From Isurus oxyrinchus (lineage: Eukaryota): a DNA stretch of 64,000 nucleotides. Of this stretch, positions 1 through 64,000 are shown piece by piece. Position numbers and translations under genes: made by a program. Below the pieces are notes generated by a model. That model ran no database searches and was not told the origin of the DNA. It saw only the letters and a program-made list of their open reading frames with translations. The stretch lies in assembly GCA_026770705.1 (NCBI GenBank), contig JANJGN010000039.1, forward strand, positions 1,798,001 to 1,862,000. The letters are read 5' to 3'. Position 1 is the first letter of the stretch. The number at the start of each line of letters is the position of its first letter.

Positions 1-94
1 GTCTCAACACAACTGAAGTGACATGAGGCCAGGGAGGGCCAGCGGGGAGGGCTGGCAATTTGAAGCAGATTCATTCTGTTTCTGAACCCATTTT

Positions 95-522
95 GTACCT
101 ACCCTGGGAGTGTTTGATGGGGACAGTGCAAGGAAGCTCTACTCTATTACGAACCGCGGGATGCACATATCTTCAGAGTTATTGATGTGGATAATGTAGA
201 GTGAGTATTTCTCTTTATCTCACCGCCGTGATGTACCTGACCTGGGATTGTTCGGTGGGGAGAGTGTAGGGACAACTTTACTCTCTATCCAACCCCAGTG
301 CTGTTCCTGTCCTGGGAGTGTTTGATGGGGGCAGTATAGAGGGAGATTTACCCCGAATATAACTCATGTGCTTTAACTGTCCTGGGAATGTTTGATGGGG
401 ACAATGTAGGGGGAGATTTAATCTGCATCTCACCCCGATGCTGCAGCTATCCTGGGATTGTTTGACGGTGACAGTTTGGAGAGATCTTAATTTTGTATCT
501 AGCGTCGTGCTATAACTGTCCT
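95..522 (+). repeat. ~70-bp tandem satellite, about 6 degenerate copies (CCTGGGAGTGTTTGATGGGGACAGTGTAGAGGGAG...)
   Basis: CCTGGGA.TGTT motif recurs at 103, 241, 311, 381 and 451 (70-bp period); resembles a common shark tandem repeat (recalled). Confidence 0.85.
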
Positions 523-1939
523 AATTGTCCACAGACTTAATTTAAATTAAAATTGTCAAACCTCAAGGATGCAATTTGAAGTCAATTTCTCTGGATTAGT
601 AGCCGTTTGACGTACTGATTTTAAATCTCACCCACACACCCAACTTTGTACATAGCCTAGCCCCCAGTAATCTTCATCAATCCCCATTCTCACGAAATTT
701 ACAAGCTGTATTAATGAAGTAATGAGAAGACGGAGTGTTCTCTGCCCAAGCTTGGTCGCATCACTAAGGTTGATTGACCTCCCATTCGGCTGTCCCTCGA
801 TTCGAGAATGATATCTACTCGAGGATGACACTTCCTGCCGTGGGTATTCATATGGATTAACAGGCCGATTCTCGAGCGTGACGTAGAATGATGGACACGC
901 ATTCACCATTTTGACTGATTGGTAGGGAGCTCTAACAGATCATTAACACCAATGTGTTAACGCTTCAAGTGTGAGCCTGGCAGCATTACGTTGATAAATA
1001 TTTCATAGATTATAAATAATTCTGCAAGTTGGTTGATGAATCTGTTGGTTTATAGTGGCATTGTAGTTTGAATTTGCTTCTGCTCAATAAACGTCAGTTT
1101 TATTCGCTAAGTCTGTGTCTGAGAATCAGCCTGATGGTTCTGTCTCTCTTGAGTTAAATCATGTTGAAGGTTCAATGCAGGTACCAGCGATCAGAATGCT
1201 AAGTTAATTGATATCTAATTGATCAAAGCAATTACTGTACAGGCTGTACAATTTTACTGTACAGGGTGAAATTAAACTCCTCCTGCTCCTTTTTCTAATC
1301 TGTTTGTTCAGTGAGCTGACTCTATGGTGCTGGGTAGTTTTTCAGCTCACCCTCCGCCCACACTAAGGGGGGCATTGTCATTTCGGAGGTAGCGTGATGG
1401 AGAGAGGCTCAATCCCGAGCAGATTTGAATCTGCACAACCTGTTTCAGGAACAAGAAAACGTCGGCCTATATATATTTGTGACGTTATTGTGTTTGGCAG
1501 CAACTGTTTACAACAGGGTGGAGATAAGAACTCTCAGAAACCAAACATCCAGGAAGATGTACAAACAGGGACAAATAAACAGAGAGCTGTTTCATAGATG
1601 AGAACAGGAGAAGTTAAACTTTCCCTTAGGCTTGTTCCAAGATTCAGGGCGTCTACAGCACATCTGCATTATTGCAACATTGATCCAGCTGGCACACAGA
1701 ACATTTAATATCCTTATGCAACACAGACCCATCAGTTTATGTATTGACTTTCGCAATTGACACATCAAACATCTTCCTGCGAGCTTGTTTCTTTCCCTGT
1801 GCTTCCTGAAATTAACCCTGAATGGCCCTAATCTAATTTTAAGCTTATGGCCCTACGGAGCAGGCAATTCCATAATCTCAATACATGGCCAACAGGTTTT
1901 TTCTGCATGTTAGAATTGGTGGGCCTTCGTGTGGGGCTT

Positions 1940-3775
1940 CCTCAGTGCTGCCACTCAAACAGCGCGGCACGCCCCCTGTACTGACTTACTGACTGTGCGA
2001 TACTTCCTCAAATTAGATACTCCGAGATTGCGGCGCTCCCTCAGCACTGACTATCCAGCAGTGTGGAGCTCCTTCAGTGCTGTTCCTCGGACAGTGTGGG
2101 ACTCCCTCAGTACTGAATCTCTGAAAGTGTAGTATGCCCTGAATACTGACCCTCGGCCAGGGCGACACTCCCTCAGTAATGACCTTCCGCCAGGGAGGAA
2201 ATTCATCAGCACTGAGCCTCTGACAGTGCAGCACGCTCTCACCACCGACTATCTGACAGTGTGGCACTTCCTCAGCACATCCCATCTGACAGTAAAGCAC
2301 ATCGTCAGTGCTGAACCTCTGGCTCTGCGGCACTCCATCTGCACTGGCCCTCTGACAGTGCGCCGCTACCTTGGAACCGACCCACCAACTGTGCGACGCT
2401 CGCTCATTACTGATCCTCTGACAGTGCCTCTCTTCCTCAGTACTGACCCTCCACCACGGTGGTACTCCTGCGGCACCTACCCTGCAAAAGTGCAGTGATC
2501 CTCCAGTACTGTCCCTCCGATAGTTTGTGGCAGCCAAGTGCTGACTCTCTGAAAGTGTGGCACTCCCTCAGACCTGAACCACCGACAAAGCGAAATTTCC
2601 GCATTACTGACCATCAGAATGCAAGGTGTTTCCACAGTGCAGCTCTCCCTCTGAACTTACGCTCCAACAGAGAGGTACTCCCTTAGTAGCGGCTCTCTGA
2701 CAAGGAAACAGACCCTCACTACTGACCAGCCGACAGTGCATAACTCCCTCAGTAATGATCTTCTGACAGTACGGCACTCTCTCAGCACTGACCCTATGAC
2801 AGGGCAGGACACCCTTAGTCCTGAACCTCTAGCTGTCAGTCACCCCCTGAATACTGACACATTGAAGGTGCGGCCGGCCCTCAGTGATAACCCTCTGATA
2901 ATGTGGCACCTCTTCTGTACTGAACCACTGACCCCATGGCACTCCTTCAGTACTGACTCTCCGACACTGCAACAATCCCTCAGAACAGACCTAATGGCAG
3001 TGTGGCACTCCCTTATTACTGACCCTGCAACAGTGCTTTGCTTCTCGAAAGCAGAACCTGCGACATGAGGGGCTTCCTCTGTACTGACCATCCGACAGTG
3101 CAGCTGTCCCTCAGTACAGACCTTCAGAAAGTGCAGCACTACCCAAGCACTGACCATGCGACAAAGGGGTGCATCCAGAGAACTGACCCTTGGACAGTGC
3201 AACATTCCATCAGTTGTGACCCTCCGACAGCCCGGCTCCCCTTCAGGAATGACCCACCGACAGTGCTGCAGCAAACTCTTAGTACTAACCCTCCAATTCT
3301 ATGGCAGAACCTCATTATGCACCCTCCGGCAGTGCAGCACGCCCTCAACACTCACCATCCAATAGTGAGATTCGCCTTCAACAATAATCCTCCAACAATG
3401 CGGCATTCCCACAGTAGTGCCCCTCTGTCAGTGCGGCAAATCTTCAGTACTGACCCTGAGACAGCTCGACGCTCCCTCCATACTGACCGTCTGACAGCGG
3501 GAAACATCCTCAGTACTGACCCCCAGCCAGCTAGGCGCTCCATCTGCACTGTCCATCTGAGAGTGCGGGGCTCCCTCACTGCTGTCCCTCCAACAGTTCC
3601 GTAATCCCTCAGTACTGACCCTCTGACAGTCCAGCGCTGCATCATTGCTGACCCACTGACAGTACGGTGCTTCCTCAGCACTGACCATCCAACAGTGTTG
3701 CGTGACCTCAATACTGTCTCTTCGACAGTGTGGGGTACACGCAGTACTCAAATTCTGAAAGTGCAGTCCTCCCTC
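1940..3775 (+). repeat. 33-bp minisatellite, ~55 copies (CACTCCCTCAGTACTGACCCTCTGACAGTGCGG)
   Basis: Unit starts at 2101, 2134 and 2167 (period 33); explains the 11-aa periodic ORFs (HSLSTDPLTVR). Confidence 0.92.
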
Positions 3776-3934
3776 CGATTGTTGAAGGGATATAATTTTG
3801 TGGTAAGTATCTAGGAAATCACTATTTGGTGAGAGCCCATTCACACCAGCAGCCAGATTTCCGAGCTGTTGATCATGCTGTTTTCAAAATATGAACAGAA
3901 TAAACAGTTCAAACGTCTCAACATTCATAACTCA

Positions 3935-4200
3935 TACAGAGATGAGGAGAAGCATTTTCTCTCAGAGCGTGTGCATCTTTGGAACTGTCTTCCACAGAAT
4001 GTTATGGGAACAGAGCCTTGGAATATATTTAAGGCCAAGTGATATAGAATCTCAATTAACAATGGTGTGAAAGTTTATCGGGGTGCTGCGGGCATGTGGG
4101 GCTGAGGATAATTTCAGATCAGATGTAATCTTATTGAATGGCGCAGGAAGATCATGGGGTCTAGGGGCCAACTGCTGCTCCTAATCCATCTGTTCATAGG
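3935..4200 (+). mobile_element. CR1 LINE 3' end fragment
   Basis: GAGATGAGGAGAA..TTCTCTCAGAG..TTTGGAACT..ATCTTATTGAATGGCG..CTGCTCCTAAT, a typical CR1 ORF2 end and 3' UTR. Confidence 0.75.
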
Positions 4201-4204
4201 TATA

Positions 4205-4800
4205 GGTATTAATCAATTCCAGCAATATATTTTAATTAATATGTTTAATTATTATTAAGCAACAAAATAATTTGCGTTAATACATCCAATTGTTAACTTA
4301 ATCATTAGCATATTATGTATTATTGGTCCAAATATTCATTAATTTAAACATGTATTATCAAATAATACACCCAATAATTAATTAATTCCAAGAGCATATT
4401 ATGGATTGTCAGCCTTTTTATTACTTTACATTATGAATTGAAAAGGCTAAATCATAATTATAATTTTAACATCTAATTATCAATGAATTTCTAGAAATAT
4501 ATTATACATTATTGGACTAATTATTAATCAAATTCAACAATATATTGTACAAAAAGTCCAATTATTAAATAATCTTATTCCACATCTAGTATATCTAATA
4601 ATGATTTAATATCAATGCTTTATGATTTGCACTTCTTGTTTACAGTTAAAATGTCCACCTTTAAGTTGTGTTATTATAACGTAATCTCAAATGTTTATCA
4701 ATAGCACAAATAATTAATTACTCTTAGTCTGTTATTAACATTGCATTAATTATTTTCATTTATTTTCATTGATACAATTAATTATTATTTAGATTAATAA
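4205..4800. repeat. AT-rich low-complexity tract
   Basis: Dense TAAT/ATTA/TATT words over ~600 bp. Confidence 0.8.
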
Positions 4801-5200
4801 CCTGTCAGAGAGTGCACACTGTTGGAGAGTATATATTTGGGGAGTGCCACACTGTCAGAGTATTATTACTGAAGGAGTGACGTTCTGATTCAGGGTCAGT
4901 ACTGAAAAAAGTGTCACACTGTCGGAAGATTGGGACTGAGAGAGAGCTGCACTGTCAGATGGTCAGTGCTGAGGGATCGCTGCATTGCTGGAGTGTCACT
5001 ACGGAGGGAGCGCTGCACTATCATAATGTCAGTATGGAGGGAGAGCCGCACTGTCGGTGAGTCAGGACGGAGGGAGCACTGCACTATCAGAGGGTAAGTT
5101 CTGAGGGAGTGCCGCACATTTGGAGAGTCAGTTCTGAGGGAATGCCGCACTGTTGGAGGGTAAGTGCTGAGGGTGTGTTGCACTGTCGGAGGGTCAGGAC
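4800..5200 (-). repeat. 33-bp minisatellite in reverse orientation, ~12 copies
   Basis: CAGTACTGAGGGAGTGCCGCACTGTCGGAGGGT units are the reverse complement of the 1940-3775 array. Confidence 0.9.
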
Positions 5201-5832
5201 GTTTGTCATGCTTGCCTTCATTGACAGGTGCATTGAGTTTTAAAGCTGCGAAGTCATGCTGCAGATGTTTCGAAACTTGGTTAGGCCACACGTGGAATAT
5301 TGCGTGCAATTCCGATCGCCACCTTACCAAAAGTATATGGAAGCATTGGAGAGGGTGGAGAGGAGGTTTACCAGGATGCTGCCTGGGCTGAGGGTTATTA
5401 GCATTGAGAGGAATTTGGAGAAACTCGGTTTGTTCTCATCAGAGTGACGTAAATTGAGGGGCAAATTGATATATGTTTAAAAAATTATGAGTGGCATCGA
5501 AAAAATAGGTAGAAGCTTTTTCCCAGCTTGGAAGAGTCAATTACTAGGGGACATAGATTTAAGGTGAGAGTACAAAACTATAGAGGAGATGTGCAAGTTT
5601 TTTTACGCAGGTGGTAGTGAGTGTTTAGAATTCACTGCGAGTGGAGCTGGTGGAAGCTGGTAAGATAGTCGTGTTTAAAATGCAGCTTGACAAACACATG
5701 AATAGGATGGGAATAGAGGGATATGGACACCGGAAGTGCAAAATGGTGTAGTTCACAGGCATCATGATTGGCGCGGGCTTGGAGGGTCGAAGGGCCTGTT
5801 CCTGTGCTGTAGTTTCCTCTGTGATTGTTCTT
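5200..5832 (+). mobile_element. CR1 LINE 3' fragment (ORF2 C-terminus plus 3' UTR)
   Basis: ORF 5256-5447 LVRPHVEYCVQFRSP..LERVERRFTRMLPGL is canonical CR1 ORF2 C-terminus; tail GGGTCGAAGGGCCTGTTCCTGTGCTGT. Confidence 0.9.
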
Positions 5833-5837
5833 GGTTC

Positions 5838-8800
5838 CATAGACTGGGGCTTTTATTATAGTATTAGCTTTCATAGACTGTCAGCATGTTGACAGAGCCA
5901 CGGGCCAATAACTATAATAAAAGAACGCTTAGACTGTTAGCTTGTTGACATCGCCGGGGCACTGTCACTCTAGTATTGGAGAGCATAGACTGTCACATGT
6001 TGACTGGGCTGGGGGCCTGTAACTATAGCAATAGAGTGCATAGACTGTCAGCATGTTGACTGGGCCGTGGGCATGTCACTATAGGAATAGATTGCATACA
6101 GTTTCAGCATGTTGACTTAGCCGGGTCTCTGTTACTATAGTATTAGGTAGCATAGACTGTCAGCATGTTGACATCGCCGGGGCTCTGTCACTAAAGCATT
6201 AGAGAGCATAGACTATCAGCAAGTTGAAATAGCCGGGGCACTGACACTAAGTTAATAGAGAGCATAGACTGCCAGCACATTGACTGGGCTGGCGGCCTGT
6301 AACTATAGCAATAGAGTGCATAGACTGTCAGCATGTTGTCAGAGCCGGGGGTCTATCACTATAGAAGTAGAGTGCATAGATTGTCAGCAGGTCGATAGAG
6401 CCGGGGGTCTGTCCCTAAAGCAAAAAAGTGCATAGACTGTCAGCATTTTGACATAGCCGGGGCTCTGTTACTGTAATAATAGAGAGCATAGACTGGTACC
6501 TTGTTGACAGAGCCAGGGGTCTGTCACTATAGTATTAGAGTGCTTAGACTGCCCGTATAATGACAGAGCCTGGTGTCTGTCACTATCTTATTCGAGTGCC
6601 TATACTGTCCAAATGTTGACAGAGCCATGGGACTGTCAGTATATTAGTAGGGTACATTGACGGTCAGAATTTTGACTGTGCCGGGTGGCTGTCAATATAT
6701 TAATAGAGTCCATAGATGATCAGCTGGTTGAGAATGCCGGAGTCTGTGAATATACTAATAGAGTGCACAGGCCATCACCATGTTGATAAAGCAGGGGGGC
6801 TGTCACTATCGTCATAGAGCAAATAGACTGTCAGCATGTTGAGAAAGCTCGGGGGCGGGGGGTGGCTGTCACTATAGTAACAGAATTCATAGACTGTCAG
6901 TATGTTGACAGAGTCAGGGACCTGTCACTATAGCAACTGATTGCATAGACTGGCATCATGTTGACAGAGCAGGGGGTCCATCACTACAGTAACAGCGTGC
7001 AGACACTGTCAGTATGTTGACAGAGCAGTGTCTGCAGCTCTAGCATTAGAGTGCATTGACTGTTAGCACGTTGACAGAGCCGGGAAGCTGTCACTAATGT
7101 AATAGACGGTATAGACTGTCAGAATGTTGTCAAAGCCGTGGATATGTTACAAGGGTAATAGATTGTATAGACTGTCAGCATGTAGAGAGAGCCGGGCTGC
7201 TTTCACAACAGTAATACAGTGCATTGCTTGTCAGCATGTTGACAGAGCCGGGGGCTGTCAGTATAGTAATTGAGTGCATGCATTGTAATTATGATGACAG
7301 AGCCGGGGGGCTGTCACTATAGTAATAGAGTGCATAGGGTGTCAGCATGTTGAAATAGACCGTGTGCTGTTACTCTAGTATGAGAGAGCGTAGAGTGTCA
7401 GTAATCCAAAAGAGCCCTGAGACTGTCACTATAAGAATAAAATGCAGAGAATGTCAGAATGTTGACAGAGGCGGGGGTCTGTCAGTATCTTATTAGAGTG
7501 CCTATACTGCCCGTATGTTGACAGAGCCATGGGGCTGCCACTATAGTAATAGTGTTCATAGTCTGTCAGTATGTTGGCATAGCCGTGGGCTGTCACTATA
7601 GTAATAGAGGGTATAGACTCTCAGAATGCTGACAAAGCCGGGGGGCTGTCACTATAGTAATATAGTGCATAGAATGCCAGCACGTTGACAGAGCCGTTCG
7701 GCTGCCAATTTATTATTCTAGTGCATAGACTGTCAGCTTGCTTACAGAGCCAGGGTACTTTCACTATTAGTAATACAGTGCATAGACTTTCAGTTATTTG
7801 ACAGAGCCGGGGGGGTGGGGGGTGGGGGGGGGCTGTCTGTATATTATTAGAGTACTTAGACTGTCAGCATGTTGACTGAATCGGGTCCTATCACTATTCT
7901 AATAGGGCGGGGGATTGTCAGTATGTTTGCAAAGCCTAGAGCATTTCATTATAGTATTAGTATGCATAGACTGTCAATTGATTTACAGAGCCGAAGGCCT
8001 GCCACTATATGAATACAGTCGTATTCTGCCTGCTTGTTTACAGAGTAGGCGACCTATGACTAAAGGAACATTATACTATTCAATCAGTATGTTTACAAAA
8101 GGGTCTGTCACTAGTAATAGACTGGAGAGATTCTCGGTATGTTTACAGACCCGGGGACAAGTCAGTGTATGAATAGATTGTTTAGACTGTCAGCATGCTT
8201 GAAGAGCTGGGGCCAGCCAGTACAGTAATAGATAATCTAGACTGTCAGTGTTTTATAGAACCAGGGTCCTGTCACCAAAGAAACAGAGTGGGGAGACTGT
8301 CAGGATATTTACAGAGCCAGGGGCCTGTAACTAGATTTTGGAGCTGTCAGTATATGTACCGTTCGGCAGCCGGTCACAACAGAAATATAGTGGAGATTCT
8401 GTCAGCAACATTACACACACTGTTTTATCACTATAGTATTAGAATGGGGAGACTGTCAGTACGTTTACAGAGGCCGGGACTCTGCCTCTATTGTAATAGC
8501 GTGGAAAATCTGTCAGCATCATTACGGAGCCGGAGGCCTGTAACTCTAATGCTAGACTGGCTAGGCTGTCATATTTGCAGAGCTAGTTGTTCTATCTCTA
8601 TAGTAATAGTTTGGGTAGACTGTCAGGGTGTTGACAGAGCAGGAGGTTCTGTCATTAAATTAATAGAGTGGGTAGACTGTCATTATTATTAAAGAGCCAG
8701 GGGCCTGCCACCATAGCAACTGATCGTGCAGGCTGTCAGCATGTTTACAGAGCGGGGGCTCCAATCAATATTCTAATAGAATGCGTCGACTTCAAGAGTA

Positions 8801-9920
8801 TGATAGAGCTGGGGGCCTGTCACAACAGTCACATAATGGCATAGGCTGTCAGTATCATTACCCGAGTTGCGGGTTTTGTCTTTATAGCAATTGGTTCGGT
8901 AGAATGTAGAATGCTTACAGAGCCCGGGTCCTGTCACTATCGTAACAGTGCAGTATCGTAGTGTGCAGTCTGTCTCTACATATTAAAGGCTGGGCGCCTG
9001 CCACTATTGTAATATCGTGGGGAGACTGTCAATTTGTTAACAGAGCTGGGGGCCTGTTACTGTAGTAATGGAGCGGGGAAAATGGAAGTTTGTTGACATA
9101 GATGCGGCCTGTCACTCGGGTAGGACGAGTAATCCACAGACACAAAATAATTCTCTGGGGACTCGGGTGTGTTGCTAAATTCAGTAAAAATCGTCAATCA
9201 AAAAAATAAGAATAATTAAATTCTCTAATGATGAACATCAAACCAATGCCAAGTGTTGTAAAAACTCATCTGGTTTGCAAATGCCCTTTAAATAAGAGAC
9301 TGCTTTTCTTTCTTGGTCTGACCTACATGTGACTCCAGGCCAACAGAAATGTGGCTGACTCATAAATACCATCTGTACATGGAAATTATGGTTGGGTAAT
9401 AAATGGTGGCCCAGCCAGGAACGCTTACATCCCATGAACGACTTTTTTAAAATGTAGCAGAGGGGAATTGTCAAAATATTCACAGTGCCTGAGACCTCAC
9501 TCTGTATGCATAAATTGTTTAGACTGTCAGTAACGTACAGGGCCAGGGGCCTGTCCATGTAGCAATTAAATGGGCAGACTATCAGTTTTTTACAGAACCA
9601 ATGGCCTTTCAATATTATAATTGAGTGGGTGGACTGTCAGTCCTTTACAGGGCCAAGCGTCTGTCACCGCAGTGATTGCCTGGGTAAGTTGTCGTTGTTT
9701 AACAGGGCAAGTCGTCTGCCCCTATAGTAATTGAGTGCGTAGATTGTCAGTATTTTACAGGGCCAGGGGTCTATCAATATAGGAATTGAGTGGGTAGACT
9801 GTCAGGATTTTAGAGGACAGAGGCCTGTCACTGTAGAAATTGAGTGGGTACACTTTAAGTATTTTACAGGTCCAGATACCTGTCACTGTAGTAACTGAGT
9901 GGATAGGCTGTCATTATTTT
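5838..9920 (+). repeat. ~55-bp tandem array, ~65 copies (TAGACTGTCAGCATGTTGACAGAGCCGGGGGCTGTCACTATAGTAATAGAGTGCA), interrupted by a SINE
   Basis: Unit visible repeatedly; homogeneous at 5840-7900, more diverged at 7900-9110, variant subtype at 9460-9920. Confidence 0.92.
9110..9452 (+). mobile_element. tRNA-derived SINE (shark type) inserted in the 55-bp array
   Basis: GTAATCCA..CTCTGGGGAC head, TGGTCTGACCTACATGTGACTCCAG core, GGGTAATAAATGGTGGCC..CATCCCATGAACGA tail; the same tail occurs on the LINE at 34150 (minus). Confidence 0.75.
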
Positions 9921-9964
9921 AAGTTGGGAATTGCTAGGAAATGCTGAACCGGCTCTTGAATTAA

Positions 9965-10100
9965 GTGGGCGGAGTCGGCAGGGCGTGGAATTGGTGGTTT
10001 CAACGTGATGACGCAGATTGAAGTGCGAAAGCAGCTTATTTAACCCTTATGTGCAAGAACGTGAGTTTGGAACCATTGTCAATGGAGCTGTAGGTGAGTG
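9965..10100 (+). promoter_or_regulatory. Possible promoter and short first exon (GC boxes, CRE-like site, AT box, AG|GTGAGT donor)
   Basis: GGGCGGAG ~9967, GGGCGTGG ~9981, TGACGCA ~10009, TTATTTAA ~10036, TAG|GTGAGT ~10093; motif-only support. Confidence 0.3.
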
Positions 10101-10769
10101 TTTGGTTATTCACTATTTGTTACTCTCTGGAGCAGTGTATATGTGTTGTACTTTATTTCTGTCGGTCATTTCCTGATATTGTTAACAAAATTGACCGCTT
10201 TGTGAAGCTGCCGTTTGCAGAGTATTTGTGCAAGGATTTTTTTCTATCAGTCAGTTTCTGTTACTGTAAACACGTATGGGTTTCATTCGCTATCTGGCAT
10301 TCTCTGCCACTGTAAGCGAGAGCCGCATTCATTCCACATTTGTCACTATCTTAGTGCAGTAAGCGAGTGTCAAAGCTATTCTTCTCAGTTCCGGGAGCAA
10401 TGTGTAGTTTTTGTGTAATTGTCAACGTGTGATTAGATCTTTATCATTCTGTACAACTGGATATGGGTATGGGGCGTCAGTCTGATTCTGAACGTCTGTG
10501 GTTTGGTGTGCGAGCCTCGCTTTCAGTCTGCAGCAATTGTTCCGTGGAACCGTGCGTGATATTGATAGTGGTTTCAGTAAGATAGTATGTGTATATCAGA
10601 CTCGTTTTGTATATTTCATTGTGTTTTCGATTTTCATTCTGTGCCTGGTGTTTGATAGTCATTATAGATCTCTCTGATGTACCCTAGTTCTGCAATATTA
10701 TTATGTCACAGTGGGATTTTATGTATCTTTCACTCCCGGGTGTTGTGTGAATCCTTGAGTTTCAATTAA

Positions 10770-11215
10770 TACATGTCAGTGGAAGATTTACATGTTCGGG
10801 ATTAATTCTGTACGTGTCAACAATAGTCATGAGAATGATAAACAAATTATGTATCCAACCATCAAGCACCTGTGGCCTGGGATTTAGCGATGGCCAGAAG
10901 ACGAAGTTGGTTGTGGTATCGGCAAAAACCTTTTCCTAAGCAGTGGTGCTGCCGTCCAGGAGCTGCCAGTAACTGTTGGGCCGGCAGCTCTCGGTGGGCT
11001 GGGTTTCCATCGCTGAAATCCCTGAACACGGGGAACCCCCGATATTATCAATTTAAGTGCCTGAGTGGCCGATATTTCAGCGGGACTTCACTCAAGGAGC
11101 TGACACAGGGCTCACACCTGCTCTCCGGGTAACGGCTCAGACCTCCATCGTCTCCATTAACTACAGCCCAGTGTATTGGAAAGGGGGTCAGCAGCACAGG
11201 TAGCTGGGTAAGGGG
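10770..11215 (+). pseudogene. Possible highly decayed Ig-superfamily V(J)-C1 segment
   Basis: Ordered motifs across several frames: GRF, SVRVNN..D, GLGFSDGQKTKLVV, VVLPS..EL, AALGGLGFH, PDIINLS, GNGS..SIVS, W-K-G; canonical cysteines are absent and several frameshifts are needed. Confidence 0.3.
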
Positions 11216-11369
11216 CCTGAAGATCAGGACAGGGTGCACAGAATGTGCAAGTTGTCGAAAGATGCACTTAAGGGCTACGAAACATATCCAAGGGATGAGT
11301 AAGAGATTTTGGGGAAGTCGCTGTTTGGAAGGAGGTGTCTCAGGAGATGTGGAATAAGTTCAGCGAGGG

Positions 11370-11565
11370 GGGTGGTGCATTCCATGGGCAGGCGCGGTTA
11401 CAGTAGGGGGAATTATTCCGTGGGTTGGGAGGAGGGAGCAGGGGAGGGGAAGAGTTTCAGTGGGTGGGGAGGCCGGGTTTAGGGAGGGAGAGGTTTTAAT
11501 TGAATCGGGAGGCCGGAGCAGGGGAGGGGAGGAGTTTCAATGGCTAAGGAAATGGATGGGGGTGA
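11370..11565 (+). repeat. G-rich short tandem repeat (GGAGCAGGGGAGGGGA..GAGTTTCA.TGG)
   Basis: Near-identical units at ~11435 and ~11515 plus degenerate copies. Confidence 0.55.
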
Positions 11566-14233
11566 CCAAACCTTTTATGAAGTGAACAATATGGTCAAGG
11601 CGAGAGGAGCAATTTCACTGGGTAGGACGGGAATGTCAATGCGTTTGAAACTTGGTCTTTTTAAGCAAAATCCTTTTTACTGGATGTGCTAATAACCCAT
11701 CCCGACCGCTGTAATGCTCCCTGACTATTCCCCTCAATCCCTTTTTGTGGTTCCAATCTCTGCTGGATCCTTATTATGTCAACCATGTCTACTACTAAAT
11801 ATATTTTCTCACATGTCATATTGCACTGAAATATATTCCATCTTCAGCACACAGTTCCCGATCACAGTGATTGTTTTCTGCGTAATGAATAGGTAAAAAA
11901 CTGATATTGTGGGAACAAAAACAGGAATATCAAAATGAAGGGACACTCCGGATAAAGATATGCAAACAGAGAGGAAACCAGTGTGAACATGTTTTTTTAA
12001 AGTTGTACAATTAGCATCGGAATAATGAAGGAAAAATTGCAGAAAAGTGTTATTGCACCAACATGCCTTGGGGAAAATGCGCACCTTCAAACAAAATGGA
12101 CACTGGAGGAGGTTAAAGCTTAATAATAGATCCGGAATTGTCTTCTTAAATGCTAAAGGACATGAAGGGCTTAATGGCTAGTGCTGCTTTGGTTTCTGAT
12201 GTCCATGTGCCTGAAATGTACTTCGCTCGGTAAATCACCTGGATGCTGTGTTTTTTTTTTAAATTATTATCCTTATTCCTGGTAGTTTGACTCTGCAACT
12301 GACGCTGCCTCGTCAACATTCAAATGTACCTTAATTATATAAATATGTTTCAAGCAATTGCTCCTAACTACTGACCATATTCTTATCTTCGAGTACATAT
12401 GTGTAGAGGAATTTTGTGTCAGGGCAAGTTTAAATAGCAGGAGAAGGGCAGGTCAAGAGATGACCAAATAATGTAAGGGACTCAGTGGAAAATCTGGGAG
12501 TAGAGTTATGAGCTGAGTAAAGTTTATACGATGAGTACAGCAGGAGATTGCAAGTACATTGATTGATCTGTGAATGGCGGGCAGGGAAAAGGGAAAATGT
12601 GGTGAGGTACTTACTCTGTACTCCAGGACCCAATGCTTAACACGTGGATGAGAAATGGATCAACGCAGCTGCTATGAACTGAGACGGTAAAAAAAACGGA
12701 GTGAGAGGGGTACAGAGAGAGTGTTAGAGAGAGAGGGGGAGAGAGAGAGACTATTTCATTGTTTCCGAGCTTATATTCACCGAATGCATCCTAAATATCT
12801 CGGTTCACACGCTGATTTACCTTTTTGCTAATTTTGTCTTTAAGATATTTTATTGCTTCTTTCATTAATTGCTTCATCATTTAATTTCAAAACTTTTATT
12901 TGTATTCCTTGTTTCGCTTTCTTCCCTAACGCTGTGCTTTATTTTCATCTTCTTCTCCTTTATCCTCATTCTGTTTATTGCATGAGATTCACCTGAATTT
13001 CCATTTCCTGCACCCCTCCCTTTATTCAGGAACGTTGTTTTAAAGCTATCATGTTGGTTGTTTTAAAGGAACATACTATCCAGATGCCTATTCATTACGT
13101 CTAAACATATATTTCCCACCGTTGTTCTATGTTCATATAATGAATAATCGACTCCAGTTTATCTGCAAAAAAGTGCTTTCTCATTGCCACAATATCAGCT
13201 CCTTGCTTTCTAGTTTTATTTGGACATGTTTCTTCCCCTTACGTATTTAACAATGTTTACCAAAACTATCTAATTATATTCCGATTGATGTTGCATCTAT
13301 TTCATGCTAAAAGGATTTAAAATACCTGTCACCGTTCCTTATCAAAGTCTGGATTTATAACCACTGCTTTGGTGGATTTCCCATCTACGGGGTCAGCATT
13401 GCGTTCGGTAATACCCGTTAAATTCCTCACATTAAATTTGCTCAAAGTTTAGTTGGGCTGTAGAGTGTATTTCGAATTATTTAAGCTGCCTCCAACATTG
13501 AAGTAGGAATTAATTTCATGCCAATTATTTATGAGTTGCATTAAAATTTGGAAATGGACGTAATCGCTTCAGTTACAGAGACAGGCTGTGAAAAATAAGG
13601 GTACAAAACACAGATGATGAATAAAGCAAAACACATTGAACGGATCTTCTCATCCGTACATAAATATAGACGCAGCAGGAGCTCATTTTGTCACCTCATC
13701 TTGCATCCCCTTTTAACTATTTGCGTCTAATCATTTACTTCTTTTCAAACGTTGACACTTTCTATGAAGCTTTTCACCCCAATCACATCTAAACATTGGA
13801 TTAAACCATGCCCTGTTTACACTGAATGACCGAGAAATCTGCAGCTTTCTGTGGAAGAAAAATCCAAAGATTCAAAACGCTAAGTGTGACAAAAACATTT
13901 TCGAAATTTATTCATACGTGATTGAACCCTATGCCTTATCTCCAGGGTTTACGTTACTCTAAAACAGGCGAGCAGATTTCTATCCTGGTAAGAGGAAATA
14001 TAACAAAACGAGCTCAGGAACGGAAATGGGTGAGATGCTGAGGCAAATCTGAGCCACAGGTTAAAAGCAAAAGGAATCTTTCCTCGAAAGAAATAACAGA
14101 AGATTGTCTTGCTGACGATGTAGATGCTGAGGTCGACGCATTCAATATATTTAGTATGTTTGCTGTGCTTGTGTGGAGTTCAATGCGACAAAGTTAATCG
14201 TATGTTAGAAGGTAGGCCCGGCGAAACAGGGGT

Positions 14234-14307
14234 AGAGAGAGAGAGAAAGAGAGACAGGCAGACAGACAGACAGACAGACAGACGGAGAGACAGGGAGAGA
14301 GAGAGAT
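14234..14307 (+). repeat. (GA)n/(GACA)n microsatellite
   Basis: Direct reading. Confidence 0.9.
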
Positions 14308-14929
14308 GGGGGAAAGTCGCCGGGTCAATTATCTGCAAATTTAACAGAAAGCAATTATTTAAGCATAAAACAACAGGATGAATAAATGAATCAACGGAAA
14401 TATATAAATGGCAGCAAGCATCATTCACTAAGTGCAAGGGCGAAAATAACCAGGAGGACGAAATGCAGATCAAGAAGTTAGGGAAGCATTTGTAAAAATA
14501 ATGGCATATGCCACGGCAGTATGTCAGGAAGGAATAAATCAAATAAATCTCACAATATCCTACCAAAAGGAACAAAATACAAATCAGAATGTTGAGAGTG
14601 ACAATAAACGTTGATCAGAAAGAATAAACATAAGAGACATGGACAAAGATATTCGATGTCTCTCTTTATGTCATATCTCACTCCCTCTCGCTTTATAACT
14701 ACCTGTCTGTCCCTCTCACTCTCTCTCTCTCTCTCTGGCAGTGGATCCAAGTATCATGAAAGGACTATCAGTCCTCGCTATAGCAGCTTGACCTCTGTCT
14801 TCAGCGCCACACACCTATTGTTTCTATTGTCGACAAGAACCCAATGAACAACGAAAGCATAACGGCCAATGTCCAGATTTTACATCCTGAATCCTGACCC
14901 TTAAACATAGTGTTTGCTGCAGTACCCTG

Positions 14930-16120
14930 CAGTACCATTTGGAATGTCCGCACCATTCCTCAGCCTTTGTGGTTTGGTAGCATCAATGGAATATAGCCAC
15001 AGCCTCCTCCTATCCTGCTCCTCCTCTATTGCCCCTGAATTTCCCTCAGTATTCCTGTCAACAATTCCTTTGCTCTCAAAATGCGATGGCTTGCAGTGTG
15101 TGGAGTAACACCACAAATTGTGTCTCCTCTTCCAATGTGCATTGGAGCGCTCCCGGCACGTGGATCAGGAATCAGATAGAGGGTTTCCTCATGCTGCTGA
15201 TCGGCTGCAGGGCGCTACAGTTATTTATTCAGAACCAACCAGGGTCATTCTGTATGTGTCTGTTTTCTGGCAGCGTCTAGCATGTTAGGTGTTTGTGGAT
15301 GGTGAGGCATGGATGGAGATGTTAAGCTTCGCGTCAGAGAAAACACAACCGTGTTCCCCGTGGAGTACAGAAAAGAGTGGGAATACTACATGTTTCAGAT
15401 CGAAGGCAACGTGGCAGTGAGGATTCCAGGTAACACGCTTATGACATCAAAACAATGCATTCTTACACAATAATAATACCTTATTATGTAATAATGAACT
15501 GTGTTGACGTCATCAGCGTGTTAAGAATGTGATAACACCTCCTGTTCCTGTCCCGGCCGACGTTGATATCAGAATCCCGCAGAATTCTAGTATTCTGGCA
15601 AAGTGGAAAACTTTCTCATCCTCCTTCTCGTGGCTGCCAGAGAAATCAATGTGAGCGCTTCACTTTGGACACCAAATACTCGTGCGCACCGTCCAAGTCC
15701 CACTTTGAAAATCAACTAGTATTGATAGTCTGCACAGTCTGGCAGATGCAGCTTTCCTCGTGATATTCAGAGATTGAATGCAGCCCTCTCCTTCCTGAAG
15801 TGACCTGCCAGCACAGAAGCCCAGCGAAGCTGTGACCTCATACAGCTCCTGGCCATTCTTGTTCCGGTGCGCTGCCACAGGTCGTTCTTATTAACTATCT
15901 GGCACAGGTCTGTCATCAGCCAGTGATGAATGGAAGTCACCTCACACTCTGCTCGAAATGTGCACGGAGTATAAATGCTCTTGGACCATCCGCGATGCTG
16001 ACGGCGTAGTTCCCGCCTCTTTGCACCATACTGCAGAGTTTATTTTCTATGCCGCCTCTGCTCTTTATGCTAGTCCTGCCTCGAACCCAGAATCATTACA
16101 GTTCCTGTATCTCGATCCAT
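14930..16120 (-). mobile_element. PIF/Harbinger transposase remnant (HARBI1-like)
   Basis: Minus-strand peptides EQSVR*LPF, EVTASLGFCAGRSLQ..NITRKAA and GALQCT..FVV..TLQAIA match the Harbinger DDE motifs EQCxRRLRF, KVTxALNFYASGSFQ and GALQYSP..VVVCCxLHN in the correct order. Confidence 0.65.
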
Positions 16121-16639
16121 GTTGAACCAATTGATTTGTCTTCTTGAGTTTCTACATCGTATCACAATGAAACCTCCGGAAAACGATAAAGGCCAAATCC
16201 ACTAACTTGCCACAACGTAACTATTTCAAATGACGCTCGCATACAGGTTTCATGCCTGGTCCTTTCAAGGAACACGGCTCGCCCCTTAATGCAAATTTAG
16301 CTCAGATTGATCCATATGGGAATATAGCAAGTCGTACGTGTCAGCTGATGAAACGGCCTTCCCAAGGTGTTGTCCGTCTTGTTGCTGGTAACAGTGGCTG
16401 TGCAGAGCTAGCCATCATGGGCATTGAGAGATACGGAGGGGAAAGAAAAATCATTTTGGACAAAGAAGTGAGTCCATAAAATGCAAATGGGGAACCATTT
16501 TCAGGAGCGTGGGGAACAGATAGGGGAATGAAACGAATCGAAGACGTGAGACACGGCTGGTTTTAGTACAATAATTGAATGACTGAAACTGAGGCTCTGC
16601 CAGGCCAGGAACCAATGTAGGTCACTGAGCACACGGGGG

Positions 16640-17010
16640 CGTGTGAGCGGGAGTTGGTGTGCTTCAGGCCTTGGGAACAGCCATTTGCATTTGATGTACT
16701 TTTGGTCGTTTAAAAGCGAGAGTGTGGCCAAGGTTGAATTGACATAATCTAACAAGGATGTAATGTAGGCATTGATTAGTTTTGAGACTTGAAGTAGAGG
16801 GTGATGTATGGAGGTGGTAGCAGTCAGGTTTAGTGAGCGAGAATATACGGCACCGTAAATCCACCGATAGAATGATTGCCGAGGTTGTCAGCAATCTTCT
16901 TCAACCTCACATATTGGCAACGGAAGGGAGGGAGTCGGTTTACAGAGTTTGGGGTTTGTGTAAAGGGCGGAAGATAATGGCTTCCACAATCCAAACATTT
17001 AAAGCATGAA
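16640..17010 (-). mobile_element. L2-type LINE fragment
   Basis: Degenerate similarity to recalled L2 ORF2 3' region in antisense. Confidence 0.45.
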
Positions 17011-17384
17011 TCAATTCAATGTGCTTCATAGATCTAATTGCTGTACAGAGGGACAGAGCGTGAACAGCAACAGATGAAAGAAAGAGCACGTGAATTACAC
17101 AAACAGTGAAAAATGGTTTGTGGAGCTAATAACCAGTTAGACTCGCTAAGGAGGAAGCAACGCGCGGGACAAAGTAATCAGAACACTAATGCAGTTAGTC
17201 TGAGGTTATTAATTCACAGCGTGATAGAAAACAAAACTTACCAGGGACACCGACAATAGCAAGGATTGGATACTAAATCATTTGAATCACTTTAACTGCG
17301 AAGGAGATCCGGATTTCTAATGTGAACCATTCATTTTCAGCGAAAATAAGGGCAAACGAAAAGGATAAACCCCTGGTCCTGATT

Positions 17385-17498
17385 GGAACATTCCAAACTG
17401 TTGTACTCAGATTCGGATCCATTGTTGTGAAATTCCAATATATTGTCCTCAGATTCTGAGCCATTGTTGTGACATGAAACATAATTGCCCTCAGATTA
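17385..17498 (+). repeat. 42-bp tandem repeat, ~3 copies (CCATTGTTGTGA...TTGTCCTCAGATT)
   Basis: CCATTGTTGTGA at 17419 and 17461; CTCAGATT three times. Confidence 0.75.
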
Positions 17499-17699
17499 AG
17501 GTTTATCCTCTCTGCCTCTCAAGAGCCGTTGCTCCCTCTTTATGGCGGGGGTGATGCCTTCGCTGACACAGTGGACATAAGAAAGACAAGATTCCCTTTT
17601 TAACAGCTGCAAGGAAACCTCCAGCGGCGCAATTCGGAGCACAGGGACTGAAGCCAATAACAGTCACTGAGCAGAACAGCCCAGTTAACCTCTTCCAGA

Positions 17700-19170
17700 C
17701 GAAGTTTTATACCATAATGCAGTGGAACATTTGCACAGTATGATGGGGTTTGAGAGGATTATTGAGCGCAGGGATGGCGGAAATGATGGGAACTCTGGTC
17801 AGAATCTTTCAATCATCAATGGATATGGGTGAGGTGCCACAACATTTGGAATATACCAATGTCCAAACCCATTAAAACGTAAATAAATGAATGGTCCCAG
17901 CAACTTCAAGATTGTCAGTCTAAAGTCCATCCTGGATATATTACCACACATTGTAAAAAACTGCAATATTCTTCACTTGGAGAAAAAAAAAAGAGGCTTA
18001 ATGAATGACTAAGCAGACGAACATCATGTTTAGCAAAGTTGGTGAAGTTTGGTGAAACAATGGAGAGTTTTAAGGAGAATAATGCGGTTATTATGTATAT
18101 ACATGGTGAAGCGGCATGCGATAATGTGCCTTTTAATGGAGCTGTGAGAATAACCGAAATCAGGGCATTAAAGGGGCATTGGCATTTTTGGTATGTCATT
18201 GGCTGAAGTACAAAATACCGAGGGGACTAATTTAATGTTCTTGTTAAGGCTGGAGTGGAGTATACATTGATGTTCTTCAGGGGGACATTTCCAACACATT
18301 AAACTGCCGTTAATTTCACCTTTTGTAGAATACAGAAAAGCAGAAAAGTAAACACCAAGAAGCTCAGTTAGAAACACAAAGCATGAGTATAACGGCAGGT
18401 TGGTGTATTGGAGAGACACACAGCTAATGCAATTTAATGCAGAGCAGTGCAAAGCATTGCATTGAATGGAATTTGAGGAGCGTCAATGTAAACTGAAAGC
18501 AACGATTTGAAATGAGGAACAAGTCAAGACTGGGGCTGACGTACACACGGTGTTGAAGCTGCTGGAATACTTTGATTTGAATTGGATAATGCACACATGT
18601 GTTATTGCCTTATCATTCCATGGAAATACTACAGAACAATGGGAGTGAGTGCTGAAATTCAATAAAGCAAAATTGATGCATTCTGTCCATATCCAATTTA
18701 TATCTATCTATATATATATATTAGAAACTATATGAGGAGGGTGCAGAGCGGGTTATTGCTTTGGTACCAGAGATGGTAGATCAATCAGTGAAATCGAGAG
18801 GTTAGAGGAGCTGGGCTTGCTCATTCCTTTACTGCAGAAGTTAAAGGCGAAATGTTATCGCGGTGATGAATATTCCATGGTCTTTTCAAACGGGAAGTAA
18901 ACATTTTCCCGCTCTAACTAGGATAGGTAATTTAATTGCCAAGAGTATCAGAGAGTCCATGAAAAGAAAATGATTGTAGGGAGTTGTTACTATCTGGAAT
19001 GCATTGCCTGCAGATACGTTGAAAGCAGTTTCAAGGGGGAACTGAATAGCTACTTGCAGCCGCTATGGGAAAAGAACAGACACGGGAACCAAAATCGGAT
19101 ATTTCTTTGGAAGCCAGCACATGCAAGATCCAAGCAATGGATTGATTCTGCACTCTATAATCCATCGACG
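17700..19170 (+). mobile_element. Degraded CR1 LINE ORF2 (RT domain to 3' end)
   Basis: FQSSMDMGEVP..NV..PSNFKIVSL resembles the CR1 RT start; downstream ATGCAATTTAATGCAGAG..TGCAAAG and GAGAGGTTAGAGGAGCTGGGCTTG. Confidence 0.75.
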
Positions 19171-19324
19171 TGAAGACATAAATCATTGACGCCTTCATCT
19201 TGTCTGTAAAATTTGCTTTCAGCTGTTCATTTTAAACCAGATGTTGATCATTCCTTTAACCCTGGCGTAGGTGACAAAAGAACAGAAAACGCCTTAAGTT
19301 GAATTTCAAGTTCTGTTCACAATT

Positions 19325-22300
19325 AACTTAGCAGAGAATCACTCTGGTGCCGGCTAGTGATTCTGACCTGACGCGACCTGACACCAATATTAACCAACCG
19401 AGCTAACCAATGATCTGAATGAAGCCTGAAATGATGCCAAACCAAATTAAGGACCTGACAGCCCACATGGCCTGACCCAAAAAACAGCCCAAAACAGTCC
19501 ACTTCCCCGAGTCTGTCAACAGCCCCCGAGATTGTTCTGCCAAATGCTGACACTTTCCAACTATCACTTGCACAGACCAGACACGGCTACCTTTGATTAA
19601 CCCCGAAAAAGCACCGCACCTACCCGGCTCGATTATTAGCTGAACCGCTTTAGCTACCTGCCAATACCATCCAGATCTGATGATTGTTACAGATTGCCCC
19701 ACATAATCGGCAGACCCAGCTGGCCCCTGTCACGCTCTAACTACACGACTGTAAACAAGACATGCCTCTCCACCTTCCCACCTTATTGCACTCCATACTA
19801 GACTCACCCCCGAAGCGATCTCACTACATCTCGTAATGATAATGCCCGACAACCTCTGACCTGATCCGACTACCTACTGATTCTATCAGGCTGCCGCCAC
19901 AACAACCAGATCCAACAAGCAGCAAACCAAATTCGACATTCCCCCGCACCAACCAGATGCGACAACACCTGACACGATCTTTCTGCTCCACTTGCAAACC
20001 CAGCCTGAATAACCACCTGGTTGACTAGCTCACGCAAGAAACTGACCACACCAGTCTCCGAATAGACCTGACTATATCCCAAGCTCACCAGACACAACCC
20101 CCAAATATCACAATGCGACAAAGCACACACTGACCAGGCCTGACTACCCGCCACTCACTCCGAATACCCGTGCCACTCACCATTATGGCCTGTTCTGAAA
20201 CACACCGGTAAATCCCGCAAACAAACATGCCAAATTAGCAAATGTATCTGACATGCATACCAGGCCAATTTGGTTCCACCACCATGACCAGATATTGCCC
20301 TTAACCTCACTGGTTAAACCCCCACAACACGAATAAATTAAATGCTGAGCTTTATGAATAAATGCATCGAAGTTTTTACCTGCCCACCCCAAATTAATAC
20401 CCTCTGACCTACCTCTCATTGAACCAACATGGCTAACTCCAGGAATGCTTGCCTTAAAGCAGTGATGCTCTTCCTTCTGACATCCAGGAAGGACTAACTC
20501 ACAACCTGACTACCTCTTTCCTGACCCGACTACACCTCCAACCAACTTGGTGACATTTCTGAATCAAGCTGTCTTGATTCTTCAACTTGCCGGCCCTATT
20601 CACCCCAGCTACACCCCTTTACAGCACGGCCAAACTATCACTCTGGACCTAGCTATACCACTACATGGGCTATATACTGACCTGAATATGTTACACAAAT
20701 ATGCCGCTGCCCCCACGACCCAGTAGCCCAATCAAACTGTTTACCACCAACAGAGCCCGGCCAACTTCTGAACCTGCAATTCTACCGCTCACCACTGTCA
20801 CCATCGCCCAAACTCAAGTGACTAATCTATGCAAACAACAACTAACCAGCTGGGCCAAAATACCCCCAGCATGTTCTGAGAATCCCCTGACAAGTCCCCA
20901 CTACCCACCAGAGATGTCTACATCACTGCCCTCACCCGAGTACCCCTCTGCATCACCTGACAGCTTCAAGTCCACCCCAAGTAACTAACATTGACTCGAC
21001 CTTCCTACCTCCCTGAACTAATCACCACGTGCCATCTGACCAAACTGCCCAGAGACCTGACCGACTGCCCATGGTGTTGAGCAGATGTAGCCCTTCTCCA
21101 ATACTACTTACTCATCCTCAACCGCAGCAAACAAGGTACCGGACTTTAACACCATGACCGAACTGAGACACCCCGAGCCAATCCGAGTAAGACTCATATG
21201 CGCCCCAATTATCCATCCAATTCACATACCTCTCAAATCCGGCGCGAATACCCAACAACCTGATTGGGTTACTCACGACCTGTGATGATTTTCTTTAACT
21301 GACAAGATTACACTGCTGACCTGACTGGATACCACTATTACCCACTGGGTAACACTACCACTGCATGCTCATCTGACTACTCCATGTCGAACTATCTTAA
21401 CAATCCAACAAATCAGGCTGAGAGGTTTACCCAAAATGACTATCCGCTGAATTGAATATCCTAAAATGGCAACCATTCCTCACAATTAAACAACTAACCA
21501 AAGGCTAGCCGATTGAAGCTCCTCCACCCAAACTAACCTGACATTAGTGCACTCTGCGAACTGAACCGACTACACTCAAAAGCTGACCCATTTTCCCAAA
21601 CAGACATGACTGCCATTCAGCACTAACTAAATTCCTGTGGCTCCAACCTGAAGACCGAAACAATCTACTTATCGAAACAATGAAGCAACTATCCCTGACC
21701 TGAATGGACTATCCCCCAATTCAACACAACTACTCCGATGATCGAACAGAGCTTTCCCGCGGCTTGGCCTGTCTACAGCTCGAGTTGCTGAACAAACACA
21801 GGGGCAAAACAAATTGCCTCCCACTTCCCCTAACCCGCGAGCTGACCAGATCTTCCACCCCAGCAGATCTAATTATCCCACGGCTGAACAGACTTTTCAA
21901 CACACAAGACCCAGCTACAAAATGACTCTACCCGACTCTATCCAATTTCCCCGACTTCTTTGGATGATAGACTCTGCACAATGCATACTCCCTCCAGCTG
22001 ATGAAATCTGCATCGATGTGACTCTCCCCCAAGTCCAATTTAAACAGTACCCCGATCACTCACGAGCTATTATCAAACAGGCTTGAATATGGACATGACC
22101 CAAAGTGACTAGAGCCCCAACGAGAAAAATAACTCAGATCGAGGCACCACCACAATCCGCCAACATAACCTCCCTCTTCCCAAATACCACCTGACCCCAT
22201 TCACCTCACGAAACACCCGAAGCACCCCGACCTTCCACAGTTGATCCAAATCGCTGTACCTGACCAAATTCACCACTGTCCCCAATAACCGCTTAAAACA

Positions 22301-23040
22301 ACCTGACCTTTTTGCAGGCCAGTTAACTACTGCCAAACAAATCCAATAAGATTTCACTCATCCTCGCTGCATTTCCAAGCACACACAACCAATCAACCTG
22401 AACTGATTACCCGATTCAAAGGTCTCAGTTAACCCCCTATTTAACAAAATATCCTCCGAGGCCAGACTACTCACTGACTTGAACGGAGCTAACTAAACTT
22501 GGCCATCCAACTAACCCATTGAGTAAATGCAAAACCCAATTGCTTGACTTCCCAACAAAAAGGACTGCTCCTCTGTCCCGGCCACACTGACAGATAGGTC
22601 ACTAATCTTGACTCGGCTCACCCATCCAAAAGCGCTAATTTCCCAAGATGCACACCCCAGTGATTCCTACACTCGAAGCAACCAACCTTAACATAACTAG
22701 CCTGGACAGAATTTATTCATTGACCTCTCTAGCCCCGAATCTTATGAAAACAAACGTCAAATACACACAGATCATCCAGTGAAAGAAACACACGCGCCCT
22801 TAGGTAACATCCCTCATTAGCAAACCAGGCTAACACCCAAAAAGCATTGACATTGCCCTGTGACCTTACATGAATACCACGATACCCGGCCTTGCTGGAT
22901 TACCCACGAACCGATTCAAATGACCTTTCAAACTTACCAACTACCCTGCTGATCTGAATGGAAAACATCCACGAATTGAGCCGAAAGCCCGGACGCAAGC
23001 CAATTGCACATCGGCTCAACATCCTTTACTACCTGATCCG
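19325..23040 (+). repeat. 3.7-kb C/A-rich, G-poor degenerate short-unit repeat (CTGACC/CCGACTAC/ACCCGA words)
   Basis: Strong strand skew and recurring ACCTGACC, GACTAC and CCCGA words with no long ORF. Confidence 0.7.
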
Positions 23041-23274
23041 AATATGCAGCAAACAGGCATGTGTATGGAGGACACCACCCCACCTACTCCCCTCAATCCA
23101 CTTCCCCATATGAATTGCATGGGAGAACATCAGAATTTTGGAAACCTGCACCAATGTTTACTGAGGAGTTCAATCCTTGCACTTCATGCAGCCCCAGCAA
23201 TGTTTCATCATGTAAGTAGCCCATTCCATGCTGCTCCTGGTGCTACATTGCTCCCCTTGAACAAGGAAGATTAA

Positions 23275-26200
23275 AAGCACAGACAATAGGATCAGCTGTA
23301 ATCACTTTCGCCCTTCGATCCTGCTGACTCATCCATATGTTCACATTTCCTCATCCAAAATAATGCCATTGTCCAGCTCTCTCCTCATAACGTTTGACGT
23401 CTTTGGAGTCCAGAAAGCTCCTCATAGTCTAGAAAGCTGTCCACTGTATTGTTAAATATATCCTGTCCGTTGGCACCCGCAGACTACTTTGGTCAATAAA
23501 CCCTTAGATTCACCACGCTCTAGGTGGAGAACTTTCTCCTCACCTCAATCCAAAATGGCCTATCCCATATCCTGACACAATGACACCTTGCTCCAGATCT
23601 CGCAGCTAGAGAGAACATCGTCCCTGCAACAAGTCTGTAAATTGCTACCGAATTTTATACCTTTCAATGTGATCCCCTTTCAATCAGCTAAACTCCAGGG
23701 AATGCTGGCCTGGACGACACAATCTTTCATTATAGGACAATGCTGCCATCACATAAATCATTCGGGTAACCATTCGCTGCACTCACTCCATGGCGATATT
23801 CCCTTTCTTTGGGAAGTAGACCGAAGCACACAAATCAATGAGTGGTCTCACGAATGCCCTCTAGAGATGCAGTAAGTCATCCTTGCTCCTGCACTCAAGT
23901 CCAGCAGTAATGAAGTCCAGAATGTCATTTGCCTTCCGAACTGCTTGTTGAAATCTGTACACCAGGTTTTCCCCGTTTATCACCATTTAAATAATGTTAT
24001 TGTATTCAGGTTTTTATGACCGAATTGGAATATGTCACACTTACCCAAAAAAAACTGCATCTGTCATATCTTCGTCCACTCGCTCAACATTCTTAAATTG
24101 CCTTGAAACGCCTTTAAATCATCCTCACCCTTAACATTCCCTAATGTTTTGCTGTCAGCAAATTTAGAATTATTGCGTTTTATTCCTTCATCAAAATCAT
24201 TGATGTGTAATGTGAACAGCTTGGACTCATTCACTGATACATCCTGTACCAGTTTCGGCAATGCCTGCCACTCCAGAAAAAAGAACATTTATATCTATTC
24301 TCTGCTTTCGGTCTGGAAACTATTCTCAAACCATGCCAATGTATTGCCTCCGTTCAAATGTGCTTAAATTTTGCGCACTAACCTCCTTTGTGGGACTTTA
24401 CCAGAAACTCCGTGAAAGCCCAATTGCACCACATCAATTGTTCTCCCTGATATTTCTAACTGTTGCATCTTTTAAAAATTCCCATTAGGTTTGTAAAAAA
24501 CGATTTCCCTTCCATAAACCCATGATGGTTTCGCCCAGTAATGATGATATTTTCAAATGACCTATTAGCACAAGCTCTATAATAGACTCGAAAGTTTTCC
24601 CTTCAAGTGATGGTGGCCTGCATGTAATTTTCTGCTGTATTCTTCGCTTCTTATTTTGAACATAGTGACGTTACATTTGCCACTTTCCAATTCCCGGGCC
24701 TGTTACAGAATCTGCAAAATTTTAGTAGATGAAAGCTAACACAATCTCTCATTCCATGGCCATTCTGTTAGCACCCCCGAATGTAAATGATCACGTCCTG
24801 GGGATTTATCGGCTCTCAGTCCAATTGATTTTTCCAGCGCTGTATTTCTTTTATTTTTTCCCGTGCTGATTTCCTTAAAATGATAGTTCTCGCTGGTTCT
24901 TTTTGCTTTGCTGGCATCTCTGGTAAGTTACTTGTGTTTACTCCTCAAATTACGTAAATAAAATAGTTGCTTAAATACTCTGCATTGCCCTGTTCTCAGT
25001 TATAAATTCTACATTTTCAAACTGTAACGGTCCAACATTTGTCTTCACTAATATTTTTTACACTGTACATGCTTGTAGAAAATTTTGCACTCCACTATTA
25101 TGTTTTTTGCAAGTTTACCCTCATGCTCTATGCCCTCTAAACCATCGCTTGGTCACCCTTCGATAAATTCTAAGCAGTTCCCAAATTGCTACTTTTGCTA
25201 ACAAATTTAACTGACTCTTCACTGGATCTAGCGCTATCCGGATATGGTTTTGTTAGCTGTTTTTGGGCTGCATTTACTGCTTTTTTTCTTATGAAGCCAT
25301 GAAGGTGAATGTAATTGCAGCAATGCACAGATCCAGTCCAAAGATATAAAAATTTGCCTGAGCACCATGTATTTTAATGAAGTTACCCAAAGTATCTAAG
25401 CCAACTCACCGTCTCATATCCTCGTAGCTTACTTTGTTTGAATGTTTGACGATAGTTTCGGATTGGACTATTATACTTTTCATCCAAATGAAAAATTCTA
25501 TCTCACTTTGGTCACCATTCTCTTTAGCACATTGCACGACACGGTTATTAGCTTTCTCCTTCTCATGACACGATATCAAATCTAGGATAAACTGCTCCCT
25601 GGTTGGATCCCCGACGTAATGGTCCAATTAAAAAAAAGCTTTTCGCACACACTCGACAATTCATTCGCCAGAATGTCATTGCTGATTGAGTTTGTCCGTC
25701 AAACATCCATGATTTCTGCAGCATGTCAGTTACATGCATCTCTACGTTTCAGGTTAACGCCTTTCCTTGCCGTATTGCTACATTTTGGCGCCTTTAGACA
25801 AATCAGCAAACTGTTCTGCACCTTGTCCCTTTTTCGCTCCAGCAAGACTAAATCTGCATCTACATATTTTGAGCCAATATCAGTTCTCACAGTTGTACTC
25901 ATTTCATTCTTATCTTGAAGCCCCGCCTCACCTCTGCTTCTCATTTCCCTGCCCGCCCGAAACATGGAAATCCCTTGGACAATCACTTGCCAGCGTTGGA
26001 AGCCGTGCAGCCCTGTCTCAATGACCGAAATCACATTGTGCACGTTGAAACCTATTTGTGCTGTCAATTCGTCTAGCTTATTTTAATGCTCCATGCATTC
26101 AGGTGCCATGCCTTTAGAGCTGTTTTTTTCTAATATTTTTACAGAACCTAATTGCATTTTGTCCCTATTTCCTGCAAACTCTATGTTCATTTGCTTACCA

Positions 26201-27200
26201 CATTTCTTTTTTAGTACTCTTTCATTTGTTTCTTTGTTCCCTCTCTTGTTACTCACCGCTGATGCTCCCAAGACCTCGTCACCATAATAGTCTCCTCCCC
26301 TAACCCTCCCCCACCCATCGGCACCACAGAGAAAATGATTAGCCCTGCAATGAATTGGTTTTCGTCCTGCTTGCGTGCAACTTGTCCAGCTTATACAAAC
26401 CCCATCTTCCGCAGAATGTGTCCCATTCCCTCAGGAATCTAAATCCCTCCCTGCAACACAATTACTCCGTTTGGACATTGAACTGATCTATCCTCCTTTA
26501 CCGATCTCGTTTGCACGTAAAACTGTGTGTTACACTGAGATTACAAACCTTGTTGTTCTGCTTTTTAATTTGTTTACTCAGCTCCCCATAAGTGCCTCCA
26601 GGAACTCATCTCTACCTTAGCCCATGAGGCTGGTACCATGTGGGTCACTACATGTATTTTCCACCCCCCCCCCACCCCGTTCAGAATGTTCTGCAGCAGC
26701 TCAGTGACGTCCTTGCCCCTAGCAGCAAGGATGAAACATCCCACCCAGCAGTAATACCTGCGACCACACAAACGCCTCTCTGTTCACTTTACGATACAAT
26801 ACCCTGGCACTATTGCTCTCTCACCGTTCTTTTTAATCTCCCATTCTCTCACCACACTCTCCCCAAACTCCCCGTGCTGTTGAACCACTCGAGGCGCAAC
26901 GGACTTGGCTCTCGCTGCGTTCCCCTGAGAAACCAACTCGCCAAGCAGTATACACATAGGAAATCTATTACAGTGGTGTTTGGGGCCATTAGCTGCCCAG
27001 TGCTTTTAATCTGCCTGTGGTAAACAATTGCCTTTCTGCCTGTACACACTTTGACTGTGATATGACCATCTCATTGTACGGTTTCCAGGAAGATATCGGC
27101 CTTAAGGATGGTCTGCAGTGACACCAGCCACAGCTGCAGTTTTCGAGTAGCTGTGGCTGGAGACATTTCTGCACACGTGCTCATCACGTGTCCCTATGCA
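23275..27200 (-). mobile_element. Near full-length degraded CR1 LINE (ORF1 Zn/esterase plus ORF2 EN-RT plus 3' UTR)
   Basis: QKCLQPQLLE (ORF1 N-terminus, ~27170), KDVTELLQNILNG..IHVVT (esterase, ~26700), AQI..VISVIETGL (EN, ~26050), DHYVGDPTREQFILDLI (EN, ~25600), LFTLHINDFDEG..SKFADSKTLG (RT, ~24200), 3' tail at ~23280. Confidence 0.9.
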
Positions 27201-27229
27201 CGTTCAGAATGTAATAGAGAATGGTCATA

Positions 27230-27855
27230 GAATGCGATTGTATATTAGTATAGAACTTTGCAATAAATGGAAGGATGTTATGCTTCAGTTATACAGGGCA
27301 CTGGTGAGACCCCATCTCGAACGCTGTGAGCAATTTTGTTCCCCTTACTGAACCAAGGCTTTTATGGATTAGCGGCTGTTCAGAGGAGCTTCCCTAGATT
27401 GGACCCTCGAAAGATTGGGTTGTGTTATGACGGTAGCTTAGAGAGGCTGGGTTTGATTCAGCTGGATTTTGGCAGAGTTAGGGATGATTTTTTTTGAAGT
27501 ATATAAGTTCCTGAACGGGCTTGACAAGTTTGACAGTGAAATAATGTTTAACAGAATTAGTCGGAATTGTTTAAAAATTAGGAACCGCCTTTAGGACAGA
27601 ATGAGGAGGTTGTTTTATCCCTCTCAGAGGTTGTGTGACTCTGGAACTCTCTGCCTCAGAACGCATTGGAGTCGGTCATTGAATGAGTTTAAGGCGAACG
27701 TTAACATTTTTTGTCCGGCAATTGAGACAGAAGTTATCGGGGTCAATGGGAATGTTGAATCATCAATACAAACAGAGCAACCAGGTTATTACTGAAAGGT
27801 GGCGCGGGATCCAGGGGTCCAATGGCCAAATTCTGCTCCACGTTCATGTGTTCTT
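27230..27855 (+). mobile_element. CR1 LINE 3' fragment
   Basis: KDVMLQLYRALVRPHLERCEQF at ~27270-27335 plus a CR1 3' UTR. Confidence 0.85.
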
Positions 27856-27934
27856 TAGATGTGACACTGGTCTCCAACGTCGCATGGCCGGAGGAATCCA
27901 AGTGGCTGATCGGCCCTGCCATAACCTACCCTTA

Positions 27935-28545
27935 AATTTATGCCCGAGGCCTCGCTATTTAATCTGTCCGAAGTATCGCTTTTGAAACTAAATTATGCCT
28001 CGCTGTTTAACCTGTTTGAATTCTCACTCTCCAACATTTTTGAAGCCTCCCTGTTAAACCCATTTGAAGTCGCCCTGTTGCACGTGATTAAAGTCGCCAT
28101 GTTGAACCTGATTGATGTCCCCTATTCAGCATGTTTGCAGTCTCGCTGGTTACCCTGCTTGAAGTCTGCCTTTTTAAAAATGTTTGAAGTGTCCCTATTC
28201 TACCTGCTGCAACTGTTTGACATCTCACCCTTTAAGCAGTCCCGAAGCCTCCCTGTTCAAACGGCCCGAAATCCCTATGTTTAAACTGCCCAAATTCTCA
28301 CTGTTTAACCTGCCCAAAGTCTCTCTGTTTACACTGCCACTTAGACAGGCAGTTTGAAACAACTTAATAATCAACATTTAGCGGTTTGATGTCTGCTTGT
28401 TGAAACTGTCCCGACGCCTCGCTGCTTAAGTTTCCCAGAGTTTCGCTTTTTAATCTATTTGTTGTTTCGCAGTTTAAAACTAATTTAAGTCTCTCTGTTT
28501 AATGGGTTTGAAGTCTCACTGTTTTAACTACGTGAAGCTTCGAGG
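27935..28545 (+). repeat. 24-bp degenerate minisatellite (GAAGTCTCGCTGTTTAACCTGTTT), ~25 copies
   Basis: 8-aa periodicity in ORF 27940 (EASLFNLS/EVSLLKLN/YASLFNLF...). Confidence 0.8.
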
Positions 28546-29469
28546 TGTGAAAAGTTGTTATTTGGTACCGAAGCTATTTTCACTTGTGTGATTGGCGGCC
28601 TGGAATGGCCATGTGCTGGCTATTTTTAGCCATGGATCGAGGGGCAGCCTTCATTTCGGTCCTGCCCGAAAATGGCGAGCGGCTTCAGAGTGCAGGATTC
28701 CTGGCTGCTGCTAAGATGGTGATCGTTCACCAACATGACGTGCTATGCATCGTTCACGCACAGGACAAAACATTGAAGCAGTGAGAATTCTTTCATTTCC
28801 TGTTCCTCTCCTTGTTGACAATGGGGGGCCGCAAAAACAACATTGGGAATCTGGCATTCCGACAAAAGCATAGAACGTCTGAACTTTCATCTTCCTGCTG
28901 GGAGAGAGAAGGATTATTCCCCTCACCCAGCTAGCCGCCATCCAGCATTTCATGTACTGCCATTGATACGTGCAACACGAGACAGCGATAGTTTAATACA
29001 CACAGCAGGAATATTTTATGATATTCAAGTTAAAACCTGCTTCAGTTTTGTTACACCCGATGTACTTGTACATTGGCTTTTGAAATGAAATGAATTAAAT
29101 GATGAAAATTGACTAATTGCAGCAGACAGGATACTTTTTTTTTTACAACCATGATGATTGTCTTTTCCAAACGACTCATCATTCAACAGACTAACACGGG
29201 AAATCGCATGGCAGCACCAAGGGGCTGGTTCAAGAGGCAGCGTCCGGATGAAAACAATTACTCAGGTGTAAAAGTGGGTATTCAGGAAGCGATAGGAGAC
29301 TAAGTAATACAGATGGTTAGTTTCATTGTCTCTTGGAGAGAAAGTAGGAAAGAATACGTAGAGTAGGGAGAGAAAGAGAAAGGCAGTAAGAGAGGCAGGA
29401 CAATTAAAAGTACATCACGTATGAGTATTGCACCAAGATGCACTGCTGAACGTTCAAGTACGTTAATAA

Positions 29470-29900
29470 CAAACATCGATTAAAACCCAAGAGTGCATTC
29501 GGCCCAGCATGTCTGTGCCTGCCCTGAATAAGAGTAACACTCCTCTGCACCTACCCCGCTTTCTCCGGATAGCCGTGCAATTGTTTGCTCTTCAAATAAT
29601 CATCCAAGCATATTTTTGAACGTCTCAATTGAATCTGCTCCCAACACATTATTCGGTGAGCACCCAAGATCCTAACCAATTGCTGCATAATGAAGAACGG
29701 ACGAATGTCACTTTTGTCTCTTATTCCAATTAACCTAAAATTGGCTCTCCATAGTTCCACAAAGAATAACAATTCATCCCCTCTTTTCTGTACAAACTAA
29801 TTATTTTCACCACCTCTTGATCTCCACTTTGACTTCTCTTCTACAGGAAAGACAATCCCAAATTTTGCATTCCAGATACACAAAGGAACTTCTTCATCCC
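29470..29900 (-). mobile_element. CR1 3' end fragment
   Basis: CATTCGGCCCA..GTCTGTGCC tail followed by antisense ORF2 C-terminus. Confidence 0.6.
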
Positions 29901-29959
29901 TGCATCTTTGTTGGCGAACTATTAGCAACTTCCTTCTTCCCTGCACACACTTCCTCCAG

Positions 29960-30330
29960 AAACGCTGGCCTGAACAGGAAAGAATACTCCATTTCAAGAC
30001 GAGCCAAATGCCCATCCAGGCCTATCAATGCTCTTCTACTTTGGACGCTCCCCAAAGCCTCTATAACATCTGCAACATGCTGGTCAAGGTTATTTTGTAA
30101 TTTCTGCGAGAAGTTTGACACGACAACTAAAAACGCATTCTCATTGATTGAACTCCATCCACCAGCTATAAAAAACACTCGGTCCATTATCGGGGCACAT
30201 GGCTTTCCATGTGTGCCATCTGCAGGATATTCTGCAACGAGTTACTAAAAGCTTGACGGTACATTCCAAATGTACAACCTTGTCGGCCTAGAAGAACAAG
30301 GGCAGCATGTACATTGGAAGAATATAGCAA
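29960..30330 (+). mobile_element. L2/CR1-group LINE 3' fragment
   Basis: GTGTGCCATCTGCAGGAT..CCTAGAAGAACAAGGGCAGCA; same family as the 34150-36590 pieces. Confidence 0.55.
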
Positions 30331-31394
30331 ACAGTAGCTCGAGGAAGGCGCTTTGTCCTTTAGAGCCTGCTGCACGAATCCACTGATCTTCAACCTCATA
30401 TTGACCTCTGTGTACAATCATCGTATCTCTCAATTAACATGGTACATGAACAGGCATTGAATATATTCATCGTCTAACTGGCAGAAGTGTATCGCCATTC
30501 TATCATCGTCATATAAATCGATCTATCTCCCTTTCGAATTTCCCAGATACGGCAACTACCCGAAAAGGACCAATTACCGTGAAATGTTGTGAATTTAAGA
30601 CATGGTGTTGATTTTGCAACTGGGCGACTTTCAAAGTTCCCAGTAAGTTTATGTTTGTCAAATTCTCATTCTGATCTTGCGGATGTTCAATTCCCATTTA
30701 TTTTTTGAATGGAGTAAATAAGCATAATAATAAATTCTGTGGTCTCATTATTAGCACAATGGCTTTAAAAATCTGTCTGCAGTATTCACTGAAGGGCAAT
30801 CTGGTTTTCAGATATTTTGATTAATTGAATTGTAATTCGAAATCCAAAAAAAAATCAACCTTTATTATTCACAAGTTTTTTTTTTCTCTCAGGGTGACAA
30901 CTGTGTAGCTTAAAGGTTCAATGCTTCTTCAGTTGTGTTGCTACGATCAATAGATTTCCCATGAGTCGCACAAAGTTCATATGTACGAACAGCAAGTCAA
31001 CTAGAATGATGTGTTTCTTTTTCCAAAGGAATACGGTAGAGAAATGGTGATCTTTTAGGACAATTATACTGACAATTATTGCAGAGGCCACATCTAAGAT
31101 ACTGTGTATAGTTTTGATCTCCAACTTTAAGTAATTATTACAATTCATTAGAATCAGTTCAGATAGCGTTCACGCTGCGGATGCCTGGAAGCGGAGTTGG
31201 TGGTGGGTGGTGGTGGTTGTCGTGTAATCTTATTTGAAAGATTGGACAGCCAGTGCCCATTGAAATTTGGAAAATCAAACATTGCCCTAATGAAACAGGT
31301 AGGATCCTGAAGAATTTTACATCCTGGATGTAAACAGTATGTTTCTCTTGTGGGTGAGTTTGGAACAAAGCGAACACATTTTTCTACTTTTCGG

Positions 31395-31670
31395 TCTCCC
31401 GTTTAAAACAGAGATGGGAAGGTTTTTATTTCACTCAGAAGGTTGAATGGCTTTGGAACTCTCTTCTCCGGAGAGTGGTTGGCTCAGGCTGATGGAATAT
31501 TTTTCAGGCAGGGGTAGTCAGTCTCTTGAGAACCAACGATGTGAAACGTAATCAGAGTTGGACGGAATGTGGAATTGAGGCCACAATGAGATGAGCCACA
31601 ATGGAATTTAATGGCGGACATGACTCGAGGAGCCGAATTCTCTCGGCCTGCTCGGGATTTCTTTGTTTGT
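31395..31670 (+). mobile_element. CR1 3' end fragment
   Basis: TTTAAAACAGAGATG..CTCAGA..TTTGGAACTCTCT..AATGGCGGA..CTCGAGGAGCCGAAT..CCTGCTC. Confidence 0.75.
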
Positions 31671-31779
31671 GTTTTTCCAATACCATGTGCAGCTGTGTCT
31701 CCCATTGAATGCTAGAATCCCTGATCCTTGCATTTAAAGTATGGTTTCCTCATGCATGAATTCAGTTTTCCCTCGTACC

Positions 31780-32040
31780 TAAACCAGATCCGCGTGTCCC
31801 AACACCCCACCCTCCTGGAGATTCTGAAATCTGCGTTCTTTCTCTTCCTCCAAGCTCGATAACTCACTGGCACTCTGCCCAGCTCCATCTGTCCCACCCC
31901 CTCTAACAGCTTATATTTCAGCACATTTCTATTGTTTTACTCCTGACGAAGAGTCATGCGGACTCGAAACGTTAACTCTGTCTTCCTTTCCACAGATGCC
32001 TTCAGACTTGCTGATTCTTTCCAGCTATTATTGTTCTTGT
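31780..32040 (+). mobile_element. Penelope-like element tail with minimal hammerhead motif
   Basis: CTGACGA-A-GAGTC-ATGCG-GACTC-GAAAC-GTT at 31943-31973, then CCACAGATGC..AGAC.TGCTGA..TTTCCAGC. Confidence 0.7.
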
Positions 32041-32196
32041 TCGATCACTCACTGGTTCGGATTCCGACTTCCGCTTCTAAATCCATCCGAAAAGTGAAAT
32101 TGCCAGACGTGGCTGTCCGGCTTTTCCCGTTTTCTAACACCCGCGGTTGACACTTTAAAACCAATGGACTAAAAAACTTCTACCTGCTACTGTCCC

Positions 32197-32830
32197 ATGG
32201 CATCCCAATATATAGTTTGGATCAAAATTTCACTTGCATCGTTATATCCACGTTCAGCTGATTCGGGCATTGAGCACAACGCCCTCACTCAGCACTTCCA
32301 GTGGATTGTATACAGACATTGTTTACTTCATTTTTGCAATTGCCCCGGGGCATTGTTGATAAAGGTATTTCGATACATTTTTGTGACTGAATGTTTTGCC
32401 CAGGTCATTTATCAGTTTAGATATTTAATGCAACAAAGAGCTGGGATTTTAGCCCAGTTCACGGCACACTGTTCCCTTGTCTCCATATCTGTTGAATCAC
32501 TTTTGGGTATTTTCTTCCTGCTTTTGTCTGCTCCAGGTAAATTTCGGGAGCTTTTGTTCCTGAAGCGATGAAAGAGTTCAACCTCAAAATGTGTTTTTTG
32601 CTACTTGGAGTGAATGGCAGACACCAAATTCCTTGTCGTTATCACAGATCCAATATTAGGAGGGAGTTGTCAGGAGGAACTCCCAGTTTTATTTATGTAC
32701 AATAGTCGGATGTTTAAGTGCACTGTGGTTCCTAAATTTTCAACAAAAATCACCTCGTTCTGCTTCACTGTCACCTTTATCTATGGTCCTTTAGAGGATA
32801 TTTCTTGCAAGAAGCACATGCATTTATTCA
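32197..32830 (+). pseudogene. GPR139/142-like GPCR pseudogene 1 (putative exon 1 ~32197-32275; exon 2 from 32537, TM1-TM3, truncated)
   Basis: After CCAG| it reads KFRELLFLKR*KSSTSKCVFCYLE*MADTKFLVVITDPIL..FCFTVTF..ISC, colinear with NLVTIVILRRRRCGLSNCVTRYLEAMAVADLLVIILDLIL..WFTVTFTLDRFVAICC of the intact gene; two in-frame TGA; LYPRSADSGI resembles YFPILALVGV. Confidence 0.7.
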
Positions 32831-32845
32831 TGCCATTTCCATGTT

Positions 32846-32872
32846 AATCTATCTATCTATTTATTTATCTAT

Positions 32873-32904
<32 letters not shown>

Positions 32905-33056
32905 CTATCTGTATATATATATGTGTGTGTATCCATCTATCCAGCCATCACTCTCACTCATTCTCTAACTCGCTTGCTGTATAACTCTCTCGTGCTCTCA
33001 TTCTCTATCACCCTTGCTCTCTGTGCATCGCTCTCTCTCCCGCTCGCTATTTCTCA
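32846..33056 (+). repeat. (TATC)n/(TA)/(TC)-rich microsatellite
   Basis: Direct reading; begins just after the recognisable part of pseudogene 1. Confidence 0.85.
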
Positions 33057-33865
33057 TTTTAGTTAATCCGTTCAATGTTAAGTCCTCTATTTGTCTAGCC
33101 ATCTGTCCATCTATCAGCCTGTAGGTCTGCCTGTCTAACGATGTTGATGATTGGTTTTCACAACGCTATCACAGATGAGTGTCCAAGCAATATAAAAGTG
33201 TCAGCGTGGTACCTTGCGTGAGGTTACACCAATTCTATGTTTGCATTACCGATTGCAAAATTTGCATATCAAACTTGTACTAGCGGGATAATTAAACTTT
33301 GTCCGCGCACGCTTTGCTTGAAGGGTTTTTTATCCTCTTCTCCTCAAGTTTTGAAATCATTGGTTGATTTCTTAATTTGTCTGTGCCCAAGGTTTGCATA
33401 CATTTTCACGTTTATATTTTTAAATGTGTTCTTCAATTGCTGGGGGTTTCTTTTTTTGGCCCACAAGATATCGCACGTTGCATTGCCAGAGGAATCCACG
33501 GGCAAATCTGGGCAGGGTATCTGTTCTCTCTAGAAGCTTGATTGTCACAGACAAGCATCCCACATGTGCCCTGTTTGGACATGGAGTGCGCCCGGAAACA
33601 GAAAACGGTGGCAAACAACTGTGCTTTCCACATTACTTCCCCTGGCGCTTCAGGCCTTTTCATTTACATATATATACTTTGATCTAAATTGATAAAAGTT
33701 TATTTCTCAGCATCAATTTCTGGGACAATCGTTCACCATCCCCTGTAGTATTCACCTGTTGCTCAGGTATATACACCCCGGAATTGTCTTGACAGCAGAC
33801 GTAATTCCTTTTTTTTGGCGTTTCAGTTTGAAAATTTTTCTCTCATAAGGAGAGCGACTGAAAGA

Positions 33866-33952
33866 ATCTGTTTGTTGAATGACGGAAACTAATTTATTTA
33901 TTCAGGTAGTATGAATGCGTTAATGGAGATTTATCTGCTATATAAATAGGAG
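33866..33952 (+). promoter_or_regulatory. Decayed paralogue of the GPCR proximal promoter with TATA box
   Basis: TTTGTT..AA.TAA.TT..TG.GT.A.TGGAG..TGCTATATAAATAGG aligns by eye to the reverse complement of 52245-52330; CACCATG at 34101-34107 follows. Confidence 0.5.
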
Positions 33953-34149
33953 TTTCTCTGAAAGTATCATCTCATGATTTCCAGCAGGCTCAGTATAACT
34001 GCTTCAGCAGCAGTTTCTTAGTGCTTATCACAGTGACTAGAATTTGTGATGCTTCATCATTTGCTGACCATTTACAAAACTGTTGCAGAATCTCTCGTGG
34101 CACCATGTACGTGGATTCACATATTCTCAGGCAAACAATATACACTGCT

Positions 34150-36290
34150 GATTTCCTTCCATTCAGGGGATATGGGCAACGTTAGCTAAGCCAGCAGTTA
34201 TTGCTTTCCGCAATTGTCCTTCAGAATTTCGTGGTGAGCTCACTTTTCCAGCTGCTGCTGCCTGTGTGGTGTAGGTTGTTTTAGATGTTCATGCACTTTG
34301 ACTGGTGAATGCCCAATTTTGAGTTGTTGAACACGTTGACATTTACCTCATTTAGCGGAATGTTTCTGCCACACAACGCGTTGGAGGGAATCCCCAAGTG
34401 AAGGCGGATTTTGTGTGCTCAGAGACTGTGTGAGGGTCAATACTATCAATACTGCCATGAGCATATCCACGTGGGTAGGTTATGGGGCGAGTTCAGTTTT
34501 GTTTTTCGATCTTGTTAATTTCCTGACCACATGCAAAAGACCCAGTCAAGCAGTTTTCTTTATCATGCGGCCAGCTCGGCCATTAGTAGTGCTAGAGATT
34601 CTCTCTTGATCATAGACACGGAAGCCCCCTACATGGAGTATATTTTTTATTGCCATCCCAAAATCTTCCTCGACTGATGATCACTCATTCATCATCTGAG
34701 GCGAACGATAGGGTTTAATCAGCAGTGGACTTTCCTTGCCCAAGTAATACCTGATCCCTTGAGATTTCATTGAATTTCCAATTACTTTTAAGGCTGTTTC
34801 AGATGCGTCACATTGAACATAAAAGTTTTGCAGCAATGGCATTTAAGAAAGCAACAAAAAATGTGCGATGGCTCGAAATGTGATTGAGAATTTAGTTTTT
34901 AGATAGGATTATTTAACTGACAGGTTGGCTTATGATGGAGCTGAGCTTTGAAAGCAATAAGAACAATTAATCTACAAAAGATAAACTGCTTGAATCGTTA
35001 AGGTAGCGGAACTGCTGTCAATCAAGCAGGGTTCTTTGTCCTAGATTAATTCAATATTTATGAATGTTATTGGGACATAACTCAACCAGACAAGTGTAGT
35101 ATTTTCCAATCACACTCTTGATTTGCGCCTTGTAGAAGAGAGACGGGCTAAATGACAAGGGTGTTTGTTGGATAATTATTTACTGTCGATGATCATTTAC
35201 TGTCGCCGGTGTGTGGTGAATATAACTTGTCAGTTTTCAGCACAGTTCTGGGTGTTGCCCAGGTGCTGTTAGTTACACATAGGCAAAGATTTCTTCAGCA
35301 TCTGTTGAGTCGCAACTTTTGCTTAATTTTTCGCAAATATGAGTGGATGCTATCTCCACCCCCCCGCTCCCCAAACCCAAACCATTTCTGAGCACATGAT
35401 GGAGAGAGATTCATTGATGAAGTGGATTAAGATGGTTTCGCCCGGACTATGACCTCAGCATCTCCTGCAGTGATATCAAGAGGCTGAGGTGGGTGACTTG
35501 CAAAAATAAAAATCCTTTGTGATCGGCATGACTCCAATCAGTAGAGACTCCCCCCAGCCCCTTACATGTATTGACTCAAATTCCGCTTCCGATCCCTGCT
35601 ACCATAAAATGACAAATGTTGTATTGATATGAAGCACACTCGCTCTCGCATCACATCATGAGTTCAGCACCAATGTCCATGTCTGTATCAAATCTGATCG
35701 AAGAGCTGCAGCTCAGTCACAACACGTAATGAGCGTCAATGAACAGCTTATGTCTTTTCGCGTAAAGGCCGGTATTTTAGCTGTACTATTACAACGTGGC
35801 TAGGAAAGATTTTTCAGGGACACTGATCTCCAATCCAATTGGTGAAATCTGACAGGACCCATGTCCTCTTCATCATCCAGCCCCTTCAGTTGTTTCTTCA
35901 TATCACGCTATGTGAATCACATAGGCTGAAGACTGGCCCCTGTGATGATGCCATCTTCAGAATGAGGCCGGAATGACCCATCTACTCCTCACTTCATCCT
36001 GAATGTGGCTGCAAATTCTTTAGCCATTTTTTAGCACTGATGTGCTGAGCTCCACAATCATTGGCGATGATGATATGGGAGGAGTGTTCTCTGCAATTGA
36101 GTTTTTGAAATATGCAACAACATTTAAGACAGCATGTGACAGGAATTGACGGCTGATATTTGCTTATTTGTTTGTGGGACCAATTAGCACTTTCTGTTGT
36201 GCGCTGCTTCCGCTGTTTTTGGCAAGCAAGTAGACTTAACTTGCAGCTTCATCAGGTTGAAACCTCGTTATTATCTGGGAATGGTGCCGC
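34150..36290 (-). mobile_element. Fragmented L2/CR1-group LINE (antisense)
   Basis: 34155-34270 is the reverse complement of the GCAATAA.TGCTGGC..CCCA.ATCCC.TGAATG tail; degraded ORF2 pieces to ~36290 with an unrelated gap at ~34780-35000. Confidence 0.65.
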
Positions 36291-36319
36291 TCCAGAGATA
36301 TTACGTATGTCGGCAAATA

Positions 36320-36590
36320 TCCTTCTCCAGTATCCTCGAACAATTGACCTCGAACACCTGGAAGGGCAAGAACATAGGGACAATATAAATTTCACATTCC
36401 TTTCCAAGTCACAAACTAAAATGACAAGGAATAATTCACCGTTAGTTGAGTGACATTGCATCAAAAACCTGGAACTCATTCTTCGAGCACTGTGTGTCGA
36501 TTTGCCTCACTTCAGCTGCAACACTATAAAACCATTCCCTTCAAGAAGAAATAGAGAAAACGGAATAAAGACTGATCTTGTCAATATACC
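36320..36590 (+). mobile_element. Same LINE family, 3' fragment (sense)
   Basis: CACCTGGAAGGGCAAG..TCCAAGTCACA..AAAACCTGGAACTC..AGCACTGTG. Confidence 0.55.
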
Positions 36591-39289
36591 GCATGGAATG
36601 GAAATGCCGCATCATGCTGAATCTATGAATAATGCGTCCTTCTGCATTGAAATGATGACCCTAGCTGACTCCTTTGTTCCGAATAGATTGAGACTAATCT
36701 TACATGCTTAAGTTATTTTAAGTAGTATCCAGTACCCTGGTCGCGAACTGAGAACATACACCTTCAAGTCACTCTTGAATATCCAAGTTTGTACACAAAA
36801 GGCTTGGCTGAAAATGTTGCCTACAAACAACCGTGCCTAACATCTTGCAACACCCCCTCCACACCCTTGACCCCCGACCCCTACCGACTTTCTATTCACA
36901 GCATTGAATGCGTCCCCATCACGTCAAGGATTGCACTTCCGATTGGATGCCGACACAGTTTTGAATCTCCCATTGCCTCCTGCCCGTTGCCATGGTCACA
37001 TTGCTGTTGGATTGATGTCGGATTTCGGCTCGTGGACAAAACCCCATCGCTCTCTGTTTGATCAGTCTAGGATCATGGGCCAAAGAGGATCATGAGCCAA
37101 AGTGCACTGTACCTGGTCTCAGTTTCTTTTCCCAACTGCAAATTATTAAGGTGTCAGGAAGAGATTGTTGTTGCTTAAAATAATGGATAATTACACAGTA
37201 TATACATATTTTAATTTCTCTATTTAATTTAGCAGGAACGCGCCTGGATATATTTTCATTGTCTGTATTCTTAATTTGATAGATACAATAATGGATCATT
37301 GTTTGCATTGTTCAATATTTCTTTCAGTTGATAATTTACCGATTCATTTTTTTGATATTTCAACGTTTAATTCGGAAATAAAACAGAAAATATATTGTTA
37401 ATTTATTGATTTATTTTATATAATTAGTCTTTTCAAACTTCGGCTACATCAACATGTAACTGTGAAAAATATTGTTTTTTTAACGAGTTTCCCTATTGGC
37501 AGTGATGGCCAAGACAGTTTGAGTGCTGATATTTTTATTAAACATCTTTGCATATTTCATGAAAGCGAATTGATAATATGGAAATGACAAATTAAATCTC
37601 AGTGTAAATGCATGATGTTGTAGGGATGTAAATAGTGGCTTTGCTCAGCTAACACCTGGATAGTAAAAGGGCAAATGAAGGCCGACTTTCATTTCTGTCG
37701 GACTTTGGTTGTTTCTTATGGATTTTGATTTTCTAATACATGCATCATTTCCAGTGCAGCCTAAGGGTCATCAGAAAATCCCTACTCAGTTTATGCACAT
37801 TATGTGACCCTGCAAGGTTGTTATGATTGGTCTGATGGGATCTGCCACAGCCAATCAATATTGGATGCTTGCAATCGCTATTCAAAATTGTGAATGAGAG
37901 TTAGCTTATCAACTCACAAGCTGATCCAGAAATGTAAACCGCTCTTTATCCTTATTCGAATTATTCTCCTTAATGTTTTCAAAGTTCGTCAAAATCGTTA
38001 ATCAACAACTTGCCTAAATAATGTGATTCAAATTATTGACTCACCAACCAATCAACATACAATGCCACATTGCATTGTTGTTTTCCTAAGTGCCAGTCTG
38101 CAACACCTATGCATCACTGTGCAGCATTTTCTATAACCTTAAAAGATCTTCATACTTCAATGAACGCTCGATTGTGAAAATGTGAATTTTCCATTTCTAA
38201 TCTGTTCCTCTCCAGCCTCACTGGAGATTTCAGTCGGAAAGCTGTTCTGAACCCTTATCTGATCCATGATAGGCTATTGCAACCAGGACTACACACCCAA
38301 AGTAATTTAAGGATATGCATTTAGTCTAGTGTTATGTAATTAATTTTGAAATGCACAAAATGATTTGATAAACGTTTGAATTAAGAAGTTACATTTCTGG
38401 CAGCATCAAATTGGTCCCTTCAGATTCACTGAGTAATGCTACCCCTCGAAATGCAAACGGATGTTATTTAAGTAAGCAACATGACTTATATGATGCAGCC
38501 AGGATCATCCAAGAATCAGAACAATTTCGCTTCATTTATACTGATGAGTGAATATAATCAGTCTTTAATATGAATGCTTTTACTGGAAACTTCCACATAA
38601 TAACAAAGCATTGAATGAATTCACTAAAAAGTTCCTGCTTTTTGAAAGAAAATTAAATATGGATCTACCAAACAATTCTAAAATGCACTGGTATTCTGTT
38701 CCGGACAAATGTACAATAAAATTTGATTAAAAATCATTACTTTAGAAATGGATTTTTTCTATATCCTCAGGAAATCCACAAATCGCAAGCTAATTTTTCC
38801 AATCATGTCTTAGCTATTTCAAGTACTTTACCAACACAAGTCGATGTGCAAATCACGGTCAATTTCTCTCTGGGTTTTCTACATTTGGTGTCCAGCAGGT
38901 ATCAGTGTTCAATTTTTCATTTCTAAACGTTTCACAAGGATGCAGCTTCTGAGATGAAAATGATTCTTTTCTGCCCTTTCAGAAACTAAGTGTTTTGTAC
39001 TTCACCCGGTCAAAAAAGGGACCTCTCTCCTGTGCCCTCAGCTGGAAAACTCTGAGTTAAATCGCAGTCGAATAATATTTCTGAATTGCTCATTCACCAT
39101 GTTTTGGTTATCGATCTAATTCCCATTCCCCCTGCATTTTACCATATCTATTCAATGTGCTTTAAAACTGGCCTGCCTAGAAAAAAACGTGGCCATGCAC
39201 AAAACTAACTCTGCCCTGAAACTGCCAATAAATATTCCCCGAGCAATATAATCAGTCTGCCTGACAATATCGCTTTTCTCCCATTTGCA

Positions 39290-39970
39290 GATTAAACTGC
39301 CCCTTGATCAGCACTGACTAAACCAGACTTCCCACCCTGCATAGTACATGTTGCTTCAGTCCTTCTGCAATGAATCAGCGAAAGATACGTTCTGAACTTT
39401 TCCTCGACAATGCTCACCTTGCCTATCAATGTCACATTACTCATCGTGCCTTAAAACTACTGACTGGTCTGTCATGAACCCCTACTTCACACCGCTAGTC
39501 TCCATAAACATACTTCCTTACTTGTATTGTCGTTGAACGCCAGCATGAGGGCGCCTGAGTAAACATTCATTCAGCCTCTTCTATGTGGGACTTTTTTGTA
39601 GTCCAGTGACCATTATAACATTTCCTGTTTATTGCAATTCCACCTATACCATCCCAAGTGCCCAGACTTGCCCAGGGCTACGTTTTTTCTTCAAACTGTC
39701 TCTCCTGTTGCACAATGAAACATCCCACCACTTACTGAATCTATTAAATACCCGGCACACTTTCCACCACTACATCTTCCAGAACAGAACTCTACTATGC
39801 TAAATCTTTATTTTGTGCCCGCATTTCACAGTCCACATTGCACCTGCACACGTGAATTCGCTCTTTCCACCTCCTTTTTCTCATTTAAAATTTAACAAGC
39901 CAAGGCTTTTTTGGACCTTCAGTCAGTCCAGTACACATTCACCCTCAGCGCGCTGAATCTTCAGTGCACA
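39290..39970 (+). mobile_element. L2-type LINE 3' fragment
   Basis: CACATTACTC..GTGCCTT..ACTGACTGG resembles the HITPVL..LHW motif of L2 ORF2. Confidence 0.45.
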
Positions 39971-40236
39971 ATAGCTGTTCAGAATTCATTGAGGGTGCTG
40001 CTCCCTAAGGATGAATAATCAATTAACGCTTAACCATCCTGCGCACTTTTACTAGGTTCAATGCATATATAAAACACGTTGCTATTGGAAATCATGCTAA
40101 ACATGCTTGCATTAAACAATTTAAAAGATGCATGAAGAAACTAAATTTGCAATGAATACCGTTTGCTGCAAACAAAAGAAAAATATGTTCATCTTTGTTG
40201 TTTATCTCATGTTATGTGTCTCTCTCTCTCTTACAG

Positions 40237-40545
40237 TGAATGGCGTTGCAATTGTGAATCTTTTGCGAGGAAAGCATGGTCTCTACAAATGCATTACATA
40301 CTATATGATGGCAATGGCAGCGGCTGGTCTCCTTATTGATTGTGCTGTTATCATAATGACCTGTTTAATTCTGGTCATTGAGGCCTGTGTGCCAGCTAGC
40401 TGCGACAATGATTTATGAGTCACATCAGCCTCTTTCTGGTTAACATTGATATCGCCCTTATGGTCACTGCGTTCTGTAATACACTCTGTCTGTGCTTCGT
40501 GGTAAGTTCTCTAATATAACTGTTTTATGTGTGGCTCTTTTTTCC
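40237..40545 (+). pseudogene. GPR139/142-like GPCR pseudogene 2 (exon 2 fragment, TM1 to ~TM4, with deletions)
   Basis: Polypyrimidine tract plus TTACAG| then (V)NGVAIVNLLRGKHGLYKCITYYMMAMAAAGLL; frameshifted PVCQLAATMIY..FWLT; same phase-1 acceptor as the intact gene. Confidence 0.85.
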
Positions 40546-43500
40546 TGTTACTCTACCAACTACCTTAATCTATACGTCTCAGGTTCATTATCTTCAATTC
40601 TTTCTTTCTAAACAATGTTATCAAATACATTGTTAGATAATTGAATTTCAACACATTCTCCCTGACCTTTAGATTCCTGTTCTTCATGTTTCAACCTGTG
40701 AGCTTGTGACCTTGTTCCAATGCAACTGGGAAGGAACCTAGGATGCTCTTTCTGCAAAACATATGTTGAAAATAACTCGACATATGCTCAACTACAATAG
40801 ATATCAGCCACATCTGTGATCCAGGAATTACATTACCTAAAACAAATTGTATCAATGTAATGGGCAATTTGCCACTCCTCAGACAAACAGCTCACCTATT
40901 TTCCACCTACTGTTAACATGTACCTTCCACAAGCATCTCGATGATTCCCAATTATTATCACCTGTTCTGGCAACACATCCTCTGAGCAACAAATATCACT
41001 CTCCGGCAACATTAAGGATTGTCTCGCCCATGTATTTCCTTAAATTCTAATATATTTTCCTGCTCTGCCCTATACACAGTGAAAGATTTCCGCATCGTGT
41101 ACAAAATGTTTATACATTTCCACAACCTGCTCCCCAGAACTCGCTTGGGTTATGAACACATTCAAGTCATTCTTGACATATCATTGATTCTTCCTTTCTT
41201 TACCGCTAAACGAAACATTTCTTTTTCCTCTGCCTGAAGCTCAGAAGCCACAATAATTTTATACCCAGAAATTTGCTGCATCTGATTAATTCCCTGAATT
41301 TTCCCTGAGATTTCCAACACACTGACTTCTTGTGCCCAACTTTATCACTTTGAAAACACTTCAAATTTGGATTGTCTCTTCAGTCCTTAGCAGCGTCCAA
41401 TTTAGTTTTTGAAAAATAAATTGTTGCTTGGATATTGCACCTGCTCCTTCCCTCCCCTTATTACACACAGTACTTTCAGTTTCCTATTTTGTATGCCTCA
41501 CTTATTTAAAAGGGTGACGAAAAGAAACGAATAGATGTAGGAGATAACTTCTAATGGTCAGCTATTTCTGTGGCATGTCTTACCGTTTTAACCCTCTGTC
41601 CCTCCACATGAGATCTCACGACCGAAGGAAGTGAATCTTTTAGTTAATCTAAAACTACTCCTTCTCGGAAGCACCATATGTTGTCTCTATATTTAATGCT
41701 TGGATTTATCAATCGAAATTATTGTGTTTAACTCTTCCAAACTCAGTTTACATTTGCCCAGGCTCCTTTTTGTACTCCTAAATTTCTTGATGTCTGCCTC
41801 AAGATCCAACTCATATGCACTCAAATATGTATCTTATCACTTCAGAATACATTGAGCTTTCTTCTGACAGTGAAGCGTAACTATAATGAGCTCCACTCAA
41901 TAACGTATACCTTAACAACAATGTCAGGTTTACTTCTGGTGAGTTAATCTCTTTATTATCTCCTCAAATGTAGCAGAGTGCGCCTGGACGTCTCTCCCTC
42001 ATCAATCTTGGAAAAGATTGAACAAATTTAGATAGCTCCCCAGCAGGATATACGTTTTTCAAAATCAGAACTTACATCAACATCATATGTCTCTTTTTAA
42101 AAACTCTAACGTATTAAAATCAGAACTCTCTATCTCTTTCCTTGAATCTCTCCTCAATTGTTAACGTTTTCTTCTGGAGATCAAGTTTTTATATTTCCAA
42201 AATTTTTTGACATAATCTCTTTTGTTTTTTTTTGCATCCAATTCAAGTTTTTTCAGTTACTTTGCTTATTGAAATTCAAGCCTCCTCAATTCCAACTGGA
42301 GTTTCACTACCTCCAGCTTTGACACATTAGTTTCAGTTTTTACTTCCAACATAAAATGTTGTGCTATCAGTTCAACTATATCTGCTTTCTTTTCTCCCAC
42401 ATTTAGCCTCAACTGCAACTTAACCACAGACCTGTTGCTTACCCTTAGATTCATTTGCTGTAACCAAATGGGAGTTATTAATGCTATTTCCAGTAACGAT
42501 TTAGCCATTGATAAGGGCATCTTGCTGTCTCCCAACTTTAACAATACCTCAAGCCAACTCCTGAATTCAAAGCGCTTCTCGTACCTCCAACCTTAATGTT
42601 CAGCTTTTCCAAGCCACTCAAATATTTTCAAATATACAGCAATTACTCCTCATTTTTTATGATGCGACAATGATGTGGGCTAGGTGGATGAAACAGACAA
42701 AAAAAACTTGTTCAAGCAGTCACAACGATTTGGCAATATGTATTTATTTCGAGATGCATGCCCTAAATTTAGGGGTTATAAGCCCATAAATTTTTCGGTA
42801 AACTAAATTAACCATGCAATAACAACAGTTAGGATCAAAGGCAAATGCATAGGTCTACAAATTAACACACTAATAAATCCTAAAACGCCTAATTAATTTG
42901 GCTTCCATTTACACCCTCGTTAAGGCAACAGTAAAACAAGAAACACATCCCGCCTAGTCACACATCACCCTGGACAGAATAATTCAAAGTGGCGTTTTTC
43001 ACATAAAATAATATCACGAGAAATATTAGATATTCGGTAAAATATGGTTTAAATGGATTTCTAAAATACATAACATCAAGCCCTCAAGGAGGATATTGTT
43101 TTCATTACTGGACACAACAATTTTACAATAATTTGAAAGCATTTGGACAGTTGCAGAATAATTTCACCACTATCGCTCTAAGGAAGAGAATTATAAATTA
43201 CTTAGCAAGATCGTAGCAGTTGAAGAGGGAAAGGTTCAACATGGCTCGGTAGGGAGAGAGTTAATAAACCTCATGGAGGTTTGAGTTTATTGTAAACAGG
43301 GCCGAGTGAACTGGTTTGTAAATGCTCAAAAGGAATCGGCAGGTTTGTAGCCCAGGGGCCGCTGACAGTTCAATAATCATTGGGGAATGAAATGATGCTC
43401 CCTGATTGGGTGAGGTAGGTGTTGATCACCGGGCGGATTTCTCTGATTATGTCAGGCGAATGTCAACGAAATACCAAATAGGCTGAGTGAATCGTGGTTC

Positions 43501-43889
43501 ACCTGGTCAATCATTCCGATTGGATGAGGTGGCTTTCAACAATGGGGTGCGTGAATTAATAGAGTGGTTGTGGAGATGGTGGTTTGGGGTAATGTTTGTG
43601 AGTCCCTGGGTGAAGCTCCGGCTTGACTGTGCTACCTGTAAGACAGCAGGTGGAGCTCCCGGATTGGCTGAGTCTCTGAAAAATATGTAGAACCGATACT
43701 TCACGACAGTCTTTAACTGCTGTCTGATCATGGACTGACTCACCCCATAAATTAACATCTTTGTGCAGTAACTTTAATTCATCAGCATAAACTTGGCACT
43801 TTAACATATATAGTAAGGAAATCTATAGTATACTAATTCACTAATTTTAACATATACGAATGTATAAGATTCCCCGACCAGGAATGTGA

Positions 43890-44305
43890 TTTTGTGCTGG
43901 TTAGAATACATTCATACAGGGTGTTGATAATTGAGTGGATTTAGTGCTGGGTAACATATATTCAGCAGAGTGTTTGATAAGTGAGTGGGCTTACTGCTGG
44001 TTAAAATCAATTGAGCAGAGTATCGATAAGTGAATGGGATTTAGAACTGGTTAAAATACATTCAACAGAGTGTTGATAAGTGAATGGGATTTAGAGCTGT
44101 TTAAAATACATTCAACAGAGTGTTGATAAGTGAGTAATTTAGTGCTGCTGAAAATACATTCAGCAGATCATTGAGAAGTGAATGAGATTTAGTGCTGTTT
44201 AAAATACATTCAGCAGAGTGTTGATAAGTGTGTACTGGTTAAAATACATTCAGCAGATTGGTGCTAAGTGAATGGGACTTTCACTGCTTAAAATACATTC
44301 AGCTG
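43890..44305 (+). repeat. 50-bp minisatellite, ~8 copies (TTAGTGCTGGTTAAAATACATTCAGCAGAGTGTTGATAAGTGAATGGGAT)
   Basis: 50-bp period visible at 44041-44090 and 44091 onward. Confidence 0.9.
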
Positions 44306-44309
44306 CCAT

Positions 44310-45065
44310 TTCCATGTCCCCCATTCTTAATGCGCAAATCTCATCCACGATGTGACTAACATTTAGTTCCTCTTTTGTTTCATGTGTGTTTGAAGGCTCT
44401 TTTAATGTATGTTGCCACATTTCTTGCCAGGCATGCGCTAATGTCTCCAACCGAATTTTCTTTGGAAACTGTTTTGCATGTGCCTACATTTTCTCAGTCT
44501 TCTGGCCGAATGCTAATCTTGGCTTAATTGTGCACTGTTCCTTTCCAGGTATAAAACGCTTGCCTTTCTGAGTTAGCCACGGGGACATCACCCTTAATTT
44601 AGTTGATGACCATTCCTAGAATAAACTACTTTTTAATTATGGCGTGTGTGAATGGCCCGCACTCTCTCAGACTTTGCCTATATTCTCAAAGATTTGCAAA
44701 CCGTTTAATCCTTAAAACCAACTTACTAATTTTCCACACACATCTCAATAATTCAGTCACCATCTCACTGAGCGTCATCAACAATCTTTGATATAAAGTT
44801 CCATGTTGCTGCATCAGGGTTTTATGTGCATTTTAGTGAACTGGCAGCTGAGGCTGCAGAACAGATCCTGGGTTGACACAATCACTCATGTTTGTTGGAT
44901 TGGAGGACACCACCTTTTTCTGAATGTCTGCCTCCCACATTTTAATTTCTTTCATATCCTGGCCATTAGGGCGCTCCCAATTCCATTCAACCCTAACATG
45001 TACCTCCTTTATCAGGGAAGAATCGATATGAATTAGCAGCCGATCACGGCACAAGAATACATAAA
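44310..45065 (-). mobile_element. CR1 ORF2 endonuclease-region fragment
   Basis: Antisense WEADIQKKVVSSNPT..SDCVNPGS resembles the CR1 EN region around DSFL.QYV..PTR and LDLV. Confidence 0.5.
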
Positions 45066-45849
45066 GGTCCATTTATTTTTAATGCTTGAAATGATTTAAA
45101 GAAAAGGACGGCAACCACCCTCGGATATTCCTCATCGGGAAACTAGAGTCGATTTGAAAGGACAGACAGTCACCATTCCCTGCATCATGACAGAGAAAAC
45201 CGTTCAAATCTGATTTTACAGGGATAATCCACGCCTGCCCTCTCCAGAAATCCTCACAAAAGTCACCACTGGGACATTAAGGATGACCAGAAAGCGGCAC
45301 AGAGGACGGCAGCAGCGCGAAAATAATGCGCCCCCTCCCCTCCCCGGTCACTAAAAGCTGGTTAGCCTGTGATGGTCATTATCGAAGGCCAGTGAAACGC
45401 TACCAGGAGACATCATATATGGGATTAGCTCACTTGATGTTCAAATGGGGGCAGACTGTATTTGAATGTAACAGTGATAAATAGTCTGATTTCGTGTCGT
45501 TATTCTCCAACAATGTTATTGTGAAAAAGGGTCCTAGACTGACTGAGAGCAGGGATCGAGTCCAACCCGCCTGACAGCAAACCCTCAGCTCGAATGTTGC
45601 TTTCCAATTTTAGCAGATGGCTCTCTGATCGAGCAGAATGATATGTTCAACGTCCCAATAGCAGCACGGGGTCACGGTTTCGTTTACCTTTCACTGCAGT
45701 GAGTCTAGTGACTCCTCCTAAGGCACTTCCAGACAGTTTACCCTTCTGACATTGCATGTTTCCTGGCAGATTACCTTAACTGGGTGATGGATCTTTTGAG
45801 AAACTATTGTTATGTGGAATACTGTAACTCTATTGCATTCCAATACAGC

Positions 45850-46320
45850 ACTGACGGATTTCTGCACTGATGGACTATCAGTACTGAATTGTACTGCAAT
45901 ATCTGTGTTTCAGTACTGAGGAGTTGCTGCACCGCCAGAGAGTCAGTACTGAGAGAGCAGGACACCGTCAGAAGCATCAATGCTGGAGCAGAGATGAATT
46001 ACAGGATGGTCGGTACAGCTCAAGTGCTGCATTGTCGAAAGATCAGTACTGGAAGTGTGCTGTACGTTGAAGACAGGGATAGAGTGAGACAAATGCAGAG
46101 GGAGAGAGAATGAAAGACAGAGATTTTGAGAAAAAAACAAAAACAAAAATAGAGGTAACAGGAAGGCGAGATGAAGAGAGAGGGTGAGAGAAAGAGGTGG
46201 ACAGCACTGATGGAGCGCTGCACTATCGGTGGGTCAGTACGAAATCATGCTTTTCTGTCAAATTTCAAAACCGAGGGGCTGCTGCACTCTTGTAAGGGCA
46301 GCGCTGAGGGATCATTTCTG
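45850..46320 (-). repeat. Degenerate copies of the 33-bp unit flanking a purine-rich arm
   Basis: CAGTACTGAGGAGTTGCTGCAC, CAGTACTGAGAGAGCAG, GCACTGATGGAGCGCTGCACTATCGG. Confidence 0.65.
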
Positions 46321-46460
46321 TGTATTTGTCTCTCCGTCTCTCCCTCTCTTGCTCTTCCTCTCACCTTCCTGTTATCTCTCATTTTGTTTTTGTTTCTTTC
46401 TCAACATCGGTCTGTCTGTCTCTCACTCATTCTTTGTCCTTCTCTCACTCAATCCCTCTC
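46072..46460. repeat. Imperfect inverted repeat (~130-bp arms at 46072-46200 and 46330-46460)
   Basis: GAGGTAACAGGAAGG pairs with CCTTCCTGTTATCTC; TTGAGAAAAAAACAAAAACAAAAAT pairs with ATTTTGTTTTTGTTTCTTTCTCAA. Confidence 0.8.
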
Positions 46461-47847
46461 TTAAGTCCTTTTCACGTCCTCTGCCCTGTCACTCAATGTC
46501 TCCCTCTCTCCCTTTCTTATTGTACGTCTCTCCCTTTCTCACTGTTGTTCTCTTCCAGCCTCTAGTTCTCTCTTTATCTCTTTCTCGCTCTCTGTCTTTC
46601 TGCCGCTCACCAGCCAGGCATGTTCACCTCGCACTATGCCTCCACCTCTCTCTCTATCAGCCTTTTCCTCTCCCCCCACTCACACTCTTTCTATCTCTTT
46701 TTCAACCTCTTTTTGTCTTTCTCTGTCTGTTAAGCAACCTGTGTCTTTCTCTCCTTCTCTCTCTATATCAATCTGCATCTCTTTTAGGGAGATCGAGGTC
46801 CAGTTGTGCCATCTTGCCCAACACACACACTCCAAATCCCCTGCAACGCCGCCCCCTTTCTGCAGCTGAATTGATACCCACTTCCGTTGCAAACACTAGC
46901 ATTCAGTGGGAGCTGGCGTGCTGCCCATACACTGATTTCCACTGTTACCTCACTTTCACTTTGTTATCTTACTGCGTTGTTGGTTACCCTAAATCTATGC
47001 TGTGACCACATCTCCTCTGACGAGACCGCACCACGTTGCACTCTGACATTCCATTTCGGCTTCCAATCACGTGTTGGAAGGAGGATTCATGTCCAATCAC
47101 TGAGAAGCAGCGGACAGTTCCACCGGCGATTTTAGAAGTAGCCTATCAGTGGCTTAGTTTTCTGTTCATTCAGTGCGAGAGAGAAGTATAATGGCCATAT
47201 TTCGTGGGCAATGGAAGTGTGGAAATGGCTTGAGATGTGTCTCCTGCCCTTCCCGTGTGAGGGATGGGGACGATGGGCTTTGCAATCGTCCAATGGGATG
47301 GGAGAAGTAGGTCAGTGGTGAACATTCAGTGCCTCCTCTCGTCCCCGCACACCCCCACCCTCCCACCACCATCTTCCCACCCCCGCCGCATCACTGTAAA
47401 TAAGAGAAAATGCTTTAATTCCAGAACATCATGGTTTCTTTGCTCCCGCAGTGAGAGAAATTTTCCTCCTTTCAAACTGAGCAATGAGCTGATAAAATAT
47501 TGGATGCGCTGAGTCATTATGTTCCATTGATAAAGACACCTTGAACGCACTGGACACCCCCATCCTACACCCCCTCCCCCGTGCCAGCTGGCAATGTTAA
47601 ATTCAATGAGAGAATTCATGAAACTCCTAGAATTTAATACTTCCAGATAGTAAACCCACTTCCACCTCCCAAATATCCCCACCCCATCTCCCAGCCCCAT
47701 CCTCTGAAAACGTTAAGTTAAATGTTAAAATTCAGGATGTTCGCATTGATTCTTTCAGCCCAGTGATATACCCTGCTGAAAATGTGAAATAATGTCCTAG
47801 AAATGTCAGATATTCAGCTCTTCTAATCATTGAACAAAGTAAAGAAT

Positions 47848-48725
47848 TTAAGTGAAAGGATATTTCAACATTTTCCACAACTGCTCCCTGAACCTAGTCT
47901 GTGTCACAGCATAAATCCAAGTGTTTGTGCAGCAACTAAGGAGCTGCAGCATGAAGCCCAATTCCAGAACAAAAAAATCTAGATACAGGGAATTATAGCC
48001 TAAATCAGACATCCGGAACCATATGGAAAAAAACATTAGCATTCCCCATAAAACGATGAAATTGGTTGAAATATAAAAGAGTAACATGATCGATTTCTTT
48101 CGATTCTCCACCGCTGGGTCTTTGGGGCTTTGCCCACTCCTGTGAGCCCGGAGTCTCATGCGGGCCCTGCTGGTCACTAAAATATACTCTATGGTCAAAA
48201 TATTGATGAGCAGGATCAGCACAAATGGGACACACGGTGTTAGAATGTGATGGGTGAACTCGATTGTTACCCAGGCAGGATTGAACAGAACCTCCTTTCT
48301 GTAACCACAAAACGAGGGGAAGTTTACCATCCAGTACTGACCTGTGAACAAAAAATACCAGAAAATGTTCTTTGAACAGCTCAGTGCAATGACGGTTCCA
48401 AGAATCACAGCTGCCGTTTTCTCACTGCAATATTTAGTTTTTAGCTTCGGGCAACAAATGGCCACAAATCGATCCAAGGTAAAAGTGACAGTGAACCACA
48501 CAGAACAGTCAGTGGCTGCATAAAGCAGGACGGCATGGATATTACACACTGGGATTGATCGCAGGAAAGAAAAATACTTATCAAACACAATTGGAATATG
48601 CCTCAGTATTAGGTCCAGGATAATAACCAGTAGATCAGCTACTGCCATGGCCTCCAGGTAACGGGTAACACAATTGGAGAGGCCACACCTTCGGCGCCTG
48701 AGTATCACAATCGTGACCAGGTTCA
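47848..48725 (-). CDS. GPR139/GPR142-like class A GPCR, coding exon 2 (TM1 C-half to TM7 and helix 8)
   Basis: Open frame with AMAVADLL (TM2), LDRFVAICC (TM3), PFVLILLIN (TM5), FIVLW (TM6), CCTNTWIYAVTQTRFREQL (TM7/H8); acceptor TTTCTTTGCAG| at 48726. Confidence 0.93.
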
Positions 48726-49849
48726 CTGCAAAGAAAGGTAATAAACAATAAAACGCTATATCACTCTGGTACCAAAGTTGCCAGTTTAATTGAGATGCAA
48801 TGGAGATGTGTTACAGCATCCTCCAGTGTAATGAAATGAATGGTCCAGAAACATGGTATAAAAAATGTCTGTGATATCGTGGAAGGCAGGATACATTGAA
48901 AGGTTAAAATAAGGAGGTGGGAATAGAGTGGAGATGGGAGTTTGCGGGAGAGTGGGAATATTTGCGAGACAAAAAAGGAAAGGAGTAATCGGGGGATAAT
49001 CGGTGCACGTAGCGGTGATGACAGCGCATGGAGTGGCGGGCGAGCGTGCCCATTACGGGTGGTACCCATGGGTGATGGTGGAACTCATGAGTGAGAGGGG
49101 AGACGTGTTTGAGTGAGAGCAGCCAGAGGTGATGATTGCGTTCAGGCAAATAAGTGAAATGGGGTAATTTATTATTTTGCTCAACATATCTCCTGACAGG
49201 AAGGCTCTGCAGTTATGTGATGGAATGTTTCCTCTGTCCAAGGATGTTATTTTAGGAATTTCGAAGAGAGCTTTCTTGCGAATTGTCATTTCAAATTAAA
49301 TGCTAAATGATCGTTTCTTACAAAATACGAAATGCAAGTAATAATGATCATGTACACGACAAACACTCATACACCCTCACACAAAAATAATAATTTGCAG
49401 AAATGCTGCACATACTTAAATTATTACGAGTGTAGAACAGGAACAGCTCATTCCTTAATATGCTTAATGTGCTGGTTGTAAACATTGCAGGACTGAGGTC
49501 TTCATTCCTCGGTTATTGAAGACAAATTGAGTTTTTAAATATCTGGCTTTTAGTCTACAATGTGGTGGAGCCTCTGTGTTGACGATATGTACCAACATGT
49601 ACAGCCTATCAGCCTCTTTTAATGCTTGAAATCTTCAAAAATGTCTCTTAAAAATGTTATTTTGGAGTGTTTCTATTATGAGCAAAAGTCTCCCTGTCCT
49701 TCGATCTTGGTGTTGGATTTCCATTCTCCAAACACTAAAATTTATGTTGTGTACAACTTCAGAAAATGAAGTTATGTGCAAACTGGATTCTTAGTGGCAC
49801 ATCTAGACAAGCTGTCAAAGGCGAAAGCATCCAGAATATATCTTACCAC

Positions 49850-50780
49850 AATCTCCTCTTCTCCTGAAGTGTACTCCGGATTCCTGGTGACAATGCCTGT
49901 GTCCTTATGTTGGTGATTATATGAAGGATGCAGCAGAACACTATGAACATGACCACCTGCTCCAGGGTGTAACGGAGGGTTCAATCCCAATGGTTCAGGA
50001 ATGAGAAGCGTTTCTTTCCCACAATGGCGGGCTGATCCACAATGGTCTGTGCGACTCCATTGCTCTTGGTATTGAGGTGTTCTGTTCACCTGCTTGGTTG
50101 GAGGTAGGGAATGGCGAAGTTGCATTCTTTTGATCCATGTTCCTAAGGGGCAGCCTTCATCTACGAAAAGCCACTGTGTGCTTCCCTATGGAGCTACGGA
50201 GATGCTGGAAACGTCCGACTGCTTCATAATGAAGTGTTGTGGCTCTCGCCAGGAGCTTGGATGTTCACCAACATGATGTACTGTCCATAAATATACATCG
50301 AATGGACGTGAATTCAGTCAGAATTCGTTCAGAGCCTTTAACTCTGTCCATTCTAATGGGGACACGGCAGAATTACGTACGCCATCGTGAATCCCTCTGC
50401 CCTGGGAGGCCATGGGACCGACCAATCTGCTTCTCCCTGTTAAGGGAGCAAAAGTACAAACGTGGCACCCAACAGAGATGTGCTCTGTCAGCTAATGAAT
50501 ACATAGTTAGACAAAATACTGGGAGATAATTAATATAACACCAGCTATTCTCCTGCGTGGACTGTTCCGAATCCATAGCAGTTTCAATGATCATATGAAC
50601 ACCGTGTCCAAACACAGCAGCTCCCGCACCCTGGTGTGCGGCCCCAGGTCCTGTTGAAGGAGGTGACACGGGTCTGTAACACCTTATTGTTTTGTCAGAG
50701 TTATATCCGTCTATGAATATGTTTTAGGTATAGGTTTGTAAAGTGTTCCTGACAATCCAGGGGTGCTTAGAGCAGTGCAA
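49850..50780 (-). mobile_element. PIF/Harbinger transposase pseudogene in the GPCR intron (element may extend to a TIR-like end at ~51468)
   Basis: PGESHN..IMKQS, WLFVDEGCPLGTW, KKRFSFLNH and LRYTLEQVVMFIVFCCILH resemble HARBI1-type PGSxHD, WLLGDxGYPL, KxRFRCLD and LQYxP..IVxCCxLHN. Confidence 0.8.
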
Positions 50781-51006
50781 CACCTCTCCCCCCCAAAAAC
50801 AAATGTTAACAGGCGGTCCCCTCCCTATTCACTCCGCTCATTTCGCTCGTCATGGTACAGGTCCAGGTGCACTGTAACTACATCCCCAAAACCTCTTCCA
50901 AGGTTGGGCCTATAAATCCTCTATCCTCTCTCAATTTACGCAGCCCTTCACAGCACAGCACAATGAAGACCATCTAAAGCACCTCAATGGACTTTGAAAT
51001 AACAGT

Positions 51007-51145
51007 GATAAAAACAAAACAACAGCAGATGCTGGAAATCCAAAAAGTTCTGTCGAAGGGTCATGAGGACTCGAAATGTCAACTCTTTTCTTCTCCGCCG
51101 ATGCTGCCAGACCTGCTGAGTTTTTCCAGGTAATTCTGTTTTTGT
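51007..51145 (+). mobile_element. Short Penelope-like insertion with inverted tail piece, hammerhead motif and 14-bp flanking duplication
   Basis: TTTGAAATAACAGT at 50993-51006 and 51146-51159; AGTT-CTGTCGA-A-GGGTC-ATGAG-GACTC-GAAAT-GTC-AACT at 51046-51084. Confidence 0.75.
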
Positions 51146-51940
51146 TTTGAAATAACAGTAGTCAGTCAAAGTCCGTTCAGCTGACAGTCAGATGTCTGGC
51201 CCGTTTCAGTTAAACTGGAAAGGGTGCCTCGTGTTTTTAAACAAATATTTAGCTGAGAGTGATTAACACAGGCTTTCGGTGGGCGGGTACAGCCAGTGTT
51301 TCAAAGGCATGCATCAAACATGATGAAAACCCCCGCACAACACGGGACACCATGTGTGAGTTTCTGGACATGGGATTGATTGGAGAAGCGAGATTAAATT
51401 GTGATCAAATCACACGATTGGGAATTTTGAAATTGACGGACTGAAAGACTTGGCAGCAATCTTGGCCCTTGAGCACAGGGATAATGGTGGAATGAGAATT
51501 GGCATGGACAAGTTTACAAAGATTAGAGTTTTGTGTGGGGCATGTTTTAAGAACGTTTGTAGCAGCAATTGTCTGGCCAGATTAACATTTTAATAGCCGA
51601 GTCTGGCTTGGACAAATGCACAGCTGAGGGATCATTCGGGTGATGTGTTGATGCAGCGAGTATAGTGGGTGAGGATAAAGAGCTGGTAGAAGACAGGCTT
51701 AAGGATAGAAAAGGTGAGGGCTCACAAATCAGCTCAGGGCAAAATGGAGCATGGAGGTCGAAGACACTATGGTTCAGGCTTGGATAGTAGTGCGGTAGGC
51801 GGGTGGAGCGACTGGATATGGAACGATCATTAAAACGGGAACAGTAGCAAATGACTTCCATCTTCCTGAAATGTAAGAGACAATAACAGTAATACAGTCA
51901 ATCTGGTTTAAGGAACAGATTGTTGCATATAGGTTCTTAC

Positions 51941-52115
51941 CGCTGACACCAACAAGAGCCAGGATGGGGAAGTAACCAACTTGGATTAACGAAATTACTC
52001 CCTCGATCCTTTCAGCTAATGATATCCGATCTTGAGAAAGGTAGTAAAGCCCGGAGGATAAACTCCTCTCCATTTTTGTGAAATTCCAAGATTTTGTTCT
52101 AAGTTTCTGATTCAT
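51941..52115 (-). CDS. GPR139/GPR142-like GPCR, coding exon 1 (N-terminus and TM1 N-half)
   Basis: MNQKLRTKSWNFTKMERS..IQVGYFPILALVGVS then G|GTAAG donor at 51940; 175 nt, phase 1, joins exon 2 in frame (G+TG = Val) for 350 aa total; alternative ATG at 52073. Confidence 0.88.
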
Positions 52116-52244
52116 TGTTGTCACGTTCCAATCTATTATTCTCAGGTTCTGATGTTTTCTCTCCCCCTCTCAGGAGTCGTTGATCCTTGCGACATCTGAA
52201 TGCGACTGTCCCCCTGACATTAGGGGACAGCACTTTGAAATGAG

Positions 52245-52330
52245 CCCCGTATAAATAGCACTGTGAAACCCTCCAGTGACACAATTAGGATCCAGGGAGA
52301 TTGAAGTTAATTACAGGGACTGAACAAATC
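52245..52330 (-). promoter_or_regulatory. Putative GPCR proximal promoter: TATA-like, homeodomain and O/E-like motifs
   Basis: Minus strand TATTTATA (52250-52257), CTAATTG (52282-52288), TCCCTGGA (52291-52298), TAATTA (52308-52313), starting ~135 bp upstream of the ATG. Confidence 0.55.
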
Positions 52331-53429
52331 GGTTCAGTTAACGCCTTGCATTCCAACAATTTTTGTCTCACAACATAGTAGAAGATTTACTTGGCGTGGA
52401 TCGGATGTATGTGGGTCGCTAAGGGATGGAAGGCTGTGAATAGAGGTTTGACTGACCATGACATGTAAAGGCACCTGGGAGTGATATCCAAGGACAGGAA
52501 GGTTTTATGTGTTCCACGCTGTTTATAAAAGCAGAGTTCCAAAGCAGAATGGAACCTGGATTGATGACCTATTTTGAAAAATCATTTATTTTGGGAGCGT
52601 GGGTTCCTTATTGAAAGAGGTTCACAGGAGCCTGATCTGACTTTGCAAGATTCACAAAAAAAATGTAATTAATCATGATCATATTACACCAGGCAACCAA
52701 ACGCTTGGTAAGTTTTCATTACAGAGACCACGAAATAAGTGGCAGAATCTCACGCTGCCCCTTTCATCCTACTAATGCCCTTATTAACCCAGGACCCCAG
52801 CGGCCAGGCACCATTATTTTTGGACCAAGGATAACGTTTGTTCAGTGGTAAAGAAGTAGATCTTCCAGTGGTCTCCTGAACATTCACTAGAAGCAATTGC
52901 ACAATTGGTATATCCCTTTAGATATCCAGAACACTCAATCTAAATTCACCTCTCCTTTAGTGTTAGAGGATTATCCACGAGTTCCTTAAGAATCTGGCAT
53001 CATGCCCAGTTGCAGAGAAACTGAGGCCTTTTCTTCAAGTCTTCACTCATTGGCAATCTGATACAACTGAAACTACAAGGTCATAGGCTCCGTGTCTTTA
53101 TGTATCTGTGCGGCTCCTCCTGATCACAAGTTGCGAGTCAACAACACAGTTTTATTTCCTACTTCTTGTTTTAGATGTGACTTCACTAAATCACCAAAAC
53201 CTTTAGTAGTCAATCTCTTCATTTCAAGATTCGTAATGCAGTCATTAAAATGTATACATTTAAACAGTGCCCAAGGCTGGCCGGCTGAATGTCACAAAAA
53301 TCCAAACTGAAACCAAGCCCAGGCTTCACATTACAAATACAATTGTAGCTTGCCTAAAATAATATCGAGTTCCCATCATTTACCCCGCAAAAGGATAAGA
53401 AATGAAAAGGTAGCTTTCAGAGGCATTTT

Positions 53430-54960
53430 CATTTCCCGTTAGCATCTCCTCTCATCACTAAATCTATCTTATCTTACAGCTTTTACAATAGCTGTAATTA
53501 TGTTCTTACAAAAAACATGCAAGTATTTTCCATAAGAATCATACTCTATACAAGTCCATTTTAATTATGGTGTTCGTCTTCCTCCATATTTGCTCTTGAT
53601 AAAGTATCTATTATTACACTGTAACTTCCAGCGAAATGGCTGAGTTTTTGATTGGAAGGGAGTGGCCTTAAACTCAACCAAAATAGTATTGGTTTCTTAT
53701 TCTGAAACTTTTCTAGGAAGGATATTGGATTTTGATCCTTATAAAATAATAATTTCTGCAGAATGTTTGGATGAGGAGACATGTTGTACTGCCAGCACTA
53801 TATTTAGATAATCCTTCTCACTTCTGAATATTTCCCCTGGTAAAAAAAAAGTACATTTCCAGTAACTTAACAGACTGGCCGTTCAATTCCCGTCTCGTCG
53901 CCCTGTGGTAAAACTGCTCCAACACTCACTAGCATTAAAAACTAGTTTAAATGGCTTCACACAATGTGATGCTGCTAAAGCCGGTGGAGTGGTGAGTACA
54001 GCATTCAAGATGCCAAAGGCACTTAGGCCATCCTTTGTCCATTCAAATATTTTTGCTTTTCTTTACCGAGATGAAATTCAGGGCAAACGTCCTATAAAAT
54101 GCATTTATGCCAAGCGACCATAACATCGCTCCATTATTCTTAAGCACTGTCAATCCTGGATTACCCATATTTTTGCTTTTCTGGAGATCAGTTTGCCTTT
54201 TCACCAGAGCTTGGCCCAAATCAATCACTTTCGTTTTGGAAAATTCACTTTATGCAAATTTTATGACTAAATTGTATGTTTGTAAATGACCATACACATC
54301 ATTCAATTGTATAAGTTCCCCCCAAGCTCAGCTGAACACAACGAACTTCTCACTATATGTATAACACTGTTAAATAATCCTTCGAAAACGCGTTCGCTTA
54401 ATCATTGACATGTTACTGTTGCATTCTTCATTCCGAACGACATGAAATTACGTTCAAAATACTCATTCGTGGTTGCAAAATTTGTTGTTTCTTTGGCCAC
54501 TTCTGTTAAACGGACTTTTCAGTTCCCCTACAATAAATCATTTCTTTTACCAGGAAACTTGCTTGCCCAATCTTTTCAGTACAGTTTTCCAATCCTGGAA
54601 TAAGATATGGATCCGCGTATGTGAATGCATTAACGTTGCCATAAACTATACACCATCATTCTGACCCATCTAGTTTAGGTGCTTTTATAAGAGGTAAGCT
54701 CCATGTACTGTGAATCGGTTGAATAATGTCATCGTCGAACATAAACTTTATTGCTTCCTTCGCTTAGATTAACGTCCCTGGAATAAGCCTGATAGATGTT
54801 GCTTTTTTGGTGACATCCCCAACATTGCAACATATAAGGACAAAGCCGTTTCATGAGTTTGTAATAACTTTCATAAGACGTCTCGGAATTATTTTCTGGA
54901 AGTGAGCGTAATATGGCAGGGGCATCAAGGGTTATCTGGCTTAAATTGCTAAATGGAAAT
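53430..54960 (-). mobile_element. Degraded CR1 LINE ORF2 fragment
   Basis: Antisense remnants of CR1 RT and C-terminal motifs, heavily mutated. Confidence 0.55.
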
Positions 54961-55479
54961 CGAAACACTGGAAGATCAAATATTATCTTATTGAATAGTG
55001 GAGCAGGTTGAAGGGACTGATTGTTAAACCGCTGTTATTATTTCTCATGCTCTTATCTAAATTTTAACGGCCTCTGAACTGTACAATATAACCACTGGAG
55101 AGTTGAGTTTAGAGTTTCCGATTTCTGGTTCATTCTTCAAATGGTTTGAGATATTAATTTCTCCCCTTTGTCCTTTCACTTATGCAAACACATTCCTCTC
55201 CTGGTTACCTTCCCAGCCATTATTTGGCTTTAACATATTGCGGGAAACATTCAGTTGAATTTCACCCTGATTGGAGTGCTCACATAGATCATTCACAGAA
55301 TTGAGTTTCTTTGTGACTTGGTAAAGGCCGATGAACCTTGCTTTTCTCTTTTTACTAGCGAAAACTCACCAAACTCAAACATTTCATTCAGCAACAAAAC
55401 TTCGAGTTTTGGAATAGATATCTGCACCTGCTTCCATTGTTTGTGGTGCATTTCTATTTTTACATGATTTCACAGGCCT

Positions 55480-56525
55480 TCCCAGCAGTTTGTCACGTTG
55501 GTCAAATGTGACATCTCGAACTTTGGTTGATAAATTTTCCTTTATAAATTTCACTGGATCTCGCGCCACTTCCTCAACTATCAGGTCAAAAGCACTGAAT
55601 GCTGTGGACTCCTTCTGGGCGTCCCTTAGAAATACCAATCGAAGGACTCTATCACACAAATGGACCATCATTGACAATATACTTTAATCGTCGTCTTTAA
55701 AGTTGGATTTCATTTTGCTAAAGTTCCTTATAACTGTGAATAAAACGCTGAAGGCTGAAAATATTTTTTCCCTCTCCAAAACTTTTCATTTTTTATTTGA
55801 ATATCTGTGACATAAAATATGAGCCTTGATCTGATTAATTTTCCTGAGGAAATCCACATATTTTAAAGAAATGAACTCGCTTTAGCCCTACAATTTTCAC
55901 CATGATCTTCCTGAAATGCACTGCCACTGGAAATCTTGTTAGAGCTACCATAATTTTTGAAAAACACTGTTTCCCACTTCTGATTTAGCTGGGGGTCCAA
56001 AACAATCTATTAAGGAAGTGCTAAATGGTTCTGTACAAGCTGGTATTGGACTGAATAAAGGATGCACTTGAATTGATGATTCTGGCTTCCCCACTATTAG
56101 CATGTATGTCATGTCTGGCAGAAACTAACAACGTCTTTATGAAACCATGGCAAATAAAATATGTTTTAGCATGTCAGCCTGTGTTTTCCTAAAGCATGCA
56201 TGAACTGCCATTGGAACACCGTAAGCAACTCGTGATGGAACGTCCACCAGATGAACTATTGTAAAGTGCCGATTGGCTCATATTTGAGGTGGTCTCCCTT
56301 TCCTCATTAGCACAGCATTTTTAAATAATAACACTCAGGTACTGATTCTGATTCAGTCTCTGATAGGGTGTTATAGCAAATTCTCTCAACTTAGGATCAG
56401 CCTGTTGCATTTCTACTAAAGTAGATGGACCAAAATGTCTTCCCCATTCTCTTTACATTCTTCAGTTTGCTCCAGTTCCTTCTAAGGCTTCCTTTTTTTG
56501 CGGGGCTGAGATCTAGCCATGAAGC
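55480..56525 (-). mobile_element. Possible internally deleted hAT (ZMYM1-like) transposase remnant
   Basis: MARSQPRKKRKP*KELEQ (N-terminus-like), QIKNEKFWR, RNFSKMK (resembles ERSFSKLK) and IVEEVAR..STKVRDVTF (hAT C-terminus-like) in order. Confidence 0.4.
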
Positions 56526-56721
56526 AGTCAAGAAACAATCCAGGATATTCCTCAAATCGCGCCTCAGCTACTTTCAGTTCCAGTTGGTGTTATAACAGTC
56601 TCGGTGAGGCTAATGTATTTGAACCAGCTGTCTCATAGCCCAAGATGTAATCAATTCCTTAGATAGTGATTTGATCCAAAGCTCCAACTGCAGCCTCTCC
56701 TCTCACTTAGTGACTTATTTT

Positions 56722-59335
56722 GGGTGGAGTCTTCTGAGCCCACTGACGGCGGGTGTGATATGTGGTGGGCATGGAAAATATGGTGGGGCCCACTTCAAGA
56801 CGGCATGAAGGCAGGTCGCAATCTTCTCCTCAGCTTACCGCTAGCGGGCTGCGTTTCTCACCATCGGTCAACGAGAAGCAGTAGCAAGTGTGATTTTATT
56901 TGATTCAGGTTGCCTACCCGCGCCTTTAAGGATCCAAGAGGCTCGAAAGTGCCATCAGCCGCTCCATGTCTTACCCGTCCTTCCCCCCCCCCCCCACCCC
57001 CCCCACCCCCCCACTGACCCCCACACAAACCGGCACTGGCTTCAAATCTGCCAGCACTTCATTGCACTGCACAACAGTTGCACTGCACACGTTGTGTAAT
57101 CTCTTCGCCAACACTGGTTATGTAGCAGTCACTGCTGGAGGCGCTGTCAGCTCCTTGCATATTCAGCATCATTGTTTGTATCAGTGTCCCCAAAGCCGAA
57201 TGTTGACAAGACACCCAGGCAGAGCAATCCTCCCTGACATTCTGAGGGGTGACCAGCACTTTCTGGGAAGCATTATGGCTTTTTACTAAAGGACCAGCGA
57301 TGATTACCACGTGTCGCTCTCTTTCGTGCTGTAGGAGGACCATGTCAGGATCATGAATCCTGGTTACCTAGCAGCACGCCTGATGGCCTACAGGGACCGT
57401 TTAAGATGGAGGAGGGAGCGACTGGTCAGGCGGCATCAGGAGCAAAATCCAGGAGTTAAAGGCTGCATGCTGACTGTGACGCTCTGGCTGTGAAAACTTT
57501 GGCCTCGGTCCTCTCAGAGGCCGAGATTTGCAGGACACCTGTCTGTTTTCATCGCCCTGCTGTGGGGCAGTGGCATCCTGCTCGACCTGTGCAGCTGGAT
57601 CTGTATAGTCTACAGGAAGAGGGAAGGCACATGGGCCTGTCACTCGCTGAGTCACTCGGTTGGATGGCCCCGGAGAGTGCACATGCTGACCTTCCTCCCC
57701 ATGTGTGCCCGAGAACCCCTTGCTGACCCAGTGGGTGGGAGGGGCAGCTGGATTGAGATCATGCATCCGAGGATCCATCTTATGTACGGTCTGCTGGACG
57801 CCAACTATGTCAGCAGCAAAAGAGTTAAGTCCATGCAGCATTGTATGAGTAGATGCTCTGGACCAAGGTCTCCATGGCAAACGCCATAATGCCAGTGTTG
57901 GACACTGCATGTTGCAATGCCGGTGCTCCTACATGAGCCTGGAGATGGACGGTCTCCTCCATCATGCATTACAATTTGAGGAGTGCAGCCGACATGACAT
58001 TCTGATGTTGGCTGGCTTACCTTTGCAGCTCCAATTCTGAGATATGACCAAGTCCAGTTGCTCAACATCTGACTCGTATTCAACAACTTTCTGGCTTCAG
58101 AACTCCGTGTGTGGAGACCAGGGAAATCCGTGCCTCCACCTGCTGTGGAGGGGGCAAGTTGTCATCGGGCTATGATCCCGAGGCTTCTCGAAACCTACGT
58201 CCCATGGAGTCGTGTGTCTCTACACTGGTAGAGGGCGTGGATGAGCGCTCTAATGCAACTTTAGGCAGGGTGCCTTCAGACTCCTCCTCAGACTTTTAAA
58301 CGGAGCTGTATGGGGGCACAGGGTCCTGGAATCCGTCGGCCGTTTCGCAGGTGTACCTGAGAAAACAAGGGGAAATAATCAGTGCATGATATTCGCAAAT
58401 GATAGAGGACACATCACACACAGAAGTGTTTGCTAATGAATGCTGCACTCCTGGATCCTCACTTGGTCGATCATTGCCGACCTCATCGTTAGCACAAGAG
58501 TGGTCCCAGTTATAATTGCCCAGATGAATGACTCTGTTGTTCAATTCCGTCAGAATGTTGATGTCCAGCAATTCGTTCCTGTCTGTGATCTAGCCTTCCT
58601 GTTGTGATCCAATTTGTCCATCATGGGTAGAGATAAGAGGGTGTGTCATGATACCTGCCAGGCCAGATGATAAGTATGCCTGGCATGTGTGGGTGGTGAG
58701 AGGCGGGATGAAGACAATGGCGGCCTGTGTGAAAGAGTCAATGTCGCCGTCCCTTGCACTGGCAGTGAGTGAGGGTCTTGAGTTTGAGTGATGGATTTTT
58801 CAGTGTGTGTTATGCATGAAGGAAAGAATGACTTACACTGGAGGGACAGAGGAGATCATTCATACTTATGTGACTCTTGGTGGTTGTCTTTATCTGCAGG
58901 TCGTTCGCCCTGACCATTGCTGTGAGCGCTGTCCAGTCTGGGTTTGTGACATTGATGCCCATCCTCCAGATGGTAGGGCACATCCCGGCTGCCCTCCAGC
59001 AGTATCTCGAGGGATCCATCATTTAAGAGGGTGGCTGCAGGCATTTTACCTTTGTTGGCCTTATCTCCCAGGCAGAAGTGGTGAGCTGGTGGTGATCAGC
59101 GATTTGCTGAGGTCTGCATTGTAAAGGCAACGGCCAGGGTGATGCAAAAGCGCTTTAATGTTGAGTGATCAAATCGAAGTTCTGCCACCTTGGAAACAAT
59201 GTGTTTATTATGCATAAATAATAAAGTGGTCTTGGGAAGTTATGGCATGAAAACCCGCCATTTTTGTCGGTGGCCAGGGCTCCATTTCACCAGCATGCTA
59301 GCGCAATTAGAGCAATTATGGGGGAATTCCAGCCA
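56722..59335 (-). mobile_element. Harbinger-type element carrying a decayed Myb/SANT DNA-binding ORF
   Basis: AATLLNDGSLEILLE..RDV and VTNPDWTALTAMVRAN..KTTT..MNDLL (58830-59044) resemble APRFSD.SLE.LL..W..VA..VSA..RT..QCRKR.NDL; degenerate TIR-like ends GGGTGGAGTCTT and GGAATTCCAGCC. Confidence 0.7.
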
Positions 59336-59684
59336 CTGAAACAATGTGTTAAGAAAGAATAAGTTATTTTGGCTGTGGGCTTTCAGAGCCGAGGCACCAA
59401 CGAAAGGAGCACAGAAGCCCTTTTGCAGCCAGAGCCAGCCCACAGCTGGAGGTGAATATAAGCTACTCTGAAGTCATCGACCTGCAGGGATTGAGATCCC
59501 ATGACTATTTGTTGTGCCTGAACGAAAAGAATCATCAGTTCTTTCATTGATCAGTTTTGGGAGGCCAAGATGACGCCATTCAAGAATTGCTCCATTTTTG
59601 CTTACCCCTTGCAATATTGATTTTTGACCTTTGGGAGAATTCCAATTTTTCCAGTGTATTTTTGTGCACATGAGTGTTTGCGTA

Positions 59685-59977
59685 TCTGTCTCACTCTCTA
59701 CCTCTCACTCCATATGCCTCTCTCTGTTCAGGTCTTTCTCTTTGACTACTTCTCTCTCTCTCTTTGTTTTTCTATCTCTCATCTCTCTCTTTCTTTCCCC
59801 CTCTCTCTTAGATAAATGTATCTCTAATTTTCCTTTTCAGTTCCCAAATTAACTGGGAATTATCCTTGACCCTTCGCCCCTCGTTTCCTGCTGGAATTTG
59901 TCTGGCAAATGTGTTTGTGTTTGTTTGAGTATATTTGCCTACGTTTGTGTGCCTGTGTGTGTGTGTTAACATATGTG

Positions 59978-60008
<31 letters not shown>

Positions 60009-60780
60009 TAATCCATGTGTGTGTTTATGTATGTGTGTGTGCACACTTGTCTGTCAATGTGTGTGTCTGTGTTTGCATTTGTTGGTCTGTGTGTATGTCT
60101 CTGTGCACGTACACATGCGCGTGTGTGCGTGGAAGTGCTCAAACGTATGTGTGAGTGACAGAGATAGAGAGAGAAAGAGAGAGAGTCTTTGAGTATCTTG
60201 TAAAAGTGGTTAGTATAACTTCATATTCAATACTGCATGTTAACAACGTTTGCCTATCCGTTTAACAGGACTGGTCTTATAATTAACAAACATGCTTGTT
60301 ATTTACTGCACGAAGCTTGATTAACGTCTCTTTTATTCTAACAGTAGCAAAAGTAAACAGTTGGCTATTTTAGTGTGTGAATCAGTCTTTTAAACTATTG
60401 ATATGACCTATGGAGTAGTGGGGTTAAATATACTGCACTCGTATCCCAATTGATCGAAACAGGCTATGTCTCTCTCTGCCACTCCTCTGCTGTCTTGTAC
60501 TCTCATTCTCTCTCTGCTTATCTGTCTCACTGTCTATCTCTCACTCCATATGCCTCTCTCTGTTCAGCCCATTCTCTTCGACTCTCTCTCTCTCTCTCTT
60601 TGTTTTTCTATCTCTCATCTCTCTCTCTCTCTCTCTTTCTTTGCCCCTCTCTCTTAGATAAATGTATCTCTAATTTTCCTTTTCAGTTCCCAAATTAACT
60701 GGGATTTATTCCTTGACCCTTCGCCCCTCACTTCTTGCTGGAATTTGTGGGGTTGTGTGATGGAAATTTGTCTGACAAAT
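59685..60780 (+). repeat. ~220-bp direct duplication (59685-59905 and 60520-60780) flanking a (GT)n/(GA)n tract
   Basis: CTCACTCCATATGCCTCTCTCTGTTCAG..TAGATAAATGTATCTCTAATTTTCCTTTTCAGTTCCCAAATTAACTGGGA occurs twice. Confidence 0.9.
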
Positions 60781-61151
60781 GAAAGGGTAGTTTTGCCATG
60801 TTGTTGAATTTAATTGGAATCAGTGTGACGAATGAGAATGCTGGACAGTAGGAAGTGCACTTTGGAGGGGACACAGCCAGGGCAGGGGTTTTCTCTCCAA
60901 CCAGGGTGAGGGATTTCTGTGATGCCAAAGCTCCCATGAGAGGGAAGAGATGTCTTATTACTGATATTTCTTCCTTTCAATCATTGTGAGGCTGTTGCAC
61001 GATGAACAGTTGAACTGGCAAAAGAGCGAGGACGGCTGACTGGATGTGTGCCCCCACTCCACACCCTCCATCTCTGCAGCTCCAGCCGCTGTGGTTCTGT
61101 AATTAACTGAGAACCTGCTGAAACGCTCAGTGATTTGTTTATTTTTATTGT

Positions 61152-62044
61152 TTAATATGTTGAAATAATTGGGGTGAAGAGATGTTGCAGCATATTGTTA
61201 AATGCTCCGTGAACTTAGCCTGCTCTCTCTGTAAATCCCAGTGTTTGTGCAACAACCCAGGAGCTGCAGCATGAAGCCTAATTCCTGAACAAAAGCATAG
61301 AGATACATAGACTTATAGCACAAATTCCACATCAGTCTCCAAATAGAAGAAACAATTGACATTGAACATAACAGGAAGAAATTGGCTGAGATAACAGACA
61401 GAACATTCATAGATTTCCTTCTACCCACCATCTATGGATCGCCGGGATTATCCCACTTCTGTGAGCCTGGAATCCCCTGTGTTCTCTGCTTTTCATTAAA
61501 ATCTGCTTTACCATGAAAACATTGAGCAGCAGAATCAGGTTAAATGGAAAGCACGATGTTAGAATATGTTGGAAGCACTCAACTGCTACCCAGAACAGAG
61601 ATTCCTGAATATCCCATGTGAAATCCCTGAAACCAGGGGGCGTTCATCAGCCGATATGCAACTGTTATCATAATATATGAGAAAATGTTATTTGAACAGC
61701 TCAGCACAATCAATGTTCCCAGAAGCACAGTGGCTATTTTCTCACTGCAATATTCAGTTTTCAGCTTCAGGGAACAACGGGCCACAAATCCCTCAAAGGT
61801 GAAAGTGACGGTGAAACAGACAGGACAGTCTGTGGCTGCATAAAGCAAGATGGTGTGGATATTACACACGTGGATGGAGTTCCAGAAGTAAAACTGTTCC
61901 TTAAACAAGAATGGAATGTGCCTTATTATCACATCAGGAATAACGACCATTCGTCAGCCACAGCCATGGCCACCAGGTACTGAGTTACACATTTGGACAG
62001 ACCACATCTGTTGCTCCTGAGGATCACAATCATGACAAAGTTCG
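61152..62044 (-). pseudogene. GPR139/142-like GPCR pseudogene 3 (complete exon 2, disrupted)
   Basis: GGCAG| then (A)NFVMIVILRSNRCGLSKCVTQYLVAMAVAD; VCNIHTILLYAATDC; ELGFMLQLLGCCTNTGIY; at least 4 frameshifts, a TAG after DP (~61432) and DRF changed to EGF; exon 1 not in the window. Confidence 0.92.
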
Positions 62045-63397
62045 CTGCCTGGACGGGAGTTAAAGAATTTGATCATACATCAGGCTGAGTCAAAGCAAAT
62101 CGTTTAATTGCGGAGTTTTTGTATGTGTTATTGCAGCCTGTAATATATTGTGAGAAATGAACCTGAAATTACAAATGGGAAGGTTTGCGATCGAGTTGTA
62201 GGAAGCCGAGAAAAACAACAAAAGCTGAAGTGGTGGAGGAAGTGGATGCAGGATTATCGCGGGCGCTAGAGGTGATGAGGGTACAAAGGATGAATGTTGG
62301 GCCCAGGGGACCACAGGGGGATTTAGTTGGAGATCGGAAAAGTCAGGAGTGATTGAAAGGTAACTTTGAAACCCAATGCTAACGGAGGAGCCAGGCAATA
62401 AGAGGGCGGCCCAGGGGTGATGGGAGAACTAAGGAACACGTATGATTGGGAAGAACCTGAGGTGATGGTTGTGTTAAGGACAGGGGTGTGATCTGGATGT
62501 TTTCCCCATTTCTCTGCTAACTCCAACAGGATGCATTTCTGGGAAGGAGTGTTTAAACATTACAGTGCAGCAGTTTTTAGGAAAAGTGACTAAGTAGTTT
62601 TTCTTGTAAAGTTAAAAAATTAAAGGAAATGATTAAAATGCATTTCTTACGAAGTGTATCGAGATGTCATTCTTCAAAGACACACACATGCAAACACAAA
62701 CACACAAACACACACGTTAGAACTCTAGGGAACTAGTATACGCTTCGATTATTAGAAGCTTGGAACAGAAACAGGCCCCTTCATTATATTCCTTAAGATG
62801 TACTTGATTTTCTCCTTTTTGAAGACAAATGGACGTTGCAAAATTATGGTTATTAGTCTAAATTGTAGTTAGGAAGAAATATACCAAAAGGTAGAACTTG
62901 TTAGCCTCTTTTTATCACCTGCGCTGATTCCAAACATTGTGCTTCTTTTTCTTGGATGGGCATATCTTCCCTCAAATATTTCTTCCTTTCTGAGAATAAC
63001 TGACTTCCATATATTCAAAAATGATGTCAGCTATTCAATGTTTCCAGAAGATATCTGTTGCACAACGTCAGTTGTAAAGATTATTTTTACTAACATAAGC
63101 ATACTTCCTGACCCGTGACCATCGAGTTCGATTTTATGTCTCCATACATTAACATTCCCATTACAAGCAAGATGCAAACCCCTTCTCTATCCATCTTCCA
63201 GAGAGATGTAATGTGACCATGACAGGGGAGAAAGGAGAGTGGGTGGGGGAAGGGATGATGAGTGAGAGAGGAGTGCAAAGGGAAAGCTGGTTTCACATTT
63301 GACGAAGCACGTCCCGGCACACAGAAACCTGACTCTTGTAGTGTGTGCACTCTTCCAGAGGAGAGACAAGAAATTGGACATCTCGCCTAGCGTTGGA

Positions 63398-63600
63398 CTG
63401 ACACACACACACACAAACACACATGCACACACATGCACACCCATACAAATAAACATACACACAGGTAAATACACATGTATATGCAAACATTGGAACAAAC
63501 ACATGCAGGCACATACAGACGCAGCGGCAAACGCACTCACAGAAACACACACCGACGCCCATCCCCAGAAAGACACATACATACACACACGCACACACAG

Positions 63601-63631
<31 letters not shown>

Positions 63632-63655
63632 CACACAAACAGACACACATGCCCG
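63398..63655 (+). repeat. (CA)n-rich microsatellite
   Basis: Direct reading; continues after the gap. Confidence 0.9.
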
Positions 63656-63663
63656 CCTCCAGG

Positions 63664-63926
63664 NNNNNNNNNNNNNNNNNNNNNNNNNNNNNNNNNNNNN
63701 NNNNNNNNNNNNNNNNNNNNNNNNNNNNNNNNNNNNNNNNNNNNNNNNNNNNNNNNNNNNNNNNNNNNNNNNNNNNNNNNNNNNNNNNNNNNNNNNNNNN
63801 NNNNNNNNNNNNNNNNNNNNNNNNNNNNNNNNNNNNNNNNNNNNNNNNNNNNNNNNNNNNNNNNNNNNNNNNNNNNNNNNNNNNNNNNNNNNNNNNNNNN
63901 NNNNNNNNNNNNNNNNNNNNNNNNNN
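63664..63926. other. Assembly gap (263 N)
   Basis: Run of N. Confidence 1.
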
Positions 63927-64000
63927 CAGAAAAACACGCACACATACGCACACACACACACATGTATGTGTACACACTTAGAAGTACAGGCACAAACAAA

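Follow-up and report, generated by a model that had tools for sequence, protein, structure and literature searches.

GPR139 is encoded by two exons, zebrafish GPR139 is 70% identical to human GPR139, and the Trp/Phe site of GPR139 comprises E3.32, F3.33, H5x43, W6.48, R6.51 and N7x38 (PMC7318219). Their protostome sister group is formed by the FMRFamide/myosuppressin receptors (PMC8557429), from which the srw receptors of nematodes derive, a birth-and-death family for which the sensing of environmental peptides has been proposed (PMC2576165). The orphan receptors GPR210A/B of fish and coelacanth adjoin GPR139/142; the Ensembl genomes listed in that study include no shark and no expansion was reported (Rinne et al. 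2019; PMC6504862). The catshark chemosensory repertoire is given as 2 canonical ORs, few TAARs and V1Rs and 32 V2Rs (PMC11979771). The olfactory receptors of sharks are said to be very few because such surveys seek only the four known families.

Judged from its sequence, the window analysed here (the whole 64-kb stretch of Isurus oxyrinchus DNA) lies within a tandem cluster evolving by birth and death, which belongs to a family of orphan class A GPCRs that has expanded in elasmobranchs. Both marks of such a multigene family were observed: copies lie in tandem alongside pseudogenes, and duplication is lineage-specific. The family resembles the ORs, TAARs, V1Rs/ORAs, V2Rs and FPRs in its tandem clusters, pseudogenes, lineage-specific turnover and combination of a variable pocket with a conserved G-protein face, but has no family-level sequence relationship to them: we found no match specific to the OR, TAAR, V1R or V2R families, 7tm_1 was the only Pfam model above cut-off and all named hits were GPR139-like. 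Both srw (PF10324) and the shark family are birth-and-death expansions from the same neuropeptide-receptor stock, although the srw expansion is independent and took place in another phylum, and the readable gene of the window (gene A) does not match PF10324. Clusters bearing srw occur among the Atlas look-alikes of the family.

Family loci in the window

Both strands of the whole window were scanned with a frameshift-aware profile built from 114 named shark relatives; among 8 control sequences of 64 kb, reversed or shuffled, none scored above 24.6 bits. Six family loci were found over 45 kb, A, B, E and F on the minus strand and C and D on the plus strand; apart from trailing artefacts of two strong hits, no other peak in the window exceeded 24 bits on either strand. 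The preliminary description had counted four loci in 30 kb, one intact gene and three pseudogenes of different ages. All four (A to D) were recovered by the profile, and two loci absent from that account were added, F (43.7-43.9 kb) and E (17.2-17.5 kb), the latter lying outside the range it covered.

17242..17491, minus strand: locus E, orphan exon 1, GT donor intact, one in-frame stop; 66 bits
32537..32814, plus strand: fragment D, acceptor and TM1-TM3, 2 stops; 39.5 bits
40237..40451, plus strand: fragment C, acceptor and TM1-TM3, 2 frameshifts, other subfamily; 52 bits
43675..43860, minus strand: fragment F, covering the last part of TM6 together with TM7 and helix 8, with 2 stops; 44 bits
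47848..48725, minus strand: gene A exon 2, from the second part of TM1 through helix 8; 604 bits; Pfam 7tm_1 E 5e-14
48726..51940, minus strand: gene A intron, 3215 nt, GT-AG, phase 1, in TM1
49513..49566, minus strand: intron block of A in common with B (B about 62816-62869); score 38 against a maximum of 30 in 60 shuffles
51941..52115, minus strand: gene A exon 1; 66 bits against the family profile; best matches are shark proteins of the same subfamily
52267..52350, minus strand: non-coding block upstream of A in common with E (17615-17697) and a candidate element of the proximal promoter; score 43 against a maximum of 30 in 300 shuffles
61164..62044, minus strand: pseudogene B, full-length exon 2; 414 bits; in the same subfamily clade as A in trees

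When spliced (exon 1, 52115-51941; exon 2, 48725-47848), gene A yields an open frame of 350 aa in two exons. Exon 1 encodes an N-terminus of 14-aa repeat units with N-glycosylation sequons followed by the first half of TM1, and ends at its 3' side in a phase-1 GT donor; the preliminary description places the coding intron of GPR139 in TM1. By fold and motifs A is a class A 7TM receptor (Pfam 7tm_1), its AlphaFold model having a pLDDT of 86.6 and including helix 8. Its stop codon falls 7 codons before the usual stop of the family and it deviates at 7 of 119 near-invariant columns, an equal count of departures occurring in 6 of 114 relatives. Given the early stop and these departures, A may be under relaxed constraint. 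The intact gene described previously stands as an open frame, albeit one that stops early, and is accompanied by five dead loci rather than three.

In A, B, C and D a pyrimidine tract and a CAG 2 bases before the Asn1.50 codon (now Lys in D) make up a phase-1 acceptor, a type of site found at 0.6% of window positions, which agrees with the shared acceptor reported earlier. Pseudogene B is 72% identical to A at the DNA level and carries about 5 frameshifts and 1 stop, together with changes at Arg3.50, Trp3.41 and Trp6.48; this stop and these changes rule out sequencing error as the source of the frameshifts. The dN/dS ratio between A and B is 0.52 (0.37-0.75), B being partly neutral. Fragment C scores 121 against other subfamilies (P0229 of Heptranchias, P0310-12 of Chiloscyllium) and 80 against A. 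Fragment D scores 94-95 against other subfamilies and 68 against A, but its top hit, P0068 (95), belongs to A's own subfamily while P0229 reaches 94, so that its subfamily assignment is uncertain. It is about 31% identical to its best relatives (28/88 ungapped identities to P0229), and its DNA similarity to B and C, taken by itself, does not exceed that of shuffles; a chance match is ruled out by its score of 39.5 bits against a null maximum of 24.6 and by the acceptor in exact register. Since C and D score higher against other subfamilies than against A, divergence among the loci mixes age with sub-lineage.

Locus E shares 74% DNA identity with exon 1 of A over 121 nt, and no exon 2 for it was found in the window, including downstream of E. 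A search of the window with a TM1 profile for exon 1 of B, C and D returned only the exons of A and E. The idea that C and F are two ends of one inverted gene is unsupported, as their best matches differ. An ATCT microsatellite (32847-32910) follows D, the stretch 32197-32536 has no family likeness, F adjoins a 50-bp tandem array (43882-44303), and the region as a whole is rich in tandem repeats. Among 107 stop-to-stop ORFs of at least 82 aa, searched for flanking genes that could serve for synteny, none had a Pfam match above cut-off, and a tRNA search of the window found none.

Because A and B share an intron block, duplication took place at the DNA level with the intron included; retroposition is ruled out by the common acceptors, the intron block and the upstream block. 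These shared elements show that copies arose through DNA duplication retaining the intron and a candidate promoter, and that many decay. As to OR-type promoter motifs, a TAAT site read by eye in the upstream block of A is absent from the E counterpart.

Size of the family and its position beside GPR139

The family search matched 1353 of 1833 candidate clusters (E<=0.001, clusters at 90% identity). Of the best 120 matches 117 were named, all from sharks (10 species) and carrying the database label 'probable GPR139', as expected from the earlier suggestion of a cartilaginous-fish multi-copy family hidden under that label. The horn shark contributes 53 clusters within the best 120 hits, 48 of them distinct below 95% identity and 44 below 90%, and these 44-48 paralogues are a lower bound since they come from the best 120 hits only; the copies in this shark are therefore not few. 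With clustering at 50% identity, 109 representatives reached E<=1e-30, and 17 of 20 family-level representatives looked up had names, all of sharks, skates or a ray. In the whale shark 10 of 13 hits come from contigs of one and the same length and are thus probably on one chromosome. The nearest neighbour came from the same species for 92 of 114 named relatives, species sampling being sparse, and this, together with the pseudogenes in the window, bears out the tandem expansion with rapid turnover proposed beforehand. In trees lacking true GPR139 and GPR142 (FastTree, 90 rows; quick IQ-TREE LG+G4, 42 rows), whose sole outgroup was a long mollusc row of unstable place falling among or beside shark rows, the shark expansion formed one side of a branch with supports of 93 and 83, unstarred.

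Across 114 paralogues with a mean identity of about 73%, 119 columns are at least 95% conserved, a pattern that shows intact members to stay under purifying selection. These columns and the deep subfamilies common to sharks, skates and rays call for long-lasting selection. Full-text literature searches, two of them swamped by general shark papers, returned no paper describing the expansion. The family name was absent from the supplementary files searched of PMC10529500 (1 file), PMC8455134 (12 of 24 files), PMC11589584 (4 of 5) and PMC11406177 (2), and GPCR terms were absent from the PMC10620051 main text. By all appearances this GPCR expansion is very large, and we found no description of it in the literature.

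GPR139 is the nearest characterised receptor to gene A by sequence: it is A's only PDB match, and the family profile gives it 101 bits against 78 for the next, NTSR1. By sequence the family is akin to receptors of the neuropeptide type (GPR139, neurotensin, ghrelin, TRH) and not to those for chemokines or to FPRs. In a fold search with the A model all 50 of the 50 listed matches were class A GPCRs, among which GPR139 (7vug) ranked 9th and was not singled out. Gene A and human GPR139 are about 25% identical (71 identical residues in 287 positions of the query, by manual count) and score 32 bits, whereas other shark and amphibian paralogues reach 69 and 53 bits on GPR139. Like GPR139/142, A has two coding exons, keeps His5.42 and Trp6.48, has Tyr for Phe at 3.33 and lacks Pro7.50; unlike GPR139, which has no Cys at 3.25 in the alignment, it has a Cys3.25-ECL2 cysteine pair, and its ICL3 is longer than in GPR139/142. 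At the six positions of the Trp/Phe site A has L, Y, H, W, L and F, so that three ligand-site residues are lost (Glu3.32 to Leu, Arg6.51 to Leu and Asn7.39 to Phe), which leaves unsupported the amino-acid ligand that the preliminary description had proposed by analogy. GPR139 and GPR142 exist as one copy each and the shark family as dozens to hundreds. On these comparisons the family is a lineage related to GPR139/GPR142 but separate from them, and A is not GPR139; the low identity, the lost pocket residues and the many paralogues likewise speak against a 1:1 orthologue.

Outside the sharks, the closest relatives are paralogues labelled 'probable GPR139' that occur in amphibians, sturgeon, coelacanth and teleosts and look single-copy. 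They fall into two lineages, one of amphibians and sturgeon, the other of coelacanth, ray-finned fish, amphibians and reptiles with one cluster in each of three sharks. They occupy the same position beside GPR139/142 as GPR210A/B and are probably the GPR210 of Rinne et al., matched by distribution only.

Ligand pocket and G-protein face

Pocket positions followed a generic class A list and were numbered by counting from anchors; sites are not independent. Among 21 named representatives of shark subfamilies, diversity was 0.78 in the pocket, 0.66 at non-pocket outer-TM positions and 0.26 at the G-protein face (p=0.002). In single-copy relatives the order of pocket and non-pocket was reversed (0.23 vs 0.42 in 86 sequences; 0.04 vs 0.21 in 23 sequences). 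At the level of these residues, subfamilies are shown to keep the G-protein face and vary the ligand pocket. Such variation fits a repertoire for many ligands; it points to many ligands and says nothing of their external origin.

Within the subfamily of A the pocket is near-invariant (0.23 vs 0.29 at other sites, p=0.09), and as it is no more variable than the rest, many copies may be redundant. The deep pocket has fixed acidic and aromatic residues (Asp2.57, Asp3.37, Glu5.39, His5.42, Trp6.48 and Glu7.36), while the outer rim and loops vary. Rather than free Trp or Phe, this suggests ligands that have a basic core in common and differ in their extension.

Proposed function and competing explanations

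Our best guess, tentatively held, is that the family is a repertoire detecting exogenous chemicals in chemosensory cells. Each subfamily would bind a different ligand class and would signal via Gq or Gi/o like GPR139; peptides or molecules bearing amines are the most likely ligands, and the cells would be those of nose, taste, skin, gill or gut. This is favoured by the six loci in 45 kb, the 1353 clusters and the mostly same-species nearest neighbours, and srw in nematodes is a precedent for like turnover from a related receptor stock. Against it stand the lack of extra pocket variability inside A's subfamily, the signs of relaxation in A itself and the coding intron, which ORs and TAARs lack. 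The horn-shark paralogues outnumber the 32 canonical V2Rs of the catshark (PMC11979771), yet V2Rs dominate in published accounts of the catshark nose and no GPCR is among its top-50 olfactory-specific genes, although V2Rs are missing there too (PMC10116579, PMC11979771). In at least one shark the family thus exceeds the whole catshark V2R set, with sensory-like turnover and masked by an automatic name, and it may be an overlooked route of chemical sensing in sharks and rays. A bolder form of the chemosensory reading, which we regard as somewhat unlikely, would make it a further vertebrate olfactory receptor family, co-opted in elasmobranchs only from a neuropeptide-type receptor, expressed one per neuron in Go/TRPC2 microvillous neurons and outnumbering V2Rs; if true, it would explain the keen smell of sharks despite an apparently tiny receptor repertoire.

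Immune or barrier sensing, with formyl-peptide- or Mas-related-like receptors on leukocytes, mast-like cells or skin detecting microbial or damage peptides, is unlikely. Immune GPCR families typically show lineage-specific turnover and pocket divergence, so these features are equally typical of them, and the acidic pocket would suit cationic peptides. Several catshark ORs are expressed in spleen, not nose (PMC11979771), but the kinship described above is with neuropeptide-type rather than chemokine or FPR receptors, and the one small supplement searched of a nurse-shark spleen single-nucleus study, which is weak evidence, lacks the family name.

Receptors for endogenous ligands are usually stable in number, as are the single-copy relatives with their conserved pocket, unlike the expansion, and we know of no expanded peptide family to match it. 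It is consequently quite unlikely that the family consists of neuro- or entero-endocrine receptors which, like GPR139 and GPR142, respond to internal peptides or metabolites in brain or gut, even though A's subfamily retains Trp6.48 and His5.42, the receptors GPR139 and GPR142 are those of brain and of pancreas and gut, respectively (PMC7318219), and a peptide with aromatic C-terminus has been argued for as the ancestral ligand (PMC8557429).

Mostly neutral copy-number drift, with segmental duplication in repeat-rich DNA multiplying a small number of functional genes so that the majority of copies, perhaps including A, are redundant or dying, would account for the five dead loci out of six, the early stop and 7 conserved-site departures of A, the A-B dN/dS, the near-invariant pocket of A's subfamily and the abundance of tandem repeats. 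We hold it to be improbable in view of the many deep subfamilies with distinct pockets common to sharks, skates and rays and of the 119 near-invariant columns.

Finally, that A is the shark orthologue of GPR139 (or GPR142) with a few decayed local copies, as the best solved-structure match, the database name of all its relatives and the two exons could suggest, can be dismissed given an identity to human GPR139 far below the 70% of the zebrafish protein, the higher scores of other shark and amphibian paralogues, the dozens of paralogues per species and the missing pocket residues. The common name 'probable GPR139' misleads searches for the shark GPR139 orthologue.

Receptor loci of the window

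The window is repeat-rich, with a GC content of about 43% and a single long ORF, which holds the second exon of a two-exon receptor gene (gene A). Both strands were scanned with a frameshift-aware, profile-based search, the profile being built from 114 of 120 listed relatives (three unnamed and three long, apparently fused proteins were left out) and eight reversed or shuffled controls setting a ceiling of 24.6 bits.

Receptor loci and exon 1 repeats, with scores against the family profile
48810-47851, minus strand: long ORF, class A GPCR exon (Pfam 7tm_1, E 5e-14)
52115-51941, minus strand: gene A exon 1, 66 bits
within ORF 48810-47851, minus strand: gene A exon 2, 604 bits
62044-61164: B, full-length exon 2 pseudogene, 414 bits, about 5 frameshifts, 1 stop
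40237-40451, plus strand: C, acceptor and TM1-TM3 fragment, 52 bits
32537-32814, plus strand: D, acceptor and TM1-TM3 fragment, 39.5 bits, 2 stops
17491-17242: E, orphan exon 1, 66 bits, 1 stop, donor intact
43860-43675: F, TM6-TM7 piece, 44 bits
52169-52070 and 17497-17390, minus strand: exon 1 repeats, 14-aa units

The acceptor register that the preliminary description had reported for A, B, C and D was borne out: all four carry a pyrimidine-rich CAG acceptor two bases 5' of the Asn1.50 codon, a kind of site with a background rate of 0.6% of positions. E and F, recovered in the same scan, lie beyond that list. A 50-bp tandem array (43882-44303) adjoins F at the very point beyond which its gene is lost, and the break point of D is likewise followed by an ATCT microsatellite (32847-32910). 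An assembly gap of 263 N (63664-63926) lies inside a CA-rich repeat, and B exon 1 may sit beyond this gap.

The two exons of gene A are separated by 3215 nt of intron (GT-AG, phase 1) and together encode an open 350-aa protein. Its stop falls 7 codons ahead of the family's usual end, with 1 residue after the last conserved motif as compared to 4-20 in relatives (motif located in 86 of 114), and 7 of 119 near-invariant columns are broken, as many or more being broken in 6 of 114 relatives. The frame is open yet not pristine, and the earlier wording of one intact gene stands for the open frame but not for the early stop and the departing columns. Since its predicted model folds well with a complete helix 8 (pLDDT 86.6), gene A is probably still functional. 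Exon 1 of its subfamily carries a variable count of 14-aa (42-bp) repeats with one N-glycosylation sequon each; by a strict pattern, 37 of the 117 named relatives have 1-5 units per protein.

A and B fall in one subfamily clade in trees, with 72% DNA identity and a dN/dS of 0.52 (bootstrap 0.37-0.75; 265 codons). They have an intron block in common, and A and E an upstream block. These copies arose through DNA-level duplication, and only A, B and probably E belong to one recent lineage. C reaches a match score of 121 against other subfamilies and 80 against A, while D can be aligned ungapped to an other-subfamily protein (28/88 identities, score 94), with one member of A's subfamily at 95 and A at 68. 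How far a copy has diverged from A thus reflects both how long it has been dead and how distant its subfamily is, so that of the pseudogenes "of different ages" the range of decay stands but divergence is not a pure measure of age.

An elasmobranch family and its kinship to GPR139

A protein search matched 1353 clusters (90% identity) out of 1833 candidates. Among the best 120 of these 1353, 117 are named, every one "probable" or "putative GPR139" and all from sharks (10 species), which upholds the proposal of a large multi-copy cartilaginous-fish family under that name. Identity to A in this set is 65-73% with a single exception of 49%, none of the relatives listed exceeding 73%; the source is therefore probably a shark with no near relative among annotated species. 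Horn shark contributes 53 clusters (at least 48 distinct below 95% and at least 44 below 90% over exon 2), Heptranchias 27 and whale shark 13; haplotype duplication may account for some of these per-species clusters. In 92 of 114 relatives the nearest neighbour is conspecific. A 50%-identity library yielded 109 representatives at E<=1e-30, fragments counted in; of 20 family-level representatives looked up, the 17 with names come without exception from sharks, skates or an electric ray, and no chimaera protein occurs among the matches listed.

Human GPR139 is the sole solved-structure match for A (32 bits, with 71 identical residues across 287 query positions by hand count) and the top match of the family profile (101 bits, NTSR1 following at 78), so the kinship is real. 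By comparison zebrafish and human GPR139 are 70% identical (PMC7318219), and gene A is distinct from GPR139 rather than its 1:1 orthologue, as the preliminary reading implied. Two apparently single-copy lineages that bear the same automatic name and lie near the expansion outscore A on human GPR139, although themselves remote from it: an amphibian/sturgeon lineage (53 bits; 25 matches, with roughly one cluster for each species) and a lineage of coelacanth, ray-finned fish, amphibians and reptiles, found once each in three sharks (69 bits). The expansion and these two lineages are each set apart by a branch, with support of 93/100/100 in FastTree and 83/100/100 in IQ-TREE, in trees whose root is not fixed, as they lack true GPR139/142 and their mollusc outgroup is unstable. 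The lineages are probably the orphans "GPR210A/B", a match made by distribution and not by identifiers; these were described beside GPR139/142 in fish and coelacanth, with no shark in the listed genomes, in the consulted part of Rinne et al. 2019 (PMC6504862). In zebra shark as well as in a frog (P0318, P0416), the single-copy protein of the coelacanth-containing lineage goes under the name of a TMEM183A isoform, which suggests conserved synteny with TMEM183A.

The family genes are already in databases under their automatic name. Open-access PMC and bioRxiv full text held no description of the expansion, nor was any paper there with both "GPR139" and "shark" about it by title or abstract; an earlier mention in subscription journals or in supplements is possible. 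Where PMC12208981 treats GPR139, it does so as a conserved gene. The find is a lineage-specific GPCR repertoire with an unexpected parent.

Ligand pocket and possible roles

The signalling core of gene A is intact (Asp2.50, Asp-Arg-Phe 3.49-3.51, Cys3.25 and the ECL2 cysteine, Pro5.50, Trp6.48, Asn7.49, Tyr7.53), Pro6.50 and Pro7.50 being missing. The Trp/Phe site of GPR139 (E3.32, F3.33, H5x43, W6.48, R6.51, N7x38) has become L, Y, H, W, L, F in gene A; unlike A, the two single-copy lineages have retained a basic side chain at 6.51. Because of this altered site, GPR139-style binding of free aromatic amino acids is unlikely, and the amino-acid ligand once proposed by analogy finds no support at 3.32, 6.51 and 7x38.

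Per-site diversity was compared at 25 pocket, 38 other outer-half TM and 25 G-protein-face positions, the pocket set being one generic to class A receptors, with positions counted off from anchor residues. Across 21 named shark subfamily representatives it was 0.78, 0.66 and 0.26 respectively (pocket vs non-pocket, p=0.002), and another run with 40 representatives, some of them unnamed, agreed. On these values the input side has diversified across subfamilies and the output side is held. The corresponding figures are 0.23, 0.42 and 0.17 in the coelacanth-containing lineage and 0.04, 0.21 and 0.15 in the amphibian/sturgeon orphan receptor (P0247, P0283-P0302), whose almost invariant pocket would imply a conserved ligand. 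Within A's subfamily, in sequences chosen for likeness to A, pocket diversity is 0.23 vs 0.29 elsewhere (p=0.09). Asp2.57, Arg2.61, His3.28, Asp3.37, Glu5.39, His5.42, Trp6.48 and Glu7.36 are near-fixed deep in the pocket, and variation sits at the rim (5.43, 6.58, 7.32, 7.35) and loops; such a pocket may accept a ligand whose core is basic or a peptide.

Sensing of exogenous chemicals is a plausible, still tentative role for the family; that its many ligands come from the environment and act on sensory cells is our inference. A precedent for neuropeptide-receptor stock turned environmental sensor is nematode srw, which derives from FMRFamide/myosuppressin receptors, turns over fast and has been put forward as a sensor of peptides in the environment (PMC2576165). 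In protostomes, the FMRFamide/myosuppressin receptors form the sister group of GPR139/142 (PMC8557429). Against a chemosensory role, the catshark nose reportedly consists of Go/TRPC2 microvillous neurons with V2Rs as chief family (PMC10116579), and no GPCR is among its top-50 specific genes in the consulted part of PMC11979771. As far as consulted, both studies are confined to four known receptor families and therefore leave this one unassessed. Immune or barrier sensing is an unlikely role, endogenous signalling slightly less likely again, and a repertoire shaped mostly by drift a little less likely still.

Other features of the window

Arrays of a degenerate 33-bp repeat run in either orientation at 1929-5200 and are probably satellite DNA, their long open frames being made up of 11-aa units without a match in Pfam; a large satellite array with a 55-56-bp unit follows (5840-9920, core of about 35 copies). 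Two short stretches with no Pfam match, at about 29740-30245 and at 5629-5727, resemble LINE-type retroelement remnants; the latter matched a database protein in an N-terminal extension that is not part of the receptor. An imperfect inverted repeat (46070-46462; 67% over 412 nt) lies in purine/pyrimidine-rich DNA, and 59679-59901 and 60515-60748 form a local direct duplication of 89% identity.

Follow-up and report, generated by a model that had tools for sequence, protein, structure and literature searches.

The window, a 64,000-nucleotide stretch of contig JANJGN010000039.1 of Isurus oxyrinchus, contains an intact two-exon class A GPCR gene on the minus strand. The coding part of exon 1 (51941..52115, minus strand; 58 codons plus 1 base) ends at a GT donor at 51940 and is followed by a phase-1 GT-AG intron of 3215 bp (48726..51940, minus strand) and by exon 2 (47848..48725, minus strand), which covers TM1 to TM7 of a rhodopsin-type GPCR (Pfam 7tm_1; E = 2.6e-12). 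The two exons join into an open frame of 350 amino acids. Exon 1 encodes an N-terminal repeat with an N-glycosylation sequon, a variable ectodomain, and the start of TM1, and it aligns with the N termini of shark homologues. The N-terminal unit of 11 to 14 amino acids (MxQNLRTIDWNVTT), which contains the sequon, is present in about 1 to 5 copies among the homologues and lies here at 52073-52151 on the minus strand; a further copy, lacking an ATG, was seen in the 5' UTR of the intact gene.

The predicted protein had 1405 homologues at E ≤ 0.001, and nearly all of the top matches were at 64 to 73% identity. The best 120 of these comprised 3 unnamed proteins and 117 shark models annotated as "probable" or "putative" GPR139, and they included 53 horn shark and 27 sevengill clusters (90% identity). 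The family is characterized by a two-exon structure split in TM1 and by the motifs DRFxAIC (100/109 sequences) and NTxIY (103/109). Among 10 of 150 representatives whose origin was traced, more distant members belonged to skate, coelacanth, salamanders, and a teleost. In a tree of 34 rows, the gene was nested with catshark and carpet-shark members in a clade with support of 98/94, and true GPR139 fell outside the sample. The protein hallmarks of olfactory receptors (ORs) are MAYDRYVAIC, PMY, KAxxTC, and PxxNPxxY; each of these motifs was found in 0 of the 109 family sequences. Judged from its protein sequence, the receptor is a non-OR member of the shark "probable GPR139"-like family. A non-OR GPCR family at this locus had been suggested in an earlier note on this DNA, and the block described below does lie directly upstream of a non-OR GPCR from a large family.

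The only PDB match was human GPR139 (E = 4e-7, 33 bits), so the name GPR139 is best regarded as a loose, automatic label. Pocket residues of GPR139 were compared as given in PMC5430874; under our mapping, 2 of the 4 residues are kept in the shark family, an aromatic residue at 3x33 (Y or F in 107/108) and W6x48 (108/108), whereas H5x43 and N7x38 are replaced. Vertebrate GPR139 and GPR142, which are class A receptors activated by Trp and Phe, are present in one or two copies, whereas the shark family has many and differs further in its hypervariable extracellular face and its repeated, glycosylated N terminus. Variability was scored over 108 of the 120 homologues (12 were left out by length), with the topology taken from the GPR139 alignment. 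All 23 columns with at least 3 bits fell in the N terminus or in ECL1 to ECL3, the mean variability was 1.76 bits in the ECLs compared to 0.74 bits in intracellular positions (p = 1.5e-6), and TM3 was nearly invariant.

Expanded sensory or immune families of class A receptors include the TAAR, V1R/ORA, T2R, MRGPR, and FPR families. The shark family resembles them in its birth-and-death expansion, its pseudogenes, and its variability on the ligand side. It differs from them in ancestry and in that variation is found in the loops and the N terminus, with a nearly invariant TM pocket. This pattern of variation suggests that the ligands may be peptide-sized or surface-binding.

Other copies of the family in the window are decayed. 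A paralogue of the putative promoter block described below, together with a pseudogene exon 1 in which TAG replaces the first Tyr codon of YYP, lies at 17238..17700 on the minus strand, and no exon 2 was found downstream of it within the window. Another paralogue is represented by a broken exon 2 (61042..62159, minus strand) with stops and frameshifts. On the side where exon 1 of that pseudogene would be expected there is an assembly gap (63664-63926; 263 N) within CA-repeat DNA. Decayed fragments of the same GPCR family lie in both orientations, at 32383-32814 (plus strand), 40056-40406 (plus strand), and 43636-43920 (minus strand).

A conserved block upstream of the start codon

Four motifs had been reported within about 65 bp upstream of the gene. 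All four were found on the minus (gene) strand over a span of 64 bp: TAATTA (52308..52313), the O/E-like TCCCTGGA (52298-52291), CTAATTG (52282..52288), and the TATA-like TATTTATA (52250..52257). The ATG at 52115 is 142 to 198 bp downstream of these motifs, and the region that holds them has a GC content of 0.44 together with the TATA-like box. The O/E consensus can be written YYYCARRRR, and a motif cluster was defined as a stretch of at most 90 bp with two or more TAATT(A/G) sites, a TATA-like box, and an O/E-like site that departs from that consensus at no more than one position. When both strands were scanned, this rule was satisfied once in the window, and 3000 dinucleotide shuffles of each of two promoter regions gave 0 clusters. 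However, this significance is overstated and the clustering is weak evidence, because the rule was written after the motifs had been seen. TAATTA alone is common, with 32 sites in the window. Conservation among paralogues is stronger evidence against chance than the clustering of motifs.

The paralogues point to a conserved non-coding block at 52253..52345 on the minus strand, a putative proximal promoter cassette that is common to many of them. No coding signal was found in the block and its translations were present in 0 of 283 stored proteins; a search of the protein database with one block frame, which is weak evidence, gave nothing at E ≤ 10. An Rfam search with the block gave 0 matches. 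Within the window, the block has a 72% match to 17697-17615, ahead of the pseudogene exon 1, and the distances between block elements and the ATG are 141, 172, and 225 bp there compared to 142, 173, and 227 bp in the intact gene. Bin by bin, the two copies agree at 18 to 22 of 30 positions in the block versus 11 to 22 of 30 in the flanks (gapped alignment), a modest excess. No third copy was found in the window below E = 0.09 with an nhmmer profile of the two copies. A weak look-alike at 11754-11781 (E = 0.04, or E = 1.8 by profile) was rejected on the grounds that no exon 1 lies behind it.

Coverage among further paralogues was evaluated with contigs from 4 DNA runs of a related shark (80% likeness; one species label and at most 4 samples). 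Contig depth peaked over about 90 bp, at 52253-52345, in all 4 runs, and the depth of the bin at 52284-52314 was 4 to 26 times that of the flanking bins and 6 to 13 times that of a bin in the coding part of exon 1; contigs cannot be equated with loci, nor depth with copy number, and alleles raise the counts. Each run had 21 to 25 contigs at 52295, 1 or 2 at 52194 in the 5' UTR, and 2 to 7 at 51999 in the coding region, and the 21 to 25 contigs carried one common difference at 52295. Some contigs matched both the block and the start-codon region, and the loose ends continued into an AT-rich box that is homologous and has GGG after it, which indicates that the contigs represent paralogous upstream regions and not a free-standing repeat. 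These results show that the block has been copied with the gene, has kept its distance from the ATG, and is conserved more widely among paralogues than either the 5' UTR or the variable coding portion of exon 1.

Base-level comparison of the motifs was made over the 2 full copies, the loose ends, and 40 of the 190 related-shark differences. The most distal element, GTTAACTG (52335..52342, minus strand), which we take to be Myb-like, was absent from the motif list of the earlier note; it is identical in the pseudogene, at 225 bp from the ATG compared to 227 bp in the intact gene, and it is also present in one related-shark loose end. The next element, TTTGTTCAGT (52319..52328, minus strand), reads TGTTTGTT in paralogue loose ends, a form that is presumably forkhead-like. 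The homeodomain-type site TAATTA is poorly conserved, with TTATTG at its position in the pseudogene and TAATAT in one related-shark loose end. The other homeodomain-type site, CTAATTG, lies where coverage of the block is highest; its counterpart in the pseudogene is CGAATTG (172 versus 173 bp from the ATG), in which the AATTG core is kept, and none of the 40 listed differences affected this site. CTGGAGG (52270..52276, minus strand) is identical in the pseudogene. GTTAACTG, the paralogue form TGTTTGTT, and CTGGAGG are kept as well as, or better than, the motifs first noted.

The O/E-like 10-mer TCTCCCTGGA (52291..52300, minus strand) has another form in most paralogues. G52295 was replaced by T in 22, 22, 21, and 25 contigs of the 4 runs, at 82 to 94% of the depth; most paralogues therefore read TCTCCATGGA, which contains the palindrome TCCATGGA, and TCCCTGGA is the minority form. 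The majority form also creates, through CCATGG, an upstream ATG within the block (52293-52295), at which 0 stored proteins start. The TATA-like box has 1 mismatch to TATAWAWR. Paralogues have TATTAATA, TGTTAATA, or TGTTAAAA there, followed by GGG, and in the pseudogene the box is 141 bp from the ATG (142 bp in the intact gene) but TATTTATA itself is not kept; the place of the box is conserved and its sequence varies. MEF2-type sites have the consensus YTAWWWWTAR, to which the TATA-like box (52249-52258) has 1 mismatch and some paralogue loose ends have a full match. PMC5318403 mentions MEF2A sites in connection with OR promoters. The expectation of positional conservation among paralogues was borne out for the block as a whole; of the single motifs, TAATTA and TATTTATA are not retained by the pseudogene, and TCCCTGGA is a minority variant.

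Candidate function of the block

The best explanation for these findings is that 52253-52345 probably serves as the proximal promoter cassette for a GPR139-related family of class A GPCRs that has expanded in tandem in sharks. The block lies 140 to 230 bp ahead of the start codon, and the intervening sequence has no obvious splice acceptor. The standard spacing between a TATA box and the start of transcription is about 30 bp. The TATA-like box would accordingly set the start about 30 bp downstream, at about 52225, and the predicted start zone at 52220..52228 (minus strand) is based on this spacing only. Upstream of the box, GTTAACTG, TGTTTGTT, TCTCCATGGA, CTAATTG, and CTGGAGG would form a fixed row of factor sites. 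The most likely single activator would be a homeodomain protein bound to CTAATTG, together with factors at neighboring sites of fixed spacing. Such a row may activate all members of the family in a single, restricted type of cell with access to many extracellular ligands; candidates are olfactory neurons, other chemosensory or somatosensory cells, and cells of the gut or the immune system.

Several features were seen around the predicted start. Upstream ATGs at 52220 and 52195 (minus strand) open uORFs of 16 and 17 codons in the predicted 5' UTR, and the ATG at 52195 is missing from all related-shark contigs. An inverted repeat, CTGTCCCC...GGGGACAG (52206-52230), was seen by eye at the predicted start; the pseudogene does not retain it.

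In one version of the promoter reading, the cassette would be an Lhx2/Ebf (HD plus O/E) promoter through which the family is expressed in olfactory sensory neurons; this special case seems unlikely to us. In the best-covered core, TAATTG does adjoin the Ebf-like 10-mer, and TCTCCATGGA is one base off the Ebf portion of Sfaktiria, a mouse composite tested by EMSA (PMC5608512, supplementary file 7). In such composites the HD and Ebf sites are 1 bp apart. The plus strand from 52282 fits the composite pattern, as published in PMC11643329, with 1 mismatch, and 11 of the 17 bases of the Sfaktiria 17-mer agree in register at 52282. However, both matches are at the level of chance: the pattern is matched 12 to 20 times per kb, and the Sfaktiria level is reached by 97 of 127,968 17-mers. 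Furthermore, the pseudogene copy has at least 7 mismatches to the composite, and Lhx2/Ebf composites are described as depleted from OR promoters.

The O/E-like match itself did not hold up. The published O/E consensus is YCCCNNGGGR (PMC8213819), and the shark site has 2 mismatches among the 8 defined positions in the minority and majority forms alike, a level reached by 778 sites in the window (64 + 714 at ≤2 mismatches). In addition, the TCCCTGGA of the earlier note is not the form that most paralogues read. The closest known systems are mouse OR promoters and Greek Island enhancers (Monahan 2017, PMC5608512). Common to these and the shark block are TAATT(A/G) homeodomain sites in the vicinity of an Ebf-like 10-mer and a location ahead of GPCR genes whose family is large, clustered, and rich in pseudogenes, and one register in the shark block has the composite spacing. 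The shark block differs in its O/E match, whose 2 mismatches are no better than chance, and in that neither TAATGA nor an extended HD site is present among the four noted motifs. OR promoters are AT-rich and usually without a TATA box (PMC5318403), in contrast to a block with 44% GC, a TATA-like box, and a fixed, alignable cassette with further elements in front of a non-OR receptor. Homeodomain TAATNN sites near the start are present as TAATTA and CTAATTG, with the pseudogene keeping the AATTG core only. The proposed likeness to OR promoters is supported by the homeodomain sites; on the O/E and TATA features the claim of an OR code fails.

The family itself resembles a chemoreceptor repertoire, with at least 53 horn-shark clusters among the best 120 homologues, pseudogenes, and extracellular hypervariability, and an olfactory role of the promoter is possible. 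PMC10116579 and PMC11979771 describe nearly all catshark olfactory neurons as TRPC2/Go microvillous cells and V2Rs as the receptor family that is mainly expressed, which argues against such a role. In PMC10116579, OR-expressing ciliated neurons are described as absent from the shark nose. However, these accounts cover only the four known receptor families, and a fifth is therefore compatible with them.

Promoters of many GPCR genes lie before a non-coding first exon. If that were the arrangement here, the block could be the 3' end of an intron, with CTAAT as the branch point (A at 52285) and a pyrimidine run with an AAG or TAG acceptor before GGG, and the promoter would be located ahead of an unseen first exon. 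Paralogue loose ends do have a pyrimidine run and then AG at the position of the TATA-like box, the pseudogene reads TTTCCTTGCAG there, and the distance from branch point to AG would be about 36 nt, or 24 nt if the intact copy were spliced at its AG at 52262-52261. However, the intact copy reads TAC, not AG, at the acceptor position, the AG at 52262-52261 is missing in all related-shark contigs (C52261G, all depth), and another AG occurs 13 to 14 nt past the branch A. Splice signals would also leave unexplained why 90 bp are conserved up to GTTAACTG. We consider an intron end quite improbable.

It is equally improbable that the block is an inherited or homogenized flank (after a recent duplication, by gene conversion, or as part of a repeat) with meaningless motifs: the motifs are short and common in the window, some homology between the copies extends across the whole upstream region, and contig depth does not measure copy number, but coverage drops 4- to 26-fold on either side of the ~90-bp peak in 4/4 runs, the spacing to the ATG is within 1 to 2 bp in a diverged pseudogene, and 64 kb contain zero free copies of the block.

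The receptor family and its published context

If the block is the family-wide promoter, then a compact common promoter would provide a direct handle on the site of expression of a large and little-studied family of shark receptors. Thirteen runs guessed to be RNA (tissues unspecified) contained next to no exon-2 words. Exon-2 words were found in 1 coral metatranscriptome, at a share of 0.06. Ten metagenome-contig matches to the ends of exon 1 were judged on their translation to be unrelated chance matches and were rejected.

No description of a GPR139-like expansion in sharks was found in literature listings that cover few subscription papers. In term searches, PMC12208981, PMC12294341, a bioRxiv catshark text, and the supplement of PMC13188829 had no mention of a shark expansion. 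Extra GPR139/142 subtypes are described for coelacanth, gar, and fishes in PMC6504862, in which the word "shark" appears 0 times. According to the whale shark paper (PMC8455134), cartilaginous fishes are poor in GPCRs, and the shark nose is run by about 34 V2Rs according to PMC10116579 and PMC11979771. This published picture does not include a family that has at least 53 distinct members in one shark and varies on its outer face only.

The receptor family may be a more interesting lead than the olfactory code. If its expression is olfactory, the account of shark smell would change; if it is not, a sensory or immune repertoire is still in need of explanation. As a tentative suggestion, which we regard as doubtful, sharks could have an overlooked set of GPR139-derived receptors, numbering dozens to hundreds, each with sparse expression in chemosensory neurons, whether olfactory (microvillous) or other, from one conserved promoter cassette with an Lhx2/Ebf-like core. 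This would be a fifth vertebrate chemoreceptor family that had adopted the olfactory gene-choice code independently, and it could explain how sharks have keen olfaction with only about 50 known receptors.

Elsewhere in the window, open reading frames inside tandem arrays were rejected as repeat artefacts. These diverged arrays lie at 5850-9900; 1970-3700, 4850-5200, and 45850-46300; 43889-44280; and 96-500, with units of about 56, 33, 50, and 70 bp.
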